Shown here in pieces: positions 1 through 64,000 of a stretch of 64,000 nt of DNA. The notes below the pieces were generated by a model that made no database searches, was not told the origin of the DNA, and worked only from the letters and a program-made list of their open reading frames with translations. Position numbers and translations under genes: made by a program. The stretch is from an uncultured Gammaproteobacteria bacterium (lineage in GTDB: Bacteria; Patescibacteriota; Microgenomatia; Woykebacterales; RBG-16-39-9b), in contig CAYHXX010000001.1 of NCBI GenBank assembly GCA_964360785.1, positions 260,187 through 324,186 of the forward strand, written 5' to 3'. How positions within the stretch are numbered: position 1 is the first letter of the stretch; every line of letters begins with the position of its first letter.

Positions 1-101
1 AGCCGTAGTTGGGGAAATCTACCAAAGAAAAATATTATCGGGAAAGCTTGGCTGCGTTACTGGCCACTAAACAAGATCGGTTTTGTCAAACACCCAAAAT
101 A

Positions 102-941
102 CTAGCCTACCAATCTTTTGTAAAGATTTTCTAACTCTTCATCGGTTTTGAACATTATCAAAAGCCGACCACCGGCTTTGGATTTGGAAAGTTTGGTTTT
201 ACAACCAAGTGAGTTTGCTATTTCTTGCTCATATCGAGCTACTTCAGGAGTGTGTTCATATTCTCTTTTTGTTCGTGGTTTTACATCCGCTCCGGCTTTC
301 AGCCGCCGCACTAGCTCCTCGGTAGCGTGCACCCCTAGATTTTCAGCCATCACCGTTTTGTAACCTTGCAAAATAAGGTTTATATCCTCAAGTCCAAGTA
401 AAGCTTTGGCGTGACCTTCGGTAATTGCGTTCTGCAACAAACCGTCTTTGAGGGCATCGGGAAGCTCAAGCAAACGCATCGTATTAGAAACGTAGGGGCC
501 ACTTTTTCCAACCCGCTGCCCTACTTCAGTAGCTGTCATAGAAAACTCTTCCATAAGCCTCTTGTAGGCTTGTGCGCGCTCCAAAGCATTGAGATCTACT
601 CTTTGGACATTTTCGACAATCGCCATCTCAAGCATTCCCTGAGGACTGGTTTCCCGAACCACAACTGGTACCTTGGTGAGACCTGCAAGCTTGGAGGCTC
701 GCCATCGACGTTCTCCGGCAATGATTTGGTAACCTGCTGGTGTTTTGGCAATAAGAAGTGGTTCAAGCACACCGTGCTCTCGAACGGACTCAGCCAATTC
801 AACTAAGGTTTCAGGTAAAATTTGCCCGCGGGGTTGGAGCGGATTTGGTTGGAGTGAATCAATATCAAGCTCGACTGATTCAGATTCTTGTACTTCCATT
901 TTAGCCTTTCTGAGTGTTTTCCTGTATTGAAAAACCTGCAA
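102..941 (-). CDS. parB: ParB/Spo0J-like chromosome partitioning protein; HTH and ParB nuclease-like N-domain
   Basis: 279 aa. The motif GERRWRAS is present and overall similarity is to the Spo0J/ParB family. No parA lies adjacent; the gene sits directly downstream of rpmA. Confidence 0.8.
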   Translation of the reverse strand: MQVFQYRKTLRKAKMEVQESESVELDIDSLQPNPLQPRGQILPETLVELAESVREHGVLEPLLIAKTPAGYQIIAGERRWRASKLAGLTKVPVVVRETSPQGMLEMAIVENVQRVDLNALERAQAYKRLMEEFSMTATEVGQRVGKSGPYVSNTMRLLELPDALKDGLLQNAITEGHAKALLGLEDINLILQGYKTVMAENLGVHATEELVRRLKAGADVKPRTKREYEHTPEVARYEQEIANSLGCKTKLSKSKAGGRLLIMFKTDEELENLYKRLVG

Positions 942-956
942 TTTCGGATCTTGTTT

Positions 957-1223
957 CTAAGAACTTGGTTCCGAAGGATTAACTTCAATTATCTTCTTTC
1001 CACGTCGGGTTTTTACATTTACCTTACCATCGACCTTGGCAAAAAGTGTGTGGTCACGACCACGACCAACGCCAGCTCCTTCATGAAAGGTTGTGCCCAT
1101 CTGTCGCACGATAATAGAACCGCTGGTAATTTTCTCACCACCATAGACTTTAAAACCGAGTCTTTTGCCGGCAACATTACCACCTTGTCTTGCTTTCGAA
1201 CCACCAGCTTTTTTATGCGCCAT
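957..1223 (-). CDS. rpmA: 50S ribosomal protein bL27
   Basis: 88 aa beginning MAHKKAGGS and containing the GxxGxxRGRDH core, a textbook L27. Confidence 0.92.
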
Positions 1224-1224
1224 C

Positions 1225-1536
1225 TTAGCCTTCTATCTTATCAATTTGTACTAAAGTAAGTTTCTGCCGATGCCCAGTTTTCTTGTGATAACCAGTCTTT
1301 GCTTTGTATTTGAAGATTGAGAGTTTTTCACCTTTTACCTGATCGACAACTGTTGCTTTAACTTTCGAAGAAAGGATCGGTTTCCCAATCTGAACTTTGT
1401 CTTCATTAACGGTCAAAAGTACATCGTCGAAATCAAAGCTCTTCCCAGGCTCTACTGCAAGTTTTTCAATTTTTAGTTTGTCACCTTCGGAAACCCTGTA
1501 TTGCTTCCCGCCGGTGCGTATTACAGCGTATTTCAT
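1225..1536 (-). CDS. rplU: 50S ribosomal protein bL21
   Basis: 103 aa beginning [15 protein letters not shown], the canonical L21 N-terminus. It lies immediately upstream of rpmA. Confidence 0.92.
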
Positions 1537-1614
1537 TTAGAAGTTCTCGAGTAAATATCGCGCATTCCCAATAATCTTAATGCTATCAATCGGGCTCCGC
1601 GCGTTACGCTCGTA

Positions 1615-1643
1615 ATGATATAGGCTTAAGGCTTTTCTGTCAA
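1615..1643 (-). promoter_or_regulatory. Candidate sigma70-type promoter for rplU-rpmA-parB: TTGACA-17-TATCAT on the minus strand
   Basis: On the minus strand, TTGACA (plus 1638-1643) is followed by a 17-nt spacer and TATCAT (plus 1615-1620). This leaves a roughly 70-nt GC-clamped leader before the rplU start codon. Confidence 0.3.
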
Positions 1644-1658
1644 CTGGTTCTCTCTGGA

Positions 1659-2735
1659 TCAGGATTTGTTATCAAGCTCAACCGACTCTGCCAAACCTAC
1701 CAAAATCAACATTGAAATCAAAGAACTACCACCAAAAGAAATAAACGGCAAGGTAATTCCAGTAACCGGCACTATGCCCATATTCATACCAGCATTTACA
1801 AAAAGTTGGATGACAATGACAGTTGCAGCTCCATAACAAAGTAGTTGGCCACTCTTCTTTCTTGCGCGATTTCCAATGACCACAAGTCTATACAGAAGTA
1901 GAGAAAACAGTACTAGAATTGTAAAGATTCCCAAAAAACCCAATTCCTCGGCAGTGGTTGCAAAAATGAAATCAGTTTTTTGCTCAGGCAAAAAGTTCAA
2001 ATGACTTTGTGTACCGCGCCCAAACCCCCGCCCAACAAATTGGCCACTACCTACAGCAATGATTGATTGAACGATGTTGTAACCAGAACCAAGAGGATCT
2101 TGGTAAGGATCTATAAATGTAGTAAGACGGGCTTTTTGATAATCCCGAAGTGAGGAGTACCCAATCGGCAAACAAACTGCAACTATAATTGCCATTGCCA
2201 ACAGTTTCTTCCACGAAAGTCCCGAAAGGTAAACTAGAGAAAACCAAATTACCAGGAGAACAAACGCGCTCCCGAGATCTGGTTGTAAGAATGTCAGCAC
2301 TGCTGGTACTAAAATAAGAAAGAGCGAAAAAATTACATTCCGTGCTTTTGCTACTGTGTGGGAAACAAAGAAGTTTGTTAGAACTAGTACAAGTATTGGC
2401 TTAGCTATCTCCGAAGCTTGCAGAGTGAAAAACCCAAAGTCTAGCCACCGAACAGAACCTCTAGTCTCAAGTCCCAAAACAAAAGTAATTATCAAGAGTG
2501 CTACTAAAGTAACGTAAAACCAACTCGATAAATGAAGCAGTGTCTTGTAGCCAACAAAAAGGCTAAGAAAAAGTAGACTTATCCCAAAAACAAAATAAAG
2601 GACTTGTCTCAGCACATAGCTAGTCTTGTCGAAATCCCCCACTGAGGCGCTATAAATCATCAAGACACCAAACCCAACTAAGGAAAAGGCTGAGATTAAC
2701 AGAATCCAATCAAGTTTCAGAAGAAAATTTTTCAC
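1659..2735 (-). CDS. SEDS-family peptidoglycan glycosyltransferase (RodA/FtsW-like)
   Basis: 358 aa, polytopic membrane protein. It carries the conserved SEDS block GSGxxxGxGxGxGxQ...LPExxTDFIFA..AEELGFLG. Confidence 0.75.
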   Translation of the reverse strand: MKNFLLKLDWILLISAFSLVGFGVLMIYSASVGDFDKTSYVLRQVLYFVFGISLLFLSLFVGYKTLLHLSSWFYVTLVALLIITFVLGLETRGSVRWLDFGFFTLQASEIAKPILVLVLTNFFVSHTVAKARNVIFSLFLILVPAVLTFLQPDLGSAFVLLVIWFSLVYLSGLSWKKLLAMAIIVAVCLPIGYSSLRDYQKARLTTFIDPYQDPLGSGYNIVQSIIAVGSGQFVGRGFGRGTQSHLNFLPEQKTDFIFATTAEELGFLGIFTILVLFSLLLYRLVVIGNRARKKSGQLLCYGAATVIVIQLFVNAGMNMGIVPVTGITLPFISFGGSSLISMLILVGLAESVELDNKS

Positions 2736-5659
2736 GAAGCTTCTTTACCAACTAAAGGTTTTATCGAAAGCTCTGCTCCCACACGAATTTCAGTTGCGAT
2801 AGTTTCTTTCTTGATATAGTCAGTAAATTGCTCTGGCCAGTTTGGAGCTTCAACCCTAATCTTGTCACTTACTGAGAGCCCAGCCTCTTTTCGTTTTTCT
2901 TGAATTGCACGCACCAAATCTCTTGCTTCTCCTTCGGCTTTTAGTTCTGGAGTAATTTCTGTATCCAAGACAACTTGTTCTTTGCTTTTTTTGTCGTTAA
3001 GGACTTCTTTAACATTTACTTCAGCTGCAATTACCTTCTCGATTTCACTCGGAAGTGGGTCTGAATTGTAGGTTATTTTCTGTAAAGGCTGGCGCACTTT
3101 TAGATTTGCTTCTTTTCTCAAAGCGTGTGCTTCACTTGAAATTAAAACTGCCCTCTGCATCTGGTCGATCAATGCTTCATCAACAAGAAACTTTGTCTCT
3201 GGCCAGGTTTGTAGATGGACAGATTCTTCATCTGTAAGGTTTGTAAACATTTCCTCTGTCATAAACGGAATCATTGGTGAAAGTATCTTGGAGAGATCAA
3301 CCAAAACCAGCCAGAGAGTTTGATAAGCAGCGCTCTTATCTGCTCCATTCTCAACTGCTGGGCCCACCCGATCTCTAATCCGGCGGACATACCAGTTTGA
3401 AAGGTCATCAACCACAAACTTTTCAGCAAGGGCTATAGATTCTGCAGATTTAAAAGCTGACAAATTATTTTCAATATTGATAATTGTTTCCGAAAGCCTT
3501 GAAAGAATATAGCGATCAAGTACATTTTGAGGATCAAACGGGTCTTTTGATGGCTCCCAACCATCGACTCGTGCGTAATTCACCAAAAAACTATAAACAT
3601 TCCAGAGACGGATATGAAAATAACGTCGAACTTCATCCGCAATATGATAACCAAAACTGACATTGTTCTCCGGATTGGATCTGAGGTAGAGCCAACGCAT
3701 AACGTCGACTCCCATTTTGTCTGCTGCTTCTTCAAACCAAATCGCATTGCCTTTTGACTTGTGCATTTCTTCACCCTTTTCGTCACGCACACTTCCGTGT
3801 CCCAACAAGGTTTTGAAAGGCGCAACGCCCGCCAAGGCCGATCCCATCGCAATCAGCGAATAAAACCAATTTTTGAATTGTCCGGGGAAAGATTCAGTAA
3901 TAAAATCAGCTGGGAACCAATCCTCCCAATATTTTTTGTCCTCGAAATATTTTAGTGTTGAGAAAGGAACTATCCCCGCATCGAGCCACGGGTTACCAAC
4001 ATCGGGGATACGGCTTGAGATTTCTCCACACTTGGAACATTTAATTTTCAGTTGGTCGACCCACGGGCGATGTGGAGAGTTGCCTTCAAATTCTGCCCAA
4101 CCTTCAATTGCTTTTTCCTTGAGCTCTTCTTTTGAACCAATGACGTCAAAATTGCCGCACTTTACACACTCCCAAATTGGTAGGGCCAAACCCCAATAAC
4201 GCTTTTTACTGATCAACCAATCGTGCAAATTGTTAAGCCAATCAAGTTCTCGATCATAACCCCATTTTGGGATCCAATTTACCTTTTTGATCGACTCTTT
4301 CATCAACTCCCGGTAGGTTTTCTTTTTGCTCGGGTCTTCACGATCAACGGCGATATACCATTCATCGACAACTCGCCAAACCAACTCCGTCTTACAGCGC
4401 CAACAAGTCGGATAGCGGTGTTTGTAGTTTTCAGTCTTAAATAGGAATTTTCCATTGTCCTTACTTTCCAGATATTCGATTATTAATTCCGGATGTTTCT
4501 TGGCATTTTGTCCGGAAAACTCACCAAAACCTTCAATATAGTTTGCCGCCTCATCAATAAGCTCTATCAAGGGAAGCTCTTGTTCTTTGTGAAGTTTAAA
4601 GTCTTCCTCTCCAGCACCTGGAGCAATGTGAACCAATCCAGTACCTTCTTCTGAAGTCACCAAGTCTTCTGCCGCAAGCACACAGTGAAAATTCTTTCCC
4701 TTTACTTCTGAAACGATTGGGAAAGTATCAAAGGCAGCAGTATATTCCCAATCCAACATTTCCTTACCTTTGATTGATTTTGATGGCTTTGCCTCCGTCC
4801 CAATCACTACCGCCACTCTTTCTCTCATAATCCAAAGCTTGTCCTCTCCGATATTTATTAATTCGTAAGTCTCGTTGGGATTTACAGCAACAGAAATGTT
4901 TCCCGGAATTGTCCAGGGTGTAGTTGTCCAAACCAGCAGGTACTCGTTTGGCCGATCAACCAAAGGCAATTTAAAATAAACAGCTTTGTGAACAATCTCC
5001 TTATACTCCTCAGTCAAAATCTCGTGTTGGGAAAGGGCAGTTCCACAGCGTGGACACCAAGGCACGCTATCGCGTCCCTTGTAGAGCCAACCTTTTTCAT
5101 GAACAGTTTTTAGATAGTGCCAGATCGAGTAATTGTTTTCGTCTGAGGAAGTGTGATAAGAATTGTCCCAATCCATAAAGTAACCAAGGCGCTTGGATTG
5201 GTCTGTCTGAACTCCTGAATATTTATTGACACGGTCTTTACAAAGATTTACAAATTTTGCAATTGATTCAAAAACATTCCCAGGAACCAAGTTTTCGATA
5301 TCTTTCTTTGTATGAAGTTCAAGTTCTTTTTCAACTTCGACTTCAACCCAAAGACCTTGTTCATCAAAACCATTTTGGAAGCGTTGCTTGTGGCCTTTGA
5401 GGTTAAAGAATCTTTGCCAAAGATCTTTATAAGTTCGACCCCAAGCATGATGAACACCCATAGGATTGTTCGCAGTGATCGGTCCATCAATAAAAGAGAA
5501 TCGCTTTTCAGAATTCTCATTCTTTTTTAGATATTTTTCTACTAGTGAGCTTTTTTGCCACTGCTGTAGTAGACTTTTCTCCATTTCGGGAAAATCAATC
5601 TTCGGTGAGACTTCTTTAAACATCGGGGTAATTAAACCAAAAAAGGAGTTTTTTAACAA
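2732..5659 (-). CDS. ileS: Isoleucine--tRNA ligase
   Basis: 975 aa class I aaRS with an HHAWGRT (HIGH-like) motif, a KSKGN (KMSKS-like) motif, editing-domain similarity and a C-terminal Zn-ribbon. The real start is probably the internal ATG at about 5623 (MFKEVSPKIDFPEMEK...), because the ORF-track start is a TTG. Confidence 0.9.
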   Translation of the reverse strand: MLKNSFFGLITPMFKEVSPKIDFPEMEKSLLQQWQKSSLVEKYLKKNENSEKRFSFIDGPITANNPMGVHHAWGRTYKDLWQRFFNLKGHKQRFQNGFDEQGLWVEVEVEKELELHTKKDIENLVPGNVFESIAKFVNLCKDRVNKYSGVQTDQSKRLGYFMDWDNSYHTSSDENNYSIWHYLKTVHEKGWLYKGRDSVPWCPRCGTALSQHEILTEEYKEIVHKAVYFKLPLVDRPNEYLLVWTTTPWTIPGNISVAVNPNETYELINIGEDKLWIMRERVAVVIGTEAKPSKSIKGKEMLDWEYTAAFDTFPIVSEVKGKNFHCVLAAEDLVTSEEGTGLVHIAPGAGEEDFKLHKEQELPLIELIDEAANYIEGFGEFSGQNAKKHPELIIEYLESKDNGKFLFKTENYKHRYPTCWRCKTELVWRVVDEWYIAVDREDPSKKKTYRELMKESIKKVNWIPKWGYDRELDWLNNLHDWLISKKRYWGLALPIWECVKCGNFDVIGSKEELKEKAIEGWAEFEGNSPHRPWVDQLKIKCSKCGEISSRIPDVGNPWLDAGIVPFSTLKYFEDKKYWEDWFPADFITESFPGQFKNWFYSLIAMGSALAGVAPFKTLLGHGSVRDEKGEEMHKSKGNAIWFEEAADKMGVDVMRWLYLRSNPENNVSFGYHIADEVRRYFHIRLWNVYSFLVNYARVDGWEPSKDPFDPQNVLDRYILSRLSETIINIENNLSAFKSAESIALAEKFVVDDLSNWYVRRIRDRVGPAVENGADKSAAYQTLWLVLVDLSKILSPMIPFMTEEMFTNLTDEESVHLQTWPETKFLVDEALIDQMQRAVLISSEAHALRKEANLKVRQPLQKITYNSDPLPSEIEKVIAAEVNVKEVLNDKKSKEQVVLDTEITPELKAEGEARDLVRAIQEKRKEAGLSVSDKIRVEAPNWPEQFTDYIKKETIATEIRVGAELSIKPLVGKEAS

Positions 5660-5814
5660 GGGGACACAGATGGACCAAGAACAAGTTACTTCAAGATAAT
5701 GCCGCCCTCGTTAGTATGTAACCAACGAAGGTTAGTATAGTAATTCATAGGTTAAAAATCAATCAGAATTGTTTTTGATTGGAATCAAAATCAACCTGTC
5801 TGCTTCGAACTACA

Positions 5815-6078
5815 TTAAAAATCGAAGCGGACCTGTTTGATGCGCATTCTACCCCCGCGTTTACCAATCGCAGAGTAAAACGCCTGTCCATGGCGACGGC
5901 GAACTTCTTCACCGCCTTTTTCACCTATTTTTGAGTAGAAGTCTACTCCATAAAGCGAGCTAGTCGATTTGCCTCCACGGCGCCCTATTTCTGAAAAATA
6001 AGAGGGACCGTACTTCTTTTTTACAATCAAACCTCCACGCCTGCCCGCTTCGGTTGTTGTGATCGACATTTCTTTCAC
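5815..6078 (-). CDS. KGG-repeat general stress protein (YciG/GsiB-like)
   Basis: 87 aa containing four repeats of the IG+RGG(K/E) type (EAGRRGG, EIGRRGG, KIGEKGG, AIGKRGG), typical of the KGG stress-protein repeat. Confidence 0.6.
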   Translation of the reverse strand: MKEMSITTTEAGRRGGLIVKKKYGPSYFSEIGRRGGKSTSSLYGVDFYSKIGEKGGEEVRRRHGQAFYSAIGKRGGRMRIKQVRFDF

Positions 6079-6167
6079 CCCCTTTCTGCTTTCACCTTAT
6101 CTCTACCACTCAACCAACCCCTTGTCAAGAACAGCAAACTACTCCTTACTATATCTCAATATATATA

Positions 6168-6533
6168 ATGATGCACTTGCATTTCTTGAGTGTCATGCTG
6201 TATGATTTTTTTATTCTTATGGAAGAAGTTTTAGGCAGTAAACCAGTCTTTACTCTCTCCGTAGCAGCGGAGATTTTGAGTGTTCACCCACGTACTCTCA
6301 TGATCTACGAAACCGAAAGTCTAGTAGTCCCGCTTCGTACCAAAACCAATCGCCGCCGTTATTCCCAAAATGACCTGAAGAGACTTCAATTTGTTCGTTA
6401 TCTCACAACTGTAAAGGGAATCAACCTCGCTGGGGTTGAGTCTATACTGGCACTACTACGTTGTGGTGAGAAAAATGGAATCAATCTGCAGAAACTCTGC
6501 TTTCCTGATTTTAGCGAACAAGACTTGGTCTAA
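6168..6533 (+). CDS. MerR-family transcriptional regulator, HspR-like
   Basis: An HTH segment (LSVAAEILSVHPRTLMIYE...RRRYSQNDLKRLQFVRYL...GINLAGV) matches the MerR/HspR DNA-binding domain. The true start may be an internal Met (MEEVLG...). Confidence 0.6.
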   Translation: MMHLHFLSVMLYDFFILMEEVLGSKPVFTLSVAAEILSVHPRTLMIYETESLVVPLRTKTNRRRYSQNDLKRLQFVRYLTTVKGINLAGVESILALLRCGEKNGINLQKLCFPDFSEQDLV

Positions 6534-8164
6534 CTTTTCATACAAGCTTCTATAAATCCGAGATAGAGTGGGTGTGGCGACAAAGGTCGGGATTGGAATT
6601 CCGGATGAGCTTGCGTTCCGACAAAAAATGGATGCTCTGGCAACTCGATCATTTCCACCAGTTTGCCGTTTGGACTGGTTCCAGAAATTACCATCCCTGC
6701 TTTTTCAAAATCTTCCCTATATTTGTTGTTAAATTCAAAGCGGTGACGGTGGCGTTCTGAAATTTCTGATTTTCCATAAAGCTTAGCTACATTAGAACCC
6801 GTTTTCAACTTACAAGTAAACGCTCCGAGCCTCATCGTTCCTCCATATTCTCTGCCAATCAAAAGCTTCTCTTGCTCCGGCATAATGTGTATCACAGGGT
6901 AGGGTGTATCCTTATCAATCTCCTCGGTATTGGCATTTTTCATTCCGAGAATATTGCGGGCAAACTCGATTACCATCATATGAAGCCCGTAGCAGAGACC
7001 AAGCAAAGGTTTATTATTGGTTCGGGCATACTCAACTACTTTGATCAAGCCTTCAATTCCCCGACTCCCAAAACCTCCAGGTATCACAATACCGTCAACG
7101 CTATCAAGGTTTTTAAGTTTCTTCTCGTCCTTTTCAAAATCCTCACTATCCATCCAGCGAAGTTTTGCAGCAGCACCCTTTGCCCAAGCAGCGTGTTTGA
7201 TCGATTCGATCACGGAAACGTAAACATCTTCAAGCTGGTAATCGCCGGTTCCAAAATATTTCCCAACTACAGCAATATTCAAAGGCTTCTTGGCTTTATC
7301 TCGGCTTGCTACCAAGTCTCGCCATGGCTTGAGATCTTTCTTGCCGGGGTCAAGTTTCAACTTTTCCAGTACTCGTTCGCCGAGATTTTGTTCATCCAAA
7401 ATTATTGGAATCTTATAAATAGTGTCCACATCAGGATTTGATATCACGTCCTCAGTGGCGACATTGCAAAAAAGCGCGAGTCTTTCTTTCCGTCGGTCAT
7501 CCAGTCGGTTTGCTGATCGGCCAATAATAATATCTGGTTGAATACCCATGGAGTTTAAAGTTCGTACAGACATCTGCACCGGCTTGGACTTCATCTCTCC
7601 CAAATGTCCGGGGATCGGAAGATAGGCCACATGGATCTGGAGAACGTCGTCAGGATTTTTCAATCGCATGATACGACTGGCTTCGAAAAAGATCGCATTT
7701 TGATATTCTCCGACTGTCCCACCAAGCTCGATCAGGACAATATCGGCATTCCTCGTGGTACCGGCTTCTTTGATACGGCGGGTTATTTCGTCAGTGATGT
7801 GTGGAATCGCCTCAACATCTTCCCCATCATATTCAAAACTTCTTTCCTTACGAATGACTTCTTGGTAAATCTGACCGGTGGTAATGTAGTTGCTGGCTGT
7901 CAGATCTTCGTCCAAAAATCTTTCATAATGTCCCAGATCCTGGTCTGATTCGATACCATCATCGGTGACAAAGACTTCACCGTGCTCCTGCGGCCGGATC
8001 GTGCCAGCGTCGACATTGAGATACATATCGATCTTCACAGGAGAGACTTTGTAACCCTTGCCCTTGAGAATCGCACCAAGCGAGGAGGTGGTAATCCCTT
8101 TCCCGATTCCGGAAATGACACCACCAGAAACAAATATGTATTTCGTATTGTGTTTTGCCATCAA
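6530..8164 (-). CDS. pyrG: CTP synthase
   Basis: 544 aa with an N-terminal synthase domain (IFVSGGVISGIGKGI) and a C-terminal class I glutamine amidotransferase domain (GLCYGLH). Confidence 0.92.
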   Translation of the reverse strand: MMAKHNTKYIFVSGGVISGIGKGITTSSLGAILKGKGYKVSPVKIDMYLNVDAGTIRPQEHGEVFVTDDGIESDQDLGHYERFLDEDLTASNYITTGQIYQEVIRKERSFEYDGEDVEAIPHITDEITRRIKEAGTTRNADIVLIELGGTVGEYQNAIFFEASRIMRLKNPDDVLQIHVAYLPIPGHLGEMKSKPVQMSVRTLNSMGIQPDIIIGRSANRLDDRRKERLALFCNVATEDVISNPDVDTIYKIPIILDEQNLGERVLEKLKLDPGKKDLKPWRDLVASRDKAKKPLNIAVVGKYFGTGDYQLEDVYVSVIESIKHAAWAKGAAAKLRWMDSEDFEKDEKKLKNLDSVDGIVIPGGFGSRGIEGLIKVVEYARTNNKPLLGLCYGLHMMVIEFARNILGMKNANTEEIDKDTPYPVIHIMPEQEKLLIGREYGGTMRLGAFTCKLKTGSNVAKLYGKSEISERHRHRFEFNNKYREDFEKAGMVISGTSPNGKLVEMIELPEHPFFVGTQAHPEFQSRPLSPHPLYLGFIEACMKS

Positions 8165-8268
8165 AAAAAGGCCCTTGGGGAAAGTCTAAATTTCGGGGCC
8201 CACCATTATTCTATCAGAAAACCAACAAGGTATGTCAAGAGAGATTTCTTAAATTTTGGCTGAATCGG

Positions 8269-9156
8269 TTAGTTCGATAATTTTATTGAAGCGATAATTG
8301 TTTCTGCTGTTTTTACTTCCGATAGGTTAAAGTACTCTGTTGGACTTAGTTTTTGGTAGGGGGAATCATCGGGATAACGTCCATGAAAACGCGCGCCCTT
8401 ATAAACATCAAAGAAAACTCCGCTCAATTCACCGAATACCGTATCTTCGTATAACAGACATCCTTCCCCGTTGTCCCCCAGCTTAGGATAGTCATTAATA
8501 TGGTTCAGCTGAATTTCCTTTCTCTGAAAATTTACACCTCTGCTCCTCAAAGACCCTCCCGAAACAGACCATTCCACAACGCTAATTTTATTACCACTTT
8601 CGGTTGTAAGTCCGATTGGTTTTATGCCATATACATTTACCTTGAATACATAGTCATTATTAGTACTATCCACGTTTTCCCCACAACCGCCACCCAAATC
8701 ACCGATTTCTTCGTTATCAACAAAATTTAAGAAAAAGCCATTTGGGCTTTTGACCACTACATAACCCAAACTTGATGGTGTTTTGGCTACATTATTTATG
8801 GTCCAATTGGTTGGATACTTAAAACTCATTCCATTTGAAGCACTGTAAGTTTTCCAATTCGAAGGGATCACAAAAGAGCTTGCCTGCTTGGCAGAAGAAC
8901 TAGCTGTTTTTTCGAGTTCTTTCTTGGCTTGTTCTAGTTTTTCAGCTGGTTTTATTGCCACAATTAAAATCACAAAAAGTATTGGCAGGATAAAAAACAA
9001 TGCTCCACAGCCGATCATTAGTTTTAGAAACAACGGCATACCTTTCTTCGGAACTGTAGTTGGAACTGGCGGTTGGGTAGTTCCAGGAATGGCTGGGACC
9101 CAAACAGCTTGTTCAGTTGTTTGAGGATTTACTGGTGCTGCATTTTGAGTATCCAT
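8269..9156 (-). CDS. Hypothetical N-terminally anchored surface protein. It has a proline-rich N-terminus and a single TM helix, and is an ectodomain paralog of the TFKFL family.
   Basis: 295 aa. The N-terminal 70 aa are nearly identical to the adjacent 9169..9723 gene (EQAVWVPAxPGxTQPPVPTxxPKKGMPLFLKLMIGCG). The ectodomain begins with the motif NWKTYSASNGMSFKYPTNW, which is shared with the other family members. Confidence 0.5.
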   Translation of the reverse strand: MDTQNAAPVNPQTTEQAVWVPAIPGTTQPPVPTTVPKKGMPLFLKLMIGCGALFFILPILFVILIVAIKPAEKLEQAKKELEKTASSSAKQASSFVIPSNWKTYSASNGMSFKYPTNWTINNVAKTPSSLGYVVVKSPNGFFLNFVDNEEIGDLGGGCGENVDSTNNDYVFKVNVYGIKPIGLTTESGNKISVVEWSVSGGSLRSRGVNFQRKEIQLNHINDYPKLGDNGEGCLLYEDTVFGELSGVFFDVYKGARFHGRYPDDSPYQKLSPTEYFNLSEVKTAETIIASIKLSN

Positions 9157-9168
9157 ATATTTTCTTGA

Positions 9169-9723
9169 CTACTGGCAAGTTGTTTTGCCTTCGCCAACCG
9201 CACTAACCACTCCTACCGTTGAGTCCCAACTGATTATCTTACCGCTTTGATCAGTATAGATACAGATTTTAGTATTTGCAGAATCAGCTAAGTATGTTGT
9301 TTCGACTAAAGCTACTGAACTCTGATATTTACTACTTAGCAGGTAGTTCTTATCCCCACAACCATTTGTGGTAGAAAATATCTGTTTGGCTGGGGTACCT
9401 TTTGCTTTTTCTGCTGTTACACAGTTATTAACTGATTCTGCAACTGAACGCAATGCTGCCTGAGAGGACCTTTCTTTAGCTTCATTGATTTTTGCAGCAG
9501 GGTTGATTGCAACAATAACTATCATGATCAAAATAAAAGGCACCCCAAAAGCAGCTATACAACCGCAGCCAATCATGAGTTTCAGAAATAGGGGCATACC
9601 TTTTTTTGGCATGGCTGTTGGAACTGGCGGTTGAGTCGATCCAGGAGTGGCTGGAACCCAAACTGCTTGCTCTACTGGTTGTTGTGGCTGTACAGGAACT
9701 GGATTTGTGTTCTGCTCGTCCAT
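9169..9723 (-). CDS. Hypothetical membrane-anchored protein; tandem paralog of 8269..9156
   Basis: 184 aa. It has the same N-terminal Pro-rich segment and TM helix as the downstream gene, followed by a different C-terminal domain. Confidence 0.5.
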   Translation of the reverse strand: MDEQNTNPVPVQPQQPVEQAVWVPATPGSTQPPVPTAMPKKGMPLFLKLMIGCGCIAAFGVPFILIMIVIVAINPAAKINEAKERSSQAALRSVAESVNNCVTAEKAKGTPAKQIFSTTNGCGDKNYLLSSKYQSSVALVETTYLADSANTKICIYTDQSGKIISWDSTVGVVSAVGEGKTTCQ

Positions 9724-9750
9724 AAATTCTTAATTTATACGTCTGCTTAT

Positions 9751-10065
9751 TTATTTGGCACTAGTTGTAGAGGACTTTGTTACTGCTTTGGTTGCTAGCT
9801 TTACCGCTGCATCGGAAGCTGATTTTCTTGTCGTTGTTATTTCACTCTCCAAGGTATTGACTCTACCTTCGAGTCTTTGTAAAGCAATCCACATCAAACC
9901 CAAGATTAACATTGTTGCGGTTAAAATCATGCCTACGGCGGCGAATACTTTGGTTGGGTCAAATTGGGTACGATCGTCACTCTTGGCAAGTAGCACTGGT
10001 TTTAGTTTATCCACATCAGGATCTTGGATCAGTGGAGGAGGACTTTGGACAGCTTGTTCGGGCAT
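9751..10065 (-). CDS. Small membrane protein; an N-terminal-module-only member of the MPE(Q/E)...KVFAAVG family
   Basis: 104 aa beginning MPEQAVQ, followed by a KVFAAVGMILT TM helix and a Ser/Thr/Lys-rich tail ending ...TTSAK. It has no ectodomain. Confidence 0.4.
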   Translation of the reverse strand: MPEQAVQSPPPLIQDPDVDKLKPVLLAKSDDRTQFDPTKVFAAVGMILTATMLILGLMWIALQRLEGRVNTLESEITTTRKSASDAAVKLATKAVTKSSTTSAK

Positions 10066-10115
10066 AGGTAAATTATAGAAGAAAATTTAGGTTCTAGTCA
10101 AATATCAATTACTCA

Positions 10116-11648
10116 TTACTTACAGATCTTTAGCTTTGTTCCGTCAGGAAGCAAAAAAGTTTTTGTTTCTACCCTCTCACTTGGACAGTTTATCTCCTCA
10201 CCATTTCTGATCAGTAATAAATCTGCTTCTTGCGAGTTTGAAACAAACCTAAGCTGCCCCTTTTGGGCGTAAAAAGACAGCGCGGACTTGTTAAACCAAA
10301 TAGTATCCAAACCCTCAAAAGCAAAGCTAGAGTTGGGCGTTTTTTTAATATACTCAATAGCCTCTACCAAATACCAGTTTTCTCTTGTCGGAGGACCAAT
10401 CAAATAACCGTTTTGTGCAAACAAAACAAGTTTATTTTTCTCATTCAAATCTACTATTACATTCTTTGGTAAGAATGACAATCCAAAAGAAACGGCTAAA
10501 AAAGTTAAAATAGAGTAGCCAATTAAGAGAATCGAAAGTACCAGTCTTTGTTTTTCTTTCAGGAAATTTAACCAAAAAGTACTCACAACAGCAACTGCTG
10601 AAAGTATTGGTAAAGTATAACGCGCATCCTTGTTTCGAAGGAAAGTGAAGATTAAAACTGCTCCAAAGATAAACGTGAGTAGATAAAGATTCTTTCTCAA
10701 ATTTATAGCATCGCGTTTATAATAAAGGAAAAACAGGCCTGTTAAGAAAAACAAAACCGGTACAAGATAAAGTTGAGAGTTAATTAAATTGAAGAAATAA
10801 TACAAATTTGACTCTAGACTTCCGACTAATGGATCGCCTTCCTTAATACCAGATTGCAGACTTGCAACAACATCAATTCTCAGGTTCCGCAAATTACTCA
10901 AATACCAAAAACCGCTAACCAAATAGGCAACTAGTCCTGAAAAAATAGCATTGCGAACCCTAAATAGCTCCCTCTTCTTATTAATAACTGATCTAAGAGT
11001 TAAAAATAATGCCGTAAAAAGCGGTAGGATCATAAACAGTAAAAAAGTCCATTTTGTCAGTAGTCCAAGTCCAAAAACAATTCCAAAAACTATGGATCTC
11101 TTCTCCGAAGAAAATTCTCGGGTTTTAATCAATAAAACTAGTGCAAGAGCAACCATCGCTGACAGTGGTGCATCTATCTGAAACTCTTTAAATTGAGAAA
11201 CGAACATTGGTGTAGCCAGAAGGAAAACGGTCGCTAACAAACCAACACTTTTACTCCAAAATTCTTTACCTAGTTCGTAAGTAGAGTAGCTTAGTATTAA
11301 AAGAAAAGTAAAATTACTCAAAATCGCAGTTGGAATTGAAAAGCCAAACAAGGAAAGGTAAATTGACGCATTCCAATAAACTAGCGGCGGATAAAAACGG
11401 TAAGTAAATATATATTCAAAAAGCTGACTCAGATTAAAACGGTTGAAGTAAGTCAGACTATTTGAAAGATGAGTTGCCATGTCCCAATGCGGAGGTCGAG
11501 TTTCGCTGTGAATCCAAATCTGGTTTGAGAAAACAATTGCAGTAACAATCAAGAAGATTAGAGAATAGTTTCTCCAATCGGTAAATAGAAGGTTAAACTT
11601 GGAAAAGATTTGAAATTGCTGATTTGTTGAAGTTCTTGCTTTCTTCAC
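10116..11648 (-). CDS. GT-C fold membrane glycosyltransferase (ArnT/PMT_2-like, polyprenyl-phosphate-sugar dependent)
   Basis: 510 aa with about 12 predicted TM helices and an N-terminal loop carrying SETR..HWD acidic residues like the ArnT/PMT family. A C-terminal soluble domain is present. Confidence 0.5.
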   Translation of the reverse strand: MKKARTSTNQQFQIFSKFNLLFTDWRNYSLIFLIVTAIVFSNQIWIHSETRPPHWDMATHLSNSLTYFNRFNLSQLFEYIFTYRFYPPLVYWNASIYLSLFGFSIPTAILSNFTFLLILSYSTYELGKEFWSKSVGLLATVFLLATPMFVSQFKEFQIDAPLSAMVALALVLLIKTREFSSEKRSIVFGIVFGLGLLTKWTFLLFMILPLFTALFLTLRSVINKKRELFRVRNAIFSGLVAYLVSGFWYLSNLRNLRIDVVASLQSGIKEGDPLVGSLESNLYYFFNLINSQLYLVPVLFFLTGLFFLYYKRDAINLRKNLYLLTFIFGAVLIFTFLRNKDARYTLPILSAVAVVSTFWLNFLKEKQRLVLSILLIGYSILTFLAVSFGLSFLPKNVIVDLNEKNKLVLFAQNGYLIGPPTRENWYLVEAIEYIKKTPNSSFAFEGLDTIWFNKSALSFYAQKGQLRFVSNSQEADLLLIRNGEEINCPSERVETKTFLLPDGTKLKICK

Positions 11649-11654
11649 TTTTGG

Positions 11655-12725
11655 TTAGCGTTGACGCATAAAGGCTGGCACGTCATACTCATCTTCCGCT
11701 TCTTCCGAAGCTGGTTCAATTATCTCGGGGAGCGAAGCGGCCGCATCTCGAGCTTCGGTCGAGCGAAGTTTTTCTTCAGAAAACCCAGTGGCAATCACCG
11801 TGATCTTTACTTGATCCATCATCGACTCATCAATTGCAGCTCCAAAAATTATGTTGGCATCAGCATCGGCTGCTGCAGATATAATTTTGGCAGCCTCATC
11901 CACCTCATACATAGAGATATCTGGTCCGCCAGTAACATTGAACAAGACCCCTTTAGCGCCCTCAATAGAAAGTTCCAAAAGCGGTGAGGAGATTGCCGAA
12001 CGGGCGGCAGAGGCAGCACGGCCTTCACCTGTACCAAAACCAATACCCATCAAGGCGCTTCCAGCGTTGGTCATAATACTGCGAACATCGGCAAAATCAA
12101 CATTGATCAATCCTGGCAAAACTATAATATCGGAAATTCCCTGAACACCTTGTCCCAAAACACTGTCAGCAACCTTAAAAGCTTCGAGCAAACTCATTTT
12201 TTTATCAACAACATCCAAAAGTCTTTGGTTGGGAATTACAATCATGGTGTCGACTTTGTCTTTAAGACCATCGACACCCTCTTCGGCAACTACCCGACGA
12301 TGGGCACCTTCAAAAGAGAACGGTTTGGTGACGACTGCAACTGTGAGAGCCCCACTCTTGCGGGCAATATCAGCAATTACTGGACAACCACCAGTTCCAG
12401 TACCACCGCCCATACCACCAGTGACAAAGACCATATCGGCATCGGCTACTACTGCTTGGAGTTTTTCAAGAGATTCCTCGGCTGCTTTGCGACCAATTTC
12501 TGGATCACCACCACTCCCTAAACCACGTGTAAGTTGATCACCGATTTGTACTTTTGTTGGAGCCTGGCACGTCAAAAGCGCCTGGGCATCAGAATTGACA
12601 CCAATAAAATCAACGCCTTGTATTTGTTGCAAGTTGATCATAGAGTTGAGAGCGTTACAACCAGCCCCACCAACTCCGACAACTTTTATCTTTGCAAATC
12701 TGTTTACTTCAGGTTTGATAAGCAT
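11655..12725 (-). CDS. ftsZ: Cell division GTPase FtsZ
   Basis: Carries the GGGTGTG tubulin signature and the N-terminal GVGGAGCNA motif. 356 aa. Confidence 0.95.
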   Translation of the reverse strand: MLIKPEVNRFAKIKVVGVGGAGCNALNSMINLQQIQGVDFIGVNSDAQALLTCQAPTKVQIGDQLTRGLGSGGDPEIGRKAAEESLEKLQAVVADADMVFVTGGMGGGTGTGGCPVIADIARKSGALTVAVVTKPFSFEGAHRRVVAEEGVDGLKDKVDTMIVIPNQRLLDVVDKKMSLLEAFKVADSVLGQGVQGISDIIVLPGLINVDFADVRSIMTNAGSALMGIGFGTGEGRAASAARSAISSPLLELSIEGAKGVLFNVTGGPDISMYEVDEAAKIISAAADADANIIFGAAIDESMMDQVKITVIATGFSEEKLRSTEARDAAASLPEIIEPASEEAEDEYDVPAFMRQR

Positions 12726-12755
12726 ACGAAAACGTTCCTAATTTCTAGTGCACCG

Positions 12756-12784
12756 AGAATACACCAAGTATACAAAAGTGTCAA
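12756..12784 (-). promoter_or_regulatory. Candidate ftsZ-proximal promoter TTGACA-17-TATTCT on the minus strand
   Basis: In the ftsA-ftsZ intergenic region the minus strand reads TTGACAc-ttttgtatacttggtg-TATTCT, about 30 nt upstream of the ftsZ ATG. Confidence 0.25.
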
Positions 12785-12806
12785 ATTTTTTACGCTATAA
12801 TTTTTC

Positions 12807-14093
12807 CTAGGGGATAAAAGACTTTACCCAATTGAATGCTTTTTTGAAGATATCGAGAAATGCTCCTGTCCGAACTATGGGCAAACTCATACCAGCTGAG
12901 TTCGGGCTAAGTTTCTCACCGTACAAAATTGTACCAATCAGAGCAGCGTATGCGGGAGAGGAAATTTCTTCAATCAGGCCAGTGACGCCAGTCGGATAAG
13001 CAACTCGCACTGGCATTCTCAAGACTTCTTTTCCAATTTGTGTAACTCCAACCGTTTCGGCTCCTCCACCAGTAACTACTACACCTGCTGGCAGAAGACC
13101 TGCGTAACCTGAGCGCTTTATTTCCATACCAATTAGAGTAAAGATTTCAGTCAATCGTGGTTTGATGATCCCATCGGTCAAAGTCTTTTTGGAAAGAGCT
13201 CCTAAGTCATCGGTGAGCTCAAGTTTTGATAGGTCCATACTATCGCGACGTTTAGAATCCCTCTCCTCTTCGTCTTCGACAGAAACTTCATGCTTTTTCT
13301 TTTCAATTCGGGAAAGTTCCAATTTTATCTTTTCGGCATCGTCGAGTGAACCACGAATCCCAATAGCTAAATCGTTGGTGATATTTTTACCACCGATTGG
13401 TATCACAACTGAGTGGACAATCGCCCCATCAACAAAAAGTGTCAGATCTGTTGTTCCGCCTCCCATATCCACAAGTGCAACCCCAAGCTCTTTTTCAGTA
13501 TCAGTCAAAGTACTTACCGACGAAGCTAGTCCTGAAAAAACCAACCCTTCAACATCTACACCAACTTGCTGAACGCATTTGGCGAGATTCCGCATTGCAG
13601 TGGTAGCACCAGTGACAATATGAGTTTCAACCTCCAACCTGATACCAGTCATCCCGATTGGATCTTTGATACCTTCTTGGGAATCAACAATAAAATCTCG
13701 AGGGATCACGTGTATTACTTCGCGAGACGAAGGTATCGAAATTGCTCGAGCAGCCTCCGTAACTCGACGTACATCCTCTTCTGTAATTTCATTTTCTCCA
13801 CCGGCTACGGCCACAACCCCACGAGAATTTACACTACTGATGTGAGAACCACCAACAACAATAAAGGCTGATGAAACCGAAACCCCCGCCATTCGTTCTG
13901 CGGATTCAACCCCTTCACCGATAGCTTTTACAGCCTCGTCGATATCAACTATTTGTCCTTTGCGAATACCACGAGAAGCCACATTGGAAACACCAATCAC
14001 AGTAAGAGTATCTTCTTTTGAAATATTGGCTATTAACGTTGCTATTTTTGAGGATCCGACATCTATTCCAACAAGAATTCGTTCTTTTGACAC
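12807..14093 (-). CDS. ftsA: Cell division protein FtsA (actin-like ATPase)
   Basis: 428 aa beginning ILVGIDVGSSKI (phosphate-1 motif) with an FtsA/MreB fold. It lies immediately upstream of ftsZ. Confidence 0.9.
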   Translation of the reverse strand: MSKERILVGIDVGSSKIATLIANISKEDTLTVIGVSNVASRGIRKGQIVDIDEAVKAIGEGVESAERMAGVSVSSAFIVVGGSHISSVNSRGVVAVAGGENEITEEDVRRVTEAARAISIPSSREVIHVIPRDFIVDSQEGIKDPIGMTGIRLEVETHIVTGATTAMRNLAKCVQQVGVDVEGLVFSGLASSVSTLTDTEKELGVALVDMGGGTTDLTLFVDGAIVHSVVIPIGGKNITNDLAIGIRGSLDDAEKIKLELSRIEKKKHEVSVEDEEERDSKRRDSMDLSKLELTDDLGALSKKTLTDGIIKPRLTEIFTLIGMEIKRSGYAGLLPAGVVVTGGGAETVGVTQIGKEVLRMPVRVAYPTGVTGLIEEISSPAYAALIGTILYGEKLSPNSAGMSLPIVRTGAFLDIFKKAFNWVKSFIP

Positions 14094-14138
14094 GTTGTTT
14101 AACCTTTGGGTCGCTAGGCAGTTAAGGTTCTAAAGAAC

Positions 14139-14615
14139 CTAGTATTCGACCACGATTTTTTCAAAGCGAAAATCAACCTTTTTTATGGCTTTATTATCTA
14201 TTTTAGCTTTAGTTAAAAGAGTTTGTAAAGTACTGACCTGATCAGTCAAGCTTTTTTTGCTAGCAAAGATTATTGTCGGACCCTTTTTCGCTTTGACCAA
14301 TATATCCCCCTCAGTGGTATTTGTCAGAGATTCAATCTCAAAAACCTTGTCGTTATCAATAAGTTGTTTTAGTTCCTCTTCTTTTGAACTTGCTTTTATC
14401 TTTACCTCTTTTCTGACTTCGGGTTTGATACGAGTAAGGACTTCGGAAAATATTTTTTCATAAGAAAAGTTTGAGGATAAAAGTATCCATACTACGGTAC
14501 CGAGCAAAACTGAAATTATCAGCAAGATACTTACCCAGCGAAGTATCTGATCACGCCAGGCATGTTTTTTCTTGACAGTAAAAACTGGGACGGAAGTTTT
14601 GTTTGCGGTTGCCAT
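14139..14615 (-). CDS. Short FtsQ/DivIB-like cell division protein (single TM plus periplasmic domain)
   Basis: 158 aa with an N-terminal TM helix, located between murG and ftsA, the canonical ftsQ slot. It is shorter than typical FtsQ. Confidence 0.45.
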   Translation of the reverse strand: MATANKTSVPVFTVKKKHAWRDQILRWVSILLIISVLLGTVVWILLSSNFSYEKIFSEVLTRIKPEVRKEVKIKASSKEEELKQLIDNDKVFEIESLTNTTEGDILVKAKKGPTIIFASKKSLTDQVSTLQTLLTKAKIDNKAIKKVDFRFEKIVVEY

Positions 14616-14620
14616 GGAAG

Positions 14621-15721
14621 CTATTTTAAGATTTCAAAAACTTGCTGTGCCAAGAGTGCGGCTGCATTGAGATTTAGACTTTTTCGAGCTTTCTTGGCAT
14701 TGTCGTAATACTTTTTGTAATTATCCGCAATTAGATTTATCGCTGCTAACAACCTTTTTGGAGTTAATCTTTCTTCTGGAAGTATTATGGCGGCGTCTAT
14801 TTTTTCCATCAATTGAGCATTCTTTGTCTGCTCATCCCCTGCAGCTATCGCCAGAGGAACAAAAACCGCAGGTACTCCAAGAGCCATAGTCTCAAAAACA
14901 GTATTTGCCCCTGAGCGCCCAACCAAAATACTCGTTTTTGAAAACACATCCACCGATTCTTGTGTGTCAAACCACTTGGCCAGCTGATAGCGACTCCGAA
15001 GCCTGGATGAGAGTTGACTAGCAAAGGCGGTCAGGGTCTCAAAATCTTTATTTACCTCCGAACTACCGCTTTGGTGAATCACTTGGTACTTCTCAAGCAA
15101 GTCCTTCAGGATTTCCAGAACCATCTCATTGATTATATGAGCACCTTGATTTCCGCCGGTTATATAAATTGTTGGTCTGGAAACTCGCTTCTTTTCAAGG
15201 TTTAATAAATCTGCTCTGATAGGATTACCAACCAAAACTGTTTTATTCTTTGGAAAATGCTCTAGTGATTCCTCCCAGGAAACCGCAATTTTTTTCGAAA
15301 ACCTTGCTATCAACTTGTTTGAAAGACCGCTTCTGAGAGTTTGCTCGTGAGTAATTATTGGTATCCCCAGAATCCAACCAGCAGCAACTACAGGCGCAGC
15401 TACATAGCTACCGAATGACAGTATTGCTTGTGGTCGCTCTCGCGAAAGTATACCCAGCGCCTGGATCAAACCAAGTGGTACTTTGGCCAAGCTTCCCAAT
15501 GTATAACGCGTAAACCGTCTCTGCAATCTCCCTGGTCGGATAGCATAAAATTTTATCCCCAAATTTGGTACAACGATAGATTCAGCTGAAGGAGCTCTGT
15601 CACCTTCGGTGGCGTGAGCTCTGCCGATAAAAATTATTTCGATTTCAGGATTTTTTCGCAGTTCATCTATTGTCGCCAGAGCGGGAGTAAGATGACCACC
15701 TGTAACTACAATCTTCTGCAT
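14621..15721 (-). CDS. murG: Undecaprenyldiphospho-muramoylpentapeptide beta-N-acetylglucosaminyltransferase
   Basis: 366 aa GT28 protein beginning IVVTGGHLTPALA, sitting in dcw context. Confidence 0.85.
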   Translation of the reverse strand: MQKIVVTGGHLTPALATIDELRKNPEIEIIFIGRAHATEGDRAPSAESIVVPNLGIKFYAIRPGRLQRRFTRYTLGSLAKVPLGLIQALGILSRERPQAILSFGSYVAAPVVAAGWILGIPIITHEQTLRSGLSNKLIARFSKKIAVSWEESLEHFPKNKTVLVGNPIRADLLNLEKKRVSRPTIYITGGNQGAHIINEMVLEILKDLLEKYQVIHQSGSSEVNKDFETLTAFASQLSSRLRSRYQLAKWFDTQESVDVFSKTSILVGRSGANTVFETMALGVPAVFVPLAIAAGDEQTKNAQLMEKIDAAIILPEERLTPKRLLAAINLIADNYKKYYDNAKKARKSLNLNAAALLAQQVFEILK

Positions 15722-15750
15722 ACAATAATAGATTATACTACAGGAAAATT

Positions 15751-16911
15751 TTAATTTTGCTTGGTTTCGTTCGCAGTGTGTTTAGAAAGTTGGAGAAGTA
15801 CTGCAACTGCTAGAAATATTGAGATTAAGGAACTACCACCATAAGATATAAAGGGAAGTGGTACACCCGTCAAAGGTAGCATTGCTAGCATACCAGAAAG
15901 GTTAATAAAAACCTGTAAACCAATCCAAATACCAATCCCAGAAGCTAGCAACTGTCCGAATCTATCCGGCAGATGAGAAGCAATTTTAAAGGCGCGGAAG
16001 ACTACCAAAAACAGTAGACAAATAAATATCAGAGAACCAAAAAAACCCAGTTCATTACCAATAACGGCAAAGATTGAGTCTGTCGTGATCTCAGGGATAT
16101 ACCCATACTTTTGTCGTGATTGTCCTAACCCTACTCCAAACCAACCACCAGACCCCAACGCGATCAAGATTTGGTTAATATGATAGGCAGCTCCTTGGGG
16201 ATCAGAACCTGGATTTAAAAAAGTTAAGAATCTTTCTCTGCGATAACCAGATGAAAAAATAAACCCCAGGATTGAAAGTAAACCTGCAGGTATCAGGAGA
16301 AAAAAGTGTGCTAACGGGGCGCCAGAGAGGAAGTACACCAATAAACCAGTCAGACTAATGATGATTGCTGTTCCCAGATCACGCTGGAGTATCAAGACCC
16401 CAAGTAAGAATCCAGTCAAAATGACAAATGGCCAGAATTTCACTTTTTTTGATAAGAATGCAGACAAATATATAATGTACCCAAGTTTCGCAAATTCTGA
16501 TGGCTGTATGGAAAAAAGCTGCCCCACCCCAATCCAACGTTGCGCTCCGTAGATATTAAGACCAATACCAGGCACAAATACTGCTATCAGCAATACAATC
16601 GATCCCAACATTATTACCGGTGCTAACTTCTCCCAAATCTTATAAGGGAACAAATAAACCAAAAAAGCAACAGCCGCGCCTCCAACTGCCCAGATAATTT
16701 GCAGCCTTGCAAGTCGTGTCGGATCACCAAAATCTCTTTCTGAAGTAACTGGTGAGGCATTGTAAATCATCAGCAATCCAAACAACACCAAAAAAACTGT
16801 TGCGGTTAACAGTAAGAAATCTGGTCGGTGTGCTTGCGTTTTTTGGGTATGCTGAATATGTTTTGCTTCCATGTCTAATGAAATTAAAGTATAACTCAAT
16901 TCTGAAAACAT
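15751..16911 (-). CDS. ftsW: SEDS-family lipid II flippase/polymerase FtsW
   Basis: 386 aa polytopic protein carrying the SEDS motif and placed in the ftsW position between murD and murG. Confidence 0.8.
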   Translation of the reverse strand: MFSELSYTLISLDMEAKHIQHTQKTQAHRPDFLLLTATVFLVLFGLLMIYNASPVTSERDFGDPTRLARLQIIWAVGGAAVAFLVYLFPYKIWEKLAPVIMLGSIVLLIAVFVPGIGLNIYGAQRWIGVGQLFSIQPSEFAKLGYIIYLSAFLSKKVKFWPFVILTGFLLGVLILQRDLGTAIIISLTGLLVYFLSGAPLAHFFLLIPAGLLSILGFIFSSGYRRERFLTFLNPGSDPQGAAYHINQILIALGSGGWFGVGLGQSRQKYGYIPEITTDSIFAVIGNELGFFGSLIFICLLFLVVFRAFKIASHLPDRFGQLLASGIGIWIGLQVFINLSGMLAMLPLTGVPLPFISYGGSSLISIFLAVAVLLQLSKHTANETKQN

Positions 16912-16957
16912 TAGTTGGGAGGTAAAAGAAAGATAATTGACTTTGATCTAGTTTTCT

Positions 16958-17443
16958 TTGATAATGATTTTAATGCCTTCAGAAGACGCTGCCAATAAAG
17001 ATTCCAACCTCAAGATCATTGCATTTGTTGCTATTTTTCTCATTATTGCTCTAGTTGCAGTGCTTTTTTACTATCAAAGTTTCCAAAACGGAAACAAAAC
17101 AACAAGCAAAACCACCACTTCCAATACCAATGATTGGGTCACTTACACTAGCAAAACCCACGGATACTCGATCAGCTACCCAAAGTCCTGGCAAAAAGTG
17201 GTAGCGGCAACTTCAACTGACTCCAGTGGTCCAGAAATAATTTTGCTCAACTTGACCGACAATGAAGGTCGGGACAACGGCAAGCCAAATATCATCATCA
17301 CCGCAGGAGCCCCGGCGGATGTCTGTAGCGAAATTAAAGATCAAACTTGCAGGGAGCTAGGAAACAATGTTTTTGCCTCAATTCAGGCAAATGGCGATCA
17401 AGCCATCATTGACCAGGTTCTCAATACTTTTAAAACTAATTAA
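16958..17443 (+). CDS. Hypothetical anchored or secreted protein; a member of the TFK(F/T) ectodomain family
   Basis: 161 aa. The likely start is the internal MPSEDA at about 16973. A TM helix is followed by a Thr-rich linker (TTSKTTTSNTN), the ectodomain motif DWVTYTSKTHGYSISYPKSW and the C-terminus NTFKTN. Confidence 0.45.
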   Translation: MIMILMPSEDAANKDSNLKIIAFVAIFLIIALVAVLFYYQSFQNGNKTTSKTTTSNTNDWVTYTSKTHGYSISYPKSWQKVVAATSTDSSGPEIILLNLTDNEGRDNGKPNIIITAGAPADVCSEIKDQTCRELGNNVFASIQANGDQAIIDQVLNTFKTN

Positions 17444-17451
17444 ATAAACTT

Positions 17452-17679
17452 ATGCCAGAACAAAATGTCCAAGTAACCCCAAGTGCACCAAAATTCAACA
17501 CCCACAAGGTGTTTGCTGCCATTGGGATCATTTTAACAGTAGCAATTATTGCAGTAGCTGCTATTTGGTATTTTACCGATAGTAGCAGCAGCTCTGATGA
17601 TGAAAGTGGTACTACAGTGAAGGTTTCAACAAGTTCAGCCAAACCTGCAACTAAGTCTGCGACTAGTGCTGCGAAATAA
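17452..17679 (+). CDS. Small membrane protein; an N-terminal-module-only family member
   Basis: 75 aa beginning MPEQNVQ, with an HKVFAAIGIILT TM helix and an S-rich tail ending SAAK. It ends where the ectodomain would begin. Confidence 0.4.
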   Translation: MPEQNVQVTPSAPKFNTHKVFAAIGIILTVAIIAVAAIWYFTDSSSSSDDESGTTVKVSTSSAKPATKSATSAAK

Positions 17680-17684
17680 ACAAA

Positions 17685-18446
17685 ATGCTCGAGCAACCTG
17701 TCCCAAACCCACTAGCCAAAAACCCAAACATCCACACACATAAAGTCTTTGCCGCAGTTGGATTAATTCTCATTGGAGTAATCCTTGCCGTAGCTGGAAT
17801 TTGGTGGTATGTGAACAACCAATCGGAAACGACAACCTTAGAGACTGCAGATACTTCAACCAAAGTCTCAACCTCTTCAGCCAAGAAAACTGCAGAATCA
17901 GTTGAAAAAACAGTGGAGGATGAAATTGCTGAGTGGAAAACTTTTACTAATTCTAGTTTTAAATATTCTCTCAAGTATCCCGAGGGTATAAATCCTTTCT
18001 CAAATTCGCCTATGGGCGGGGATACTGCTGATGTTTCAGGAGATGTGATATTTACCAATGACCCAAAGGTTACAACTGAGACACGAGGCGTGGAGGGAAC
18101 GATTGGGAAAGATTTCTATCTGCTACAGATTTACCTGATAGATAAGAACGGAAATTCTTACTACACGGGTAAGACTTTAGCAGAAATCGCTCAAGGAGAT
18201 TACAACAAAAATAAAACTAGCGCGCAGAGTATCACAGAACTAACCCAAACCACAGTTGGGGGTAAAAGTGCGTATTCTTTTCAAAAGACCAAGGCCACTG
18301 CTTTTGATTATCTTGCCGGTGGTTGGTTGCTGACCCAAGAAACCATAAAGATACTTGAAGTCGAGAATAACGGATCGATATATTACCTGATTTATCGTCC
18401 AAACGACACAATTGAAGAAATCCTTACGACCTTCAAATTCCTCTAG
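17685..18446 (+). CDS. Hypothetical N-terminally anchored surface protein of the TFKFL family
   Basis: 253 aa with the N-terminus MLEQPVPNPLAKNPNIHTHKVFAAVGLILIG, the linker TTTLETADTSTKVSTSSAKK, an ectodomain starting EWKTFTNSSFKYSLKYPEG, and the C-terminus ILTTFKFL. Confidence 0.5.
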   Translation: MLEQPVPNPLAKNPNIHTHKVFAAVGLILIGVILAVAGIWWYVNNQSETTTLETADTSTKVSTSSAKKTAESVEKTVEDEIAEWKTFTNSSFKYSLKYPEGINPFSNSPMGGDTADVSGDVIFTNDPKVTTETRGVEGTIGKDFYLLQIYLIDKNGNSYYTGKTLAEIAQGDYNKNKTSAQSITELTQTTVGGKSAYSFQKTKATAFDYLAGGWLLTQETIKILEVENNGSIYYLIYRPNDTIEEILTTFKFL

Positions 18447-19813
18447 AGTTTCTTAACTTCTTCTTTAAATAATTGTCCGCGGTTCTTATAGTTTTTGAAC
18501 ATTCCAAAACTGGCACATGCTGGACTTAACAACACTACATCACCTTCTTTGGCAACCTCTTTTACTTGGGAAATTATTTCCGCCATATCCTTAGCTCCCA
18601 CTTTAACCACACCCTTAAAATCTCCAGCTTTTTGAATCGCTTCTTTGATTTTTGGCCCCATTTGGCCGATCAAGATAATTGCTTTGATATTTTTTGCAGC
18701 GGCAATTTCTTTTCCAAGTTCAGTGTAATCCGAACCTTTGTCACTACCACCGAGAATTAAAATTTCCAGTTGGGTGAAACTTTTCAAAGCAGCGATTGCT
18801 GTTTCTGGAGTCGTCGAGAAAGAATCGTTGTAGTATTTCACACCGTTTACTTCACCGACAAACTCAAGTCGGTGCTCGAGTCCTTTAAATTGCCGGACAC
18901 TTTCAGATATTGGAGTAACACCAATCCCAAACGGAGTCACGGCTGCGACCGCTGCAACAATATTTTCTAGATTATGACTGCCGATCAAGCCAACTTCGGA
19001 GCTGGCTATTACCCTTTCAGCCGCCGCCCCGACTCGTCGATAAATTTGGCCGTTGGCGACAAAAACCCCATTGGAGAGCTCCTCTTTGATACTAACTTGT
19101 AGTTTCCTTCCCTCTCCAATATTTAAAAATTCTTGCGTGAGCGGATGATCGATATTTACAATCGTAAAATCCTGTGGGTTTTGGAACTTGGCAATGTTGT
19201 ATTTGGCTTCTTTGTACTCGATGACATCTTTGTGCCAATCAAGATGTTCACTCACCACCATCAGTACAACAGCAACATGTGGGCTTTTCTCAAGATCGAT
19301 AAGCTGGAAACTTGATAGCTCAAGTACGACAATATCTGTTGAGGAGAGTTGTGGTAACAAATCAAGCGCCGGCGTTCCAATATTCCCTCCCAGAAAGGCT
19401 TTCTTTCCCGCTCTCTTTAAAATTTCCGTAATTAAACTTGCAGTGGTACCTTTTCCTTTGGTTCCGGTTACCCCGATTATCGGTGCTGGGCACAGGTCAA
19501 AGAATATTTTGGTATTGCTGGTGATGAGCTTTCCTTCTTTTTTGAAATTCTGAAGTTCAGCTAGATCCGGACGGATTCCCGGAGTTCTGACAAGAACCTC
19601 AAATTTGGAAAGGTTTGTGAGGCATTCTGGGCCTAAAGTCATCTCAATTGAGAGTTGCCTAAACTTTTCTACAATTTCCGGATCCAGCTGACTAACAGTC
19701 TTCTGGTCGAGAACTGTTACATAGGCTCCCTGCTTTTTCAGAAAGGCTGTACTGGAGAGTCCTTCTACTCCTGCCCCCAGAACACCAACAAGTTTTTCTT
19801 TGAAATTTAGCAT
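18443..19813 (-). CDS. murD: UDP-N-acetylmuramoylalanine--D-glutamate ligase
   Basis: 456 aa Mur ligase fold with an N-terminal Rossmann-type GAGVEG motif and a GTKGKGTT P-loop. Confidence 0.85.
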   Translation of the reverse strand: MLNFKEKLVGVLGAGVEGLSSTAFLKKQGAYVTVLDQKTVSQLDPEIVEKFRQLSIEMTLGPECLTNLSKFEVLVRTPGIRPDLAELQNFKKEGKLITSNTKIFFDLCPAPIIGVTGTKGKGTTASLITEILKRAGKKAFLGGNIGTPALDLLPQLSSTDIVVLELSSFQLIDLEKSPHVAVVLMVVSEHLDWHKDVIEYKEAKYNIAKFQNPQDFTIVNIDHPLTQEFLNIGEGRKLQVSIKEELSNGVFVANGQIYRRVGAAAERVIASSEVGLIGSHNLENIVAAVAAVTPFGIGVTPISESVRQFKGLEHRLEFVGEVNGVKYYNDSFSTTPETAIAALKSFTQLEILILGGSDKGSDYTELGKEIAAAKNIKAIILIGQMGPKIKEAIQKAGDFKGVVKVGAKDMAEIISQVKEVAKEGDVVLLSPACASFGMFKNYKNRGQLFKEEVKKL

Positions 19814-20853
19814 TATCGGTTGATAAGGGCAATGAAAATACCAAAAAAAGCAAACACTGCTCCTGCGAGCCAGAACCGCATCGTGACTTTGGTTTCATCC
19901 CAACCTTTAGCTTCAAAATGATGGTGGATCGGCGAGGCCAGAAATACTTTCTTGCCGCTTCTCGTGGCTTTTGACGCCCACTGGATTAGGACTGAAACAG
20001 TTTCTAAGGTAAAGACAAAACCTATCAGTGGTAGCAGTAGTACAGAATTGGATACCAGGGCAATAACCGCTAGCATCGCTCCCAATGCAAGCGCCCCAGT
20101 ATCACCAAGCCAAACACGAGCGGGGTAAATATTGAAGTACATAAAAGCAAGAAGAGAACCAACAATCACTGCGATAAACAAAGATACATCAACAAAGCCA
20201 GTAGTCGAAACCAGAAACCAAAACGCAACCAATGCAATTATCATGAGTCCTGTAACCAGTCCGTCAAGACCATCAGTGATATTGACTGCATTTGAAGTAC
20301 CAACAATCACTAGTGCAGCAAACGGAACATACCAAAGACCAAGTTCGAAATTCTTCGCAATTATCGGTAAATAAACTGAGGACAAATTCATCTTGTCATA
20401 GAGAAGAAAGGCAATACCAAAACCAAGCAGCCACTGAAGTATAAATTTATAACGGATCCGCAAACCCCATGCGCCCTTCATCGAAAAACCGTAAAATTTA
20501 CGAACATCGTCATAAAGCCCAAGTAATCCAAACGAAATCAAGGTCAAGTACAAAATCGCTGCCACCCAATTCACCCCGTACATTTTTGTCACGATGTCAT
20601 ATCCAGGAACTAGCTTGTAGAAAATCGCAGAAAGTAAGATTGTAACGAGAATAACTAAAATTCCTCCTGCATTTGGTGTTCCGACCTTCCAACCATGAAG
20701 TCTATTTACAATGGAGGTAACTGCTCCGAAGATATCGTGCTGATTTTCGCGTTGGCGTTGGAACTTGAGTTTGTAAAGTAGATTGATAAAAGGAACTGCA
20801 GAAATGAAGGTGACACCGAAAGTAAAAAGTAAGATCGCTAAAAGATCAACCAT
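19813..20853 (-). CDS. mraY: Phospho-N-acetylmuramoyl-pentapeptide transferase
   Basis: 346 aa polytopic protein with conserved NAVNxTDGLDGL and HHHFE motifs. Confidence 0.9.
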   Translation of the reverse strand: MVDLLAILLFTFGVTFISAVPFINLLYKLKFQRQRENQHDIFGAVTSIVNRLHGWKVGTPNAGGILVILVTILLSAIFYKLVPGYDIVTKMYGVNWVAAILYLTLISFGLLGLYDDVRKFYGFSMKGAWGLRIRYKFILQWLLGFGIAFLLYDKMNLSSVYLPIIAKNFELGLWYVPFAALVIVGTSNAVNITDGLDGLVTGLMIIALVAFWFLVSTTGFVDVSLFIAVIVGSLLAFMYFNIYPARVWLGDTGALALGAMLAVIALVSNSVLLLPLIGFVFTLETVSVLIQWASKATRSGKKVFLASPIHHHFEAKGWDETKVTMRFWLAGAVFAFFGIFIALINR

Positions 20854-20880
20854 GGTCAGATAATTCTACCAAATTTAAAG

Positions 20881-22083
20881 CTAGCGGTAAACTTCGTAAC
20901 GTTTGAAGGCTACTTCATCAGGGTCAACTTGTTTGCCTTCCATTATCAGTGGAATACGTTCCAGATGTTTTAGCAACGAGCCTTTGAGATAAATCAAATC
21001 ACCAGATTTGACCAAACTAGAAAGCACTCCAGCTGCTTCGAAAACATCATTTACCCAAATTACTGTCCCCCTTTTCATATTTTTCTCAGCTTCCGTAACG
21101 ATATATTTGGTCACCGGCCCAACTGCAATAAGATAATTAGGTTTTACGAGTCCAACTTCTGCACCAACCTGACGATGACCCTTCTCCTCCCATTCGCCCA
21201 GCTCCCCCATTTCCCCAATAACTGCAATCTTTCTTTTGGCGGGATATTCGTCAAGAGCCTGTAATCCAGCAATTGCAGAGGCTGGGTTGGCTCGACGAGA
21301 ATCATTGAGTATTACCGTACCTTTTGGACCCTGTTCAATACTCATGCGACCCTCCATGGGCTTCAAAGACTCTAGTCCTCGTGCGATCAACGAAATATCC
21401 ATGTTAGATAGTATCCCAACAGCTGCCGCCGCCAGACAATTTTCAACAAAGGCAGTTCCAATCAGACTCGTACGGGCTTTGATCATCTGATCTTTATAAT
21501 GAAGATTGAACTCCAGGCCAGTAGCAGTGAGTTTGATTCTATTTGCCCAAACCGAAACTCGGTTTTTGTCAAAGCCGTAGAAAAATACTTTTCCTTTACA
21601 ATCATCGCCCATTCTTCGAACTTCTGGAATTTCATAGTTCAGAACAGCAAACCCATCTTTCGGTACTGCCTTCACTAGTTTTGCTTTTTCTTTGATAATA
21701 TTCTCGAGTGACCCAAGATGTGCCTTGTCTGCATGGACTGGGGAAATACCGGTAACAACCGCAATTTTTGGCTTCGCCAAAGACAAATGTCTATTCATCT
21801 CACCAACACGATCGACTCCATATTCCAAAATTAATTTTTCTTGGTTCGTTAGCTTTAGTATTGTGATCGGAATGTTAAAAGTTGTATCAAGATTTATATC
21901 AGTAGTTAAGGCTTTGAATTTTTGCGATAGCACTGCTTCAATCGCCGCAACCGTATTGGTTTTACCATAACTGCCAGTCACACCAATCACAGTAGCTTTG
22001 CCGTGACTCTGCAACCAAAGTTTTGCCAATAATCGTCGGGAAGTGTGAAAAAAAGGACGCGCAATATTTTTAATTCTACTCAT
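20881..22083 (-). CDS. murF: UDP-N-acetylmuramoyl-tripeptide--D-alanyl-D-alanine ligase
   Basis: 400 aa Mur ligase with a GVTGSYGKT P-loop, located upstream of mraY as in canonical dcw. Confidence 0.8.
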   Translation of the reverse strand: MSRIKNIARPFFHTSRRLLAKLWLQSHGKATVIGVTGSYGKTNTVAAIEAVLSQKFKALTTDINLDTTFNIPITILKLTNQEKLILEYGVDRVGEMNRHLSLAKPKIAVVTGISPVHADKAHLGSLENIIKEKAKLVKAVPKDGFAVLNYEIPEVRRMGDDCKGKVFFYGFDKNRVSVWANRIKLTATGLEFNLHYKDQMIKARTSLIGTAFVENCLAAAAVGILSNMDISLIARGLESLKPMEGRMSIEQGPKGTVILNDSRRANPASAIAGLQALDEYPAKRKIAVIGEMGELGEWEEKGHRQVGAEVGLVKPNYLIAVGPVTKYIVTEAEKNMKRGTVIWVNDVFEAAGVLSSLVKSGDLIYLKGSLLKHLERIPLIMEGKQVDPDEVAFKRYEVYR

Positions 22084-22108
22084 GCGCGAATATTATACAC
22101 AAAAAAGT

Positions 22109-23227
22109 TCATTTGTAGAACCTGGTCACCCGACTTGCGAGGTTGACAACCACTTCATATGGGGAAGTTTGCAGTTTATCCGCAACACCTTCAACTGTGA
22201 TTTCTTCATTACCACTTTTTCCAATCAAAATCACTTCTTCACCGGCTCGAATATCTTCCGGGATATCTGTAATATCAATTGCTGCTTGGTCCATCGATAC
22301 TCGACCCGCCAGTGGTGCTCTGTGACCTTTGATCAAAACTTCACCCCAGTTATAGGGTGCCCGACGAAAACCGTCACCATAACCAACCGCCAGTGTGGCA
22401 ATACGAGAAGGATGACTAACTTTAAAGGCCCGACCGTAACCAACCGTTTCCCCAACTTGAAGTTCATGGGTTTGGACAACCTCAGTTTTGAAAGTTAGTA
22501 CTCTTTTCATTTCCGGTGAAAAAACTGATTTTGAATCCCGATTCAAACCTAGCATTGCAAGGCCCGGCCTTACCATATTGAAATGACCTTCCGGTAAATT
22601 GAAAATTCCGGCTGAGGCGGCGGCACTTTTGACTGGAATATTTATTCCTTCTTTTTCTAATTCGGCGAGAACTTTATTAAATCTTTCCAACTGAACTTTG
22701 GAAAATTCAATGTCACCATCAGCATCTGCAAAATGGGTAAAAATCCCTTCAATCTGTAAATTTGGTAGATCCTGAAGTTTTTTGACAAAGTAGAGTACTT
22801 GGTCTGGTTCCAGACCAAGCCGGTGCATACCAGTGTCGACTTTAACCCAAACCTTGGCAATTTTTTCTCTCCGTCTGGCTGCGGTAACCAGAGCTTTGGC
22901 AACGTCGAGATTTTTAACCGTGGCGGTAACATCGAAGTTAATCATGTCCTCGTAATTTTCCGCCGGGGTATAGCCCAAAATTAGAATTGGAGTTTTTATT
23001 CCGCTGCTACGCAACTCTCGCGCCTCGTAAAAAGAAGAGACGCCGAAGTAGTCAACCTTTGCCTCCTGAGCAATCTTCGCAACTCCCAACGCCCCATGAC
23101 CATAAGCATTGGCCTTGACCACAGCCATAATTTTCACACCATCACCAACGTGTTTTTTGATTACAGAAAGATTGTTTTTGATTGCGGAGGAACCAATTTC
23201 AACCCAAGCAAGACGTGGGATAGACAT
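22109..23227 (-). CDS. alr: Alanine racemase
   Basis: 372 aa with the PLP-binding motif AVVKANAYGHG. Confidence 0.88.
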   Translation of the reverse strand: MSIPRLAWVEIGSSAIKNNLSVIKKHVGDGVKIMAVVKANAYGHGALGVAKIAQEAKVDYFGVSSFYEARELRSSGIKTPILILGYTPAENYEDMINFDVTATVKNLDVAKALVTAARRREKIAKVWVKVDTGMHRLGLEPDQVLYFVKKLQDLPNLQIEGIFTHFADADGDIEFSKVQLERFNKVLAELEKEGINIPVKSAAASAGIFNLPEGHFNMVRPGLAMLGLNRDSKSVFSPEMKRVLTFKTEVVQTHELQVGETVGYGRAFKVSHPSRIATLAVGYGDGFRRAPYNWGEVLIKGHRAPLAGRVSMDQAAIDITDIPEDIRAGEEVILIGKSGNEEITVEGVADKLQTSPYEVVVNLASRVTRFYK

Positions 23228-23249
23228 TTTTCAATTATACCAGAGGAAT

Positions 23250-24050
23250 TTAGAGGAATTTGAAGGTTGTTACAATGGTGTCTAAAACTGAAGTGTCCAA
23301 ATCTTGCTGATTACCTGGAAAGGACTGTATAAGGTAAAAAACCCTTTTGTCCTTAACAGCTAGTATCTCATACTTATTTGTATTCCACTCCCCCTTCCAA
23401 GTTGATCGCATAGCGTTTTGGTGATCTAGCAGAATATAGTCTAGTACTGAAACACCCTCTTTACTAATCCTCCTATCTTCAGCAACTTCATCGAAGGTGT
23501 CATAGGATTCTAGGCTGGCGGTATCATAAGTTATACTCACATCCGTTCCGCTGAGGTAGTAATCTCCAGACACATTTGGCTCTTGGTTAAATTTATAGTC
23601 ACCACTTAATAACCTTATACCGTTTTTATACTCATTTCCAACTGTGAAGTCAGGTGGATAGCTAAAACTAAAATACATTGTTTTGTATTCTTTCCAATTT
23701 GATGAATCCAATTTTTCTGACGAAACATTTCCCTTTTTACCAAAAATTTCTGAGGTTTTATAGTTCTTGGAATTTGCTGAGGAAGTTGAGACTTTGGTTG
23801 TGGTAATTTCATCTTCGGGTATTTTGCTTCCAGACTGGTTCTCGACGTACCACCAAATACCAGCTGTTGCAACGATTGCACCGATCAGAATCAGTCCAAC
23901 TGAAGCAAAAACTTTATGTGTATATACGTTTGGATTTTTGGCTAGTGGGTTTGGTACAGGTTTATCAAGTAGAGATGGAGAGTTTGATGGTGGAATTGCA
24001 ATCGGTGTACTTGCAGATTCTTCAGGCATTAAGATAATTATAACTCGCAA
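23250..24050 (-). CDS. Hypothetical N-terminally anchored surface protein of the TFKFL family
   Basis: The likely start is the internal MPEESAST at about 24029. It has PVPNPLAKNPNVYTHKVFASVGLILIG, the linker TTTKVSTSSANS, the ectodomain motif NWKEYKTMYFSFSYPPDF and the C-terminus IVTTFKFL. Confidence 0.5.
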   Translation of the reverse strand: MRVIIILMPEESASTPIAIPPSNSPSLLDKPVPNPLAKNPNVYTHKVFASVGLILIGAIVATAGIWWYVENQSGSKIPEDEITTTKVSTSSANSKNYKTSEIFGKKGNVSSEKLDSSNWKEYKTMYFSFSYPPDFTVGNEYKNGIRLLSGDYKFNQEPNVSGDYYLSGTDVSITYDTASLESYDTFDEVAEDRRISKEGVSVLDYILLDHQNAMRSTWKGEWNTNKYEILAVKDKRVFYLIQSFPGNQQDLDTSVLDTIVTTFKFL

Positions 24051-24130
24051 GAACTACCGAAGCAAGATATAACCAGAAAGGTTATCGATTATTGTTAATA
24101 ATTGTCAATTCAAACCTGAGTGTCAGACAC

Positions 24131-24505
24131 TTAGGCGTGTTTTTCGATCCAAGAAGCGATTTTTTCGATAGTTGGTTTTGAATTCTCAACCCACAAAGCA
24201 AAATCAACGATATCCCTGTTTGTCGCGGTGAATTTTCTTTTATTTAAGATGAGAAATTCAATCATGGAAATAGTTGCTGTTCTTTTGTTACCGTCAACAA
24301 ACATGTGATTAAGCAGCAACGAGTGAACTAAAGCAGCTGCTTTTATCTCAAGGGTTGGATAAAGATCTTTACCAACAAAAGTTTGCTGAGGCCGCATTAC
24401 CGCCGACTCCAAAAGACCAAGATCACGTAAACCTTGAGATCCTCCGGTTACTTCAACTATCTCGTAGTGAATCTGGATGACGTTCTCTGGAGTTAAATAT
24501 TTCAT
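24131..24505 (-). CDS. doc: Doc (death-on-curing) Fic-fold toxin
   Basis: 124 aa with the Doc variant Fic motif HMFVDGNKRTA. It overlaps the upstream antitoxin gene by 4 nt. Confidence 0.8.
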   Translation of the reverse strand: MKYLTPENVIQIHYEIVEVTGGSQGLRDLGLLESAVMRPQQTFVGKDLYPTLEIKAAALVHSLLLNHMFVDGNKRTATISMIEFLILNKRKFTATNRDIVDFALWVENSKPTIEKIASWIEKHA

Positions 24506-24705
24506 TTCGAAGCAAGCTCTTCGAGGGCGCCGCGGTACTCTTTGATCAAGTTTTGTGTCAAGTCGTGAATTTTTGGATCGGCGTTGAAAATAGGTTCAAT
24601 TGTGAATGACAAGGAATCACCAACTTTAAGGTTTTTTGCTTTGATTTCTGATTTTGGGATTGTTACGGCAAGCGAGTTGCCGACTTTGATAACTTTTTGA
24701 ATCAT
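24502..24705 (-). CDS. AbrB/MazE-fold (SpoVT_AbrB) antitoxin partner of Doc
   Basis: 67 aa containing KVGNSLAVTIPK, a swapped-hairpin AbrB/MazE signature. It is translationally coupled to doc. Confidence 0.7.
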   Translation of the reverse strand: MIQKVIKVGNSLAVTIPKSEIKAKNLKVGDSLSFTIEPIFNADPKIHDLTQNLIKEYRGALEELASK

Positions 24706-24714
24706 GTTAGTACA

Positions 24715-24743
24715 ATGTTAGAACAAAAAGAGCGAGTTGTCAA
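24715..24743 (-). promoter_or_regulatory. Candidate promoter for the antitoxin-doc operon (TTGACA-17-TAACAT, minus strand), with GTTAG direct repeats
   Basis: The minus strand reads TTGACAactcgctctttttgttcTAACAT, followed by tgtactaac and the ATG. TGTTAG is repeated twice next to the start, which may be an operator. Confidence 0.25.
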
Positions 24744-24762
24744 ACTCTGAAATGAGAAAGTT

Positions 24763-25431
24763 TTAAAGGAATTTGAAGGTGGAAAGGATTTGATCTAGCT
24801 CTTTGGAATAATTGGTTCCAGAAGTACTTCCATCATACTCAATAAGGAAAGCATCACTTGATATCTTAATAATATAGCTCACTTTATTTTCGTTATCCTT
24901 AGTAAACTTAAGAGCGGTTTTACCATCGATAACTTTAGTACCAGATTTTGTAAAGTTTTTTTCAAGTATTACGATCTCAGAATCATAATTGCTGTTTAAT
25001 GTTGCTAAACGGAAACCAATGTGGTCATCAATGCCACAAGCTGATTTATCAGGTTTGGTTGGAAAGAACCAAACATTATCTTGCTCACAGACAGTAAAAC
25101 CCCAACTCTTAGGTAGCTTTACGGTAAAATTTTCAGTAAAATCTATACTTTGATCACTTGTAGAATATGTTCTCCAATCAGAAGGTATTTCTGAAGAAGT
25201 TCCTGGTTTTACCGGATTATCAATATTCGAACTTTTGGGAACTCCTTTTAGGAAATCTCCAAGTGGACCGCGATAAATAAAGGCCAATATCCCTCCAACA
25301 ATTATTAACGCGACTATTGCACAGAGAACTACAACTCCAGAAAGAGATTTTGGTTTGGACACATCTTGCGGAGTAGGCGTAGTATTTGTTTGTGGGTTTT
25401 CGACTGGAGCACTTGCAGGTTCTTCAGGCAT
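24763..25431 (-). CDS. Hypothetical N-terminally anchored surface protein of the TFKFL family
   Basis: 222 aa beginning MPEEPASAP, with a TM helix, the ectodomain motif DWRTYSTSDQSIDFTENFTVKLPKSW and the C-terminus ILSTFKFL. Confidence 0.5.
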   Translation of the reverse strand: MPEEPASAPVENPQTNTTPTPQDVSKPKSLSGVVVLCAIVALIIVGGILAFIYRGPLGDFLKGVPKSSNIDNPVKPGTSSEIPSDWRTYSTSDQSIDFTENFTVKLPKSWGFTVCEQDNVWFFPTKPDKSACGIDDHIGFRLATLNSNYDSEIVILEKNFTKSGTKVIDGKTALKFTKDNENKVSYIIKISSDAFLIEYDGSTSGTNYSKELDQILSTFKFL

Positions 25432-25507
25432 TTTCTTAATTATCTAGCAGTTGATATAAATTGTCAATTTAACCTGTAAACTATGGCTGAGGGTCAGGCC
25501 CTTGAAC

Positions 25508-26833
25508 TTAGATTTTCTTGACAATGTTTGCTCCAAGACTTTCAAGCCGACCTTCGAGATTTTCATAACCACGCTCAATCAGCTCGATATTTTCGATAAC
25601 ACTTTGCCCCTTGGCAACGAGTGCTGCCAAAGTTAAGGTTGCACCGGCGCGGATATCTTGCACCACGAGATTAGTTCCGTTCAACTGTGTTGGGCCAGTA
25701 ATTTTAGCAGCGTGAAAAGAGTTTTCCTTTCGATCCGCAGTATTGAAATTGTAAAATTCATCCGGATTTTCAACTTCCGGGTTAAAAAGTTCTATTTTCG
25801 CTCCCATTTTCTGAAGATCTGCAACATACCCAAAACGGTTTTCAAACACTCTTTCGTGTACAACTGACTGCCCCTCTGCTTGAGTCATCAGTGTAACCCA
25901 CAAAGCTTGCCAATCCGTCATAAAACCCGGATGGATGGCTGTTTCAACCGTAGTTGCAAGAAGCGTCCCTTTTGCAAAAAATCTTATGCCTTCTGGAAGA
26001 GTCTCATAACCACCACCGGCTGCAACCACTTTTGCTAAGAAAGCTTTCAAGTGCTCTTCATGGGCTTTCTCAACCAAAATATCCCCGCGGGTTGCAAGGG
26101 CTGCACAGGCAAAAGTAACTACATCGTTGCGGTCGGGCATAAGCTCAAAACTTGCCCCTTTCAAACTTGTAACTCCTTGGATGGTGATTTGTCGATGACC
26201 ACTACGTAGGATTTTCGCTCCCATCAGATTGAGGAAGTTGATAAGATCATTGATTTCTGGTTCCTCGGCTGCATTATTTAATACTGTGTTGCCCCGGGCA
26301 AGAGCGGCAGCCAAAATAAATGTCTCTGTTCCTGTGTGAGTATTTTTCTGAAAAGTGTATTCTGTCCCCACCAACCCGTTTGGCGCTTCCGCTTCGATAA
26401 AACCATTTTCAATTCGTATCTGTACTCTTAACGACTTTAGTGCTTCCACATGGCGATCCAGTGAGCGGGCACCGATATTATCCCCTCCTGGAAGCGGTAC
26501 ACGGGCTTTCTTGAACCTATGCAATAAAACTGGTAGAAACATCGAGGAAGCTCTAGTTTTTTGCCCAAACTCCTGCTTGATTTCGGAACCTTCCAAACCT
26601 TTTCCGCTGACAATCAATGTCTTGTTGTTTCCAACCTCCGCTGTTCCTCCCAAACTCTCAATCAACTGCTTGACTGAGATTACATCACGAATGAAACAAA
26701 TATTAGAAATAGTTGAAGGCTCATCACTCAAGAGTGCTGATAACATCAGTTTGAAAGAAGAATTTTTGGCTCCAAAAACTTTTACGCTACCTTTGAGCGG
26801 AACCCCACCTTCGACAATATATTTCACAACCAA
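25508..26833 (-). CDS. murA: UDP-N-acetylglucosamine 1-carboxyvinyltransferase
   Basis: 441 aa EPSP-synthase-like fold beginning GGVPLKGSVKVFGAKNS. Confidence 0.9.
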   Translation of the reverse strand: MVVKYIVEGGVPLKGSVKVFGAKNSSFKLMLSALLSDEPSTISNICFIRDVISVKQLIESLGGTAEVGNNKTLIVSGKGLEGSEIKQEFGQKTRASSMFLPVLLHRFKKARVPLPGGDNIGARSLDRHVEALKSLRVQIRIENGFIEAEAPNGLVGTEYTFQKNTHTGTETFILAAALARGNTVLNNAAEEPEINDLINFLNLMGAKILRSGHRQITIQGVTSLKGASFELMPDRNDVVTFACAALATRGDILVEKAHEEHLKAFLAKVVAAGGGYETLPEGIRFFAKGTLLATTVETAIHPGFMTDWQALWVTLMTQAEGQSVVHERVFENRFGYVADLQKMGAKIELFNPEVENPDEFYNFNTADRKENSFHAAKITGPTQLNGTNLVVQDIRAGATLTLAALVAKGQSVIENIELIERGYENLEGRLESLGANIVKKI

Positions 26834-27729
26834 TCTCCTAGATAACGAACCTCTTCATGCAACTCAATATCAAACTTCTCTTTTACAGTTTTCTTCATCA
26901 GATCGATAAGTTGTTTAATGTCCGAGGCAGTCGCGTTTCCTGTATTGATAATAAAATTACCATGTTGATCCGAGATTTTGGCTCCACCAATCATAGTACC
27001 TCTCAAACCGCTCTTTTCGATCAGCTCTCCAGCATGAGCTCCTTCGGGATTACGAAAAGTTGAACCGACCGAAGGCCCAGCCGGATGGTGGGTTTTGCGG
27101 ATCATAATATCGCGCACTTTTTCATCAATCTCCGCTTTTGTCATTTTTGGAAGTTGCAGTTTGGCCGAAAGTATTACCTCCCCAGAATCTTGGAAACGAC
27201 TAGTCCGATAAGTGAAATTGGCCGCATCTGAGTGGAGTTTCTTAACCTCGCCTTCTTTATTTATAACCGTAATCGAAACTACCAGGTCGCCAAAAAATTC
27301 TTTCTTGCCTGTGTCGCCGGCGTTCATAAAAATCGCTCCGCCGACAGTTGCCGGAACACGAGTCATCCGCTCCAGTCCTCCCAAACCTCTTTTACCAACT
27401 TCTCGAGAGAGATCAACCATTGAAACACCTGACTCGACCTCAACAAAATCATGGGGCAAAAATTTGATCGCCGCAGCCTTGTTGACGATGACCAATCCGT
27501 TTATTCCTCTGTCTGAAACCAATACATTAGCGCCATTTCCGATAACTGTATATGGTAGCCCAAGCTCAATCGCAGTTTTTACAGCCAGACTTAGTTCTGA
27601 CTCTGAACTCGCTTCAAAATAGAGCTGCGCCGGACCACCAACTTTCATATAAGTATGCAGCTTCATCGGTTCATTGATTTTAACCTTTTCTGAACCGAGC
27701 TTTTCCAGTAATTGTTGCGTGTTTTCCAT
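26824..27729 (-). CDS. murB: UDP-N-acetylenolpyruvoylglucosamine reductase
   Basis: 301 aa with FAD-binding PCMH domain motifs (GGPAQLYFE, GNGANVLV). Confidence 0.85.
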   Translation of the reverse strand: MENTQQLLEKLGSEKVKINEPMKLHTYMKVGGPAQLYFEASSESELSLAVKTAIELGLPYTVIGNGANVLVSDRGINGLVIVNKAAAIKFLPHDFVEVESGVSMVDLSREVGKRGLGGLERMTRVPATVGGAIFMNAGDTGKKEFFGDLVVSITVINKEGEVKKLHSDAANFTYRTSRFQDSGEVILSAKLQLPKMTKAEIDEKVRDIMIRKTHHPAGPSVGSTFRNPEGAHAGELIEKSGLRGTMIGGAKISDQHGNFIINTGNATASDIKQLIDLMKKTVKEKFDIELHEEVRYLGDWL

Positions 27730-29021
27730 TAGTTTGTTTTTAATTTTTCCAGCAAGATTCCAGAAAGTTTGTAAATATCCCCGGCTCCCATGTTGATTAC
27801 AATAGCACCATCATGTAGATTCTCAATTAAATAGTTTGCCGTGCTTTCAAAATCTCCAATGTAGCGAACTGAATCTTTCGAGACTTGCTCGACTACATCC
27901 CGACTGGAGATGTTTTCTTTATTTTCCTGTCTGGCGGCAAAAATATCTACTAGAATAATTTGATCAACTGGAAGGTTATTAAAAGTCTCAACAAAATCTT
28001 TTTCTAAATACTTCGTTCGGGAATACATGTGAGGCTGGTATACCAACCAAATTCTTTGATCTGGAAATTTTTCACGAGCAGCCTGTGCAGTCAACCTGAC
28101 CGCAGTCGGATGGTGTCCGTAATCATCAAAAACTTTTATTCCTTTTTCTTCACCTCTAAATTCAAACCGACGTCCAACTCCTCTGAAAGCTTCAAGTGAG
28201 GCTCTTGCAGGCTGCTCAGCAACTCCCAGCAATCTCGCAACCTCGAAGGCAAGGGTGGCGTTTTCTTGATTGAACTCCCCAATTAGCTTCAGGTTAAAAT
28301 TTCTAATTTCAAAATCCTTCCCAAGTTTGAGTTGGTCAGTTCTTTCTTTATCCAGCTCGACATTCTTGCCAATCACTACTTTTCCGTGAGGTTGAGTATT
28401 ATTTATGAATTGCGAGAAGCTTCTTCTTATCTGATCCAAATCCTTGAAATATTCTGGATGATCCATCTCAACTGCGGTTATGACACTAATATAAGGTGAG
28501 TAAAGTAAGAATTTCTCTTGATACTCATCAGCTTCAAGAACAAAATATGCACTCTTACCAATTCGATAATTTCTTCCCCAGTCACTTACAAGCGCACCAA
28601 CCAGTACGCTTGGATCAAAAGCTGCGTCTTCGAGAATTTTACCGATCATGGCAGTGGTAGTGGACTTACCATGGGTACCGGAAACTGCGATAACCTTTTT
28701 ATCCTTGAGAAGGTAGTCGGCGAGAAACTTTTCGCCGATAACAACTGGAATATTTCTTTTATTAGCCTCAGCAATTTCTGAATTTCTTGGGTCTAGGCTC
28801 TCAATTGCGGGGGAAACAACCACTATCTCAATACCTTCCAAATGCTTGGGATCGTGGTTTGAGAGTATTTCGACACTTTCTTTCTTTAAAGATGCTAGAA
28901 ATGGAGAAGTAGTATCTAAATCACAACCAGAGATCTGAAACCCAGCATTCTTTGCAAAAGCTGCAACAGCAGAAATTCCTGCGCCACCAATACCGACAAA
29001 ATGGATTTTTTTAGGTTCCAT
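27729..29021 (-). CDS. murC: UDP-N-acetylmuramate--L-alanine ligase
   Basis: 430 aa with the N-terminal motif IHFVGIGGAGISAVA and a GTHGKSTTT P-loop. Confidence 0.85.
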   Translation of the reverse strand: MEPKKIHFVGIGGAGISAVAAFAKNAGFQISGCDLDTTSPFLASLKKESVEILSNHDPKHLEGIEIVVVSPAIESLDPRNSEIAEANKRNIPVVIGEKFLADYLLKDKKVIAVSGTHGKSTTTAMIGKILEDAAFDPSVLVGALVSDWGRNYRIGKSAYFVLEADEYQEKFLLYSPYISVITAVEMDHPEYFKDLDQIRRSFSQFINNTQPHGKVVIGKNVELDKERTDQLKLGKDFEIRNFNLKLIGEFNQENATLAFEVARLLGVAEQPARASLEAFRGVGRRFEFRGEEKGIKVFDDYGHHPTAVRLTAQAAREKFPDQRIWLVYQPHMYSRTKYLEKDFVETFNNLPVDQIILVDIFAARQENKENISSRDVVEQVSKDSVRYIGDFESTANYLIENLHDGAIVINMGAGDIYKLSGILLEKLKTN

Positions 29022-29760
29022 TTGAACGCTCTTTCATTAGTTTGTTTGCCTTTTGGAGTTCTTCTGGGGTATTAACTCCCACCCACTCATTGTTTGGAAC
29101 TGCAAAACCTAGAACTTTTTCGTTTTGATCAAATGCAGCTTTGATCAGATCTGGCATTATGATTTCACCCTTACCAACTTTGCTGGGCTTCAGTTTTGAA
29201 TAATTAGCATTAAACCAGTCTCTTTCGACAAAGTAAGCAGCAGCATTTACTTCATTGATTTTCTTCTGTTCCTCGGTTGCTGCTTCCTTCTCGACTACGG
29301 CCACAACTTCTCCTCTTTCATCTCGGAGCACTCTGCCAAAAGCACCTGGGTCTTCTAAACAAACGGTTGTGAAGGAAATCTTGTAGTTGCCAGAGGCAGT
29401 AATAAATCTTTCTAAAGTTTCCTTTTTATAAAAAGCACTATCATCTCCTTGAATAATTAATATGTGTGTAAAACCTGGATCAACTTTTTCCTCACCCATC
29501 TTTGCAGCATGTGCTGTTCCCAAGCGGGGTTCTTGCAAGGCAAACTTAACTTTATCCGCAAAAATCTCCTTGATCAGTTCTGCTTTGTAGCCAACTACCA
29601 TAACTTGCTCGTTTATGTTAAGTGAGTCCAACAACTCTACTGTATAAGAAATCATTGGTTTTCCCAATATTTCATAAAGCACCTTTGGTTTCTCAGAGGG
29701 TTGGCCTGCATTCAGTCGTGTTCCTGACCCAGCGGCTAAAATTATGGCGGCAATTCTCAT
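29011..29760 (-). CDS. Sugar-1-phosphate nucleotidyltransferase; GlmU-like uridyltransferase domain only
   Basis: 249 aa with LAAGSGTRL...KVL..LGKPM...QEPRLGTAHA, matching the GlmU N-terminal pyrophosphorylase domain. It lacks the left-handed beta-helix acetyltransferase domain. Confidence 0.6.
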   Translation of the reverse strand: MRIAAIILAAGSGTRLNAGQPSEKPKVLYEILGKPMISYTVELLDSLNINEQVMVVGYKAELIKEIFADKVKFALQEPRLGTAHAAKMGEEKVDPGFTHILIIQGDDSAFYKKETLERFITASGNYKISFTTVCLEDPGAFGRVLRDERGEVVAVVEKEAATEEQKKINEVNAAAYFVERDWFNANYSKLKPSKVGKGEIIMPDLIKAAFDQNEKVLGFAVPNNEWVGVNTPEELQKANKLMKERSNGT

Positions 29761-31034
29761 ATTTGCTTGATCCTTTTCTCTATGGCTTTCTTTGTTTCTT
29801 CAAGATCACTCCATTTGTATTCTTTTCCTGCGATATTCATTGTTTTTTCATGACCTTTACCCAAAATTGCTACTGTGTCCCCTGTTGCAGCTAAGTTGCT
29901 CACAGCTTTGGAAATTGCTTCTGAGCGATTAATGACCTTCCAGTATTTAACATTTATATTACCACCTTCTTTTTCCACACCTTTGGCAATCTGTTCGATA
30001 ATTTTAGCTGGATTTTCTGTCCTTGGATCCTCTGAGGTTAGAATAATCAGGTCAGCAAGTTGTGCAGCGATCTGTCCCATCAGTGTTCTTTTGCTAGGGT
30101 CACGCTCCCCTGCAGCCCCAAAAACACAGATTAGTTTGTTTTTTGTAGTCTTCCTTAAAGTTTTGAGCGCCAACTCAATCGAATGAGGAGTGTGAGCAAA
30201 GTCTATAAAAACCCTAAAATCCTGCCCCCCCAATACTTCTTGCATCCTTCCCTCAACACCAGGAAAGCTGGATATAGCATTCACCAACTTTTTGTCCTCC
30301 AAACCCAAAATTTTACCAATAGCAAAAGTTGTAAGTATATTCAGTAAGTTAAACTCTCCCAAAAGCCGAGAGGAAACGGACAAAGTTTTTAGCTGTTTTT
30401 GCTTTGTACGGTAGTAGATTATGTAGTTGGAAAACTGATCAAACGACTCAATCTCTTCTCCAAAATAATCTGTACCCTGACCTCCAAAACTAACCAGCTG
30501 ACCTGTACCCATCATCTTGAGTTTTTCAAAACTTGGATCCTCGGCATTTAAGACTCTATATTTTACTTTTGAAAGAATTCTGGCCTTGGTAAGAACATAA
30601 TTTTTAAAACTCTTGTGATAATCGAGATGTTCTTGAGTAATATTTGTGATTACGCCGATAAGAAATGGGATAAAAGCAACCCGGTACTGATCCAAACCGT
30701 GAGAGGTGACTTCAAGGACCGCGTATTCCATGCCACTATCTACCATTTTACGCAAATATTTTTGAACAACAAACGCGCTTGGTGTGGTGACGTGAAACCC
30801 AGTTTCATAGGTATTTTCCCCGATCTTTGCTGCGAGTGTTGAGATCATGCCTACTTTTAAGCCAACTTCGTTAAGGACATGGTATGTCAGATTGACCGTC
30901 GTTGTCTTACCATCAGTCCCGGTAACTCCGATAACTTTTAGTTTACGTGCGGGAAAACGAAAAAAAAGTGCCGCAAAAAAGGCAACTATAAAATGGTAGA
31001 TATTCTTAGCAGGCCGAGGAATCCTGTCTTTCAT
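29757..31034 (-). CDS. murE: UDP-N-acetylmuramoyl-L-alanyl-D-glutamate--2,6-diaminopimelate (or L-Lys) ligase
   Basis: 425 aa Mur ligase with a GVTGTDGKTTT P-loop, placed after ftsI as in dcw clusters. Confidence 0.85.
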   Translation of the reverse strand: MKDRIPRPAKNIYHFIVAFFAALFFRFPARKLKVIGVTGTDGKTTTVNLTYHVLNEVGLKVGMISTLAAKIGENTYETGFHVTTPSAFVVQKYLRKMVDSGMEYAVLEVTSHGLDQYRVAFIPFLIGVITNITQEHLDYHKSFKNYVLTKARILSKVKYRVLNAEDPSFEKLKMMGTGQLVSFGGQGTDYFGEEIESFDQFSNYIIYYRTKQKQLKTLSVSSRLLGEFNLLNILTTFAIGKILGLEDKKLVNAISSFPGVEGRMQEVLGGQDFRVFIDFAHTPHSIELALKTLRKTTKNKLICVFGAAGERDPSKRTLMGQIAAQLADLIILTSEDPRTENPAKIIEQIAKGVEKEGGNINVKYWKVINRSEAISKAVSNLAATGDTVAILGKGHEKTMNIAGKEYKWSDLEETKKAIEKRIKQI

Positions 31035-31058
31035 TAAAGTTTTTCTAAATACTGGGAA

Positions 31059-31092
31059 ATTTTAGCATAGCTTCAGCTCCTATTCAAATCAA
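31059..31092 (-). promoter_or_regulatory. Candidate internal promoter upstream of murE (TTGATT-17-TATGCTAAAAT, minus strand)
   Basis: The ftsI-murE intergenic region on the minus strand reads TTGATTtgaataggagctgaagcTATGCTAAAAT. Confidence 0.25.
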
Positions 31093-31099
31093 CTTTTTT

Positions 31100-32878
31100 T
31101 TAATTATTTATCGCTATTCCCCAATAGCTGTAGAGATCGGAAGCGATCTTAAAGAAAGTGGGCTCGGCTGTTTCTGCCCCATAGATAGGAACCGGCTCAA
31201 CGTATTTTACTATCATGACAAACCTCGGATCTTCTACCGGCCCAAATCCGATAAACGAAGCCACCGTTTTACTTGGGTCGTACCTTCCATTCAGCGGGAT
31301 TTGTGCTGTGCCAGTCTTTCCACCAACTCTCATCCCTTTGGGAATAATTCTCTTCGCTTCCCCCTGTTCGACGGCGGAAAGCAGCATTTCTCGCATCTTG
31401 ACCGCGGTCTCTTTTTTGAGAACAGTTCGTAAAACCTTGGGAGAATTCTCAATTTCCTTATCCTTGGATATAATTTTCTTAACAACATACGGTCGCATCA
31501 GTTTTCCGTCATTAGCAATCACGGAAAAGGCATTTACCATTTGCAGGGCTGTAACAGACAAACCTTGACCAAAACCTCCAGTGGCCAAGTCGATCTCCCC
31601 CCAATCTTGGTTCTTTTTCAATAAACCGGTTTCCTCGCCTTGCAAATCAATACCCGTAGTAGTTCCAAACCCAAAATCCCTCACTGCTTTAATAAACTTC
31701 TCCTTTCCCAACTGCTGTGCCCAAAAAGCAGCCCCAATGTTGTCAGAATGCTGGAGTATCTGGGCCATTGTCGAGTTTGGAGAGTATTTGTTGTTCCAGG
31801 TTTGGACTTCATACTCGGCGATTTTTAGCGGGCCAGCACAAGGACAGATTGTTTCTGGTTTCACTATCCCCGAATCAAGCGCTGCCGCAGCTGTCACACC
31901 TTTGAAAGTTGAACCTGGCTCATAAACATCGCTGATTGCGTTGTTTTTCCGTATCTTATCTTCGAATTGATCCCATTTTAGTGGATCGTAACTAGGATAG
32001 TTTGCTAGAGCAAGTATTTCACCAGTCTTCGGATCCATTACAATTGCTGACGCATGCTTGGCACCATATTTCTTAGCGCCGTCAAAAAGATATTTTTCAA
32101 CTGTATATTGCACTGTCCGATCAATAGTTGTTTGGATATCCAAACCCTGTTTTGGTTGAGAACCCGCGTCTTCGAGAGAAATTATTGGTTTACCAGAGGC
32201 GTCAACTTCTTGAGTTAGCGTCCCTGATTGACCCTGCAACTGATCCTGGTAAAAACCCTCCAGCCCAAAATAGCCACGATCGTTGCCTTCACTATCCTTC
32301 CCAACAAACCCGAGTAGGAATCCGCCTAAAGAACCTTCTGGGTAAAATCTTCGATTCTGCTCCTCAAACCCTAGACCTTTAATATCAATTTTCTTGATCT
32401 CTTCTGCGGAATTTTGTGAAAGTTTACGAAATAGTGGTACCCACACTAGGCTTTGTTTGGATAGTTTGTCGGTCATGTCGTTCCTGAGGTTTGCTTCGAT
32501 TGTTTCTTTTTCTTTCTTGGAAAGTTTCTCGGGCTCAACTTTCTGAGAGATAGTCTCTTTGTAGAGAATGGGGGTAAGTTTATCAACTATTTCTTTTACC
32601 TTATCAACGTATTTTTGGCTTTTGCCAAGGTTCTTTTCTATCTCAGGAATCATCGCGAATAAAAGGTAGGCTTTCTGATTGCCCGCAAGGATATTACCAT
32701 CAGCTGAAAGTATCCTCCCGCGAGGAGAATCTATTCTAATTGTGGTCAGGTGTTGCTCAGTTGCGGCTTCTGCTAGTTCGTTGTAATTTAGAACTTGCCA
32801 ATAGAACAGTCTTCCTACGAGTGCAAAAAGGAGTAGAAAGAAGAATAGTTTTAGGAAATTAAGTCGCCAGGTTTTCAC
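31100..32878 (-). CDS. ftsI: Penicillin-binding protein 2B/FtsI-type peptidoglycan D,D-transpeptidase
   Basis: 592 aa with an N-terminal TM helix, a dimerisation domain and the transpeptidase motifs STFK, SDN and KTGT. Confidence 0.85.
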   Translation of the reverse strand: MKTWRLNFLKLFFFLLLFALVGRLFYWQVLNYNELAEAATEQHLTTIRIDSPRGRILSADGNILAGNQKAYLLFAMIPEIEKNLGKSQKYVDKVKEIVDKLTPILYKETISQKVEPEKLSKKEKETIEANLRNDMTDKLSKQSLVWVPLFRKLSQNSAEEIKKIDIKGLGFEEQNRRFYPEGSLGGFLLGFVGKDSEGNDRGYFGLEGFYQDQLQGQSGTLTQEVDASGKPIISLEDAGSQPKQGLDIQTTIDRTVQYTVEKYLFDGAKKYGAKHASAIVMDPKTGEILALANYPSYDPLKWDQFEDKIRKNNAISDVYEPGSTFKGVTAAAALDSGIVKPETICPCAGPLKIAEYEVQTWNNKYSPNSTMAQILQHSDNIGAAFWAQQLGKEKFIKAVRDFGFGTTTGIDLQGEETGLLKKNQDWGEIDLATGGFGQGLSVTALQMVNAFSVIANDGKLMRPYVVKKIISKDKEIENSPKVLRTVLKKETAVKMREMLLSAVEQGEAKRIIPKGMRVGGKTGTAQIPLNGRYDPSKTVASFIGFGPVEDPRFVMIVKYVEPVPIYGAETAEPTFFKIASDLYSYWGIAINN

Positions 32879-32981
32879 TAGGTCTACTTTCTGAGGTAAG
32901 AACTAATACCATGCTTATTACTATAACCTTTTTCAGCATGATATAACTGTCTTTATAATTTCGTGACAGATCTTTGTATTT

Positions 32982-33320
32982 TCACTGTCCCAAAGCAACG
33001 CTCGAACCTAGTCTGACAACTTCTACTTTACCTTGTTTGACCATACCAATCTCTGAAGCTTTACCTTCAATATAACCCAAGGAGGATTTTTGTGAGAGTT
33101 GGTTTTCCAAACTTGCATTTTCTTCTTTCAAATCTTCTATCTTTCTTTCTGAAAGTGAGACTCTTTCTCCAGAAATCGCCAACTGATTTGAGAAGTAAAT
33201 TCTCGCAGTCAACAATCCAATTGTTACGAGTAATAATGCTGTTACTAGTTTGGGGTAAACAAAGAAACTTTGGGTACGCGAAGCTACATTTTGAATTGTT
33301 TGTCGTTTTATTAATTTCAT
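32982..33320 (-). CDS. ftsL: FtsL-like cell division protein (bitopic, coiled coil)
   Basis: 112 aa with a single TM helix followed by a leucine-zipper-like coiled coil (IEDLKEENASLENQLSQ). It lies between rsmH and ftsI. Confidence 0.5.
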   Translation of the reverse strand: MKLIKRQTIQNVASRTQSFFVYPKLVTALLLVTIGLLTARIYFSNQLAISGERVSLSERKIEDLKEENASLENQLSQKSSLGYIEGKASEIGMVKQGKVEVVRLGSSVALGQ

Positions 33321-33398
33321 AGGCAGGATCCTCAGTTAACAGACAGCAGTCAACAGTTAGCAGTGATTCCAAACTGCTCTCTGTTCACGGCTAACGGC

Positions 33399-34334
33399 TT
33401 ACTGACGCTCGGCGACTCTCATCTTCACACTACGTGATCTTCTGTTTTCACTTAGCTCAGTTTCGCTCGGAACAACCGGTTTCTCAGTCAAAGACTTTAA
33501 TTCTTGTGAGTCACGGATAAATTCTTTTACTATCCGATCCTCCAGTGAGTGGAAGCTCAAAACTACCAACCGCGCACCAAGCTTCATCTGTTTCACCGCT
33601 TTCGGCAATGCAACCTTGAGTGCATTAAGTTCATCATTGACGGCTATTCGCAGAGCCATGAAAACTTTCGTTGCCGGGTCGATATCTCCTTTCCAGTTCT
33701 TACTAACCTCCTTGACTATTTTGGCCAAGTCCTCTGTTGTCTCAATCCTTCTTTCTAGTCTGCTTCTGACGATATTACGAGCAATAGGTCTTGCATTACT
33801 GACTTCGCCCAACCGAGAAAATAACTCATAAAGTTCTCCTTCGTTCAAACCATTAATAAGATCACTAGCCTTAACTGTTAGACTCTGGTCCATTCTCATA
33901 TCCAAGGGGCCTACCTTTGCAAAACTAAAACCCCTTTCAGGGGTGTCAAACATATAGCTAGAGACTCCCAAATCAAACAGCACACCCCCAACCTTTTCTA
34001 CTCCTACTTGAGATAGTGCAACGTCAAGGTTTTGGAAATTTTCCTTGATGATTTTTAAACTACTACCTGGTGCTACCCAAACCCCATCTGTCTCCACAAG
34101 ATCAAACTTCTTCCTTGCGTTTTCTATCGCGTCCTCATCTATGTCCAAAGCAATTACCTTTCCGGCAAATTTTAGAATCCCTTCTGTATGACCACCACCT
34201 CCCAAAGTACAGTCTAGGTAGGTTTCGTTTGGGATAATGTTCAGAGCCTCTAAAACCTCGCTGAAAAGAACACTTTTGTGGTAATTATCTTGATTCATTT
34301 TCTTAGATTCCTTCTTCTGAGAATTTCTCTGCAA
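33399..34334 (-). CDS. rsmH: 16S rRNA (cytosine1402-N4)-methyltransferase
   Basis: 311 aa with YHKSVLFSEVLEAL and DCTLGGGGH SAM-binding motifs, the MraW family. Confidence 0.9.
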   Translation of the reverse strand: MQRNSQKKESKKMNQDNYHKSVLFSEVLEALNIIPNETYLDCTLGGGGHTEGILKFAGKVIALDIDEDAIENARKKFDLVETDGVWVAPGSSLKIIKENFQNLDVALSQVGVEKVGGVLFDLGVSSYMFDTPERGFSFAKVGPLDMRMDQSLTVKASDLINGLNEGELYELFSRLGEVSNARPIARNIVRSRLERRIETTEDLAKIVKEVSKNWKGDIDPATKVFMALRIAVNDELNALKVALPKAVKQMKLGARLVVLSFHSLEDRIVKEFIRDSQELKSLTEKPVVPSETELSENRRSRSVKMRVAERQ

Positions 34335-34734
34335 TTTCCTCCCCTTTCTCGTTCAATTTTTTATTTAATAGAGTAAATTTCTTCTTTGACCAAATTTCTA
34401 CTCGGTTCAGAACACCCAGAATAACAATTTCTTTTTCCAACTTGGCGTAATCTACTAAATAATCAGGGATTGTTATTCTACCTAAACTGTCAAAAGTTAC
34501 TTCCGTAGCTGCGCTAAATAAATATCGAGAAAAATCTCGAGCATCTACTGCTGTCAGAGGAAGTTCCTTGATTCGACTGCTTAGCTCTTGCCAGTCAAGT
34601 TTGGAATAGAGAAATAGACAACCATCCAAACCAGTTGTGAGAATCGCTCCACTTTTGAGTTGGTCACGAAACTTCTTAGGTACGGATGTTCTGCTCTTGT
34701 AGTCTAAACTGTGAAAATATCGACCTAGAAACAA
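34303..34734 (-). CDS. mraZ: Transcriptional regulator MraZ
   Basis: 143 aa beginning MFLGRYFHSLDYKSR, with the duplicated MraZ/SpoVT-AbrB-like domain. It is the first gene of the dcw cluster. Confidence 0.85.
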   Translation of the reverse strand: MFLGRYFHSLDYKSRTSVPKKFRDQLKSGAILTTGLDGCLFLYSKLDWQELSSRIKELPLTAVDARDFSRYLFSAATEVTFDSLGRITIPDYLVDYAKLEKEIVILGVLNRVEIWSKKKFTLLNKKLNEKGEEIAEKFSEEGI

Positions 34735-34777
34735 CTTTCTCTACAGAAAGAGCAGGTTTTTCAGCCTCAAAATATTA

Positions 34778-34812
34778 GTACTTCTTAAAAATTTAAAGTG
34801 CTTAAGAAGTAC
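34778..34812. promoter_or_regulatory. Perfect 11-bp inverted repeat (GTACTTCTTAA-N13-TTAAGAAGTAC) 44-78 bp upstream of mraZ
   Basis: Read directly from the sequence. It lies in the 300-bp mraZ/HAD intergenic region and is a candidate operator or hairpin in the Pmra region. Confidence 0.4.
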
Positions 34813-34823
34813 GCCGCTGTCCA

Positions 34824-34852
34824 GGTGGCAGGTAACGTGGGTTAGGGATGGT
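34824..34852 (-). promoter_or_regulatory. GTGG(G/C) repeat cluster; candidate MraZ boxes
   Basis: GGTGGCAGGTAACGTGGGTTAGGGATGG contains three GTGG/TGGG-type repeats at roughly 10-12 nt spacing, upstream of mraZ. Confidence 0.25.
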
Positions 34853-35038
34853 AATCTTCCACTCTTTACCACTTTTTTCCCTTTTTCACCACTGGACTAA
34901 TTCTAAGACCATATTTGAACCTAGTCAAGCCACTACATGTCCGATCGGGAAAAGTTACAGGATACAAAATGTTGTGTTGGAATCCCAAAGTCTTAAATGT
35001 TATCATTTTTCTTATAAAATTATTTCTGAAATTAACTT

Positions 35039-35485
35039 ATGTTTAAGGTTGCAATTTTTGACTACGGACACACTTTTCTTGACAACGAAAATGCACAACT
35101 CTACAAAGGCGCAGAGAAGGTGCTCGAATATCTTGATGAGAAAGGGGTAAAGCTTGCTCTGGTGAGTGGGACCAACCAAGAGGAGTTTCGCCGGCAGCAG
35201 TTAAACGAGTTCGGAATCTATCCTTATTTTAGTTATATCGACTTCTTACCACATTCTGACAACAAGAACTTTCAACCTATTCTTGAACAGTTTAAAGTGA
35301 AACCCGAAGAAGTACTTGTCATAGGTGATCGCATTACCAGCGAGATTACTGAAGCCAAAAAACTGGGCATAAAAACTTGCAGAATCTTAAGCGGACCTGA
35401 GAAAAATCATGTACCTGAAAACGAATTTGAAACTCCCGATTTTACAATTGAGGAGCTGATCGAAGTCATACATCTTTTTAGTTAG
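35039..35485 (+). CDS. HAD-superfamily hydrolase (phosphatase-like)
   Basis: 148 aa with motif I IFDYGHTF (DxG/D-type), motif II SGT and the C-terminal GDRITSE...K motif III/IV. Confidence 0.6.
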   Translation: MFKVAIFDYGHTFLDNENAQLYKGAEKVLEYLDEKGVKLALVSGTNQEEFRRQQLNEFGIYPYFSYIDFLPHSDNKNFQPILEQFKVKPEEVLVIGDRITSEITEAKKLGIKTCRILSGPEKNHVPENEFETPDFTIEELIEVIHLFS

Positions 35486-35541
35486 GTACTGCTTATTTGC
35501 ACCCGAACTTATTGCTGTCATAATATAGACATTAAGCGGAT

Positions 35542-36021
35542 ATGGAAAATTCAAAACAAGCTTCTTACAAACCATTGCTAGTCAAGATACTTCAATGGTT
35601 TTATTTATTACTCGCTCTTGGCTCTTTTACCGGAGTATTTTTCTACCAAAATCTATCTTTTGTACCATCACTAGGATTTGCAAACGAGTTTATCATTGGA
35701 ATATTTGTGGCTGTAATCTTCTATTGCCTACTACTGGCGTTATCTTTTTTTCTGCAAAACACAAACTTACTGATTCTGTCTCTGGTCTTGATTTTTTTCA
35801 GCACGATTGGTAGCTTATTGATGTTGGTGGTTGCGTTGCCAAACGCTCAAGAGGTAATTTCTGGAAATCTCCCGGAATGCGCAAAGAACTTAGCCTCTTG
35901 TACCGCAGGTGAGGGGATCGTGGTTGCCTCAGCTGCTCTGTTGGCAGTTTCCATACCAACCCTGCTACTAAATATTTTAACTATTGTCGGTGCGGTTAAG
36001 GGAATCGCTGCTACCGACTAG
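35542..36021 (+). CDS. Hypothetical polytopic membrane protein
   Basis: 159 aa with 4-5 hydrophobic helices. No recognisable motif. Confidence 0.35.
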   Translation: MENSKQASYKPLLVKILQWFYLLLALGSFTGVFFYQNLSFVPSLGFANEFIIGIFVAVIFYCLLLALSFFLQNTNLLILSLVLIFFSTIGSLLMLVVALPNAQEVISGNLPECAKNLASCTAGEGIVVASAALLAVSIPTLLLNILTIVGAVKGIAATD

Positions 36022-36056
36022 TTGAAAAGGAAAATAGGCCCGAGTAAAATAAAATT

Positions 36057-36326
36057 ATGATTGGCTTTGTTGCTGGGTTTATTCTGGCTCTTGGGTTAAT
36101 TGGACTAACCCGTGTTACTCAAAATGTACTGGCACTCGCAGTAATTGCTACAATTCTCAAGTTTGGTATTTCCTTCTTAGTAAACCCAAACTCCACCTGG
36201 GAAATTTATCTTTTTGGCCTAGCCGTAATATTTGTTGTTAGGTTAGTGGTATTTTGGCTTTTGGTGAGGTTTGAGGATTCATTTATTGTTAAGTTTCTTG
36301 CTATTATAGCCTTAACCTTATTTTAA
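36057..36326 (+). CDS. Hypothetical small membrane protein
   Basis: 89 aa with three hydrophobic segments. Confidence 0.3.
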   Translation: MIGFVAGFILALGLIGLTRVTQNVLALAVIATILKFGISFLVNPNSTWEIYLFGLAVIFVVRLVVFWLLVRFEDSFIVKFLAIIALTLF

Positions 36327-37634
36327 CTTTTCCGCAATAAACTTTGTAACCTCTTCAATCTTAATTCGATCTTGTTTCATGCTGTCACGTTCACGGATCG
36401 TTACAGCTTTATCTTCAAGGCTATCAAAATCAACAGTGATACAAAACGGAGTGCCAATCTCGTCGGCGCGACGGTAGCGGCGGCCGATTGAACTCGTTTC
36501 ATCGTAAGTAACCATCCAGTTCTCTTTTAGTTCGTGGAAAATATCTTTGGCAATTTTTTGCAGCTTTTCGTCTTTAACTAAAGGTAAAACCGAGGCTTTA
36601 ATTGGGGCTAGTTTGGGATGAAATTTCAAAACGGTGCGAATCTCACCTTCTGCTTCCTCTTCACTGTAGGCGTCAATAAAGAAGGCGAGGAAGGCCCGAC
36701 CAACTCCAACCGATGGTTCGATAACATAGGGTAAATACTTTTCTTTATCTTCCTCGTCAAAAAAGGTTAAATCTTTACCGGAAACCTTCATATGTTGCTT
36801 GAGATCGTAATCACCGCGAGAAGCAATACCCTCGAGCTCGCCAAAGCCCATGAATGGCCAGTTGTACCAAAGCTCGGCTGTTCCCTTTGAGTAATGGGCA
36901 AGGTCCTCTTTTGGCAGCTGAATCAGTTTGATATTTTCTTTTTTTATCCCTAGGTTTAGAAACCAATTCAAGCGCTCTTTTTGCCAATATTCGTGGGCTT
37001 TTTTCTCGGTTCCCGGCTTAACAAAGTATTCTAGTTCCATCATTTCAAACTCACGCACACGGAAAAGAAAATTCCCGGTTGTAATTTCGTTGCGAAAGCC
37101 TTTACCGATTTGGGCAATTCCAAAAGGAAGTTTCACACGAGAAGATTGCATGACATTATCGAAGTTAATGAAAATTCCTTGCGCGGTTTCTGGTCGCAGG
37201 TAAACAGTGCCAGATTCATCCTCAACTGGACCAATGAAGGTCTTGAACATTAAATTAAAATCTTTTGCTTTAGTGAAATCTTTTTTTCCGCAAGTAGGAC
37301 ACTTACCATCCTCAGGCATATGATCAACCCGAATTCTACTGTGACAATCTTTACACTCTACAAGCGGGTCGGTAAAATTTTTGATATGACCGGAAGCCTC
37401 CCAAACTTTTGGGTGATGAAGAATAGTTGAATCAAGACCAACGACATCTTCACGTTTTTGGACAATTGCTTTCCACCACTCTTCTTTAATATTTTTGGCT
37501 AGTAAGGTTCCCAAAGGCCCGAGATCCCAGGTTCCATTCAACCCTCCATAAATCTCGCTACCTTGAAAGACAAAACCACGTCTTTTTGCTAGCGAAACTA
37601 ATTTTTCCATCAATTGTTCATTTGGCTTGGACAT
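36318..37634 (-). CDS. glyQS: Glycine--tRNA ligase (dimeric class II)
   Basis: 438 aa with the N-terminal motif RRGFVFQGSEIYGGLNGTWDLGPLG, characteristic of alpha2-type GlyRS. Confidence 0.9.
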   Translation of the reverse strand: MSKPNEQLMEKLVSLAKRRGFVFQGSEIYGGLNGTWDLGPLGTLLAKNIKEEWWKAIVQKREDVVGLDSTILHHPKVWEASGHIKNFTDPLVECKDCHSRIRVDHMPEDGKCPTCGKKDFTKAKDFNLMFKTFIGPVEDESGTVYLRPETAQGIFINFDNVMQSSRVKLPFGIAQIGKGFRNEITTGNFLFRVREFEMMELEYFVKPGTEKKAHEYWQKERLNWFLNLGIKKENIKLIQLPKEDLAHYSKGTAELWYNWPFMGFGELEGIASRGDYDLKQHMKVSGKDLTFFDEEDKEKYLPYVIEPSVGVGRAFLAFFIDAYSEEEAEGEIRTVLKFHPKLAPIKASVLPLVKDEKLQKIAKDIFHELKENWMVTYDETSSIGRRYRRADEIGTPFCITVDFDSLEDKAVTIRERDSMKQDRIKIEEVTKFIAEKLK

Positions 37635-37664
37635 GATTTGAAGTATATGATTTCTCTGAACCTA

Positions 37665-37692
37665 TTGCAACCTAGACAAGCTATTGTACAAT
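37665..37692 (+). promoter_or_regulatory. Candidate sigma70 promoter for csrA: TTGCAA-16-TGTACAAT
   Basis: TTGCAA (37665-37670) is followed by a 16-nt spacer and TACAAT (37687-37692) preceded by TG. It is followed by an AAAGGAGG Shine-Dalgarno sequence 7 nt before the ATG. Confidence 0.35.
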
Positions 37693-37718
37693 GGGGCTGG
37701 GGAAAGGAGGATCGCCTT

Positions 37719-37958
37719 ATGCTGATTCTGATGCGTAAGGTGGGTCAGGGAATCTGGATTGAAGGTGATATCTGGGTGAAAGTGCTCAGTGTAGAGCGCG
37801 ACCGGGTAAGGCTCGGTATCACTGCTCCGGGCGATGTGAAGGTGATGCGTCAGGAACTGTTGCACGGGGGCGAAGAGAATCAGCCCTTCGCTGATAAGGC
37901 CCAAGGTGCAACTAACAGTAAACCAACGACCGAGGTAAGTACCAGACCTCCGTCTTGA
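37719..37958 (+). CDS. csrA: Carbon storage regulator CsrA (RNA-binding global regulator)
   Basis: 79 aa beginning MLILMRKVGQGIWIEGDIWVKVLSVERDRVRLGITAPGDVKVMRQEL, which aligns to the CsrA consensus MLILTRRVGE...V.V.VL.V.G..VR.GI.AP..V.V.R.E.. The gene is markedly GC-richer than its flanks and has a strong Shine-Dalgarno sequence, unlike neighbouring genes. Confidence 0.8.
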   Translation: MLILMRKVGQGIWIEGDIWVKVLSVERDRVRLGITAPGDVKVMRQELLHGGEENQPFADKAQGATNSKPTTEVSTRPPS

Positions 37959-37982
37959 CGAGCCCCTGATCCCCCACAACCA

Positions 37983-38023
37983 GAGCTCGGCGCACCCGCG
38001 ACGAGCTCTCAATTATTATTTAC
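37983..38023 (+). terminator. Intrinsic terminator after csrA (GAGCTCG-N12-CGAGCTC stem followed by a T-rich tract)
   Basis: The 7-bp GC-containing inverted repeat at 37983-38008 is followed by tcaaTTaTTaTTT. Confidence 0.4.
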
Positions 38024-38645
38024 AAAGACCACCTAAAAAACAAGATATTTTGATAGTAACTGTACCTTCGACGAGCGCGGCCACTACCAACAACAGAAAT
38101 ACAAGCGGATAGATGGAAATAAGTTTCTTTAGGTCTTCAACAAAAACTTCTCGTCGACTTTTATCTTTTTTATCCAAAATCCAGTTTATACCCAAACGTA
38201 AACCAAAACTCATCCCCAGAAAAGTCCCTAAGTATTCAAAAATTCCGTGAGGCACAATCAATAGAAAGATTTGAAAGGGATTTGCTAAAGCATTGATAGG
38301 CAAGTACCCAAACACAACACCCAAAACCATTCCATTTATATAGGTGACAAATATTGGTACCAAACCAAAGATTGCACCCAAGAAACTTGAAACAGTAGTG
38401 ATAGTGATATTTCGAACGAAAACATAAGAACTTAGATCTAGCCCAGGCTGAACATTTTTATCAATGGAAGAAGCATAGTTTTTCAGGGCTTGTTCAGCAA
38501 AACTCGGAACAAATATAGAGATAATCAAACCGGTAGTGACCCCACAGACAAAAATTACACCCGTTAGTAAAACCCAGCTTTTGTTTACCAATATCGTATT
38601 CTTGTAATAACCAAATACTTTTTTGAGGCTTGGAGTCAGATTCAT
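38016..38645 (-). CDS. SpoIIM/DUF95-family membrane protein
   Basis: 209 aa with 5-6 TM helices and the conserved LIVPHGIFE block of the stage II sporulation protein M-like family. Confidence 0.6.
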   Translation of the reverse strand: MNLTPSLKKVFGYYKNTILVNKSWVLLTGVIFVCGVTTGLIISIFVPSFAEQALKNYASSIDKNVQPGLDLSSYVFVRNITITTVSSFLGAIFGLVPIFVTYINGMVLGVVFGYLPINALANPFQIFLLIVPHGIFEYLGTFLGMSFGLRLGINWILDKKDKSRREVFVEDLKKLISIYPLVFLLLVVAALVEGTVTIKISCFLGGLCK

Positions 38646-38650
38646 GGAGT

Positions 38651-39466
38651 TTAGACTAGCAGAGAAAGCTTTTCAATTTCCACTGCAAATCTTTCCGCAC
38701 CTAGATCACGATCCAGGTGGTAGGCGGTGTAAATATTTAGTAGTTTACAGATTTCCTGCACATCGATATCTGAAAGTTTCAACTGGTCAATACGTTCTAT
38801 TGGCTCTGAGTTTATAAATCTTATAACTTTAATGCTATCTCCTTTGATTCTTTTGGAAACTAGAGATTCACTGCTACAAGTCTTATCGATCAAACCACCC
38901 AAATGTGGTGCAAGAAAGTTATTGCTTTCTTTTAATTTATTACCACATTTTATACAACGATAAAGTTCTGGCAGGTAACCCATCTCCCGTAGTAGTTTGA
39001 TCTGAAAACTAGCAACTAATACTTTATCTTTTTCAAAGCTCTTACTTTGATTGATCCCTTCCAGAAAAAGTAATAATTGGTTGTAGAGATTTGTGTTTTC
39101 TTGTCCTTCTGGTAGAAACTGGTCGATTAGTTCTAGCAATAAGTAAGCCAAACCCAATTTTCTTAAATCAGATTTTATTTTCTTAAAAGAAGTTAGAGTG
39201 GAAGCCTCAGTTACTACAGGAAGTTTCCCGTTTCCATGGGCAAAAAACTTTATCTGGTTGATAAGCTCCAGATTTCCGGCGCGACGAGAACTTACTTTGC
39301 GTACGCCTTTAGCAATTACAGAGATTTTTCCTTGGTATTTTGAGAAAATTGTCACGATTTTATCAGCTTCACCAATATTTTTTCTCTTGATGACCAAACC
39401 TTCACTAGAAAAACTTTTTCTCATTTTACAGTTTAATTGTAACCTCTTTATCCTCCCGCAAGTCAA
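38651..39466 (-). CDS. recO: DNA repair protein RecO
   Basis: The N-terminal OB-fold segment SEGLVIKRKNIGEADKIVTIFSKYQGKISVIAKGVRK and a C-terminal CxxC Zn-finger (CIKCGNK) match RecO. The likely start is the internal MRKSF at about 39424; the ORF-track start overlaps the upstream gene. Confidence 0.75.
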   Translation of the reverse strand: MTCGRIKRLQLNCKMRKSFSSEGLVIKRKNIGEADKIVTIFSKYQGKISVIAKGVRKVSSRRAGNLELINQIKFFAHGNGKLPVVTEASTLTSFKKIKSDLRKLGLAYLLLELIDQFLPEGQENTNLYNQLLLFLEGINQSKSFEKDKVLVASFQIKLLREMGYLPELYRCIKCGNKLKESNNFLAPHLGGLIDKTCSSESLVSKRIKGDSIKVIRFINSEPIERIDQLKLSDIDVQEICKLLNIYTAYHLDRDLGAERFAVEIEKLSLLV

Positions 39467-41339
39467 ATTGCTCCTTTATCACACCGTTTATCTTAATAAC
39501 CATGTCCACATACTCGACTCCGGGTTGTTTTTGTATCAACATTTTATAGTCCTCCCCAGGTTGAATCTTGAAAGGTAAGCGATATGTAAAACTGGACAAA
39601 GTCGAGTTGAGTGGGTAGGTTGCCGAATACCCCCGAAAAACTTCCTTGCCAAACTCCTGACCACTACTAAAATCCTTTGGAACTTTTTTACTGATCAAAA
39701 TACTGTTCTCAGGAACATAAATCCGCATCCAGTTTAGATAGATAGAATTGAGCCAACCGTCCGCTCTGGCGGTATTGGAAAGAGTCACATCGACTGTTTT
39801 AGTTACATTACCACTTTCATCTATTTTTATATCCTGGACAACCTTTTGCTTCATATACAGATTACCCTTCAACCCTCCGAAATTGGAATTGTTCAGATGA
39901 AAATAATCATATTTTGAATCATGTATTTGACCGGCGTAATTGTATTTTTCTACAAAATTCTGCGCTGGAGTGTTGTGGAAATAAAACAGGATATGTTTTT
40001 CCTTAGCTGTTTTGGCAAAGACTTCGAGGTACTTTGGGAATTCTTCAGTTTTTGAATTCATGATTTTCTCGAGAAGCGCATCCATGAGTTCTCCCACGAT
40101 ACCTTTTCTGTCAGGTTTACTTTGATTTATTTTCTCAGCATGAAGCTCAAGTTTGTAAACTACATCCGGGATCCCTAATCTATTCTTCTCAGCCGAAAAA
40201 GTCTCTTTGGTCTTCTTTGTGGTGATTGGACCAGTAACTGCTACGAAACTGCGTACAAACTCAGTATCCAAAGCAAAAATACCATCGACTTTAGGCATCT
40301 TTGGGATGGTGTTGTACATACTTTCAAATTTCTGTGCTGAAACTTTGTAGTCTGGAGAAATATTGGAATCTCTGATTGGCAAGCTGTTGTGACCAATATA
40401 CTTTCTGATAGCCTCGGGTGCTACCTCAGTGCGTTTATACTTTAAATCTAGCTGGTAGATATCATCACTGTCAGTAGAAATAATCTGTCCACCTTTTACT
40501 TTTACCAAAGCGTAAGCTGTAATAAAACCTCCGGTGGCACGTAATTCTTTATCGTTTTGTAACAAAATTAGATAGGTCTTCTCTTGCGGCTCACCAGCAA
40601 TCTCCGGGGCTGCCAAAAGCAGTGGTTTCACCTCCGGAATAATTTGGTTGGCTTGACTGACAGCGTTCTTCGCTTTCGTTAAAGCTTCTTTCACACTAAA
40701 ACCTTTTACCTTAAAACCACTCGGGTAACGATCAGGATTTATCTGATCAAGTTCTTCACCGATTTCCGCTAGTTTTGTGCTCGCCTCATCCACAAGAGGA
40801 ATTAGTTCCGGAACCACTTCTTTAACTATTTTCTGCGCTTTTTGCTCAGTAGTTATTTCCTCTTTCTCCTCTGATTTGAACCCAAGAACATCGGCAAATG
40901 GGTCAAGCGCCTTCAATCCGTGATCGCCTAGCTCCACTCCACTATCAAGAATATTTAAAAGATGCTCACCATCATTGTAGTAACCTGCAAGAATCGGAAT
41001 ATATTTGGTAAAAGAAAGTTTCGAAAATTCTTCCCTTGTCTTTTTTGACTCAGAATCTAGTTTTTGTAGCTCGTTCTCGGCTTTCTGTATGTCTTTTTCC
41101 TGTAGTGCATCCTCAACATTTTTGGCTTGGGTATAGGTTTCCTCAACTTGTTCACTCAGAACCTTTGCACGCGGGTAGATAATTGCTGCTAGTAAAGCGC
41201 CTACAACAAGCAACACACCTAGCGTTACAACTATCGTGAACAGTGCGCTTTTGAGAAAAAGTTTGAGCGAAAATTTTGCTGAAGTTTTATCCTCAACTTT
41301 TATTTCTTTTGGAGCAGTATCGATGTACTTTACACTCAT
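39426..41339 (-). CDS. Large N-terminally anchored extracytoplasmic protein, DUF4012-like, associated with polysaccharide loci
   Basis: 637 aa with a single N-terminal TM helix and a coiled-coil-rich N-terminal third followed by a large soluble domain. It sits immediately upstream of the initiating sugar transferase. Confidence 0.4.
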   Translation of the reverse strand: MSVKYIDTAPKEIKVEDKTSAKFSLKLFLKSALFTIVVTLGVLLVVGALLAAIIYPRAKVLSEQVEETYTQAKNVEDALQEKDIQKAENELQKLDSESKKTREEFSKLSFTKYIPILAGYYNDGEHLLNILDSGVELGDHGLKALDPFADVLGFKSEEKEEITTEQKAQKIVKEVVPELIPLVDEASTKLAEIGEELDQINPDRYPSGFKVKGFSVKEALTKAKNAVSQANQIIPEVKPLLLAAPEIAGEPQEKTYLILLQNDKELRATGGFITAYALVKVKGGQIISTDSDDIYQLDLKYKRTEVAPEAIRKYIGHNSLPIRDSNISPDYKVSAQKFESMYNTIPKMPKVDGIFALDTEFVRSFVAVTGPITTKKTKETFSAEKNRLGIPDVVYKLELHAEKINQSKPDRKGIVGELMDALLEKIMNSKTEEFPKYLEVFAKTAKEKHILFYFHNTPAQNFVEKYNYAGQIHDSKYDYFHLNNSNFGGLKGNLYMKQKVVQDIKIDESGNVTKTVDVTLSNTARADGWLNSIYLNWMRIYVPENSILISKKVPKDFSSGQEFGKEVFRGYSATYPLNSTLSSFTYRLPFKIQPGEDYKMLIQKQPGVEYVDMVIKINGVIKEQFDLREDKEVTIKL

Positions 41340-42037
41340 CAGGCAGTATTCCCTTCCCCTTTCATAACAGCTTTCGGGGTTTTACAAAGTATTAGCAAAT
41401 CGAGCAATAATGATTTTCTTTGTGCGTAACTCGCGTCCATTTCAATTCTTTTTTCAAAACCTACCTCACTACGCCCAGATACTTGCCACAACCCTGTCAT
41501 TCCTGGTTTTACTGTTAGGGCTTTCTTGATAAACTCTTTACAACTTGGAAACTTGTCCTTCTGCTCAGCTAACTCATCTGGGTAATATGCTCTCGGCCCA
41601 ACTAAACTCATTTGTCCAACCAACACGTTTAAAAATTGTGGCAACTCATCAATGCTTGCCCTTCTCAGAACTCTACCAACTGGTGTAACACGTGGATCGT
41701 TCGCCAGTTTGAAACTATTTCGTTTGTATTGGTCCAAAAGTTCCTTATATTTTGGATCTGTTCTAATAAGATCATGGGAGTTCTTAACCATAGTACGGAA
41801 TTTCAACATTCTAAAAACTTTTTCATCCTGACCTATTCTATCTGAATGTTCGACGAAAACAGAACCTTCAGAAGTTATCTTGATCAGAAAAGCTGAAATC
41901 ACAATAACTGGAGAAAAGAGCAATAGACCTACAAGAGAGCCAAATATATCAACACACCTTTTTACAAATTCATAAAGCATAAATTGGAAAGTCAAGCTTA
42001 AAAAATGGCAAAGGAAACACTCCTTTGCCTGCTTCAA
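41339..42037 (-). CDS. Initiating polyprenyl-phosphate sugar-phosphate transferase (bacterial sugar transferase, WbaP/PglC-like C-domain)
   Basis: Contains [10 protein letters not shown]...[21 protein letters not shown], the signature of the PF02397 family. The probable start is the internal MLYEF at about 41980. Confidence 0.85.
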
Positions 42038-42054
42038 AAGTAACTCAAATTATA

Positions 42055-43140
42055 TCATAAATAACGCTGTTTTTCTGAATCTTTAAGTTGCTGAACAATT
42101 TTCTTTACGTCTTGGCTTCTTGCCTTCGGGCAGATCAATAGAGCATCTGGTGTATCCACAATTATCATGCTTTCCAAACCGATCGTAGCAACTAATTTAC
42201 CCTCGTTAGTTTGGAAGACCAAACAATCTACTGAATCTAGATCAACGTGCTCACCTCTTACTACATTTAATTCCTCGCTTTCTGCCAACTCGTCCTTAAA
42301 TACATTCCAGGCTCCAACGTCAGTCCAACCTAGAACTGCTGGAATTTCCAATTGGTCTTCCTTACCCAATTTCTCAAATAGAGCATGGTCGATCATAACC
42401 TTTGGGATTTTGCTATATTCCTGGGCAATAATTTCTGACTCAGTCTCTGCTCCAAATGCTTCTTGGATTTTTTTGAGACTTTCAAAGGTCTCTGGCGTAT
42501 ATCTTTCAAATAGTTCCATGATTTTCTTTAGAGGCCAAACAAAATACCCAGTATTCCAAAGGTAGTTTCCTGATTCTAAGAATTTCTCTGCTGTTTTATG
42601 GTCTGGCTTCTCTACGTGTCTAATAAATTCAAGGATATCGAAGCCATCAACCTCTTCTATTCTTCTACCAACCTCAATATACCCAAGATGAGGACTAGGA
42701 AAAGTCGGTCGAACGTCAACTTTTGCAATAACATTTTTTTCTTTGGCTAGTTTCTCAGCTGTTTTTAAAGCTTTTACAAAAGTATCTTTCTCCCGCACTA
42801 TGTGGTCCGCCCCCCAAATTGCAGCCATGGTTTCTCCAGGGAATTTCTTAGCCAGGTAAGCGCTGGCAAAACTAACTGCTGCGAGTGTATCTCGCATTTC
42901 TGGCTCTCCAAGAATATTCTCGCTTGGTAACTCTGGAACCTGTTTTTTTACCAGAGGAATAAACTTTTCCCCAGTCAAAACAAAAACATCTTCTGGTGAA
43001 AACCCTCTCAGGACCATAGCAACCATTTCCTGAAACAGTGAGCGTTCCCCAACCAGTTTTTGGAACTGCTTTGGCATTTCTTGACGAGACAGAGGCCACA
43101 TCCGTGTACCAGAACCTCCAGAAAAGATTACAATCTTCAA
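42055..43140 (-). CDS. manC: Mannose-1-phosphate guanylyltransferase (GDP-mannose pyrophosphorylase)
   Basis: 361 aa beginning MKIVIFSGGSGTRMWPLSR, with a nucleotidyltransferase domain and a C-terminal beta-helix-like region. Confidence 0.8.
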   Translation of the reverse strand: MKIVIFSGGSGTRMWPLSRQEMPKQFQKLVGERSLFQEMVAMVLRGFSPEDVFVLTGEKFIPLVKKQVPELPSENILGEPEMRDTLAAVSFASAYLAKKFPGETMAAIWGADHIVREKDTFVKALKTAEKLAKEKNVIAKVDVRPTFPSPHLGYIEVGRRIEEVDGFDILEFIRHVEKPDHKTAEKFLESGNYLWNTGYFVWPLKKIMELFERYTPETFESLKKIQEAFGAETESEIIAQEYSKIPKVMIDHALFEKLGKEDQLEIPAVLGWTDVGAWNVFKDELAESEELNVVRGEHVDLDSVDCLVFQTNEGKLVATIGLESMIIVDTPDALLICPKARSQDVKKIVQQLKDSEKQRYL

Positions 43141-44276
43141 GTTAATTTCCTTTCTTTCAAGATCTTACCAACATAATTAATGATATTTTCTTTAAATAGC
43201 TTTTTTGAAAACTTCTTTGCCTGGTTCTTACAATCTTCTGGATTAATTTTCATGGTTTCAAATTTTTTCACAGCTTCTATTATAGACTCTGGTTCTTGTT
43301 TATTGAAAAAAATACCTGTCTGACCATCTACTACTGTTTCCAGTGCTCCACCAGCAGCGTAAGTAATAACTGGTATTCCTGCAGCCATTGCTTCCACAGG
43401 TACTATACCAAAATCTTCAAACGTTGGGAAAATCAATGCCTTTGCATTTTGCAATAAGTTCGTAACTTCTGAGTCCGACAATCTACCGAGCAACTCGACA
43501 TTTGGTGCAGCTATCTTCTTCAACAATGAAAATTGTGGGCCTTCCCCAACTATTTTCAGCCTCAAACCTAATTTATTAAACGCCTTGACTGCAGTATCAA
43601 CTTTTTTATAGCCCCCCAAACGGGAAATGATTATATAGTAGTTTTCTTTCTTAGAGCTGTCAGTTTTTGAAAATCTCTCAACATCTACTGGCGGGTATAT
43701 AACAGTAGAGTCTCTGTGGTAGTGCTTTTCAATTCTTTTTTGAACTTCAAGAGAGTTCGTCAGGAAATAATCAATCTTTTGGGCTGCTCCAAAGTCCGCT
43801 CTCTTTAGGAATGCTTTAAATAGAGGTACCAAAATCATGTATAGTGGCGCCAACAATCTATCAAACCAGCGTCGGTAATAACGTGACAACTCTGTGTCAT
43901 ATCCCCAAAGAAACCTTGGTACAGTGTGAAGATAGCAAATATGGACCGCTCCTTTTTTTCCTCTGACAAATTTTGAAGCATAAGAACAGGTGCTAATTAT
44001 CAAATCAGCATCTTCCAAATTCTGAAACCGAAAGGCCAGTGGGTAGAGAAAAAAATAATGTTTTGTGAGGTACTTGTTAAATGGCAGTTTACTTATAAAA
44101 TTGGTTTTTATTTTCTTTGAGGGGATCTTCAACCAACTCTCCATCAGCTTCTTATCGTAAATACTTGTATAGACAGTTGCGTCGGGATAGAGCTCGTAAA
44201 GAGCTTCCAGAACCCGTTCCCCACCGCCATATTGATTGAGATAATCATGAACTAATGCTATTTTTAATTGTTTCAT
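43137..44276 (-). CDS. Glycosyltransferase family 4 (GT-B, retaining)
   Basis: 379 aa. The C-terminal half carries the E..GIVPVEAMAAGIPVI GT4 donor-binding motif. Confidence 0.8.
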   Translation of the reverse strand: MKQLKIALVHDYLNQYGGGERVLEALYELYPDATVYTSIYDKKLMESWLKIPSKKIKTNFISKLPFNKYLTKHYFFLYPLAFRFQNLEDADLIISTCSYASKFVRGKKGAVHICYLHTVPRFLWGYDTELSRYYRRWFDRLLAPLYMILVPLFKAFLKRADFGAAQKIDYFLTNSLEVQKRIEKHYHRDSTVIYPPVDVERFSKTDSSKKENYYIIISRLGGYKKVDTAVKAFNKLGLRLKIVGEGPQFSLLKKIAAPNVELLGRLSDSEVTNLLQNAKALIFPTFEDFGIVPVEAMAAGIPVITYAAGGALETVVDGQTGIFFNKQEPESIIEAVKKFETMKINPEDCKNQAKKFSKKLFKENIINYVGKILKERKLT

Positions 44277-44333
44277 AACAGGTTTTTATTATACTCTTTG
44301 AAGGGAACTTACTGAACTTAAATTATATAAAAT

Positions 44334-45341
44334 TTAGAGGTCTTTCGACTCTGCTGAAGTTGTAGTTGTTTTTTCTTGGGTCTCAGGCAGAGTATTACTC
44401 GTACGTGGTAGTAAATCTCCGGTCTGTACTCCCAGCTTTTGACTAAATCTCTTTAGATCATCAAATCCGGTAACTGCGAGACGAGGTAATGAAAGATAAT
44501 CACTTTTCCTGAGAATATCTCCGGGCAAAGTGCCGAAAGCAAGCTTATAACCTGCCTCACGAACCAAATTAATTATATTTTGATCAAAATCCCCATACGG
44601 GTAAGCAAAATAGTTTACCTTTTTACTGAGAATCTCCTCCAAAATCCTTTTACTTTCAAAAATCTCACTTCTCTGCTCTTCTGGAGTTAGTTTAGTAAGC
44701 ATAAGGTGACTCATTGAGTGTGCTTGTACATCCACTAAACCGGAGTTGTGGATTTCCCGAAGCATTTGTGTATCCATATACCCAGGAAATTTTGAATAAC
44801 CAACAACATAAAAACTAACAGCCCGCATATTGTATTTTTTTAATAAGGGAAAGGCGTTGGTATAGAAATCTCTAAAACCATCGTCAAAGGTTAAGATTAC
44901 CGATTTTGGTGGTAAGGGTTCTCTATTTTCAAAACTAGCAGCCAAATCATTCAAACTTAAAGTTTGAAAACCTTTGTCATGAAGGTACGAGAGCTGCTCT
45001 TCCAAACTTTTGGGTGAGACGGAAAACTCAATATCTGATCTGTCGGCTACCAAGAGAACATCTCTAACATGATGGTAGGTCAGAATAGGAACTTTAACTT
45101 CAAACTCTTCAGTTCCAACTTGCTTTTCAGAGACTGAGCTAACAACAGCGTTTGTCTGAAGTTTTGGTAAAGTAGTATCCATGGAAGGGAACGTATTGAA
45201 CGTTTGTGCCTGTATTTCTGAAGGAATTATCGCGGTGCCCTTGGAAATAAACAGTTGATTAGCTGCTGAAATAGCTCCAAAAACAACTATCAATATCACC
45301 AATATTATTTGAATGAAATTGCTCTGGTTTTTGTTTTCCAT
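44334..45341 (-). CDS. Polysaccharide deacetylase (CE4/NodB homology) with N-terminal TM anchor
   Basis: 335 aa with the motif TFDDGF and downstream H-containing motifs of the CE4 family. Confidence 0.8.
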   Translation of the reverse strand: MENKNQSNFIQIILVILIVVFGAISAANQLFISKGTAIIPSEIQAQTFNTFPSMDTTLPKLQTNAVVSSVSEKQVGTEEFEVKVPILTYHHVRDVLLVADRSDIEFSVSPKSLEEQLSYLHDKGFQTLSLNDLAASFENREPLPPKSVILTFDDGFRDFYTNAFPLLKKYNMRAVSFYVVGYSKFPGYMDTQMLREIHNSGLVDVQAHSMSHLMLTKLTPEEQRSEIFESKRILEEILSKKVNYFAYPYGDFDQNIINLVREAGYKLAFGTLPGDILRKSDYLSLPRLAVTGFDDLKRFSQKLGVQTGDLLPRTSNTLPETQEKTTTTSAESKDL

Positions 45342-45356
45342 AAGTAGGACTTAAGT

Positions 45357-46298
45357 CTAACTACATTTTGACTTTGAAAACTGATCTATTTGTTCGGCGT
45401 TGAGAGTAATAACCTTGAAACTCAAAGTACAGTCTTTCTTCTCAGCCAACAAAAAATGAAAGGCAGAAATCTGTTTGTCAGTAAACCACTCTGGTTTACC
45501 AACTTTGTACAACGGTGCTCCCCCTCCTCCACTTACGATATAAAAAACACCATTGTCTTGGCAAGTATTAGATTTTATAGAGCAAGTTCTTTGATAATTA
45601 TGATCATGTCCCGAAAAAACAAAATCAACATTATTTTTCTCCAATATTGGAACTATTTTTTCTTGTACTTTTTTGTCACCACCATGCATACCAGTACTGT
45701 AGGGCGGATGGTGGAAATAAACTATCCTCCATTTGCTACTCGAGTCTGCGAGTGTGCTTTCTAACCAAGGAAACATTTTATTTAGATTCTCCTCAAGCGG
45801 ATCATTTGTGTCCAGAGCGACAAAAAGAATATCCTTGTACTCAAACGAGTAGTATCTTTCATTCCCAGGCAAATCAAAGGTATCGACAAAGGGCTGGCCC
45901 TTGTTTGTCTGGTAATCGTGGTTTCCCAGCACAGGGTAAAAACTGCTTTTTACTAAAAGATTGCCATAGATATCCAGTACATTCTTTTGTATCTCTGCAT
46001 AACTTCCACTATAGTAAGCCAGATCACCAGTGTGAATTATCAGATCGGCTTTCTGCGCTGCCAACAGAGTAGCAATTTGTTTCTGCTCGTTACTTCCAAC
46101 CCCACTATCGCCAAAAACCAAGAAACTAAAATCTTGAGAAGGTGTTTGTGGCAAGGAAACATTTGCTTGTGGCAAAAGCGGCGTTTCAGGGACACGGTTA
46201 CCAAAATAAAAGTAAATTCCCACACCAATTAAGATATAAAATATTAAGAACGCTAAAAAGCTTAGTTCTTTTTTCGACGGAATTTTTGGCAGTTTCAT
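45357..46298 (-). CDS. Calcineurin-like metallophosphoesterase, membrane-anchored
   Basis: 313 aa with GDSGVG...GDLAY...GNHDY...GHDH metallophosphatase motifs. Confidence 0.75.
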   Translation of the reverse strand: MKLPKIPSKKELSFLAFLIFYILIGVGIYFYFGNRVPETPLLPQANVSLPQTPSQDFSFLVFGDSGVGSNEQKQIATLLAAQKADLIIHTGDLAYYSGSYAEIQKNVLDIYGNLLVKSSFYPVLGNHDYQTNKGQPFVDTFDLPGNERYYSFEYKDILFVALDTNDPLEENLNKMFPWLESTLADSSSKWRIVYFHHPPYSTGMHGGDKKVQEKIVPILEKNNVDFVFSGHDHNYQRTCSIKSNTCQDNGVFYIVSGGGGAPLYKVGKPEWFTDKQISAFHFLLAEKKDCTLSFKVITLNAEQIDQFSKSKCS

Positions 46299-46309
46299 AT
46301 ATTAAGAAA

Positions 46310-47452
46310 TTACTTATTTTGTTCTAACACTTGATTGTAGACCCCAAGAGTCTCTTCAGCCATCTTTTTCCATGAGTATTTTCTGACCTGTTGATAGCCT
46401 AGTGCAACCATATTGTTTCTGATCTTTGGCTCTTTGGTTAAGGAATTAATCTTTCGAACTAGTTCTTTTGGATCCCTTGGGTCAAAATAGATAGCTGCAT
46501 CTGCGTATACCTCTGGTAAACTAGTTGCTTTTGCTGCGATAACCGGACACCCTACTCCCATTGCTTCTAGTCCCGGCAAACCAAACCCTTCTGAAAGAGA
46601 GGGGAAAACGAAACATAGGGCTTGGTTAAGAAGTACTTTCAACTCTTCATCTGGGACAAAACCGGGTGTGATAAGTCTACTGCGAACTCCCAGTTCTTCG
46701 GCTTCTCGAATTACCCGATCCAAAAAACTGTTACGTGGGGAAACGCAAACAAATTTCAGATCAGTGGGAATTTGCGCTAGAGATTCGAGTAACACTTTTA
46801 TATTTTTGTAAGGATAGGTGTTACCAACAAAAATTACATATGGACTTTTAACTGAGTATTTTCCAAAAACCTCTTTTATTTTTCCCTCACTTGGAGAGAG
46901 TTGTGGTTCATAAAACTCGTCGGCCCCTTCTGGAGTGACTGCAATTTTTTTGGAGTCAACTTTCATATTTGTTACCAACTGTGTCTTAACATATTGACTT
47001 GGTGTAAAAACAATCTTTGCCCTAGTAACCGCCTGTCTCAAAGTTAACTTGTAAATGTTTTGTTTTGTCAGATAAACTGGTGCAATTTTCGTTGAAGCTG
47101 CAGACGAACCAAAATTGCTTTTTGTCAGATCATGAATAGTGACAACAAATTTGCCTGGATAAAGAAGCGGCACGTTGAAATGGGGAAAATGTACTAAGTC
47201 AAGTTTCTCTTTTACTAGTATTGCCGGCATGATTACCTGTTCTTTAACACTGTACCAACGAGCATCCGCTTTTATCTTTGTGAAGTTAGGGTTTTTAGGA
47301 TTGTAGAGATGAAAATTTGAAGTTCGTAAGAAAACAAAATACTCATTCTTCTGATCAATTAGTTCCAGATTTTCAAGTAGCTTTTCAACATAACGTCCAA
47401 TACCAGTACCTTCTGGACCGTAAAAACGAGCATCTATACCAATTCTATCCAT
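46310..47452 (-). CDS. Glycosyltransferase family 4
   Basis: 380 aa GT-B protein. The C-terminal motif EGFGLPGLEAMGVGCPVIA is typical of GT4. Confidence 0.8.
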   Translation of the reverse strand: MDRIGIDARFYGPEGTGIGRYVEKLLENLELIDQKNEYFVFLRTSNFHLYNPKNPNFTKIKADARWYSVKEQVIMPAILVKEKLDLVHFPHFNVPLLYPGKFVVTIHDLTKSNFGSSAASTKIAPVYLTKQNIYKLTLRQAVTRAKIVFTPSQYVKTQLVTNMKVDSKKIAVTPEGADEFYEPQLSPSEGKIKEVFGKYSVKSPYVIFVGNTYPYKNIKVLLESLAQIPTDLKFVCVSPRNSFLDRVIREAEELGVRSRLITPGFVPDEELKVLLNQALCFVFPSLSEGFGLPGLEAMGVGCPVIAAKATSLPEVYADAAIYFDPRDPKELVRKINSLTKEPKIRNNMVALGYQQVRKYSWKKMAEETLGVYNQVLEQNK

Positions 47453-47454
47453 AG

Positions 47455-48282
47455 TTAATGCTTAGCTAACTTTGTAATAATAGCAGCTGGGTAACTCAAC
47501 AAAATGAATGGTAACAGAATCAAAACGTGCAACCAAGTTTTGTGTTTAGAAAAATAATAAATTAAGCTTTTGTTCCAAATAGTCTGCCTTTTCCAAAAAC
47601 TTAATTGTTTTGTACTCTGACCCACCAAATGTGTAACTGCCGCTTCTGGGTAATAAATAATTTTGTAACCTTTATCCTTTATCCTTTTCAACAAGTCTGT
47701 GTCCTCGAACCACAAAAAGAAATTTTCGTCAAAACCGCCTAGTTTAATTAACGTTTCTCTCCGAATCAGAATAGCCGCTCCCATTAAGTGATTGGCCTCT
47801 TGAGTTTTTGTATAATCAAATTTTTGGTAAACAAGTTTTTTAAAAAAAGGTACTCTGTGTAATTTCAAGCTGATAATAGACTGATTAAGTAGGTTGGGAA
47901 AGTCAGTCGCTTCATTTAAAACTTTTCCTGACTCATCAGTCAGTTTTGGCCCAATCACAAAAACTTCACGATTTCCTTCAAGAAATCCTAGCATAGTTTC
48001 TACTGAATCTTTTTTAACCTCTGTATCTGGATTAAGAAGTAAAATAAATTCCCCATTTGCTATTTTTATCCCTTGATTAGAGGCTTTACCGTATCCTCGA
48101 TTGTCAGAATTAACAATGGCTTTTACTTCCGGATGCTTTTTTAGTATTTGGAATGTTGAATCTGAAGAATTATTGTCAAGGGCAATCACTTCTTTATCCA
48201 TCTTAATGTTTTTGAGCGAGTCCAAACATTTCTGAATTGTATTGGCTGAATTCCAAGTAACAATGATGATTGAGAGTTTCAC
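47455..48282 (-). CDS. Glycosyltransferase family 2
   Basis: 275 aa beginning SIIIVTWNS with a DxD-type GT-A fold. Confidence 0.8.
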   Translation of the reverse strand: MKLSIIIVTWNSANTIQKCLDSLKNIKMDKEVIALDNNSSDSTFQILKKHPEVKAIVNSDNRGYGKASNQGIKIANGEFILLLNPDTEVKKDSVETMLGFLEGNREVFVIGPKLTDESGKVLNEATDFPNLLNQSIISLKLHRVPFFKKLVYQKFDYTKTQEANHLMGAAILIRRETLIKLGGFDENFFLWFEDTDLLKRIKDKGYKIIYYPEAAVTHLVGQSTKQLSFWKRQTIWNKSLIYYFSKHKTWLHVLILLPFILLSYPAAIITKLAKH

Positions 48283-48286
48283 GATT

Positions 48287-49915
48287 TTAAGATAAAAGGT
48301 TAATTGCTTGGTTGAAATAAGGATCTTCTTCTTTTAAGAGTTTCTGCCACTTTTCTCTACAAAACTCTCCTTCTTTTTTCAGTCGTTTTGCTTTTTCTGA
48401 TGTTGTATCTAAACCCCGAGTTAACGATTCGTAATGATAAAGCTCGGCATAAGGCGTCCAAACAACTCGGTAACCCATCTGGTAAATCTTTAAACAAAGG
48501 TCGATGTCGTTAAAAGCAATTGGTAAGTTTTCCTCAAAGCCCCCAACTTTTTCAAACAGTTCCTTTTTGAGTAAAAGACAAGCGCCAGTCACAGCTCGAT
48601 AATTTTGAGGTGTAATTAATCTGTAAAAATAACCTGGATCAGTTCTTGGTTTTTGGACAAACACATGGCCAGCGAAATCCCCTACTCCCAGTATAGCACC
48701 GGCGTGCTGAATCGTATTGTTTGGATAATAGAGTTTTGCACCAACAATTCCCACACCTTTTTTTTCTGCCACTGCTAGCATTTCTTCCAGCCAGTTTGGG
48801 GTAATAATCTCTGTATCATTATTTAAAAACAATAAATACTCGGCACTACTCTTTTTAGCAGCGAAATTATTTAAAGTAGAAAAGCTAAAAGGAAAGTTGT
48901 AGTCGACAATCTTTAGATTATCAAATTTTGAAATTTCTTCGAAATAGTCCAGAGTTCTTTTCTCTTCACTTTGATTATTAACCACACAGATTTCGTAATT
49001 ATGATAAGTAGTCTTCATCACGATTGAGTCTAGACATTTTTTCAACACTTCGACTTTATCTCTAGTCGGTATAATGACGGTTATTTTTGGATGAATCTTT
49101 AATTGGTAACTAATGTTAAAAACATTATTAAATTTTGTGCTTTCAACAGAAGCTAGAACTCCCGTTTTTTCTAAACTAGCTTTAATTAAATCTGGGTTAA
49201 TTGTGTAAACTGTCTTTCCCTTCTGATTATGGTAAAGAATTTTATTTACATGAGAAGCTTTATTTTCCAGAGCAATCTGGAATATAACCTCTCCGAAGTT
49301 ATTTGGTTTAATATCTTTGATTAGATTAAATCTCTCTTTAAACAACTTATTTTTTATTATTATTCCGTTTCCAAGATAGTTGAAACTTTCAAAATATTCT
49401 GGCGACCAATCAGGTTTTAGAGAAGGAGAAAAGCGATTATTCAAGCTTCCAATGTAAACATCCTCATCAGTATAAAAGAGATTGGATTCAGAATTAGTAT
49501 TGACAGCAAAAGCAACTTCATAGAGTGCTTCGGGAGAAAGCAGGTCTCCTGATTGTAAAAAAACTATGTAATCGCCCCAGTTTTCTTTTTCGTAAAGCTT
49601 TTCCAGGCCCTCTTTCAACGAGGTCAGGTTCCAGTTTAAATAAATTTGCTTTTCCAAGGACTTCAAGGATAGGTCTTCATCTAGCTTATTTTTTTCGTTT
49701 GAAAATATCAGTACTGTAAACTTTGGCCTTTTTAAAAAACCTTCGATATTCTTTTTCAGTTTAATAAGCTCACCTGAATTTGGTTCGTTAGCTTTAAGCC
49801 AAGATCGGTAGGGAAAATTTTTTGAAGGAATTAATTTACTAAGTATTTTAATAAAAAATACTCTAAGACCCTTGTTTTTTATTGTTGAAAGACTCTTCCT
49901 GATTAAATTGGCCAT
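48287..49915 (-). CDS. Tandem GT2 glycosyltransferase with a degenerate first domain and an intact second domain
   Basis: 542 aa. The C-terminal domain has ITVIIPTRDK...NDTE. The N-terminal half resembles the first GT2 domain of the 913-aa protein (YTDEDVY...KPDWSPEYF) but has lost the DxD-region consensus. Confidence 0.7.
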   Translation of the reverse strand: MANLIRKSLSTIKNKGLRVFFIKILSKLIPSKNFPYRSWLKANEPNSGELIKLKKNIEGFLKRPKFTVLIFSNEKNKLDEDLSLKSLEKQIYLNWNLTSLKEGLEKLYEKENWGDYIVFLQSGDLLSPEALYEVAFAVNTNSESNLFYTDEDVYIGSLNNRFSPSLKPDWSPEYFESFNYLGNGIIIKNKLFKERFNLIKDIKPNNFGEVIFQIALENKASHVNKILYHNQKGKTVYTINPDLIKASLEKTGVLASVESTKFNNVFNISYQLKIHPKITVIIPTRDKVEVLKKCLDSIVMKTTYHNYEICVVNNQSEEKRTLDYFEEISKFDNLKIVDYNFPFSFSTLNNFAAKKSSAEYLLFLNNDTEIITPNWLEEMLAVAEKKGVGIVGAKLYYPNNTIQHAGAILGVGDFAGHVFVQKPRTDPGYFYRLITPQNYRAVTGACLLLKKELFEKVGGFEENLPIAFNDIDLCLKIYQMGYRVVWTPYAELYHYESLTRGLDTTSEKAKRLKKEGEFCREKWQKLLKEEDPYFNQAINLLS

Positions 49916-49945
49916 ACCTTTTTATTATATACAGAACTCTAGGTC

Positions 49946-49975
49946 TTGACTATTTTAAGAATCTTTTCTTATAAT
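49946..49975 (+). promoter_or_regulatory. Sigma70-type promoter TTGACT-17-TTATAAT for the plus-strand C-methyltransferase gene
   Basis: A near-consensus -35 (49946-49951) and -10 (49969-49975) with a 17-nt spacer, about 65 nt upstream of the ATG at 50040, in a divergent intergenic region. Confidence 0.4.
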
Positions 49976-50039
49976 GTTGATTATCTCCCCACTGCCAGCT
50001 TTCCTAAATAAGGAAATTTTATTACTTATAGTTTAACAA

Positions 50040-51302
50040 ATGAAAAACATCTCTTCTGAAAAAGGTCCTGAGGTTTATGAGCTTATCAACTGCCGCACTT
50101 GTGGACAAAAAACTTTAAAGACTTTTCTTCATCTCGGTCCCATGCCAATTCCTAATGGATTTGTAAAGCCTGATCAACTTGTTGAAGGAGAGGCTTACTT
50201 CCCCCTTGATGTAGCTTTCTGTAAAAATTGTGGATTGATGACCTTGGCTCACGTTGTTCGGCCAGACATTATGTTCAGTAATTATGTTTATATCCCAGGT
50301 ACTTCAACAACTATGGTTGACCATTTTGGTGAAATGGCCAAAGAAATCACCAAGCGCTTTAATCTCAATAAAGACTCACTAGTTATCGATGTTGGCAGTA
50401 ACGACGGGACTTTATTAAAACAGTTCAAATCTCTTGGGGTGAAGGTTCTTGGAATTGATCCCGCTGAAAATATTGCTAAAGAAGCAACCACACAAGGTAT
50501 AGAAACATTGGCTGAATTCTTTGGTGAAGAAGTGGCCAAGGACGTTTCTAAGAAAATAGGCCTGGCCGATGTTATTACTGGAACCAATGTTATCGCTCAT
50601 ATTGACAACTTGGTTGATGTCATGAGAGGAGTCGATGCACTCTTGAAAGACGATGGCGTCTTTATCGGCGAGTTTCCATACTTGGTTGATCTAGTTGAGC
50701 ATGGCGAGTTTGATACTATTTATCACGAACACCTCTCCTATTTTAGTATCCGCTCACTGCTCGCTCTAGCCGAAAGAACAAATTTTGAAATTTTTGATGC
50801 GCAAAGAACAAATGTCCACGGTGGTTCAATTCAAGTCTTTTTCAGAAAAAAAGGCAGGAATAAAGAACCCTTTGTCAGTGAGTTAGTAATTCTTGAGAAA
50901 GCCAAGCGACTCGACACTATCGCTCCCTTCGAAGATTTTGCAAGACGGACTTATTTAAAATGCGAAGAACTTAACGAAATTCTGAAGCAATTGAAATCCC
51001 AAGGCAAAAGAATCGTTGGTTATGGCGCAGCCGCAAAAGGCAACGTGCTAACCAACTTTTTCAGAATTGGACCAGAACTGTTAGATTATATAGTAGACTC
51101 AATTCCTTATAAGCAGGGTCTCTACACTCCGGGGCTTCATATTCCAATCTACCCAGAAACTAAACTTCTGGAAGACATGCCAGATTATGCTTTGATTTTT
51201 GCTTGGAATTTTGCAGACGAGATTGTTAAGAAAAATAGTGAGTACCGTAAAAAAGGTGGAAAGTTCATTACTACCATACCAACAATAAAGATACTTTACT
51301 AG
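50040..51302 (+). CDS. NDP-hexose C-methyltransferase-like enzyme (Zn-ribbon, SAM methyltransferase and C-methyltransferase C-domain)
   Basis: 420 aa with an N-terminal CxxC...CxxC Zn-ribbon (CRTCGQ...CKNCG), a class I SAM motif (VIDVGSNDG) and a C-terminal domain like the TylC3/C-methyltransferase family. Confidence 0.65.
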   Translation: MKNISSEKGPEVYELINCRTCGQKTLKTFLHLGPMPIPNGFVKPDQLVEGEAYFPLDVAFCKNCGLMTLAHVVRPDIMFSNYVYIPGTSTTMVDHFGEMAKEITKRFNLNKDSLVIDVGSNDGTLLKQFKSLGVKVLGIDPAENIAKEATTQGIETLAEFFGEEVAKDVSKKIGLADVITGTNVIAHIDNLVDVMRGVDALLKDDGVFIGEFPYLVDLVEHGEFDTIYHEHLSYFSIRSLLALAERTNFEIFDAQRTNVHGGSIQVFFRKKGRNKEPFVSELVILEKAKRLDTIAPFEDFARRTYLKCEELNEILKQLKSQGKRIVGYGAAAKGNVLTNFFRIGPELLDYIVDSIPYKQGLYTPGLHIPIYPETKLLEDMPDYALIFAWNFADEIVKKNSEYRKKGGKFITTIPTIKILY

Positions 51303-51336
51303 TTAAGTACTTTGGCAATTCTCCTACGCAGATTTT

Positions 51337-51888
51337 TTAACCGGGCTTAACTTTCCAAAAATCTTCTCCGAAAACATCCCAAGGAAGTCGTCTTTCATCC
51401 GGGTTTTCAATATTGAATTGCTGATTCACGAAGTAAAAGACATACAAAGATTCCGGTCCTAAATTAGCATACCCATGAGCCACCCCAGAGGGAATAAGAA
51501 GCATATGTGATTTACCCCCACCTAAAATTAATTTCACCTTCACATTTTTTGTTGGAGATGATTCTCTGGTGTCAACTAGTCCAACCGTCAGAACTCCGTC
51601 AGGTGGAATATACCAAAGGTCTTGCTGTTTAAAATGTAGGTGCCAAGCTTTTATTGACCCTGGCATGACTTTACTGAGGTTAATTTGTCTTAGTTGAAAA
51701 TTTTCTAACCCTTCAAAGGAACCGGAATCAGAGAGACGTCCTACTTCGCAAAGAAAACCATCTTCGGCGGTAAAATTCTTCAGTTCCCAAACCTTTACCC
51801 CATCAATTTGTTGGCTCTTTGAATAATCCTGTACTTTAATTTTTTCACGAAAATCTTTTAAGATATCTTTTTTTGTTAGTTCTTCCAT
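51337..51888 (-). CDS. RmlC-like cupin (dTDP-4-dehydrorhamnose 3,5-epimerase family)
   Basis: 183 aa cupin. It has a WHLHF..Q core and AHGY, resembling the RmlC RGLHFQ...AHGF motifs. The exact specificity is uncertain. Confidence 0.55.
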   Translation of the reverse strand: MEELTKKDILKDFREKIKVQDYSKSQQIDGVKVWELKNFTAEDGFLCEVGRLSDSGSFEGLENFQLRQINLSKVMPGSIKAWHLHFKQQDLWYIPPDGVLTVGLVDTRESSPTKNVKVKLILGGGKSHMLLIPSGVAHGYANLGPESLYVFYFVNQQFNIENPDERRLPWDVFGEDFWKVKPG

Positions 51889-51913
51889 AGTTTAATTATA
51901 GCTTATTTAATTT

Positions 51914-54655
51914 TTAAACTCTAATACTAAAATCTTCTTTATCCAGAGTTAAGTTGGGATTATAGAAAGGATCATTTTCAAGAAGTTTACCCCATTTTTT
52001 CTTCATATAGCTTACTTCAGAGGCATCAACACCTCTAGTTTCGATCTTTCCCAAAGATGTTGATTCATGATGAAAGAGGACTGCCTGAGGCACGTAGACC
52101 ATTTGAAAACCCTTTGCTCTTAGTTTTAGACAGTAATCAACATCATTAAAGAGTATTCTTAAATCCTCATCAAAACCACCGACCTCAAGATAGAGGTTTC
52201 TTTTGGTTAGAAAACAGGCTCCAGTGACAGCAGAATAATTTCTATTAACGTTAACTAAACCACCATAACCAATTTCGTCAGGATAACGGTAGTACGGGTG
52301 TCCAGCAATCCTGTCCGGTCCTAAACCCAGAATAACTCCGCAATGCTGAACTTTTTTATCTCCAAACAGTAGCTTGACCCCAACTCCACCAACATCTTTA
52401 CGCTGAATATGACCAACCATTATTGATAACCAATCCTTTTTAATCGGTTCAATATCGTTTCCCAAAAGAAGAATGTACTCACCTTTCGCCTCACTCACTG
52501 CGTAATTAAAAATTTTGGGTATATGAAATGGTCTGTCGTAATCCAGAATCCTAACTTTTGGGTTTATTTTTAACTTCTCAAAATACTCGTAGGTTTCTTT
52601 TTCTATACTTTGATTATTAATAATAATAATTTCAAAGTTTTGATATGTGTTTGATAAAACTCCATCAACACAGCGCCTTAAAAAATTTACTTTATCTTTA
52701 GTTGAAATAACTATGCTTACTAGTGGCTCTTCTTTAATTGAATAAATAATGTCATAAGATCCTAAAAAGGGTCCTGGTTTTATGATTCCTGGCGTACCCC
52801 TTCTTTGTAAAGCATCGTTAATAACATCTTTATGGACTTTGTAAGCGTATGTTTTACTTCTAGGATTACCTGCAGTTGATCCACTCCACATCCGAAAACT
52901 ATAGAGAATGTTAGGTATATGATAAACTTCCTTAGTTTGTTCAACAGTCCGAAGGATATAATCCCAATCTTGGGTACCCGGGTATTTTTCATTGAAGAGG
53001 CCAATCTTATCCGCCAAGGATTTTCTCAAAGCAAGAAAATGAGTCATATACATCATGCTCAGTAGTAAGTCTGGGGAGTAGTCTGGTTTAAAGAAAGGTC
53101 CTGAATGATTTTCGTTTTCGTCTATTTTATCTTCATCACTATAAATCAAATCCGCTTTCGGATGCTCGTTCAAGACTTTAACTGTTTCGAAAAGCGCATT
53201 TGGCCAATAAATGTCATCATGGTCAAGAACCCCAATGAATTCTCCTGTCACCATCTTCAAAGCAGTATTTGAAGCAACGGATATACCACCGTTTTTTTCC
53301 CGATAAATAACCTTTATTCTCTTATCTTTCTTCTTATACTCTTCGAGAATTAACTTTATATTTTCGTCATTGGAAGCATCATCAGCAATACAAAGTTCCC
53401 AATTTTTGTAGATTTGATTTATCACAGAATCGATTGCTCTTCTTAAAAATTTTTCAGGTGTGTTATAAACTGGCAACAAGATACTTATTTTTGGCTTACT
53501 TGTAAATTTTTCTTCCTGATCCTTCATTTCTTCAATCTTTTGGGTAGTCAAAGCGTTTTTCATTAACCAATCATTATACTGAACATCCATAACTTGCGAA
53601 TAACGAAACTTGTTATAAATAGCTCTTGGACCGTACTTAAAGAGAATTTTAAAGCCTTTTTTAATTTTATCTTGATTTAAGACCACTTTTACAATTTTCT
53701 TAAATAAAGTAAAACCTTGACCGAGTTTGTAAATTCTTGTTTTTTTATACGAGTCAATCAAGATCTGAATTTCTTTAACCTCACTATTTAGTCTTTCATT
53801 TTGTTTCTGAAGTTGAGTGAAATCAAATTCTTTCTGATGAATTCTTTCTGACAGTAAACTCAATGAATCGTAAACAAATTTTTCGTAAAGATTTTCATCT
53901 TTCTTGGATTTTAAATCGTCAATGTTTAACCTATCTACCAAATTCTTGTCTTTGGTAAGAAAGTAAATCTTTCGATAAGAAGGGTCAAAACTATCCCCTA
54001 GTTTCATAAAGTTTTTATTGTAATTTTCATAATAAGCCAACGTATCTTTATCGGTTGTTTCATACACTTCCTCTAAAAAGTTAATACCCATGAACAAAAT
54101 CCAGTTATTAAGATTGTTTTGCCCTATCTTTTTGAAATAAACCCCGTTCTCCTTACAAAATTTTTCAAGCTCGGTTTCCTTTGGCAAAGTACTTTCTAAG
54201 TGTTCTTTTAACCAAGGATGCATTCTACCTAAGTTCTCATAGTAAAGATCATTCAGATAACCCTCAGCTTGTTTAACGTGGGGTGAGTAAAACGGTGCAG
54301 TTAGAATTACCCCGTATTTTGAAACTCTTAGGAGCTCTTGGATAAACTTATATTTACTCTTTTTTGGAATATGCTCCAGTGTTTCTAAAGAAGTCACAAA
54401 ATCAAAAGCCTTATCATTAAAACCGATATTTAGCGCGTCACCTTGAATATAATTTGGTTCATTGTAATCGTTTGGAAGGGTATCAAAGATTTGAATATTG
54501 TAGTTTTTTGGTAAGAACTCGTAAAGTTTGCCCCCTCTACCGCCAACATCAATTATTTTAATATCTTTATTCTCACCAGCAATTTTTTGTAATATTTTGG
54601 AGACAAAAAAATTTCGGCTATAGAGATCCGGTTGTAGTTTGATTAAATCTTTCAT
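51914..54655 (-). CDS. Multidomain glycan polymerase/terminator: class I SAM methyltransferase, coiled coil, then two GT2 domains
   Basis: 913 aa. The N-terminus has a SAM fold (IIDVGGRGG...LETLEHIP). A coiled coil spans roughly residues 230-330. GT2 domain 1 has ISILLPVYNT...DDASND...DHDD and GT2 domain 2 has VSIVISTKDK...NND. Confidence 0.75.
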   Translation of the reverse strand: MKDLIKLQPDLYSRNFFVSKILQKIAGENKDIKIIDVGGRGGKLYEFLPKNYNIQIFDTLPNDYNEPNYIQGDALNIGFNDKAFDFVTSLETLEHIPKKSKYKFIQELLRVSKYGVILTAPFYSPHVKQAEGYLNDLYYENLGRMHPWLKEHLESTLPKETELEKFCKENGVYFKKIGQNNLNNWILFMGINFLEEVYETTDKDTLAYYENYNKNFMKLGDSFDPSYRKIYFLTKDKNLVDRLNIDDLKSKKDENLYEKFVYDSLSLLSERIHQKEFDFTQLQKQNERLNSEVKEIQILIDSYKKTRIYKLGQGFTLFKKIVKVVLNQDKIKKGFKILFKYGPRAIYNKFRYSQVMDVQYNDWLMKNALTTQKIEEMKDQEEKFTSKPKISILLPVYNTPEKFLRRAIDSVINQIYKNWELCIADDASNDENIKLILEEYKKKDKRIKVIYREKNGGISVASNTALKMVTGEFIGVLDHDDIYWPNALFETVKVLNEHPKADLIYSDEDKIDENENHSGPFFKPDYSPDLLLSMMYMTHFLALRKSLADKIGLFNEKYPGTQDWDYILRTVEQTKEVYHIPNILYSFRMWSGSTAGNPRSKTYAYKVHKDVINDALQRRGTPGIIKPGPFLGSYDIIYSIKEEPLVSIVISTKDKVNFLRRCVDGVLSNTYQNFEIIIINNQSIEKETYEYFEKLKINPKVRILDYDRPFHIPKIFNYAVSEAKGEYILLLGNDIEPIKKDWLSIMVGHIQRKDVGGVGVKLLFGDKKVQHCGVILGLGPDRIAGHPYYRYPDEIGYGGLVNVNRNYSAVTGACFLTKRNLYLEVGGFDEDLRILFNDVDYCLKLRAKGFQMVYVPQAVLFHHESTSLGKIETRGVDASEVSYMKKKWGKLLENDPFYNPNLTLDKEDFSIRV

Positions 54656-55864
54656 TTATTTACCTAAACTCCATTCGGCATCAAGTTTAATAATTCCCGA
54701 TTGGTTAACTTCAGTTGAAGCCACTTTGAAACTGGGGCCCTTGTCAATAAAATCATACGCAAAAGAAACATTATAGTCGAACAGACCAACTGTGAGAAGG
54801 TAGGTTCCAGATAGCATAGGAATTTTTCTAATTTTGTAATCAACAAAACCATCTCCATTTAACTTTTTAATGGGGAAACCCGAATCCTTGGTGTTAGGTC
54901 CAGTTATATGAACACCATCTTCTTTCCTGTGAAAAGCAATACCGATAACCGGATTAACAATTTCTTTATTAGTCTGATAATAAATTCTGACGGTGAGAGA
55001 AGTTCCAGTTTCAAAAAATTCTCTTTTCTTAAAACTTACGTCGAGAAACTCCACTTTTTTAATCTTAAACTCCTTTGCTTTTGTTTTGTAATCAAACTTA
55101 CTTTCACTTTTCTTCTTTTCATGTTCTTCCATATTTAACCGCAAATACTCTAAGACTGCTTTTTGAGGAGATCCTTCAAAATAAACCTGCCCTTTATTCA
55201 TTACAATTACCCGATCACAAAATTCCTGAATTCTGCCTAAATCGTGAGAGATGAAAACAATGGTCGCTCCTATCTTCTTAAATTCCTGAAATTTTGTAAA
55301 ACTCTTTTCCTGAAAGGAAGCGTCACCAACCGATAAAACTTCATCAACCAGAAGAACCTCTGGAGCAACATTAACGGCCACTGAAAACGCAAGACGGACT
55401 TGCATTCCTGCTGAATAGAATTTTAGCTGAGTATCAATAAATTTTTCCATTTCAGAAAAAGAAATAATGTCATCAAGTTTCTTATCAATTTCCTTTTTTG
55501 TTAAACCTAAAATTGACCCGTTTAGATAGATATTTTCTATTCCAGTCAGTTCAGGATGAAAACCAGTTCCCAATTCAAATAATGTCGAGACCTTACCAAT
55601 AACCTTAATCGTCCCGCTATCAGGGTTAATTATTCTTGCTAGTACTCTAAGCAAAGTGGTTTTACCCGACCCGTTACTACCGATAATTCCCAGCGATTCA
55701 CCTTTTTTTACGTTAAAGGAAACATTTTTTAATGCCCAGAACTGCTCTACGTAAGACTTCTTTTCTTTAAAAGCCTTTGTAACCAAACCTTTTAAGGTTT
55801 CCTCTTTACCGTGAGTAATCTTAAAAATCTTACTTATATTTTTAACTTCAATTGTATTTGCCAT
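54656..55864 (-). CDS. wzt: ABC transporter ATP-binding protein Wzt with C-terminal carbohydrate-binding extension
   Basis: 402 aa with Walker A GSNGSGKTTLL, the signature LSAGMQVRL and Walker B LLVDE. A roughly 150-aa beta-rich extension follows. Confidence 0.85.
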   Translation of the reverse strand: MANTIEVKNISKIFKITHGKEETLKGLVTKAFKEKKSYVEQFWALKNVSFNVKKGESLGIIGSNGSGKTTLLRVLARIINPDSGTIKVIGKVSTLFELGTGFHPELTGIENIYLNGSILGLTKKEIDKKLDDIISFSEMEKFIDTQLKFYSAGMQVRLAFSVAVNVAPEVLLVDEVLSVGDASFQEKSFTKFQEFKKIGATIVFISHDLGRIQEFCDRVIVMNKGQVYFEGSPQKAVLEYLRLNMEEHEKKKSESKFDYKTKAKEFKIKKVEFLDVSFKKREFFETGTSLTVRIYYQTNKEIVNPVIGIAFHRKEDGVHITGPNTKDSGFPIKKLNGDGFVDYKIRKIPMLSGTYLLTVGLFDYNVSFAYDFIDKGPSFKVASTEVNQSGIIKLDAEWSLGK

Positions 55865-56638
55865 TTAAATTTCTTCTGCAAATTTTCCCTCTAATTTTCC
55901 GAACAAATAAAAACCAATTAATAAGGAGCCAAAAGTCGAAACCAGGATAACAAGCATAATTTCTTTACCCGGAAAAACATTGTCAAGAACAATATTTCTG
56001 TAAGCAGTAAGAAAAGAGGCCATTGGGTTAAGGAGATAAAATCCTGCATACTTCTCAGGAATTAGAGAGATTGGATAAAAGATTGGGCTGGCAAAATACC
56101 ACACTGGCAATGAACTCTCAACCAAAATAGGAACATCTCGAAAGAAAACGCTTAGTGCTGCTAGCATCAAAGCTATTCCAAGAACAAACAACACTTGTAA
56201 AATTAACAAAATCGGAAAGAATAGCCAAAGCAAATTCGGTAATATTTGGAAAAAAAGTAACAGAATTATTAACACAACAAGCGAAAAGATCAGTTGTATT
56301 AAGTTTCCAATTACAATTGAAATGGGGAAGATTTCCCGAGCCAGATAAATTTTCTTTATTAGACCTCCATTATCAATAATAGATCTGGAAGATTGTATTA
56401 ACGAAGAAGCGAGAAACTGCCACGCTAGTATTCCAATTAGTAAGAAGATAGGAAAGTTTTTTACACCAGCTCTGATAACGAAAGAGAAAACGATAGCCAA
56501 AACAACCAAGTTCAGCAGGGGATTAAGAAAAGACCAAATAAATCCTAAAGCAGAACCCTTATAGCGAGTTTTTAAATCTCTGGCAACAAAATTTCGTACT
56601 ACGTCACGATAGCTGTAAATTTCCTTTAATTTTTTCAT
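55865..56638 (-). CDS. wzm: ABC-2 type polysaccharide exporter permease Wzm
   Basis: 257 aa with 6 TM helices. It is translationally abutted to wzt. Confidence 0.8.
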   Translation of the reverse strand: MKKLKEIYSYRDVVRNFVARDLKTRYKGSALGFIWSFLNPLLNLVVLAIVFSFVIRAGVKNFPIFLLIGILAWQFLASSLIQSSRSIIDNGGLIKKIYLAREIFPISIVIGNLIQLIFSLVVLIILLLFFQILPNLLWLFFPILLILQVLFVLGIALMLAALSVFFRDVPILVESSLPVWYFASPIFYPISLIPEKYAGFYLLNPMASFLTAYRNIVLDNVFPGKEIMLVILVSTFGSLLIGFYLFGKLEGKFAEEI

Positions 56639-56744
56639 ATCTTTTTACTGAATTGGTATTATATCGCTCTTTACAATACATGATCCTAGCGATGTAATCG
56701 AAGACTACTGTTACTCCCTCAAGTTGCGAACACGAGTGGCGTAA

Positions 56745-57626
56745 TCACGGGTGATTATAGTTTATTAATCCTGATGTTTCAATATAATCTGCACAAGCAC
56801 TTTTCCAATCTCTTAAAACCACCCCAAGTTTCGCTGATCTTTCATTTTTTAAAACTGTATAGTTTGGTGGTTTCGAATCTCTTTCGAAATCTTGCAGTTT
56901 AATTGGTTTTATTTTTACATTAGTCATTTTCGTTAATTCAAGAATAAGTTCTGCCCATTCAAACCTTGAGGCAAATCCCCCATTGACCAAATGAAAAATC
57001 CCACTTGGACTCTTGCGAATTAATTTCTCAAGCGCTTCTGCTAAATCGGGGGTATAAGTTGGAGTGGAAATTTCATCCTCTACTACTTTCAAGAAACCCT
57101 GCTCTCTCGCTCTGTTAACTATCTTATGCGGAAAATTTGTTGTTGAGGCAGGTCCATAAAGCCAAGCAACCCGGACAATAGAACAATCTGGACCCAAGAC
57201 CGTTTCTGCATAAGTCTCTCCCAGCCTTTTCGACTTTCCATAAGGGGTTATTGGATTGGGATAATCCATTTCTAAATACGGGCTTTTTTTCTGACCATCG
57301 AAAACCTCATTTGTACTAATATAGATTAATTTAGCATTAATATTCTTCACTGCTTCGGCAACGTTTCTCGTCCCCTCACCATTAATAACCATTGCTTTTT
57401 TAGGTTCTTTTGCACAACCATCAACATCCGTCCAAGCTCCAGCATGAATAACAAAGTCAGGTCTCTCGAGCACAGTCACCTCGACCGTTTGTTTTTTGTT
57501 TGTAAAATCCAAACTATTTTTATCGGTAGCTATTACTTGAAATTTTTTCTTAAAAACGCGGACTAATTCCTTCCCGAGTTGACCACCTGCTCCCGTAATT
57601 AGGATTTTCATTTTTGTCTTCAACAA
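56745..57626 (-). CDS. rmlD: dTDP-4-dehydrorhamnose reductase
   Basis: 293 aa with the Rossmann motif ILITGAGGQLG and RmlD substrate-binding-domain similarity. Confidence 0.8.
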   Translation of the reverse strand: MLKTKMKILITGAGGQLGKELVRVFKKKFQVIATDKNSLDFTNKKQTVEVTVLERPDFVIHAGAWTDVDGCAKEPKKAMVINGEGTRNVAEAVKNINAKLIYISTNEVFDGQKKSPYLEMDYPNPITPYGKSKRLGETYAETVLGPDCSIVRVAWLYGPASTTNFPHKIVNRAREQGFLKVVEDEISTPTYTPDLAEALEKLIRKSPSGIFHLVNGGFASRFEWAELILELTKMTNVKIKPIKLQDFERDSKPPNYTVLKNERSAKLGVVLRDWKSACADYIETSGLINYNHP

Positions 57627-57690
57627 ATATCGTCCGTGTACTCTAAAATATTAAAGTTTTTCAAAACTTGCATCAGGTCGATATATTTTT

Positions 57691-58692
57691 TTACCTTTCT
57701 TGGTATTGTTTTTTGTAATATTCTTCGTACGCACCACTTTTAAGCGGCTTCCACCACCATTCATTTTCCTGATACCACTTGATTGTCATTTTAATACCTT
57801 CTTCAAACGTTATTTTTGGTTCCCAAGAAAGTTCTTTTCTTAACTTAGTACTATCAATACTATAGCGACGATCGTGTCCAGGTCGGTCCTTAACCGGCTC
57901 AATGTAAGATTTATCTTTCCCAAAATTACTTACTAGTAGCTCGGCAATTTCTTTATTTGCTATTTTTTCTCCAGTACCAATGTTATAAACCTGTCCAACC
58001 TTACCTTCGTGCAAGATTGTATCGATTGCTTCGCAATGATCACTCGTGAAAATCCACTCGCGCACATTTAAACCATCGCCGTAAAGCGGGACTTTTTTAT
58101 TTTCAACCAAGTTAGTAATAAAAAGAGAGATTAATTTTTCTGGGTATTGGTTTGGTCCATAGAAATTACAGCTGTGAGTAACTACTACTGGAACCTTGTG
58201 GGTCTCAAAATAAGCCCGGCACAGCAAGTCTCCTCCGGCTTTTGACGCTGCATAGGGGCTATTTGGCTGGAAAGAGCTACTTTCAGTAAAACTCCCCTCT
58301 TCTATCGAACCAAAGACCTCATCCGTAGAGATCTGTACCATCTTTTTTACTTGGTTTTCTTTGACTGCATCGAGTAAACTCAGAGTTCCAATCACATCGG
58401 TTTTAGCAAAGTCATAAGCGTTAAGAATTGAACGATCGACATGAGTCTCAGCTGCGTAGTTGATAACTGTATCAACTCCTTTGGTAACTTCTTTAACTTT
58501 CTTGGTATCAGTAATGTCACCTTTAATAAATTGGTAATTGGAGTTATTTTCAACTTCTCTAAGATTACTTGGGTTACCAGCGTAAGTTAATTTGTCGTAA
58601 TTAATTATTTTGTAATCTGGATATTTTTTGAGAACGTGTTTAATAAAATGGGACCCCATAAATCCCGCCCCTCCTGTTATCAAGATCTTCAT
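57691..58692 (-). CDS. rmlB: dTDP-glucose 4,6-dehydratase
   Basis: 333 aa beginning MKILITGGAGFMGSHF with the extended SDR YxxxK motif (YAASKAG). Confidence 0.9.
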   Translation of the reverse strand: MKILITGGAGFMGSHFIKHVLKKYPDYKIINYDKLTYAGNPSNLREVENNSNYQFIKGDITDTKKVKEVTKGVDTVINYAAETHVDRSILNAYDFAKTDVIGTLSLLDAVKENQVKKMVQISTDEVFGSIEEGSFTESSSFQPNSPYAASKAGGDLLCRAYFETHKVPVVVTHSCNFYGPNQYPEKLISLFITNLVENKKVPLYGDGLNVREWIFTSDHCEAIDTILHEGKVGQVYNIGTGEKIANKEIAELLVSNFGKDKSYIEPVKDRPGHDRRYSIDSTKLRKELSWEPKITFEEGIKMTIKWYQENEWWWKPLKSGAYEEYYKKQYQER

Positions 58693-59459
58693 CTTTCCTT
58701 TCCCTGATTAAAATTGGTAAGTCCTTTTTCTGTTTCCTTACCTAAACGCTTTCTTGTCCAAAAGACGTTTGTTCTGTACAAACTTTCGAAAGTACCGGCA
58801 TCAGACCAAAAACCATCGAGCTCTGCCCAGCGCATTTTTCCAGAATCAATGTAACGATTATTAACGTCTGTAATTTCCATTTCGCCTCGATCAGAAGGTT
58901 TATTCATCCGGATGTAATCAAAAACCTTGTTATCATATACGTAAAGCCCAGTCACGGCTAGATTGTTTGCCGGCTTAGCTGGCTTCTCCTCAATTTGAAT
59001 TATTTTACTGTTGTCAGATTTATCAAAAACTGGAACCCCAAACCTTTGAGGGTCGGTAACTTCTTTAAGAAAAACTAAAGACCCTTCATCAAACTCTTTC
59101 ACCTCTTTTTTAATATCAGCGTCAGTACAGTTGTCTCCCAGAATAACAGCAACAGAGTCTTTACCAACGAAGTCCTCACAAAGTTTTAGTGCCTCAGCAA
59201 TACCACCTTCTCCTTCTTGATAGGCATACTCTAAATGGTCAACTCCAAAATCCTCACCATTTTTTAGCACGTGTAGGAAATCTCCGGCGTGTGGCCCACC
59301 CGTCACAATAATAATTTCTTTAATACCGGCATTAACCAATGTTTGAATTGGGTAGTAAACCATCGGTTTATCAAAAACCGGAAGTAAGTGTTTGTTTGTT
59401 GCGTGGGTTAGTGGGTAAAGTCGAGTCCCTTTACCACCAGCCAGTATGGCACCCTTCAT
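58689..59459 (-). CDS. rmlA: Glucose-1-phosphate thymidylyltransferase
   Basis: 256 aa beginning MKGAILAGGKGTRLYPLT...KHLLPVFDKPMVYYP, nearly colinear with RmlA though slightly short at the C-terminus. Confidence 0.85.
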   Translation of the reverse strand: MKGAILAGGKGTRLYPLTHATNKHLLPVFDKPMVYYPIQTLVNAGIKEIIIVTGGPHAGDFLHVLKNGEDFGVDHLEYAYQEGEGGIAEALKLCEDFVGKDSVAVILGDNCTDADIKKEVKEFDEGSLVFLKEVTDPQRFGVPVFDKSDNSKIIQIEEKPAKPANNLAVTGLYVYDNKVFDYIRMNKPSDRGEMEITDVNNRYIDSGKMRWAELDGFWSDAGTFESLYRTNVFWTRKRLGKETEKGLTNFNQGKER

Positions 59460-59533
59460 ATAGTGTTTAATTCTAACATATCACGCTACTGATCTTTACA
59501 GCGGTTATTTGTCATCAATTCTAATCACTTGTG

Positions 59534-60526
59534 TTAGTGGAAAAAGCTCTCTAATGAATTCTTGAAATTCTTTAAAGCTTTTGCCAGCTTCCAAGTACGA
59601 GAAATTTTAATTGAGTTTAATTCACTTTGAGCCAAACTAAGTTTGTTAACAACAGCTGTTTGTTCTTTAAGCTTTTGCCTAATTTCCTCGATTTCTCTTA
59701 CTTGACTTCTAAGACCGTCAATCTCATTGAAGACTGAAAAATGAGGATAGGAGGAAAGTACTTTAGGTTTATCTAAATCTTTAAATCTTTTTTTTGTTTG
59801 CCCACTAATTTCTGTTTGGAACTTCTCTTCAAACCTAAAGTAACTCCTAAGATCCTTTAATTTCGGAAAATAATTATCGTAAATTTTCTTTGGAACAAGC
59901 ATTTCGGGAATTATTTCAACTACTGGGTAATTCGTAGAAGTTTTAAATGCCACCACAGCTCCTACGTTCATAAAACTATAAAAGAGAGACCTAAAAAAAA
60001 TAAATTCCAAAGGGATAGGGTCCTTAGTTACCCATTCATAGTCAAAAAGATAAATCTCCTTATCCTTCCTACTTAGATTGTCCATGTTAAAATCTAGACA
60101 TGTGGTACTTAAGCATCTTACCTTTTCTTCTGGAAATTTACCGAAATTCTTAACCAGCCTTTCATCAGTGTTGCTTACCAATTGTGTTGGTAGCTTGTCC
60201 AACAAGGCTTTAAAGTCTTCAATTATCCTCTGTACCTCTTTTTCACCTTTGTCAATATACGCCTCATTAAATTCGTCTAAAAAAGTCCTACCTCTAATAA
60301 AATCAAAGACTAAACTCCCATCTTGAAACTTTGGTTCAACCAAACGGATCACACCTAACTTACCTTGCAAACTTTTGTAATTGGTTTCTAAGTTACGCAG
60401 GTGTCTTTTTGCGAGTGGGTTTTCAGCTCGCTTTCTAACAAAGGTTCTATCTTCACTAGTTTCTATAGTTGTTATTATTCGAAATCGTTCAGCTCGATTT
60501 GAATTTAGTTTTGCGTATTTAATCAT
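59534..60526 (-). CDS. Kinase-like protein with C-terminal coiled coil; candidate WbdD-like chain terminator or ruler subunit
   Basis: 330 aa containing LDFNMDN (DxxxxN) and LFDYEW, which resemble the Brenner and ID(W/Y)E motifs of APH/choline-kinase folds. The C-terminal 60 aa are heptad-rich. It overlaps the upstream methyltransferase gene by 8 nt. Confidence 0.4.
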   Translation of the reverse strand: MIKYAKLNSNRAERFRIITTIETSEDRTFVRKRAENPLAKRHLRNLETNYKSLQGKLGVIRLVEPKFQDGSLVFDFIRGRTFLDEFNEAYIDKGEKEVQRIIEDFKALLDKLPTQLVSNTDERLVKNFGKFPEEKVRCLSTTCLDFNMDNLSRKDKEIYLFDYEWVTKDPIPLEFIFFRSLFYSFMNVGAVVAFKTSTNYPVVEIIPEMLVPKKIYDNYFPKLKDLRSYFRFEEKFQTEISGQTKKRFKDLDKPKVLSSYPHFSVFNEIDGLRSQVREIEEIRQKLKEQTAVVNKLSLAQSELNSIKISRTWKLAKALKNFKNSLESFFH

Positions 60527-61433
60527 CGGTGTCCTTCTGGGCGAAGACTAGAAATGAGTTTGCAAAATCTCCAAATAACCCATTCTTAGCCAGACTCCCA
60601 CCAACTACATCTTCTGGGAAGAAGTACTCCCTAGACATGGAAAGATCCTTCGTTGGGAAAACCCCACTTGAAAAAGCTTTGTCCCTAACTGGTAGGAAGT
60701 GGTCGGAAAAAATTTCGATTGGTAATTTATAGTCTGGTAAAGGATAGTACCAGTCGAGTACTTTGTACTTTGCTTGTTTAAGTAAATTATTTAATTCCAA
60801 TTTACCATATGTTTTGATTTTCGAGTCCCCTAAATAGCCTGTTATTGAGTCGAATCCTACTCCTGTGTGATCCTCACGACATCCGGACCAATACTTCAAC
60901 CCTAATCTATTCTCGATCGCTAAGATTAGTTTGCCTGTCGGTCTTAAATAATTACCTAGATTTTTCAGAAATTTAAGTTGTGGTGCTTCTCCAGAAATAT
61001 ATACTCCAGCATATTCCAAAACGCCAACGCAAACAACATAATCAAATTTTTTTCTCACAGATAGATTTTCTATATTCCCTGATAAAACTGTCAAGTTCTC
61101 TTTGTGAACAAATCTTTGTTTGATAACTTTTGATCTTTTTTCTGTAAGTTCCAGAGCTGTTACAGATTTAAGCCTCTCACAAAATAAACCAGTTAAAGCC
61201 CCGCACCCTGCCCCAACTTCCAGTAATGATGATTCTTTGGGAAAAGGATACCAGTTCAAAAGATTCTGCCGTTGTGGGGATAAGTGATACCTCAATGGCC
61301 AGCTTAAATCAGTCTGTAGTAAACTGTTGATCTTTTCATCCGTTCCGGGACTGGAAAAAAGTTCCAAAAGCTCTTCTTCGGAAGAGTCCTGATAGTCTTT
61401 TTGCCTATCTGCTTTTTCATTTACCTTGTTCAT
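60519..61433 (-). CDS. Class I SAM-dependent methyltransferase
   Basis: 304 aa with motif I LEVGAGCGALTG and an acidic loop ALELTE. It is co-transcribed with the kinase-like gene. Confidence 0.65.
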   Translation of the reverse strand: MNKVNEKADRQKDYQDSSEEELLELFSSPGTDEKINSLLQTDLSWPLRYHLSPQRQNLLNWYPFPKESSLLEVGAGCGALTGLFCERLKSVTALELTEKRSKVIKQRFVHKENLTVLSGNIENLSVRKKFDYVVCVGVLEYAGVYISGEAPQLKFLKNLGNYLRPTGKLILAIENRLGLKYWSGCREDHTGVGFDSITGYLGDSKIKTYGKLELNNLLKQAKYKVLDWYYPLPDYKLPIEIFSDHFLPVRDKAFSSGVFPTKDLSMSREYFFPEDVVGGSLAKNGLFGDFANSFLVFAQKDTDD

Positions 61434-61462
61434 AGTTCAGCAAGTTTAGTTAAATTTATAAG

Positions 61463-62704
61463 TTACAGCTCAGACCAAGTATGTGATAAAATCGAAACAC
61501 CTCTTTGAGAGGTCTTGCTGTCAACGACAAATTTCCCAACTTTTCCGATTAAATCATATGGTTGGGTTTCAACTAAACCAAAAATAACAACATTATAGTA
61601 GTACTCACCCCTATTTAAGGGCAATTTATTAACCCTCAAAATTATCTTATTTTGAGCAACAACGTCAAATTTGTCCATTTTAGTATTTACCCCAAAACAA
61701 TACTCGTCTTTTTCTGAGTAAACCCCAATACCTATATTTATCGGACGTACTGACTTTTTTACCTTAAAATTGAAAACAAAGTTATAATCTTTACCTGACT
61801 CAAGTAGATTTACTTCTTTACCCTTTGAATCAAGTATCTGCAAGGAGTTAAATATTATTTCGCCACTACCCCAACGATTACCTTGCCCCCTACCTTTCAG
61901 ATACTCACCTCTGTTATCCATAGTATCTCTTTGGTACATATTCATAACTTTTCCTGTTTCTCCCACACCTATTACTCTCCCATTAGAAAGGTAAGCCACC
62001 CTGTCACTAAATTCTTCAATTGAACCAAGGTTATGGCTAACAAAAACAACCGTCTTTCCTTTAGCTTTAAATTCTTTGAACTTATCAAAACATTTTCTTT
62101 GAAAAAGAACATCTCCTACTGCTAAAACTTCGTCAACCAAAAGTATTTCTGGATCATTCTGAATAGCAATCGAGAAAGCTAACCTAACCTGCATTCCTGA
62201 GGAGAAATTCTTTAGTTTTTGGTCGAGAAAATTCTCAAGCTCAGAAAACTTTACAATTTCATCAAATTTACTGTCAGTCTGCTTTCGCGACATTCCCAAA
62301 ATAGCCGCATTCAGATAAATATTTTCCCGAGCCGTAAGCTCTGGATTAAACCCAACCCCAAGTTCGATAAATGGCGACAAAGATCCGTTAATCGTTACTT
62401 TTCCTGAAGTCGGCTGATATATACCTGCTAAAATTTTTAGCAACGTGGATTTCCCTGAACCATTGGCACCAATGAGACCAAAAAACTCACCTTTTTTTAT
62501 TTCGAATGAAACATCGTCAAGGGCTCTGAATTTTTCGTAACTCTTTGGATTGAAAATATTCACGAAATGCTGCTTTACTGTCGAAAGTTTTTCATGAGGC
62601 AACTTAAAAACTTTTGACACATTTTCAACCTTAATTATTGCTTTAGTTTCTTTTTCCACTAGATCTCCTCCGCAAAGTTCTTTGAAGAACTGTTGAATAA
62701 CCAA
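61463..62704 (-). CDS. wzt: Second ABC transporter ATP-binding protein Wzt, with C-terminal carbohydrate-binding extension
   Basis: 413 aa with Walker A GANGSGKSTLL, the signature SSGMQVRL and Walker B LLVDE. A roughly 160-aa C-terminal beta-rich domain is present. Confidence 0.85.
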   Translation of the reverse strand: MVIQQFFKELCGGDLVEKETKAIIKVENVSKVFKLPHEKLSTVKQHFVNIFNPKSYEKFRALDDVSFEIKKGEFFGLIGANGSGKSTLLKILAGIYQPTSGKVTINGSLSPFIELGVGFNPELTARENIYLNAAILGMSRKQTDSKFDEIVKFSELENFLDQKLKNFSSGMQVRLAFSIAIQNDPEILLVDEVLAVGDVLFQRKCFDKFKEFKAKGKTVVFVSHNLGSIEEFSDRVAYLSNGRVIGVGETGKVMNMYQRDTMDNRGEYLKGRGQGNRWGSGEIIFNSLQILDSKGKEVNLLESGKDYNFVFNFKVKKSVRPINIGIGVYSEKDEYCFGVNTKMDKFDVVAQNKIILRVNKLPLNRGEYYYNVVIFGLVETQPYDLIGKVGKFVVDSKTSQRGVSILSHTWSEL

Positions 62705-63441
62705 ATACCGAAAATGAAAACACTAGCTACGATTACTAAACTAACAAATGCCAATGGTAAACCCATCGCACTCCAGGTAGTTGTAAAATCCCTTGAGATT
62801 AGAACCCATCGAGCATCTTGAATTATTTGAGTCACTGGATTTAACATCACCAACCACTTAAGAGAGTCTGGGATAAAGGCCACGGGATAAATGATCGGAA
62901 CTGCATAAAACCCAACCTGCAGGACAACTTCCCAAATATGAGAGAAATCGCGAAACTTTGTGTAAAATGTCGAAAGAATTAGACTTAAACCAATAATAAA
63001 GATAATTAACTCAATTATTAAAGGAATTAGTAATAAAGCATGGAAATCTGGAATAATCCTTGAAAAGATTAAGAAGACAAAAATAATAATTAAGTTAAGT
63101 ATAAAAGTTAAAACCGAGGTAATAACAGCTGAAAGAACAATTACGAGTTTTGGAAAGTTAACTTTCCGGAGCAGTTCTCCTCTACCAACTATAGAATGCA
63201 TCCCACCCATAGTCGCCTCAGCAAAAAACGACCAAAACATGATACCTACCAATAGATACACTGGGTAATTAGCAATCCCCTTACCTAGGTTGAAGAAATA
63301 GGTGAAAACAACGTAAAGCACCCCAAAAAAAAGTAACGGCTTCACCAAGGACCAAATGTAACCTAAAATTGATCCTGAATATTTAAGTTTAAAATCAGTT
63401 AGGGCGAGTTGGAGTGTGAGATTAATGTAATTTTTCTTCAT
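62659..63441 (-). CDS. wzm: Second ABC-2 type exporter permease Wzm
   Basis: 260 aa, six TM helices. It overlaps the wzt start. Confidence 0.8.
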   Translation of the reverse strand: MKKNYINLTLQLALTDFKLKYSGSILGYIWSLVKPLLFFGVLYVVFTYFFNLGKGIANYPVYLLVGIMFWSFFAEATMGGMHSIVGRGELLRKVNFPKLVIVLSAVITSVLTFILNLIIIFVFLIFSRIIPDFHALLLIPLIIELIIFIIGLSLILSTFYTKFRDFSHIWEVVLQVGFYAVPIIYPVAFIPDSLKWLVMLNPVTQIIQDARWVLISRDFTTTWSAMGLPLAFVSLVIVASVFIFGIWLFNSSSKNFAEEI

Positions 63442-63496
63442 TTTGAGATGAATATAACAAGAAAGTATTTTAGTTTAACCAAGGCCAATTTGCAAT

Positions 63497-64000
63497 TTAT
63501 TCAATATTTATCAATACTTTCGCTAACTTCTCTGGATCATGACGAATCAAACTTCTCTTTAGATGGTCTCCACTTGTTTTCTCAATTGGATCGCTTGCCA
63601 GAAAATCATTTCTAATTATTCGGTACCCATCATCTTTCAAATCGTCTACAACTGGGCTATCTTTTTCTGACTTGTAGCGATCAATGATCTCGGATGGAAA
63701 GCTTTTATTGTTTATAAGAATGTAATCCAAACAGTCACCCAGATATTTTTCCATTTCTGCGACAAACTTGCTAGCAGTAAATCCGTTTGTCTGACCATAC
63801 TTTGTCATGAGGTTGAGAATATAGGCTTTCTTTGCCTTGGAACCACAAATAGTCTCTGCTACCTGCGATACCACTAAGTTCGGAATCAGGGAGGTATAGA
63901 GATCTCCTGGACCAATAACTATCAAATCAGCCTCAGAAATAGCCTTTAGGGTTTTCTCGTATGGCTCCACCTCTGGCTTAAGGGATAGTTTCTTTATTTT
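63497..64000 (-). CDS. YvcK/CofD-like (UPF0052, gluconeogenesis-factor family) protein. This is the C-terminal portion; the N-terminus lies beyond the window edge.
   Basis: ADLIVIGPGDLYTSLIPNLVV...AKKAYILNLMTKYGQTNGF matches the YvcK C-terminal half. The reading frame stays open to the window edge, so the gene is partial. Confidence 0.75.
   Translation of the reverse strand, partial: KIKKLSLKPEVEPYEKTLKAISEADLIVIGPGDLYTSLIPNLVVSQVAETICGSKAKKAYILNLMTKYGQTNGFTASKFVAEMEKYLGDCLDYILINNKSFPSEIIDRYKSEKDSPVVDDLKDDGYRIIRNDFLASDPIEKTSGDHLKRSLIRHDPEKLAKVLINIE

Follow-up and report, generated by a model that had tools for sequence, protein, structure and literature searches.

In a groundwater Patescibacterium, eight genes (A to H) of the window, the whole 64,000-nt stretch of DNA analyzed, encode lineage-restricted envelope proteins that cross the membrane once. 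These proteins are mosaics of exchangeable modules (an anchor, a stalk and an ectodomain), and the ectodomain of five of them (A, D, F, G and H) is the named family Pfam PF18933 PsbP_2, with the Mog1p/PsbP fold. Taken as a whole, our account is of a modular anchored PsbP-fold family, N-in/C-out, whose outer domain would bind an external, changing partner; we give it a probability of roughly 0.6.

Genes and associated elements

The genes occupy three slots: murA|alr (slot 1; H and G), murD|ftsW (slot 2; D, E and F, on the opposite strand) and ftsZ|pyrG (slot 3; C, B and A).

8269..9156, minus strand: A, 295 aa; type-2 anchor, KTASSSAK stalk, PsbP_2 ectodomain with Cys-containing insertions (TM nt 8953-9021; ectodomain nt 8272-8856)
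9169..9723, minus strand: B, 184 aa; A's type-2 anchor fused to another, four-Cys ectodomain
9751..10065, minus strand: C, 104 aa; slot 3 lead gene, anchor-only mini-protein of the ftsZ-adjacent class; cytoplasmic PPPLIQDP motif, TM nt 9880-9948, LQxLExRV segment, Ser/Thr/Ala/Lys tail
10072-10101, minus strand: C promoter-like site, TTGACT-18-TATAAT-6-ATG
10116..11648, minus strand: PMT_2 (GT-C) glycosyltransferase between ftsZ and C (Pfam PF13231, 1.7e-15)
16937-16965, plus strand: D promoter-like site, TTGACT-17-GATAAT-7-ATG
16973..17443, plus strand: D, 156 aa; slot 2 lead gene, short anchor of its own, TTSKTTTSNTN linker, short PsbP_2 ectodomain (nt 17135-17440), final residues NTFKTN
17452..17679, plus strand: E, 75 aa; short-class anchor-only mini-protein, KVSTSSAK, tail ATKSATSAAK
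17685..18446, plus strand: F, 253 aa; type-1 anchor, TKVSTSSAK stalk, PsbP_2 ectodomain, terminal TTFKFL (TM nt 17745-17813; ectodomain nt 17934-18443)
17688..17884: inverted repeat, left arm, 197 nt, 75% complementary; anchor-coding 5′ part of F
23250..24029, minus strand: G, 259 aa; type-1 anchor with MPEE N-extension, TTTKVSTSSAN stalk, PsbP_2 ectodomain, terminal TTFKFL (TM nt 23844-23912; ectodomain nt 23253-23696)
23773..23969: inverted repeat, right arm; anchor-coding part of G
About 24037-24065, minus strand: G promoter-like site, weak -35, perfect TATAAT
24131..24705, minus strand: phd/doc-type toxin-antitoxin pair, splitting slot 1 between H and G
24763..25431, minus strand: H, 222 aa; slot 1 lead gene, type-3 anchor (TM nt 25273-25347, then YRGPLGDFLKGVP), short linker, PsbP_2-type ectodomain (nt 24766-25176), terminal LSTFKFL
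25439..25467, minus strand: H promoter-like site, TTGACA-17-GATAAT-7-ATG

All open reading frames of the initial annotation are found at their coordinates, with two starts moved from TTG to ATG: D begins at 16973 (MPSED) instead of 16958, and G at 24029 (MPEE) instead of 24050, identical to database protein P0001. The motifs quoted there (PVPNPLAKNPNxxTHKVFAxVGLILIG, TKVSTSSAK, W-K-T-Y...Y-P and TFKFL) are present; the C terminus of A is IIASIKLSN, not TFKFL.

Extent of the family

Pairwise protein similarity is real and uneven, from F-G (4e-31) and A-B (7e-29, anchor only) to E-F (2e-14), C-G (1e-8), G-H (6e-7, full length) and A-H (2e-6). When the anchor and linker are stripped off, most ectodomain pairs become undetectable in single-sequence searches. 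Seventy-nine ectodomains from other genomes, and none from the window itself, went into an ectodomain HMM, which was searched against the full set of 636 six-frame ORFs (40 aa or longer) of the window. Five alone match, namely H (2.4e-15), F (6.7e-15), G (1.3e-13), D (2.5e-9) and A (5.6e-9); the H and F matches run end to end, and there are zero decoys up to E = 10 among the 636 ORFs. Because this external HMM retrieves these five alone, the shared motifs reflect homology and are not the compositional artifacts that the initial annotation had named as grounds against its reading. Pairwise and HMM searches over the window ORFs find no further members. The family had been proposed as lineage-specific, and in a search of 1.84 billion proteins an anchor profile indeed retrieves no more than 116 cluster representatives; H has just two homologues besides itself in 5.8 billion.

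B was tried as an ectodomain member and rejected, having only A's anchor in common (61% identity over the N-terminal 80 aa; direct DNA repeat 9005-9123/9563-9681, 79%), no family HMM match, and zero matches in Pfam, NCBIfam or PDB. C and E, previously taken for truncated copies, instead each represent a conserved class of anchor-only mini-proteins, in which the C termini are preserved and syntenic orthologues exist. The class of C (15 aligned sequences) has invariant L, Q, P, K, A, A, G, I and L columns, and a C-like gene lies immediately 3′ of ftsZ in L008, L009, L011, L014 and one JGI contig. The short class of E has about ten similar representatives of 71-85 aa with a conserved tail.

Modules and ectodomain fold

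Each protein has one hydrophobic helix, in agreement with the N-anchored design first proposed (in G at residues 36-65 of the AlphaFold model). Under the positive-inside rule, an N-in orientation is favored for A, B, E, F and G, and C, D and H are ambiguous. The anchor, a cytoplasmic peptide plus the TM helix, comes in at least three variants: type 1 (PVPNPLAKNPNxxTHKVFA...; F and G, degenerate in C and E), type 2 (QAVWVPA..PKKGMPLFLK; A and B) and type 3 ((Y/F)RGxxGDFLKGVP past the helix; H), with D outside all three. The stalk is short, with a near-invariant K-x-S-T-S-S-A-K motif, and is predicted to be disordered in the models of G and A. Beyond it lies a PsbP_2 domain in A, D, F, G and H, a different domain in B, and none in C and E. 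The same modules are recombined elsewhere: in P0037 an A-type ectodomain is carried on a type-1 anchor (62% identity to A over 85% of its length); type-1 anchors are joined to non-PsbP domains within the same genome (P0033 and a 240-aa neighbor); and the type-3 post-TM motif is paired with other cytoplasmic motifs. Weak matches to unrelated TM/Ser-rich profiles (PD-T4-6, SRTM1, New_glue) were also seen.

The ectodomain had not been recognized as a named family; A (34.8 bits) and D (28.3 bits) match PsbP_2 above its 27-bit cut-off, and 58 of 109 homologues match it too. G scores 25 bits, 2 below the cut-off, over profile positions 34-184 of 184, whereas F and H are undetected by the Pfam model, H despite its end-to-end family HMM match. 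Two independent models give the same Mog1p/PsbP fold; for A, AlphaFold yields a pLDDT of 61 and the best Foldseek match is PsbP (7.5e-5). The A5 profile also finds CyanoP among PDB sequences (E 2e-4). The initial annotation had held that membership in a well-characterized family of known function would count against it; the family is named, its function is not established, and we found no paper discussing the function of PF18933. Fold neighbors with a stated function (PsbP, LpqN, Tsi3, TplEi, the chaperones SciW/EagT6, Apa and Mog1) are all non-catalytic binders, with LpqN described in PMC7458404; a further neighbor, DcrB, is a membrane lipoprotein in membrane homeostasis (PMC9487459). In one homologue, P0048, PsbP_2 is fused to the FtsX extracellular domain. 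Judged by this fusion and the conserved dcw placement, a housekeeping envelope role is no worse a fit than external contact.

Slots, promoters and rearrangements

The genes are dispersed through the dcw/mur operon with one group on the opposite strand, as described before, at three slots rather than four points. These slots are conserved in eight related contigs, with one to four copies per slot; a fourth, ftsI|murE, is in use in one more distant relative, and arrays of the family, like anchor fusions, are also found away from dcw clusters (L012, L015 and L019). Every slot opens with a lead gene under a near-consensus promoter, its -10 box ending 6-8 nt ahead of the ATG. A strict version of the motif occurs three times in the 64 kb window, each at a family lead gene (expected 0.1), and this layout precedes 14/14 slot-lead genes of relatives. 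Such placement is the layout expected of a leaderless mRNA. The proteins begin MPE because most lead genes start with ATGCCNGAA.

The 197-nt repeat arms in F and G bracket alr-murF-mraY-murD. In L004 the bracketed block is inverted, with a decayed anchor gene left at the other junction. F and murD are convergent, their stop codons overlapping by 4 nt. The toxin-antitoxin pair in slot 1 (TIGR01550 DOC_P1, 1.2e-15; doc_partner, 2.3e-11) recurs in the same arrangement in L011 and L020, and its DNA is 85.8% identical to that of L011, where core genes reach 68-75%.

Conserved anchors and exchanged ectodomains

Against nine relatives, anchor DNA is the sole part of the genes that aligns (120-200 nt, 73-83%, blastn); ectodomain DNA is usually unalignable. 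Anchor and stalk are about as conserved as the neighboring core genes; since the homologue set was partly gathered via the anchor, anchor conservation within that set is biased, and the unbiased support is synteny. In the syntenic contig L005, core proteins are 58-87% identical, compared with 34% for G, 42% for D (183 aa in L005), 61% for E (77 aa) and 18% for H. The dN values are 0.11 for Alr, 0.14 for MurG, 0.65 for G and 0.32 for E; dS is saturated, so these figures are no formal selection test. Ectodomain cores share a mean pairwise identity of 14%. The outer domain is fast-evolving, as expected of an exposed protein.

Ectodomains also move as whole cassettes from one slot, anchor or lineage to another. 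The F cassette is 88.5% identical over 529 nt to L011 2408-2936, compared with 68-75% for core genes, and the L011 copy belongs to slot 3, where it has a different anchor and the reverse relative orientation, with breakpoints at the stalk/ectodomain junction and the stop codon; L011 is a co-assembly contig in which chimerism is possible. The synteny comparison suggested by the initial annotation finds common slots with content turning over, and its picture of repeated duplication into this locus captures one process, with loss, module shuffling and cassette exchange also at work in slots shared by eight contigs.

Proposed function and alternatives

We propose that the proteins insert N-in/C-out as signal anchors and that the stalk would extend the PsbP-fold domain, a presumed non-enzymatic binder, to the wall zone or the cell surface, where it would meet its partner; hydropathy and the usual location of the fold point to surface exposure. 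Given the fast turnover of the ectodomain, an external partner that is itself changing is most likely; candidates are a host or neighbor surface, phage, or enzymes of foreign origin that attack the envelope. For the conserved anchor and stalk, docking to a common membrane or cytoplasmic partner is probable, with the adjacently encoded wall-synthesis and division machinery as the foremost candidate. C and E may dock in the same way, without a displayed domain.

An alternative that we consider unlikely, while taking it seriously, is that these are housekeeping envelope-biogenesis factors whose ectodomains serve as extracytoplasmic adaptors of the peptidoglycan-synthesis and division machinery, as LpqN does for MmpL3/MmpL11. 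The dcw slots kept in eight contigs and at ftsI|murE in a more distant relative, the P0048 fusion to FtsX_ECD, and the C-like mini-protein that always follows ftsZ would all be accommodated. An adaptor should track a conserved partner, however, and the 14% identity of the cores and the 18-42% of orthologues, against 58-87% for neighbors, are not what it predicts; nor are variable copy number, laterally exchanged cassettes, or arrays and anchor fusions outside dcw clusters. That turnover would suit immunity-type inhibitors, neutralizing foreign muramidases and lipases of competitors, hosts or phages at the site of new wall, with tandem arrays of divergent paralogues as a specificity repertoire; the PsbP fold of the T6SS immunity proteins Tsi3 and TplEi and the repeated linkage to a mobile doc/phd module agree with this. 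Yet no effector gene adjoins at any examined locus, the neighbors being dcw genes, sequence-level similarity to immunity families is absent, PADLOC returns nothing meaningful, PsbP, BT_1490 and LpqN are as similar in fold or more so, and the anchor-only members are left unexplained, so that we regard this reading as improbable.

Programmed surface variation, in which paralogue copies act as a shufflon- or pilS-like recombination system that switches ectodomains or inverts the dcw block, appears very improbable. The repeat bracketing alr-murD, the inverted block in L004 with its decayed reciprocal product, and cassette breakpoints at module borders are suggestive, but arms 75% identical are too divergent for frequent homologous recombination, and the slots and their immediate flanks contain no recombinase or invertase. 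Moreover, three same-well assemblies (L001-L003, which stop short of the murD-F junction) share one slot-1 arrangement, murA through murF/mraY, and all differences seen are between genomes, none within one. Scarcely credible, and rejected here, is that composition (Ser/Thr-rich, hydrophobic) explains the motifs and that the short ORFs are pseudogene debris: core-only pairwise searches do split the family into many small clusters, and the weak TM/Ser-rich matches show some compositional signal, but the decoy-free HMM, the concordant models, the PsbP_2 matches among homologues, and short forms whose orthologues are syntenic, whose termini are conserved and whose dN is far under the saturated dS stand against it.

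Comparison with known systems

The ectodomains match PsbP_2 from the W-x-T-Y...Y-P start to the S-F-K-F end; the family definition does not include the anchor, the K-x-STSSAK stalk, anchor-only relatives, dcw slots or leaderless promoters. MapZ/RodZ-type bitopic morphogenesis proteins are N-in and single-pass, with a Ser/Thr-rich linker and an outer binding domain, and YSIRK-type leaders are conserved N-terminal leaders of otherwise variable surface proteins, linked to septal delivery. Both are analogies, with no sequence or domain relation; a lone RodZ match (E 0.028) is confined to the TM and linker. The lumenal photosystem II and NDH subunits CyanoP, PsbP and PnsL1 are neither TM-anchored through this module nor hypervariable; PsbP models score the family below cut-offs, and our searches gave no photosynthesis-gene matches. 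LpqN (M. tuberculosis) and DcrB (E. coli/Salmonella) are PsbP-fold envelope proteins that are lipid-anchored via a lipobox, conserved and not known to be embedded in dcw clusters, and neither has a sequence-level match to the family. Tsi3 and TplEi are alike in fold only, and the locus lacks an effector partner or secretion system. The mycobacterial Pro/Ala-rich antigens Apa and MTC28 are secreted, not anchored; in this parallel, glycosylation of the family is putative, and the PMT_2 gene, missing at this place in L008, L009, L011 and L014, encodes a possible modifier of the Ser/Thr stalks.

Organization of the dcw locus

The DNA comes from a 0.1-µm-filtered Hainich groundwater metagenome; a family protein of the window is also present on a 497-kb NCBI contig, and the nearest species-representative contigs carry the labels Patescibacteria, Saccharimonadales and Woykebacteria. 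The dcw cluster is among the most conserved of bacterial gene arrangements, and a complete copy occupies the minus strand of the window. It runs in three blocks: mraZ, mraW, a DivIC-like gene, ftsI, murE, an NTP-transferase gene, murC, murB and murA; then alr, murF, mraY and murD; and finally ftsW, murG, an FtsQ-sized gene, ftsA and ftsZ, followed by a PMT_2 glycosyltransferase gene and pyrG. Eight family genes (A-H) are interleaved with these blocks. Two start codons in the initial annotation were wrong, and the true starts of D and G lie at 16973 and 24029.

Family genes in the window
24763-25431, minus strand: H, between murA and alr
23250-24029, minus strand: G, between murA and alr
16973-17443, plus strand: D, between ftsW and murD, opposite strand
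17452-17679, plus strand: E, between ftsW and murD, opposite strand
17685-18446, plus strand: F, between ftsW and murD, opposite strand
9751-10065, minus strand: C, between ftsZ/PMT_2 and pyrG
9169-9723, minus strand: B, between ftsZ/PMT_2 and pyrG
8269-9156, minus strand: A, between ftsZ/PMT_2 and pyrG

F and murD converge with a 4-nt overlap of their stop codons (18443-18446), which is kept in the related contig L004 (10759-10762). Minus-strand transcription past murD would thus run antisense to F, E and D before reaching ftsW, splitting the dcw cluster into separate units. The NTP_transferase-family gene (29011-29760, minus strand; sugar-nucleotidyltransferase-like) lies between murE and murC, and has the same place in contigs L004-L007.

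The family and its PsbP-like ectodomain

The proposal that these genes encode related proteins with significant pairwise similarity is borne out by BLASTP, which pairs F with G (4e-31), A with B (7e-29, anchor only) and G with H (6e-7, full length), with further links E-F, E-G, C-G and A-H. Single-sequence searches do not link the ectodomain cores on their own, which have diverged too far: core-only clustering, with start and end motifs removed, breaks the family into about 30 clusters, so a profile is needed. We searched the window's six-frame ORFs, 636 in all, with a family-specific HMM built only from 79 ectodomains of other genomes. It unites A, D, F, G and H, with E-values between 2.4e-15 and 5.6e-9, and retrieves no other ORF up to E=10. 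The family is therefore not an artefact, a reading that we exclude. B groups with these members only in clustering that retains the linker and is absent from the HMM matches, and was rejected as an ectodomain member. H has two homologues besides itself. A metagenome scan and a genome scan each yielded five further loci, and no relative was found among 2.9 million viral contigs.

The ectodomain, initially not recognised as a named family, probably belongs to Pfam PF18933 (PsbP_2) and has the Mog1p/PsbP fold; both family and fold are already known. With the gathering cut-off at 27 bits (whole-protein HMM score), A lies above it at 34.8 bits, through its N-terminal part only, D lies above it at 28.3 bits, and G falls just under it at 25.0 bits with an alignment spanning positions 34-184 of the 184-position profile. 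F and H do not match the Pfam PsbP_2 model, and 58 of 109 homologues do at E<=0.01. The family profile also matches cyanobacterial PsbP directly among PDB sequences (E 2e-4). The W-K-T-Y...Y-P opening and the T-F-K-F-L ending correspond to the two ends of the PsbP_2-aligned stretch.

The AlphaFold model of G (mean pLDDT 71.7; block means of 74-95 over most of the ectodomain) assigns residues 36-65 to a TM helix and residues 67-101 to a disordered stalk, and its C-terminal segment forms a helix and then a last short strand. Superposition gave values of 13.5 for BT_1490, 12.2 for CyanoP, 11.2 for 3LYD, 11.0 for TplEi, 10.8 for Tsi3, 10.6 for LpqN, 10.2 for Mog1 and 8.4 for DcrB, in agreement with Foldseek. 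In the model, an antiparallel beta-sheet with flanking helices superposes on PsbP, Mog1 and DcrB, as expected of the Mog1p/PsbP fold superfamily. The lower-confidence model of A likewise has PsbP as its top match.

Conserved anchors carry exchangeable outer domains

All members have a 12-48 residue cytoplasmic segment followed by a TM helix of 22-25 residues that appears uncleaved, and the proteins would insert with the N terminus inside and the C terminus outside. There are at least three anchor variants. The type-1 anchor of F and G, PVPNPLAKNPNxxTHKVFAxVGLILIG, is nearly invariant among homologues and rare, with 116 cluster representatives among 1.84 billion proteins. The same genome also has it joined to outer domains of unrelated type (in P0033 and in a 240-aa neighbour), and P0037, a homologue 62% identical to A over 85% of its length, carries it too. 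A and B have the type-2 anchor in common. The post-helix motif of H, (Y/F)RGxxGDFLKGVP, is found again with other cytoplasmic motifs, and an external K-x-S-T-S-S-A-K motif is common to all anchor types. Signal peptidase cleavage at SSA↓K seems unlikely, since the distance of this motif from the helix varies between 13 and 25 residues and the short forms carry repeats of it. Outside the window, the homologue P0048 (314 aa) has a type-1 anchor and PsbP_2 followed, at its C terminus, by the extracellular domain of FtsX (PF18075, E 3e-10).

The short forms, first regarded as truncated copies, represent independent genes. Of the 116 anchor representatives, about 20-25 measure only 71-118 aa; they form two classes, neither of which matches a known family. 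E-like proteins (71-85 aa) end in ...ATKSATxSAx, and the E orthologue in contig L005 (77 aa, 61% identical) has an equivalent position. C-like proteins (94-109 aa) share an invariant cytoplasmic PPPLIQ.P motif and an LQxLExRV segment after the helix, and in five other contigs their genes immediately follow ftsZ. Mini-protein dN is 0.32-0.37, near that of the FtsQ-like neighbour and far under dS, which is saturated and makes dN/dS unusable. The C-like protein of about 100 aa is a candidate lineage-specific division protein.

C-like genes adjacent to ftsZ
9751-10065, minus strand: window
4302-4652: contig L008
2694-3005: contig L009
3807-4145: contig L011
7670-7993: contig L014

Lead genes have putative promoters of leaderless layout

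Near-consensus -35 and -10 boxes precede all four lead genes, with 6-7 nt between the end of the -10 box and the ATG. This spacing is the layout expected of a leaderless mRNA.

Putative lead-gene promoters (-35 box, spacer, -10 box, distance to ATG)
H: TTGACA-17-GATAAT-7-ATG, start codon 25431
D: TTGACT-17-GATAAT-7-ATG, start codon 16973
C: TTGACT-18-TATAAT-6-ATG, start codon 10065
G: TTGCTT-17-TATAAT-7-ATG, start codon 24029

A strict version of the motif, expected 0.1 times on the two strands of the 64-kb window combined, occurs there three times, at D, H and C, and relatives keep the layout at 14 of 14 slot-lead genes. Members that do not lead a slot begin 0-12 nt past the preceding stop codon. 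The MPE N-terminus corresponds to ATGCCNGAA, with which most of these putatively leaderless transcripts begin. A lone -10 box with similar spacing is also present before alr (23227), murF (22083), the FtsQ-like gene (14615) and a few others, so this organism may commonly use leaderless starts. A 59-nt direct repeat (75%; 23983-24041 and 25385-25443) covers the -10 box, start codon and first codons of G and H, indicating that lead-gene 5′ ends are conserved at the DNA level.

Slot conservation, turnover and cassette exchange

Family genes occupy three slots in eight related contigs: slot 1 (murA to alr) holds one to four genes, slot 2 (murD to ftsW) one to three on the opposite strand, and slot 3 (ftsZ to pyrG) begins with a C-like gene. 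In a more distant relative, four members stand in tandem in the interval from ftsI to murE, and arrays also occur outside dcw clusters (L012, L019).

The ectodomains evolve faster than the neighbouring genes. Compared with the syntenic contig L005, core proteins are 58-87% identical, whereas G, D and H reach only 34%, 42% and 18%. Between genomes, only the 120-200 nt encoding the anchor align at the DNA level (73-83%; core genes 65-75%), and ectodomain DNA does not align, with a single exception. Over 529 nt, the F ectodomain shares 88.5% identity with a gene of L011 that occupies slot 3, has the opposite relative orientation and lies behind a different anchor; the identity begins at the stalk/ectodomain junction and stops at the stop codon. 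A B-like gene and the doc/phd pair of L011 are also about 86% identical to those of the window. Taken at face value in L011, which derives from a co-assembly, the F match is a cassette-level lateral exchange. L011 (CAYIWY010000003.1) is labelled 'uncultured Gammaproteobacteria bacterium', probably wrongly: its dcw proteins are 69-92% identical to those of the window and it has the same family slots.

The phd/doc toxin-antitoxin pair (24131-24705, minus strand) separates H from G within the dcw cluster. It is likewise placed in L011 (17292-17738) and L020 (1174-1620), with Doc 90-92% identical, and its DNA is 85.8% identical between window and L011 (core genes 68-75%). A doc-like gene (L019 2843-3232) heads a four-gene family array outside the dcw cluster.

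In L004, the alr-murF-mraY-murD block is inverted (10001-16337 versus 17685-24029 in the window). There the family gene P0005 joins murA to murD with the 4-nt convergent stop overlap kept, and a frameshifted anchor-gene remnant lies at the other junction (about 16039-16231, minus strand). The rearrangement fits an inversion in which the anchor repeats of F (17688-17884) and G (23773-23969), themselves inverted, recombined. Programmed recombination is a less likely account of the locus.

Comparison with known systems

The family is distinct from photosystem II PsbP proper: D scores best against PF01789, at 18.8 bits (cut-off 23.5), the best score for NF040946 is 17.3 (cut-off 60), and the neighbours are dcw genes of a Patescibacterium rather than a photosynthetic context. 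DcrB and LpqN carry a signal peptide with a lipobox Cys and a lipid anchor, whereas inspection reveals no lipobox in family members; the I-G-C-G at the helix start of type-2 anchors is followed by about 18-20 hydrophobic residues and so, by inspection, is not in a lipobox context. NCBIfam and Pfam hold no model covering the anchors, which do not qualify as lipobox, prepilin, YSIRK, KxYKxGKxW or Tat sorting signals (by eye, no G↓F(T/S)LIE, RR or YSIRK motif). Sub-threshold NCBIfam matches to SAG1386/EF1546, RodZ and SpoIIQ, and weak matches (E 4e-5 to 7e-3) to PADLOC PD-T4-6, PHROG spanin and Sie, are restricted to the TM helix and the linker and were discarded; PADLOC and PHROGs gave no significant match to anti-phage defence or phage families.

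C-like proteins resemble FtsB, FtsL and DivIC in having LQxLExRV after a TM helix, but end in a Ser/Thr-rich tail in place of a long coiled coil. None of 15 C-like sequences matches the DivIC, FtsB or FtsL profiles at E<=1, and the window has a separate DivIC-like gene (32982-33320). CrgA was an unconvincing identity (best E 0.006, in 3 of 15).

Functional interpretation

The outer domain would have a non-catalytic binding role, since its structural neighbours of stated function are binders: PsbP, LpqN (PMC7458404), Apa, Mog1, Tsi3, TplEi and the SciW/EagT6 chaperones. A further neighbour, DcrB, acts in membrane homeostasis (PMC9487459). Two of these binders, Tsi3 and TplEi, are T6SS immunity proteins, and an immunity role is conceivable but less likely. 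The likeness is one of fold only, with no Pfam, NCBIfam or PADLOC match to immunity families, and in place of the effector next door the neighbours in the window and eight related loci are dcw genes, pyrG and the doc/phd pair.

The fast turnover of the ectodomain points to an external, changing partner, and the conserved anchor and stalk to a shared internal one, plausibly the neighbouring division and wall-synthesis machinery. A more speculative reading, with a probability of only about 15%, is that anchor and stalk (cytoplasmic Pro-rich peptide, TM helix and external K-x-STSSAK) form an unrecognised tethering or sorting signal of this Patescibacterial lineage, which would dock swappable outer domains and anchor-only proteins, including the ftsZ-adjacent PPPLIQDP protein, to that machinery. 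The dcw cluster would then be a display platform, its leaderless-promoter slots holding hypervariable cassettes swapped among strains. The main rival is a housekeeping adaptor role, to which the conserved dcw slots and the FtsX_ECD fusion in P0048 lend support, but which sits poorly with the hypervariability of the family.

To our knowledge, little is known of how Patescibacteria divide or of what they display on their surface. The locus provides fixed dcw slots with strongly promoted, putatively leaderless genes for putative surface proteins whose anchors are conserved and whose outer domains are replaced at a high rate. It thereby offers testable candidates for lineage-specific divisome-associated proteins, chiefly the ftsZ-adjacent PPPLIQDP mini-protein, and for a variable surface layer that may mediate interactions with hosts, phages or competitors in an uncultivated symbiont group.

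Our literature searches found no description of the conserved unit of anchor and stalk, of relatives that consist of the anchor alone (the ftsZ-adjacent protein among them), of conserved dcw slots whose promoters are leaderless, or of the cassette exchange; a paper on dcw evolution leaves out CPR genomes (PMC8871954). Searches for PF18933, PsbP_2, and PsbP with CPR or Patescibacteria returned nothing relevant and no paper on PsbP_2 function; the locus provides a first genomic context for this Pfam family.

Additional observations

The PMT_2 gene (10116-11648, minus strand) encodes a GT-C, protein-mannosyltransferase-like membrane glycosyltransferase and lies between ftsZ and C in this genome only. 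O-glycosylation of the Ser/Thr stalks by PMT_2 stays a guess, as the gene is not conserved at that position. B (9169-9723, minus strand) combines the anchor of A with an unrelated four-Cys outer domain, and PDB sequence searches with B and with P0033 found nothing. By eye only, its post-helix segment INPAAKINEAKERSSQAALRSVAESV resembles the alpha1-C region of type IV pilins, and its copy in L011 (about 1868-2332) is 86% DNA-identical. P0050 and P0013, from contigs outside the window (L019), contain two tandem PsbP-like ectodomain units.

Follow-up and report, generated by a model that had tools for sequence, protein, structure and literature searches.

Two short genes related to the membrane anchors of PsbP-fold surface proteins in the dcw cluster of a Microgenomates-type bacterium

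Gene neighborhoods and promoters of the two short ORFs

The analyzed stretch of DNA, referred to below as the window, is 64,000 nucleotides long and contains two short ORFs that start with ATG and are predicted to encode small single-pass membrane proteins: one of 104 aa on the minus strand (9751..10065) and one of 75 aa on the plus strand (17452..17679). Both begin with MPEQ, pass into one strongly hydrophobic helix, opened by KVFAAVG in the former and by KVFAAIG in the latter, and terminate with ...SAK or ...SAAK at the end of an S/T/A/K-rich tail. These elements had been described in the original prediction at the same coordinates and were confirmed. In the 104-aa ORF, the N-terminal cytoplasmic motif PPPLIQDPD, which corresponds to PNPLAKNPN of the long genes, is followed by an insert of ~20 aa, the helix, a short coiled-coil-like segment, and the tail; the heptad-like sequence after the helix, LQRLEGRVNTLESEI, is absent from the long genes. 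AF2 modeled this protein as a single helix covering residues 37–101, with pLDDT >90 in the transmembrane part. The 75-aa ORF consists of a short N-tail, the helix, and the tail TVKVSTSSAKPATKSAT.

The 104-aa gene is located downstream of ftsZ (11655..12725, minus strand), from which it is separated by a gene for a PMT_2 (GT-C) glycosyltransferase (10116..11648, minus strand; Pfam PMT_2, E 1.7e-15). The glycosyltransferase gene occupies this junction in the window and in the related genome L010, and is absent there in L012, L094, L095, and L106, where the 104-type gene directly follows ftsZ. Since it is a neighbor in only two of the six genomes, the link to glycosylation is weak. On the other side of the 104-aa gene lies a minus-strand block (8269..9723) of two genes encoding proteins of 184 aa (9169–9723) and 295 aa (8269–9156). 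These two share an N-terminal module, visible as the direct repeat D1 (9005–9123 vs. 9563–9681, 79% over 119 nt), which differs from that of the 104-aa ORF; a PsbP_2 domain was detected in the 295-aa protein only.

A sigma-70-type promoter of the 104-aa gene was found at 10072..10101 on the minus strand (TTGACT-18 nt-TATAAT). It matches 11 of the 12 consensus positions and is the joint best in a scan of 11 kb. Its −10 box ends 6 nt ahead of the ATG, which is the spacing of leaderless mRNAs. Both the hexamers and their distance to the ATG are kept in L012, L094, L095, and L106; in L010 the hexamers are retained, but with a 26-nt insert. The mRNA of the 104-aa gene is thus probably leaderless and transcribed from its own near-consensus promoter directly after ftsZ.

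A tightly packed operon of three genes contains the 75-aa gene between two PsbP-like genes. The first gene (16973..17443, plus strand) encodes a membrane-anchored PsbP_2-like protein (Pfam PsbP_2, E 2e-6; 28.3 bits, cut-off 27). In the ORF list it starts with a TTG at 16958 and has 161 aa, but the ATG at 16973 is the likelier start: a promoter-like site detected in the scan at 16937..16965 (plus strand; TTGACT-17 nt-GATAAT) precedes this ATG by 7 nt, so that the protein probably starts with MPSED. The hexamers of this site and the TTTAATGCC start of the first gene are kept in L010 and L012. The promoters of the short genes are thus conserved although synonymous sites are saturated. The third gene, which encodes the 253-aa full-length paralog W_253 (17685..18446, plus strand), starts 5 nt after the stop codon of the 75-aa gene, and at their 3' ends W_253 and murD share 4 nt. 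The packing of the operon suggests that the 75-aa protein is probably made together with the products of both flanking genes. We rejected stop-codon read-through from the 75-aa into the 253-aa gene, or a fusion of both, because their frames differ (17452 vs. 17685) and the fused product would have two anchors. The earlier statement that each short ORF lies immediately upstream of a full-length or related paralog thus holds for the 75-aa ORF, with its 5-nt spacing, and needs correction for the 104-aa ORF, whose next genes carry the different N-terminal module.

Relationship to the long paralogs and conservation of the short genes

The source family comprises lineage-specific, predicted surface proteins of PsbP fold, whose genes are dispersed over the dcw (division and cell wall) cluster of this Microgenomates-type CPR groundwater bacterium. 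W_253 combines the PNPLAKNPN motif, the KVFAAVG helix, KVSTSSAK, the PsbP-fold ectodomain, and a TTFKFL C-terminus. When its AF2 model was searched with Foldseek, the top matches were PsbP proteins (E ~1e-5), with LpqN, Apa, MTC28, and Mog1 also retrieved; the ectodomain of the long paralogs is, as modeled, a PsbP/Mog1 fold. A second full-length paralog of 259 aa, W_259 (23250..24029, minus strand), adjoins alr. The N-terminal modules of W_253 and W_259 form the inverted repeat I1 (17688–17884 vs. 23773–23969), with 75% nucleotide identity over 197 nt. A related surface protein of 222 aa (24763..25431, minus strand) has an MPEE start, an STFKFL end, and a different helix.

The anchor module of these proteins has three elements, namely a cytoplasmic PxPLxx(D/N)P(D/N) motif, a conserved (H/T)KVFAAxGxIL helix, and an extracytoplasmic juxtamembrane segment KVSTSSAK-ATKSAT. 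Each short protein retains two of the three: the 75-aa protein has the helix and KVSTSSAK, and the 104-aa protein has the cytoplasmic motif and the helix, with a diverged tail. In a six-frame translation of the window, the PxPLxx(D/N)P(D/N)-type motif was found only in W_253, W_259, and the 104-aa ORF, and the KVSTSSAK-type motif only in W_253, W_259, and the 75-aa ORF. The KVFAA helix occurs in just three ORFs of the window (75-aa, 104-aa, and 253-aa), the corresponding sequence of W_259 being KVFAS. Both short ORFs end ahead of the PsbP-fold/STFKFL ectodomain. The 75-aa ORF stops ~11 residues past KVSTSSAK and a few residues short of KDETADWKTY, the conserved start of the ectodomain in the long proteins. 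The original prediction that the short ORFs stop exactly where the ectodomain begins is therefore roughly right for the 75-aa ORF, whereas the 104-aa ORF, with its insert and LQRLEGRVNTLESEI, is not a simple truncation. Likewise, the term “truncated copy” is a fair description of the ancestry of the 75-aa ORF but too simple for the 104-aa ORF.

Homology of the short and long proteins is clear at the protein level. In BLASTP searches, the 75-aa protein matched W_253 with E 3e-15 and 48% identity over 65 aa, up to KVSTSSAK, and the 104-aa protein matched it with E 4e-8; a profile–profile comparison (hhalign) of the two short families with each other gave a probability of 98.9% and E 2e-17. At the nucleotide level, the similarity of the short ORFs to the 5' ends of the long genes is weak (~60% in the MAFFT alignment). 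No repeat joining a short to a long gene was found in the window at seed 10, the longest exact match of the short genes to any long gene being 8–10 nt. In the helix core, 75-type orthologs are 77–88% and 104-type orthologs 62–85% identical, against 31–69% between types, and third codon positions are near random background between the short genes and the long genes or other types. This clustering of orthologs by type, together with the near-random third positions, indicates that the duplication is ancient.

Based on the positive-inside rule, and because the homologous long proteins must expose the PsbP domain outside the cell, we infer an N-in, C-out (type II) topology for both short proteins. 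Cleavage by signal peptidase at SSA|K is unlikely, since the site is located more than 20 residues past the helix. A role of the C-terminal lysine in conserved, Lpp-like wall attachment was rejected, as the last residue varies among homologs (K, E, R, Q, D, N, H).

Short ORFs were found at the same positions in related genomes, as had been proposed as a check on the two ORFs. All 20 homologs of the 75-aa ORF are 67–85 aa long (identity 49–100%), and all 16 homologs of the 104-aa ORF are 104–109 aa long (identity 60–93%), with the wider 104-type family spanning 94–109 aa. Gaps in the protein alignments of the short families preserve the reading frame. Several of the homologous short ORFs are located on contigs of 36–105 kb and are thus not gene-calling artifacts on fragments. 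The dN/dS value was 0.087 for the 104-aa gene (window vs. L106) and ~0.05 for the 75-aa gene (window vs. L105). Against more distant genomes, the short genes showed pN of 0.14–0.26 with saturated pS of 0.68–0.80, the values for the 75-aa gene being 0.23–0.26 and 0.68–0.75, respectively. Among the window, L010, and L012, the 104-aa protein is 69–77% identical, MurD 66–74%, and the FtsQ-like protein (14139–14615 in the window) 53–61%.

The order PsbP-like gene, 75-type gene, long paralog between ftsW and murD is common to the window, L010, L012, and L096 and was also observed on the short contigs L102 and L105; every relative examined has an ortholog of the PsbP_2-like first gene upstream of its 75-type gene. 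In L098, the 75-type gene is retained and the downstream long gene is absent. L094 has no stand-alone 75-type gene and carries the 75-type anchor on a full-length protein instead, so the 75-aa form is dispensable in part of the clade.

A profile search of 1.84 billion representatives yielded only 136 proteins, whose lengths are bimodal: ~29 are short (54–123 aa) and the rest are mostly 200–260 aa. A scan of the JGI metagenomes returned five loci only. The 104-type family had no match in a scan of GTDB species representatives, and an HMM search of all ORFs at 80 FtsZ-anchored loci from GTDB representatives (Gottesman-, Levy-, Woesebacteria, and others, with FtsZ at most 68% identical) detected neither short family; these genomes, the nearest represented, thus offered no loci for comparing synteny. 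This distribution indicates that the roles of the families are lineage-specific rather than core. Taken together, these sequence comparisons show that the short ORFs are genuine, old genes, which have kept their positions, evolve under purifying selection, and share ancestry with the anchors of the long paralogs.

Predicted role of the short proteins and the divisome alternative

Considering these data, we regard it as likely that both ORFs are selectively maintained genes for small type-II single-pass membrane proteins, ancient anchor-only paralogs of the long proteins that are predicted to serve as minimal tethers or modulators. Of the possibilities raised in the original prediction, stand-alone small membrane proteins is the one favored by the conserved length and position, the purifying selection, and a sense frame that alone stays open. 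The proposed function follows from gene context and motif conservation. The conserved helix and juxtamembrane segment are probably the active parts of the short proteins, with which they would dock to the partner of the long paralogs or to the paralogs themselves and would thereby tether or modulate a complex associated with the envelope or with division. Their S/T/A/K tail is probably a wall-facing stalk and may be O-glycosylated.

Searches of Pfam, NCBIfam, and PDB sequences with the short proteins returned only sub-threshold noise (SRTM1, New_glue, FliL, CrgA; E 0.001 or weaker). An Rfam scan of the window at gathering thresholds gave no match, and a tRNA scan found none. We found no description of these families in the literature on the Patescibacteria dcw cluster and divisome, CPR leaderless mRNAs, or Microgenomates PsbP proteins. 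The PsbP_2/PsbP/Mog1/LpqN-type domain (PF18933 and relatives) is the fold of the full-length paralogs, whose N-terminal anchor the short proteins share; however, the short proteins stop ahead of this domain and contain no part of it. Apa and MTC28 are secreted mycobacterial members of the PsbP/LpqN-type set. Apa is O-mannosylated by a PMT-family enzyme, and a PMT_2 gene adjoins the 104-aa gene here. Small membrane regulators such as AcrZ, MgtS, SidA, and Blr are known in bacteria. Like microProteins and such small modulators, the short proteins keep only the putatively interaction-competent part of larger paralogs, i.e., the transmembrane helix and juxtamembrane segment, and are encoded next to these paralogs, although the resemblance is conceptual, not one of homology.

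A tentative, more specific version of this explanation, which overlaps with it, is that the 104-aa protein is a lineage-specific component of the divisome, a small bitopic protein functionally analogous to FtsB, DivIC, or FtsL, or a tether linked to FtsZ or FtsA. PPPLIQDP would then contact FtsA or FtsZ, and the outer coiled coil would pair with an FtsL-like protein. The position of the gene is consistent with such a role, being immediately downstream of ftsZ in four relatives and separated from it only by the PMT_2 gene in the window and L010, as are its strong conserved promoter and a degree of conservation comparable to that of MurD. FtsL, FtsB, and DivIC (PF04977 DivIC, PF04999 FtsL) are also proteins of ~100 aa encoded in the dcw cluster, in which a single transmembrane helix leads directly into an extracytoplasmic, leucine-zipper-like one, and FtsL and DivIC have a cytoplasmic N-tail. 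A comparable architecture is predicted for the 104-aa protein, in which a cytoplasmic tail and the helix would be continued by a heptad-like LQxLExRVxxLE segment. A 112-aa FtsL/DivIC-like gene occupies the ftsL position (32982–33320), and no second protein of this kind was seen in the 64-kb window.

However, hmmscan of the window protein and all 17 family members revealed no match to DivIC/FtsB or FtsL at E up to 1, and a sequence search of the PDB found no relative of the 104-type family. The 104-aa protein has an S/T/A/K-rich tail in place of the C-terminal beta region with which FtsB and DivIC bind FtsQ/DivIB, and its family shares homology with the anchors of surface proteins of PsbP fold instead of with any known division protein. 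The LQxLExRVxxLE segment is conserved in most 104-type members but missing in P0053, P0080, and P0083; the coiled coil therefore cannot be essential to the family. In addition, the ftsL position is already filled by a gene separate from the 104-aa gene, and an FtsB/DivIC gene may be located elsewhere in the genome, beyond the window.

Recombination of anchor modules and implications for the lineage

A role of the short ORFs as cassettes, donating or accepting sequence in the recombinational shuffling of surface-protein N-termini, had also been raised. Such a system would exchange N-terminal anchors and ectodomains through inversion or gene conversion between inverted modules; for the window we consider it improbable, although relatives do carry traces of such exchange. 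In L093, a 75-type 5' part is fused to an ectodomain of the type found at the 259-aa position, with alr next on the same strand. The 75-type part has 74% nucleotide identity to window positions 17241–17645 and ends at the SSAKP codons. An inversion between genes of the 75-type and the 259-type would be expected to yield such a fusion together with the same-strand alr. However, this chimera is a singleton on a contig of 1.3 kb, which makes misassembly possible, and a search with P0037 (5.8 billion clusters) retrieved no independent copies. In L099, on a 402-kb contig, the Alr-MurF-MraY-MurD block is inverted; a chimeric gene at one end of the block joins an N-terminus of the 259-type to the 3' end of the 253-position and shows the same 4-nt overlap with murD, and a decayed reciprocal gene lies at the opposite end. 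In L095, the nucleotide identity of two inverted paralogs is ~88% across the helix and juxtamembrane region (~100 nt), compared with ~50% in the flanks, and this stretch is a conversion tract. In addition, P0047, P0054, and P0058 carry near-identical anchors on different ectodomains. Thus, the anchor modules have served as recombination sites in relatives, including the 75-type anchor if L093 is correctly assembled.

Surface variation by silent cassettes or inversion is exemplified by Neisseria pilS/pilE, the R64 shufflon, and Mycoplasma vsa/vsp. The window resembles such systems in that partial copies adjoin full-length surface-protein genes and inverted repeats flank an invertible block, with chimeric genes in relatives. 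In contrast to silent cassettes, the short genes here are complete, have their own start codons, and are under purifying selection at the protein level; a promoter of its own precedes the 104-aa gene, and the 75-aa gene belongs to a promoter-driven operon. High-identity tracts shared by short and long genes are absent from this genome: exact matches between them are as short as noted above, with third-position identity at background. The Pfam calls for the dcw-region genes, in the window's own contig and in relatives, include no dedicated recombinase or invertase. In the population from which the window derives, all assembled contigs show one arrangement, and the decay of the reciprocal product in L099 is what would be expected of an accident, not of a switch. 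The inversions observed in relatives look like rare evolutionary accidents. In its cassette form, the original prediction is thus not supported for this genome but retains a counterpart in relatives, where anchors recombined on an evolutionary time scale.

That the short ORFs are decaying remnants of partial duplications of long genes, as the original prediction had also suggested, is highly improbable. In favor of decay, the ORFs cover no more than the initial third of a long gene, a long paralog directly adjoins the 75-aa ORF, and some relatives have a full-length protein with the 75-type anchor. However, the 36 homologs keep their length and stop position, and relatives have ORFs of 67–85 aa and 104–109 aa at the same positions; an intact long gene, with a frameshift here, was not seen at these sites. 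The low dN/dS (0.05–0.09), the frame-preserving indels, and the conserved promoters, that of the 104-aa gene included, also argue against decay, as does the retention of the short gene in L098 despite the loss of the neighboring long gene. A genuine pseudogene of the family, found in L099, contains many stop codons and frameshifts, unlike the short ORFs. An origin of the ORFs as open frames by chance, or as shadows of opposite-strand genes, is hardly credible, for although antisense ORFs overlap both of them (9755–10078, plus strand, 107 aa; 17436–17696, minus strand, 86 aa), the antisense frames contain 1–10 stops in every relative and the sense frame is always open.

If both ORFs are maintained anchor-only membrane proteins, as we favor, they provide an example of functional small proteins born from the anchor of larger paralogs, which annotation pipelines tend to dismiss as fragments. 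A broader and rather doubtful proposal is that the 104-aa protein, or the PxPLxx(D/N)P(D/N)-KVFAAxG module in general, is an unrecognized, lineage-specific membrane adaptor of CPR division and cell-wall synthesis, in which the proline motif would dock to FtsA, to FtsZ, or to a different product of the dcw cluster, and interchangeable PsbP-fold ectodomains would be organized at the division site by the helix and the outer stalk. If so, the anchor-only proteins would be minimal or regulatory versions of the adaptor, and as a corollary the repeated anchors would make the essential Alr-MurF-MraY-MurD block recurrently invertible. In the relatives, repeated anchors can invert this essential peptidoglycan-synthesis block and yield chimeric surface proteins. 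In the CPR bacteria (Patescibacteria), genomes are reduced, and the biology of the cell envelope and of division has hardly been characterized. The two short families, which are undescribed and lineage-restricted, therefore offer concrete candidates for lineage-specific envelope or division factors.

The dcw Cluster and Its Membrane-Anchored Proteins

The window originates from a groundwater metagenome; identical contigs were found in the 0.1-µm fraction of Hainich well H52, and both short genes are also present on a 497-kb NCBI contig. The cluster of division and cell-wall genes (dcw) occupies approximately 8.2 to 34.7 kb of the window on the minus strand, in the order MraZ, RsmH, an FtsL/DivIC-like 112-aa gene, FtsI, MurE, an NTP-transferase, MurC, MurB, MurA, Alr, MurF, MraY, MurD, FtsW, MurG, an FtsQ-like 158-aa gene, FtsA, and FtsZ. 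The FtsZ identity to the nearest GTDB species representatives (Gottesmanbacteria, Levyibacteriota, and Woesebacteria) was only 62–68%; the DNA therefore belongs to a CPR bacterium of the Microgenomates type whose lineage is poorly represented. The 112-aa gene at the ftsL position (32982–33320, minus strand) had a sub-threshold match to DivIC (E 1e-3), and the 158-aa gene at the ftsQ position (14139–14615, minus strand) had no Pfam match whatever; the core divisome proteins are thus highly divergent in this lineage. The G+C content was ~0.41–0.45 in the first 44 kb and ~0.34–0.38 past ~44 kb (44000–64000).

Genes of membrane-anchored proteins are dispersed across the cluster. The minus strand carries those for the 295-aa (8269–9156), 184-aa (9169–9723), 104-aa (9751–10065), 259-aa (23250–24029), and 222-aa (24763–25431) proteins, and a plus-strand trio encodes the 161-aa (16958/16973–17443; ~156 aa from the ATG at 16973), 75-aa (17452–17679), and 253-aa (17685–18446) proteins. 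The 295-aa and 161-aa proteins passed the Pfam PsbP_2 threshold, and the 184-aa protein was without any family match. The AlphaFold model of the 253-aa protein matched PsbP structures in Foldseek (E ~1e-5), with LpqN, Apa, MTC28, and Mog1 also among the matches. Many of these genes encode a similar acidic N-terminus (MPEQ, MPEE, MPSE, MLEQ, MDEQ, or MDTQ; starts at 10065, 16973, 17452, 17685, 24029, 25431, 9723, and 9156), also where the remainder of the N-terminal module differs, and at least two of them appear leaderless; the extreme 5′ ends could share ancestry, or leaderless translation could impose a constraint. A Fic/DOC-family gene (24131–24505, minus strand; 124 aa; Pfam E 3e-18) lies amid two of the paralogs in the murA–alr interval. 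The same layout was found in the related contig L104, and a Doc homolog adjoins tandem paralogs in L103.

The original prediction had described two short ORFs consisting only of the N-terminal module of the longer surface proteins, and both were borne out when checked in the window. The 75-aa protein aligned with residues 14–75 of the 253-aa protein (48% identity, E 3e-15) through the helix and KVSTSSAK, and the 104-aa protein aligned with the same region (E 4e-8); a profile–profile comparison of the two short families gave a probability of 98.9%. In the long proteins the module comprises a cytoplasmic PNPLAKNPN, the helix (H/T)KVFAAxGxIL, and a juxtamembrane KVSTSSAK. In a six-frame motif scan of the whole window, P.PL..[DN]P[DN] was confined to the genes for the 104-aa, 253-aa, and 259-aa proteins, and the KVSTSSAK-type motif to those for the 75-aa, 253-aa, and 259-aa proteins; thus, each short protein retains two-thirds of the module, but not the same two-thirds. 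An insert of ~20 aa (VDKLKPVLLAKSDDRTQFDPT) and a heptad-like LQRLEGRVNTLESEI segment past the helix are additional features of the 104-aa protein. At the nucleotide level, short and long genes were only ~60% similar, with longest exact matches of 8–10 nt.

Conservation, Expression Signals, and Origin of the Anchor-Only Genes

The suggestion that the short ORFs are pseudogene remnants of duplication did not withstand comparison with related genomes, in which their lengths and positions are conserved, dN/dS is low, and the sense frame stays open. Among 5.8 billion protein clusters, the 75-aa ORF had 20 relatives, all of 67–85 aa (49–100% identity), and the 104-aa ORF had 16, all of 104–109 aa (60–93% identity); starts, helices, tails, and stop positions were conserved in the alignments of both families. 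Only 136 proteins carrying the module were recovered when 1.84 billion cluster representatives were searched with a profile, and their length distribution was bimodal: ~29 were short, including additional 94–109-aa proteins with a PPPLIQ(D/E/N)P motif, and the remainder were mostly of 200–260 aa.

The order of PsbP-like gene, 75-type gene (ortholog of the 75-aa gene), and long paralog, on the strand opposite to ftsW and murD, recurs in the related loci L010, L012, and L096, and the same gene order was found on the short contigs L102 and L105; in L098, the 75-type gene is retained and the downstream long gene is missing. The 104-type gene directly follows ftsZ in L012, L094, L095, and L106. In the window and in L010, the two are separated by a PMT_2 glycosyltransferase gene (GT-C; 10116–11648, minus strand), which is absent from this interval in the former four loci and looks like a variable insertion into the cluster. 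The genomes compared are old relatives of one another, with FtsZ 90–98% and MurD 63–74% identical and synonymous sites saturated. Against closer relatives, the 104-aa gene had a dN/dS of 0.087 at a dS of 0.50, and the 75-aa gene one of ~0.05. Identity of the 104-aa protein among the window, L010, and L012 was 69–77%, which matches the conservation of MurD (66–74%) and exceeds that of the FtsQ-like protein (53–61%). In contrast, a true pseudogene of the long type, in L099, contains several stops and at least two frameshifts. Both short ORFs are therefore real genes, not remnants.

Antisense ORFs overlap the anchor-coding regions at 9755–10078 (plus strand), 17436–17696 (minus strand), and 17663–18058 (minus strand). 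The first two, which lie over the two short genes, are interrupted by stops in every relative and open in the window genome only, and so are shadow ORFs.

The 104-aa gene is preceded by TTGACT-18 nt-TATAAT, which agrees with the consensus at 11 of 12 positions and whose −10 box ends 6 nt before the ATG. The hexamers and a 6–8-nt spacing to the ATG are kept in L012, L094, L095, and L106 (in L010, an insert of 26 nt follows the −10 box), amid intergenic sequence and synonymous sites that are scrambled between genomes. Thus, the 104-aa gene is equipped with a promoter of its own, whose spacing from the ATG predicts a leaderless mRNA. Upstream of the plus-strand trio lies a conserved TTGACT-17 nt-GATAAT, with ATGCC 7 nt further on; the ATG at 16973 is likely the true start of its first gene, giving MPSED... 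Within the trio, the gaps measure 8 and 5 nt in the window, and in relatives the genes range from overlapping by 1 nt to lying 7 nt apart; this close packing fits co-transcription and translational coupling.

In the helix core, the proteins clustered by type across genomes and not by genome: identity was 77–88% among 75-type orthologs, 62–85% among 104-type orthologs, and 31–69% between types. Third-codon-position identity was near background in all short-versus-long comparisons. The short genes therefore arose by ancient partial duplication predating the divergence of these genomes and have since not been homogenized with the long genes. A link between the two short families is provided by some 104-type relatives, in which the coiled coil is missing and the protein ends with a 75-like ...VKVSTDSAKPATISATPSAN tail.

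Recombination Between Anchors

The proposal that the short ORFs serve as donor or acceptor cassettes for shuffling of N-termini fails in the window genome, where identity tracts are absent, the short genes have their own expression signals, and selection acts at the protein level; all contigs of the window population showed a single arrangement, and no recombinase was found in the Pfam calls for genes across the dcw cluster. In relatives, however, anchors do recombine, and over evolutionary time they are recombination substrates.

In L099 (10001–16336; 402-kb contig, JGI 3300003890), the Alr–MurF–MraY–MurD block is inverted with respect to the remaining cluster genes, MurA and FtsW among them. 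At one flank, the chimeric protein P0169, with a 259-type N-terminus, is encoded next to murA, and the 3′ end of its gene overlaps murD convergently by 4 nt, a hallmark of the 253-position gene; at the other, upstream of alr, lies a decayed reciprocal pseudogene of the long type (15553–16336, minus strand). Such a layout is what would result if the inverted anchors of the 259- and 253-position genes had recombined; in the window, these anchors are 75% identical over 197 nt, with a 20-nt exact run. The rearrangement inverted essential peptidoglycan genes through paralogous anchors. In L095, two inverted long paralogs 6 kb apart (3469–3728, minus strand; 10001–10260, plus strand) share ~88% nucleotide identity over ~100 nt of the helix and juxtamembrane region versus ~50% in the flanks, and their cytoplasmic N-termini and ectodomains differ; the shared stretch is a gene-conversion tract.

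In L093 (1–1324 of a 1.3-kb contig; Logan SRR31239916), a 161-like gene is followed by a 242-aa gene (P0037). Its first ~195 nt correspond to the 75-aa gene as far as the SSAKP codons, its remainder encodes a 259-position-type ectodomain, and alr is next on the same strand. This chimera is either the product expected of a 75-type/259-type inversion or a misassembly, as it is a singleton on a short contig with no other copy in the databases. The long proteins P0047, P0054, and P0058 have near-identical 75-type anchors and unrelated ectodomains. In our reading, the repeated modules undergo occasional homologous recombination and do not form a dedicated system for variation.

The 184-aa and 295-aa genes (8269–9723, minus strand) are a further instance of one anchor on different ectodomains. 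They have in common a second N-terminal module distinct from the KVFAA type (...EQAVWVPAxPGxTQPPVPT..PKKGMPLFLKLMIGCG; 9005–9123 versus 9563–9681, 79% nucleotide identity over 119 nt), and their C-terminal parts are unrelated, with the PsbP_2 match in the 295-aa protein only. L100 (1–1496; Hainich H43, coverage 2) carries an L095-like 104-type gene, a 240-aa gene whose anchor is of the 75 type, and, directly after these, a gene encoding a protein that shares 96% identity with the window 253-aa protein from approximately codon 11 on, the switch point being the PNPLAKNPN codons. Either there was recent transfer or recombination involving co-occurring lineages, or the contig is an assembly chimera.

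Putative Function and Significance

Both short proteins have a single, strongly hydrophobic, and sequence-conserved helix; they share homology with the signal-anchors of proteins that have PsbP-fold ectodomains, and their dcw positions are fixed. An N-in, C-out topology is suggested by Lys and His before the helix and acidic residues after it in the 75-aa protein, and because the homologous long proteins must expose the PsbP domain outside the cell. Conservation is far higher in the helix, in the cytoplasmic proline motif, and in the SAK/SAT-rich stretch than in the ectodomains, and same-locus long proteins are only 34–38% identical overall, with near-identical anchors. This suggests that the anchor itself has a specific partner. 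In the most economical model, the anchor would dock proteins to one another or to a membrane complex belonging to the envelope or division machinery, and the anchor-only proteins may be microprotein-like minimal or modulatory versions. The 104-aa protein is the better division-associated candidate because its gene comes after ftsZ and has a promoter of its own and because the protein shows a TM-plus-coiled-coil layout; by sequence it does not belong to the DivIC, FtsB, or FtsL families. The Ser/Thr/Ala/Lys tail of the short proteins resembles O-glycosylation acceptor regions, and a PMT_2 enzyme adjoins in the window; this is a weak lead, as the adjacency is not conserved.

The libraries and literature searched held no description of the two short families, and the module was absent from the nearest GTDB representatives; with 136 representative clusters carrying it in total, the families are restricted to a narrow CPR lineage. 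The finding is not categorically new; it provides a solid example of small anchor-only proteins, with a putative function, that derive from larger paralogs, together with a candidate lineage-specific component of the dcw cluster.

Follow-up and report, generated by a model that had tools for sequence, protein, structure and literature searches.

A MazE-Doc (TasA-TasB) toxin-antitoxin cassette in the murA-alr interval of a Patescibacteria dcw cluster

The 64,000-nucleotide stretch of DNA analyzed here (hereafter, the window) carries a toxin-antitoxin (TA) pair between murA and alr, and judged from its sequence features, this pair is a MazE-Doc composite (TasA-TasB) type II TA system, not a classical Phd/YefM-Doc system. 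In the account that we consider quite likely, an intact and selectively maintained chromosomal cassette of ~0.61 kb entered the murA-alr spacer, persisted there, and recombined, and it is most likely a selfish addiction module. The interpretation of the TA module in an earlier reading, which had been made from the sequence only, is essentially supported.

Three contigs from Hainich H52 groundwater (0.1-µm filter fraction), assembled independently of one another, encode both proteins of the pair in identical form, and close relatives are labelled Patescibacteria. Based on the 0.1-µm groundwater fraction, these Patescibacteria-labelled relatives, and the named homologues of Doc, a reduced-genome CPR setting is reasonable. 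The surrounding dcw cluster lies on the minus strand and begins with mraZ, rsmH, a gene for an ftsI-like PBP, genes for a Mur ligase and an NTP-transferase, murC, murB, and murA; beyond murA, the order is paralog, antitoxin, doc, paralog, and then alr, murF, mraY, murD, ftsW, murG, ftsA, and ftsZ. The ddl gene, which usually lies between alr and murF, is absent from that position.

The toxin-antitoxin pair and its control region

The features of the interval, in the direction of transcription of the dcw cluster, are as follows.

25508 to 26833, minus strand: murA (PF00275, 236 bits), the upstream boundary of the variable interval
24763 to 25431, minus strand: parB, the upstream paralog, 222 aa, PsbP-like and anchored by a transmembrane (TM) helix (local family HMM, E=1e-40)
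24715 to 24743, minus strand: sigma-70-type promoter of the pair, TTGACA-17 nt-TAACAT (10 of 12 consensus positions in a promoter scan)
24706 to 24724, minus strand: operator-like 19-bp imperfect palindrome GTTCTAACATTGTACTAAC, overlapping the -10 box and abutting the start codon
24502 to 24705, minus strand: antitoxin gene, 67 aa, with a MazE/AbrB/SpoVT-type N-terminal domain (PF04014, alignment, ATGA overlap with doc)
24131 to 24505, minus strand: doc, a 124-aa Fic-fold toxin of the kinase type (HMM matches, motif, AF2 model)
24115 to 24135, no strand assigned: short hairpin over the Doc stop codon (terminator-like scan), a weak terminator at best
23250 to 24029, minus strand: parA, the downstream paralog, 259 aa, PsbP-like and TM-anchored (family HMM, E=2e-57; Pfam PsbP_2, 25 bits)
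22109 to 23227, minus strand: alr (Ala_racemase_N and Ala_racemase_C domains), the downstream boundary of the variable interval

The sequence-only reading had proposed a 67-aa antitoxin of the MazE/AbrB type and a 124-aa Doc toxin with a 4-nt overlap between their genes. Both ORFs were found on the minus strand at 24502-24705 and 24131-24505, respectively, and an ATGA is common to the two genes, as had been described.

The toxin scored above the curated thresholds of both the Pfam Fic/DOC model PF02661 (66.8 bits; cut-off, 24) and the NCBIfam model TIGR01550 DOC_P1 (57.7 bits; cut-off, 38.65), and it matched the PHROG "Doc-like toxin" family with E=8e-35. We also searched its sequence against the PDB; this analysis identified solved Doc chains at E values from 4e-12 to 1e-6, including P1 Doc 3k33 at E=7e-8. 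The motif H67-M-F69-V-D71-G-N73-K74-R75-T76-A aligns column for column with HIFNDANKRTA of P1 Doc, and residues H67, F69, D71, N73, K74, R75, and T76 are invariant in a 24-sequence alignment that includes P1 Doc as well as in a 32-sequence alignment. Absence of a catalytic Fic motif had been named beforehand as a result that would count against the proposal; the motif is intact, and it is invariant across 32 homologues plus P1 Doc. The TasB signature H(x)5NKR(x)8F(x)3N is present with exact spacing (H67, N73-K74-R75, F84, and N88). N88 does not vary in either alignment; F84 likewise does not vary among the 24 sequences, and its conservation among the 32 sequences is at least 90%.

The AF2 model of Doc (pLDDT 94.3) predicts exactly six helices. 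The core of Doc proteins has six helices, whereas that of AMPylating Fic proteins has eight. When the model was compared with the PDB using Foldseek, the five best matches were all P1 Doc chains, with TM scores of 0.86-0.88 and rmsd values of 2.1-2.3 Å. The catalytic motif fits the kinase consensus HxFx(D/N)(A/G)NKR, and its position 8 is Lys, not Gly; in Doc proteins, this Lys confers kinase activity instead of AMP-transferase activity (PMC4177925).

The antitoxin matches PF04014 (MazE_antitoxin) at 28.9 bits, above the cut-off of 24.7. Its residues 4-66 align to positions 2-74 of TIGR02609 "doc_partner", which is a full-length alignment, with a score of 43.9 bits (E=2e-11) that lies below the curated cut-off of 55.9. 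We identified no PF02604 match that would indicate a Phd/YefM fold in the window antitoxin, and the MazE/PemI matches among solved structures in a PDB search were insignificant (E=0.34-0.39). An alignment of 20 distinct homologues revealed two conserved ends separated by a variable middle region. The GNS motif at residues 9-11, within an N-terminal GNS..AV.IP segment, is common to all 20 distinct antitoxins, and the C-terminal ~24 residues (IH.LTQ.LI..YRpALEELASK) are even more strongly kept than the N-terminus. The same pattern, a conserved GNS N-terminus together with a conserved C-terminus, was reported for TasA antitoxins (PMC1626090). We assign the pair to the TasA-TasB family because it has the toxin signature of that family, the GNS motif and conserved C-terminus of its antitoxins, and the overlap of stop and start codons.

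Upstream of the antitoxin gene, the -10 box ends 9 nt from the ATG, and no Shine-Dalgarno sequence was found there; based on these two observations, the TA transcript is probably leaderless or nearly so. The palindrome consists of two GTTNTAAC-type half-sites located 11 bp apart. It occurs once in the window, whereas the number of matches expected from shuffled sequence is 0. The palindrome or a one- or two-base variant of it lies upstream of all 20 distinct homologous cassettes, which occur in unrelated contexts. In these cassettes, the TTGAC box is mostly at -38 from the ATG (range, -38 to -41), and the palindrome touches the start codon in most of them; three instead have a 17-23-nt leader. 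Since similarity between the contexts stops at the -35 box on one side and at the Doc stop codon on the other, the conserved unit measures ~0.61 kb (24131-24743). At its downstream end, a strong terminator after doc was considered and rejected: the hairpin folds at -10.2 kcal/mol, which is not significant compared with shuffled sequences (z = -0.84). Transcription could therefore plausibly continue into the downstream paralog and alr.

Based on what is known of the family, the predicted mechanism is that of other Doc systems. Doc would act as a kinase on EF-Tu, and phosphorylation of EF-Tu would bring translation to a halt (PMC4177925, PMC1626090). The EF-Tu gene of this organism lies outside the window. 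The conserved C-terminal segment of the antitoxin presumably blocks Doc, as family precedent suggests. The AbrB-type N-terminal domain of the antitoxin may form a dimer that binds the 19-bp palindrome and so covers the -10 box and start site; the palindrome would then be a putative autoregulatory operator by which the antitoxin keeps its near-leaderless transcript repressed. Doc would be freed once the labile antitoxin is lost.

The murA-alr interval and its flanking paralogs

The placement of the pair between alr (22109-23227) and murA (25508-26833) agrees with the sequence-only reading, as does its description as flanked on both sides by paralogs, since parA and parB are related with 27% identity (E=3e-7). 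The two proteins have in common an N-terminal MPEE..AS.P, one TM helix, a Ser/Thr-rich linker, and a C-terminal TFKFL. The match of parA to PsbP_2 (PF18933), at 25 bits, is just below the gathering cut-off of 27, and parB has no match. The local HMM identified further family members in the window at 17685-18446 and 16958-17443 on the plus strand and at 8269-9156 on the minus strand; the last of these passes PsbP_2 (34.8 versus 27 bits). It is a reasonable inference that parA and parB belong to a surface family. The parA ORF is open to a TTG at 24050; however, its start is most likely the ATG at 24029, as called (259 aa) in L001. A promoter scan placed a promoter of parB's own at 25439-25467 (11 of 12 positions).

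These paralogs evolve fast, with 35-42% identity between species in which MurA is 71% identical. A search for parB homologues found only 2 distant relatives among 5.8 billion proteins, and the AF2 model of parB, built from a 7-sequence alignment, is unusable (pLDDT 49).

We recovered five relatives through Alr; one of these, L008, is cut inside alr and is uninformative. In L005, L006, and L007, whose Alr is 59-62% identical to that of the window, alr directly follows murA, and neither Doc nor the antitoxin was detectable within the 14-21 kb examined for each. The pair does occupy the murA-alr site in the window, in L004 (Alr 87% identical), in its near-twin L089, and in L088, and the Doc proteins of L004/L089 and L088 are 90-91% identical to the window Doc. 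Universal conservation at this position, which had been named as a result that would speak against insertion, is not what these relatives show, as the module is present only in the close clade.

The cargo of the interval is different in each of the three species that carry the pair. In the window, the order is murA, paralog, TA pair, paralog, alr; in L004, it is murA, a 96-aa coiled-coil ORF, paralog, TA pair, paralog, a PhdYefM-ParE pair, alr; and in L088, it is murA, TA pair, one paralog, alr. The second TA pair of L004 matches PF02604 at 53.7 bits. Because the pair is absent in L005-L007 and is present with differing cargo in the close clade, we regard the murA-alr interval as a lineage-specific variable spot, and the earlier suggestion that 23250-25431 is an insertion hotspot gains support. 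The presence of the pair in one lineage only favors insertion, as had been proposed, but the insertion was not very recent, because the pair predates the split of three species with MurA only 71-73% identical.

A search for flanking repeats had been suggested as a check, and three direct repeats involve the flanks of the pair.

23983 to 24041 and 25385 to 25443, no strand assigned: direct repeat D1, 59 nt, 75% identity, at the 5' ends of the two paralog genes
24092 to 24113 and 25451 to 25472, no strand assigned: direct repeat D7, bracketing the TA pair together with D1 and D10
23249 to 23267 and 24762 to 24780, no strand assigned: direct repeat D10, bracketing the TA pair together with D1 and D7

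Thus, direct repeats do bracket the pair, but the only ones present correspond to conserved parts of the paralog genes (5' ends, promoters, and 3' ends) and not to transposon ends. A transposon- or integron-type insertion was rejected, as the repeat search yielded no inverted repeats, target-site duplication, or recombinase, only paralog gene ends. No recombinase gene is found among the neighbors of the pair, and no tRNA genes or Rfam features were found in the window. Compositional anomaly was likewise not diagnostic, with the GC of the interval only slightly lower (0.365 versus about 0.41-0.43) and gene GC at 0.39-0.40 versus 0.42-0.44.

Distribution, divergence, and competing explanations

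A word-indexed search identified 4654 relatives of Doc, and the best 120 of these 4654 are 60-93% identical to the window protein. The named taxa among the best 120 are Curtissbacteria, Woykebacteria, Magasanikbacteria, Saccharimonadia, "Patescibacteria group", and two MAGs labelled Nanoarchaeia. Across Curtiss-, Woyke-, and Magasanikbacteria and Saccharimonadia, Doc is 75-93% identical and stands in unrelated contexts, including DUF4260 and an ABC transporter (L084), MazG-like and BipA genes (L086 and L096), and MetRS and PBP1A (L085, L087, L097, and L100). By comparison, among relatives in the window's own neighborhood, identity is no higher than 55-72% for MraY and MurA. The 75-80% identity of Doc across distant lineages suggests that it either spread horizontally among CPR or is under unusually strong constraint. 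Because Doc is 75-93% identical across very different CPR lineages, the cassette is a convenient marker of CPR gene flow.

The literature holds a general expectation that streamlined genomes are without such TA systems (PMC12455944), and other TA types have been noted in CPR (PMC8080830). The sequence-only reading had called the pair unexpected in a reduced genome. This part did not stand, as the Doc subfamily is abundant in CPR genomes, and a cassette found so commonly across many CPR lineages is nothing out of the ordinary for a reduced genome. As for vectors, two candidates were rejected: no relative was found on IMG/VR viral contigs, and in the phage and plasmid collections searched, the best phage-borne Doc is only 42% identical and the best plasmid-borne Doc only 46% identical.

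Between the window and L004, Doc is 91% identical at the amino acid level and the antitoxin is 88% identical, above every housekeeping neighbor (62-87%); for the flanking paralogs, the value is only 35-40%. The corresponding dN/dS values, 0.04 for doc and 0.20 for the antitoxin gene, indicate that both genes are under purifying selection. For the same comparison, pS is 0.55 for doc and 0.73-0.81 for murA, murB, and murF; for the antitoxin gene, with 66 codons only, it is 0.26 ± 0.07 between the window and L004 and 0.56 between L004 and L088. For murA and murB, pS is 0.74-0.81 between the window and L004 and 0.26-0.46 between L004 and L088. The antitoxin gene therefore places the window with L004, whereas L004 goes with L088 in murA, murB, and doc. 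This disagreement indicates that the cassette or its surroundings recombined at some time after it had been acquired.

In the favored account, the ancestor of a genus-level Patescibacteria clade would have acquired the cassette in its murA-alr spacer, where PsbP-like membrane-protein genes already stood; after entry, it would have persisted and recombined at this site. Across CPR lineages, the same cassette is in wide circulation. It would most likely serve as a selfish addiction module. Because the pair sits between direct-repeat paralogs and would be lost in unequal recombination, deletion of the variable interval would be penalized; a locus-stabilizing role of the pair, which the sequence-only reading had raised, is speculative and could take no other concrete form here. 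A role in stress- or phage-induced arrest is possible.

The PsbP-like neighborhood bears on two broader explanations. Of the 19 distinct loci with information on both flanks, 10 have a PsbP-like gene ≤400 bp from the Doc pair; with Doc ≥75% identical, the count is 10 of 13. The background for other genes of the same loci is 6/178 (3.4%). These loci are not phylogenetically independent, however, and they reduce to approximately four independent contexts with the association and three without it. Co-transfer of a PsbP-like gene with the TA pair was considered and is not supported, because the adjacent PsbP-like genes are lineage-specific: adjacent paralogs elsewhere are far more divergent than paralogs from the same genome. 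PsbP-like genes are also present in dcw clusters that lack the TA pair (L006 and L007). The pattern is read most simply as accessory genes of both kinds gathering in the same few permissive spots; a functional link between the pair and the PsbP-like genes is possible.

The first of these explanations, which we hold to be unlikely, is that the ~0.61-kb cassette is a CPR-specific element that spreads horizontally without recognizable mobility genes and preferentially settles or is retained next to hypervariable PsbP-like envelope-protein genes, where it either guards surface-protein islands flanked by direct repeats against deletion or forms with these genes an envelope-linked stress- or phage-response unit. 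Somewhat less probable still is an anti-phage or abortive-infection module that guards, or is triggered via, the hypervariable PsbP-like envelope proteins, which may be phage receptors or host-contact proteins, with the interval as a mini defense and variability island. The adjacency counts given above, the extremely fast evolution of the paralogs, the second TA pair stacked in the L004 interval, and partial matches of Doc to candidate PADLOC systems are all consistent with such a module. However, the PADLOC matches span just the generic Fic core of much longer proteins, and no recognized defense genes lie near the pair. The adjacency itself comes from the non-independent loci described above, and the neighboring PsbP-like genes, lineage-specific where Doc is 76-80% identical, give no sign of co-transfer and occur in clusters lacking the TA pair.

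The position of the pair raises the further idea that it is a domesticated cell-wall regulator, either because the TA promoter reads into parA-alr-murF-mraY-murD or because arrest by Doc is linked to the supply of peptidoglycan precursors. The pair has the same direction as the dcw cluster, its position is kept in three species, the weak hairpin after doc makes read-through plausible, and a second, unrelated context adjoins a class A PBP gene (L085, L087, and L097). Nevertheless, we give this idea little credence, as the pair is missing from the same cluster in L005-L007, its neighbors in other lineages are unrelated (an ABC transporter, MazG/BipA, and others), its orientation is convergent where the cassette adjoins PBP1A, and the downstream paralog has a TTGACA promoter of its own. 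Finally, although many TA pairs on chromosomes do decay, it is highly improbable that this one is an inactive remnant or that its toxin is an AMPylating Fic enzyme in place of a Doc kinase, given that both ORFs are intact and identical in three assemblies with a doc dN/dS of 0.04, and that the motif residues are invariant with the kinase-type Lys, not Gly, at position 8 and the modelled fold has the six-helix core of Doc and not the eight-helix core of Fic.

Significance and comparison with known systems

The locus shows that even streamlined Patescibacteria tolerate a TA pair of the classical translation-arresting kind, and conserve it under strong purifying selection, within the most densely packed of their essential gene clusters. 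The toxin, antitoxin, and operator are a candidate handle for genetics in hard-to-cultivate CPR. The mechanism expected is textbook Doc biology and holds little surprise for a specialist; the cassette conserved CPR-wide with a near-leaderless transcript and the recurrent PsbP-like neighborhood are modest extras.

The pair is an ordinary further member of the TasAB/MazE-Doc type II TA family, known since 2006. This TasA-TasB (mazE-doc) family was described in that year, first on the Bacillus thuringiensis plasmid pGI1 (PMC1626090). As in the window, its members combine a small MazE/AbrB-type antitoxin that has a GNS motif with a Doc toxin, the antitoxin stop codon overlaps the toxin start codon, and most members are chromosomal (PMC1626090). 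The window pair falls in a tight CPR-specific subclade, with Doc ≤46% identical to plasmid-borne and ≤42% identical to phage-borne proteins in the collections searched. It also differs in having a conserved promoter with a palindrome that abuts the ATG, and a transcript that would be near-leaderless, and in its location inside a dcw cluster, with PsbP-like membrane-protein genes recurrently beside it.

Phd-Doc of bacteriophage P1 (PDB 3k33, 3dd7, and 3kh2) resembles the window pair in toxin fold (TM 0.86-0.88) and catalytic motif, and presumably also in EF-Tu phosphorylation, neutralization by a C-terminal helix of the antitoxin, and autoregulation. However, the window antitoxin is of the MazE/AbrB type and does not have the Phd/YefM fold, the two toxins are 24% identical, and the window pair is chromosomal whereas the P1 pair is on a plasmid prophage. 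The best sequence match among solved structures is PDB 9vzc, a "Death-on-curing family protein" that aligns to Doc residues 3-116 with E=4e-12; its motif is an F-Y-N-A-NKR variant.

Chromosomal TA hotspots and genomic islands likewise hold small autonomous cassettes in a few permissive spots, and the L004 interval, with its second TA pair, is similar in this respect. In contrast to the usual hotspots, the site described here lies inside the tightly packed dcw cluster of a streamlined CPR genome, and it is framed by direct-repeat paralog genes and not by tRNA genes, integrases, or IS elements.

PsbP-like genes in dcw clusters and next to the Doc cassette

The dcw cluster of the window and those of its relatives carry genes for a PsbP-like family of proteins, which are anchored by a transmembrane segment and many of which have TFKFL at the end. 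The following family members were identified.

PsbP-like family members in the window and in two relatives with about 60% Alr identity (L006, L007)
8269-9156 (-), window
16958-17443 (+), window
17685-18446 (+), window
23250-24029 (-), window; flanks the toxin-antitoxin (TA) pair
24763-25431 (-), window; flanks the TA pair
1152-1859, L006
7847-8524, L007

These genes occupy different intergenic sites of the dcw cluster from relative to relative. The PsbP-like proteins share 35-42% identity, compared with 71% for MurA, and only two relatives of the paralog at 24763-25431 were found among 5.8 billion proteins. The family thus evolves very fast.

The Doc cassette (MazE/AbrB-type antitoxin and Doc toxin) repeatedly adjoins PsbP-like family genes, and it does so in unrelated contexts. 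The Doc loci listed for this adjacency are L085, L087, L090, L097, L100, L101, L104, L121, L125, L126 and L129; L101 has the same paralog-TA-paralog order as the window, and at the MetRS-PBP1A locus the order is either PsbP-TA or TA-PsbP. Of 19 informative loci, 10 show the adjacency, compared with a background frequency of 3.4%. These loci are not phylogenetically independent.

Gene content and divergence around alr and murA

In the relatives with about 60% Alr identity (L005, L006 and L007), a D-Ala-D-Ala ligase gene (ddl) lies between alr and murF.

ddl stretch in relatives
11119-12147, L005
4394-5503, L006
11106-12209, L007

The alr-murF gap in the window is 25 nt (region 20881-23227). No ddl was found within the window's 64 kb, nor in the available stretches of L008 (a relative whose sequence is truncated within alr) or of L004 and L088 (close relatives with the TA pair between murA and alr); in the window's clade, ddl has been either relocated or lost.

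L004, the closest relative of the window, has a second type II TA pair in the murA-alr interval, directly before alr (9446-9978). Here a PhdYefM antitoxin (53.7 bits) is coupled with a ParE toxin (24.9 bits); the window has no counterpart of this second pair.

alr genes compared
22109-23227, window
10001-11119, L004
6274-7392, L088

Alr identity is about 87-89% in all three pairs. For MurA and MurB, L004 and L088 share 92-94% identity, whereas the window shares 71-73% with either, and the antitoxin tree is at odds with the housekeeping tree. This mosaic of divergence suggests frequent recombination in the alr/murA part of the dcw cluster.

Elsewhere in the cluster, an NTP_transferase-family gene (82 bits; window 29011-29760 (-)) has a Mur ligase gene on one side and murC on the other, an arrangement also present in L088. 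The murF-mraY spacer is another variable spot: it measures 27 nt in the window, and in L088 it holds two small ORFs of 134 and 125 aa (8688-9500), neither with a Pfam match.

Taxonomic labels of the relatives

Two Doc homologues (P0083 and P0115) with 60-76% identity to the window Doc are labelled “Candidatus Nanoarchaeia archaeon” at NCBI; either contigs of CPR origin were misbinned, or there has been transfer involving CPR bacteria on one side and DPANN archaea on the other. L004 (CAYIWY010000003.1) and L005 (CAZXPY010000001.1) were deposited as “uncultured Gammaproteobacteria bacterium” MAGs. These closest relatives have a CPR-type dcw cluster in common with the window. Outside the CPR relatives, the nearest Alr homologues come mostly from Gammaproteobacteria and show 31-38% identity. 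The Gammaproteobacteria label of L004 and L005 is probably a taxonomic mis-assignment.
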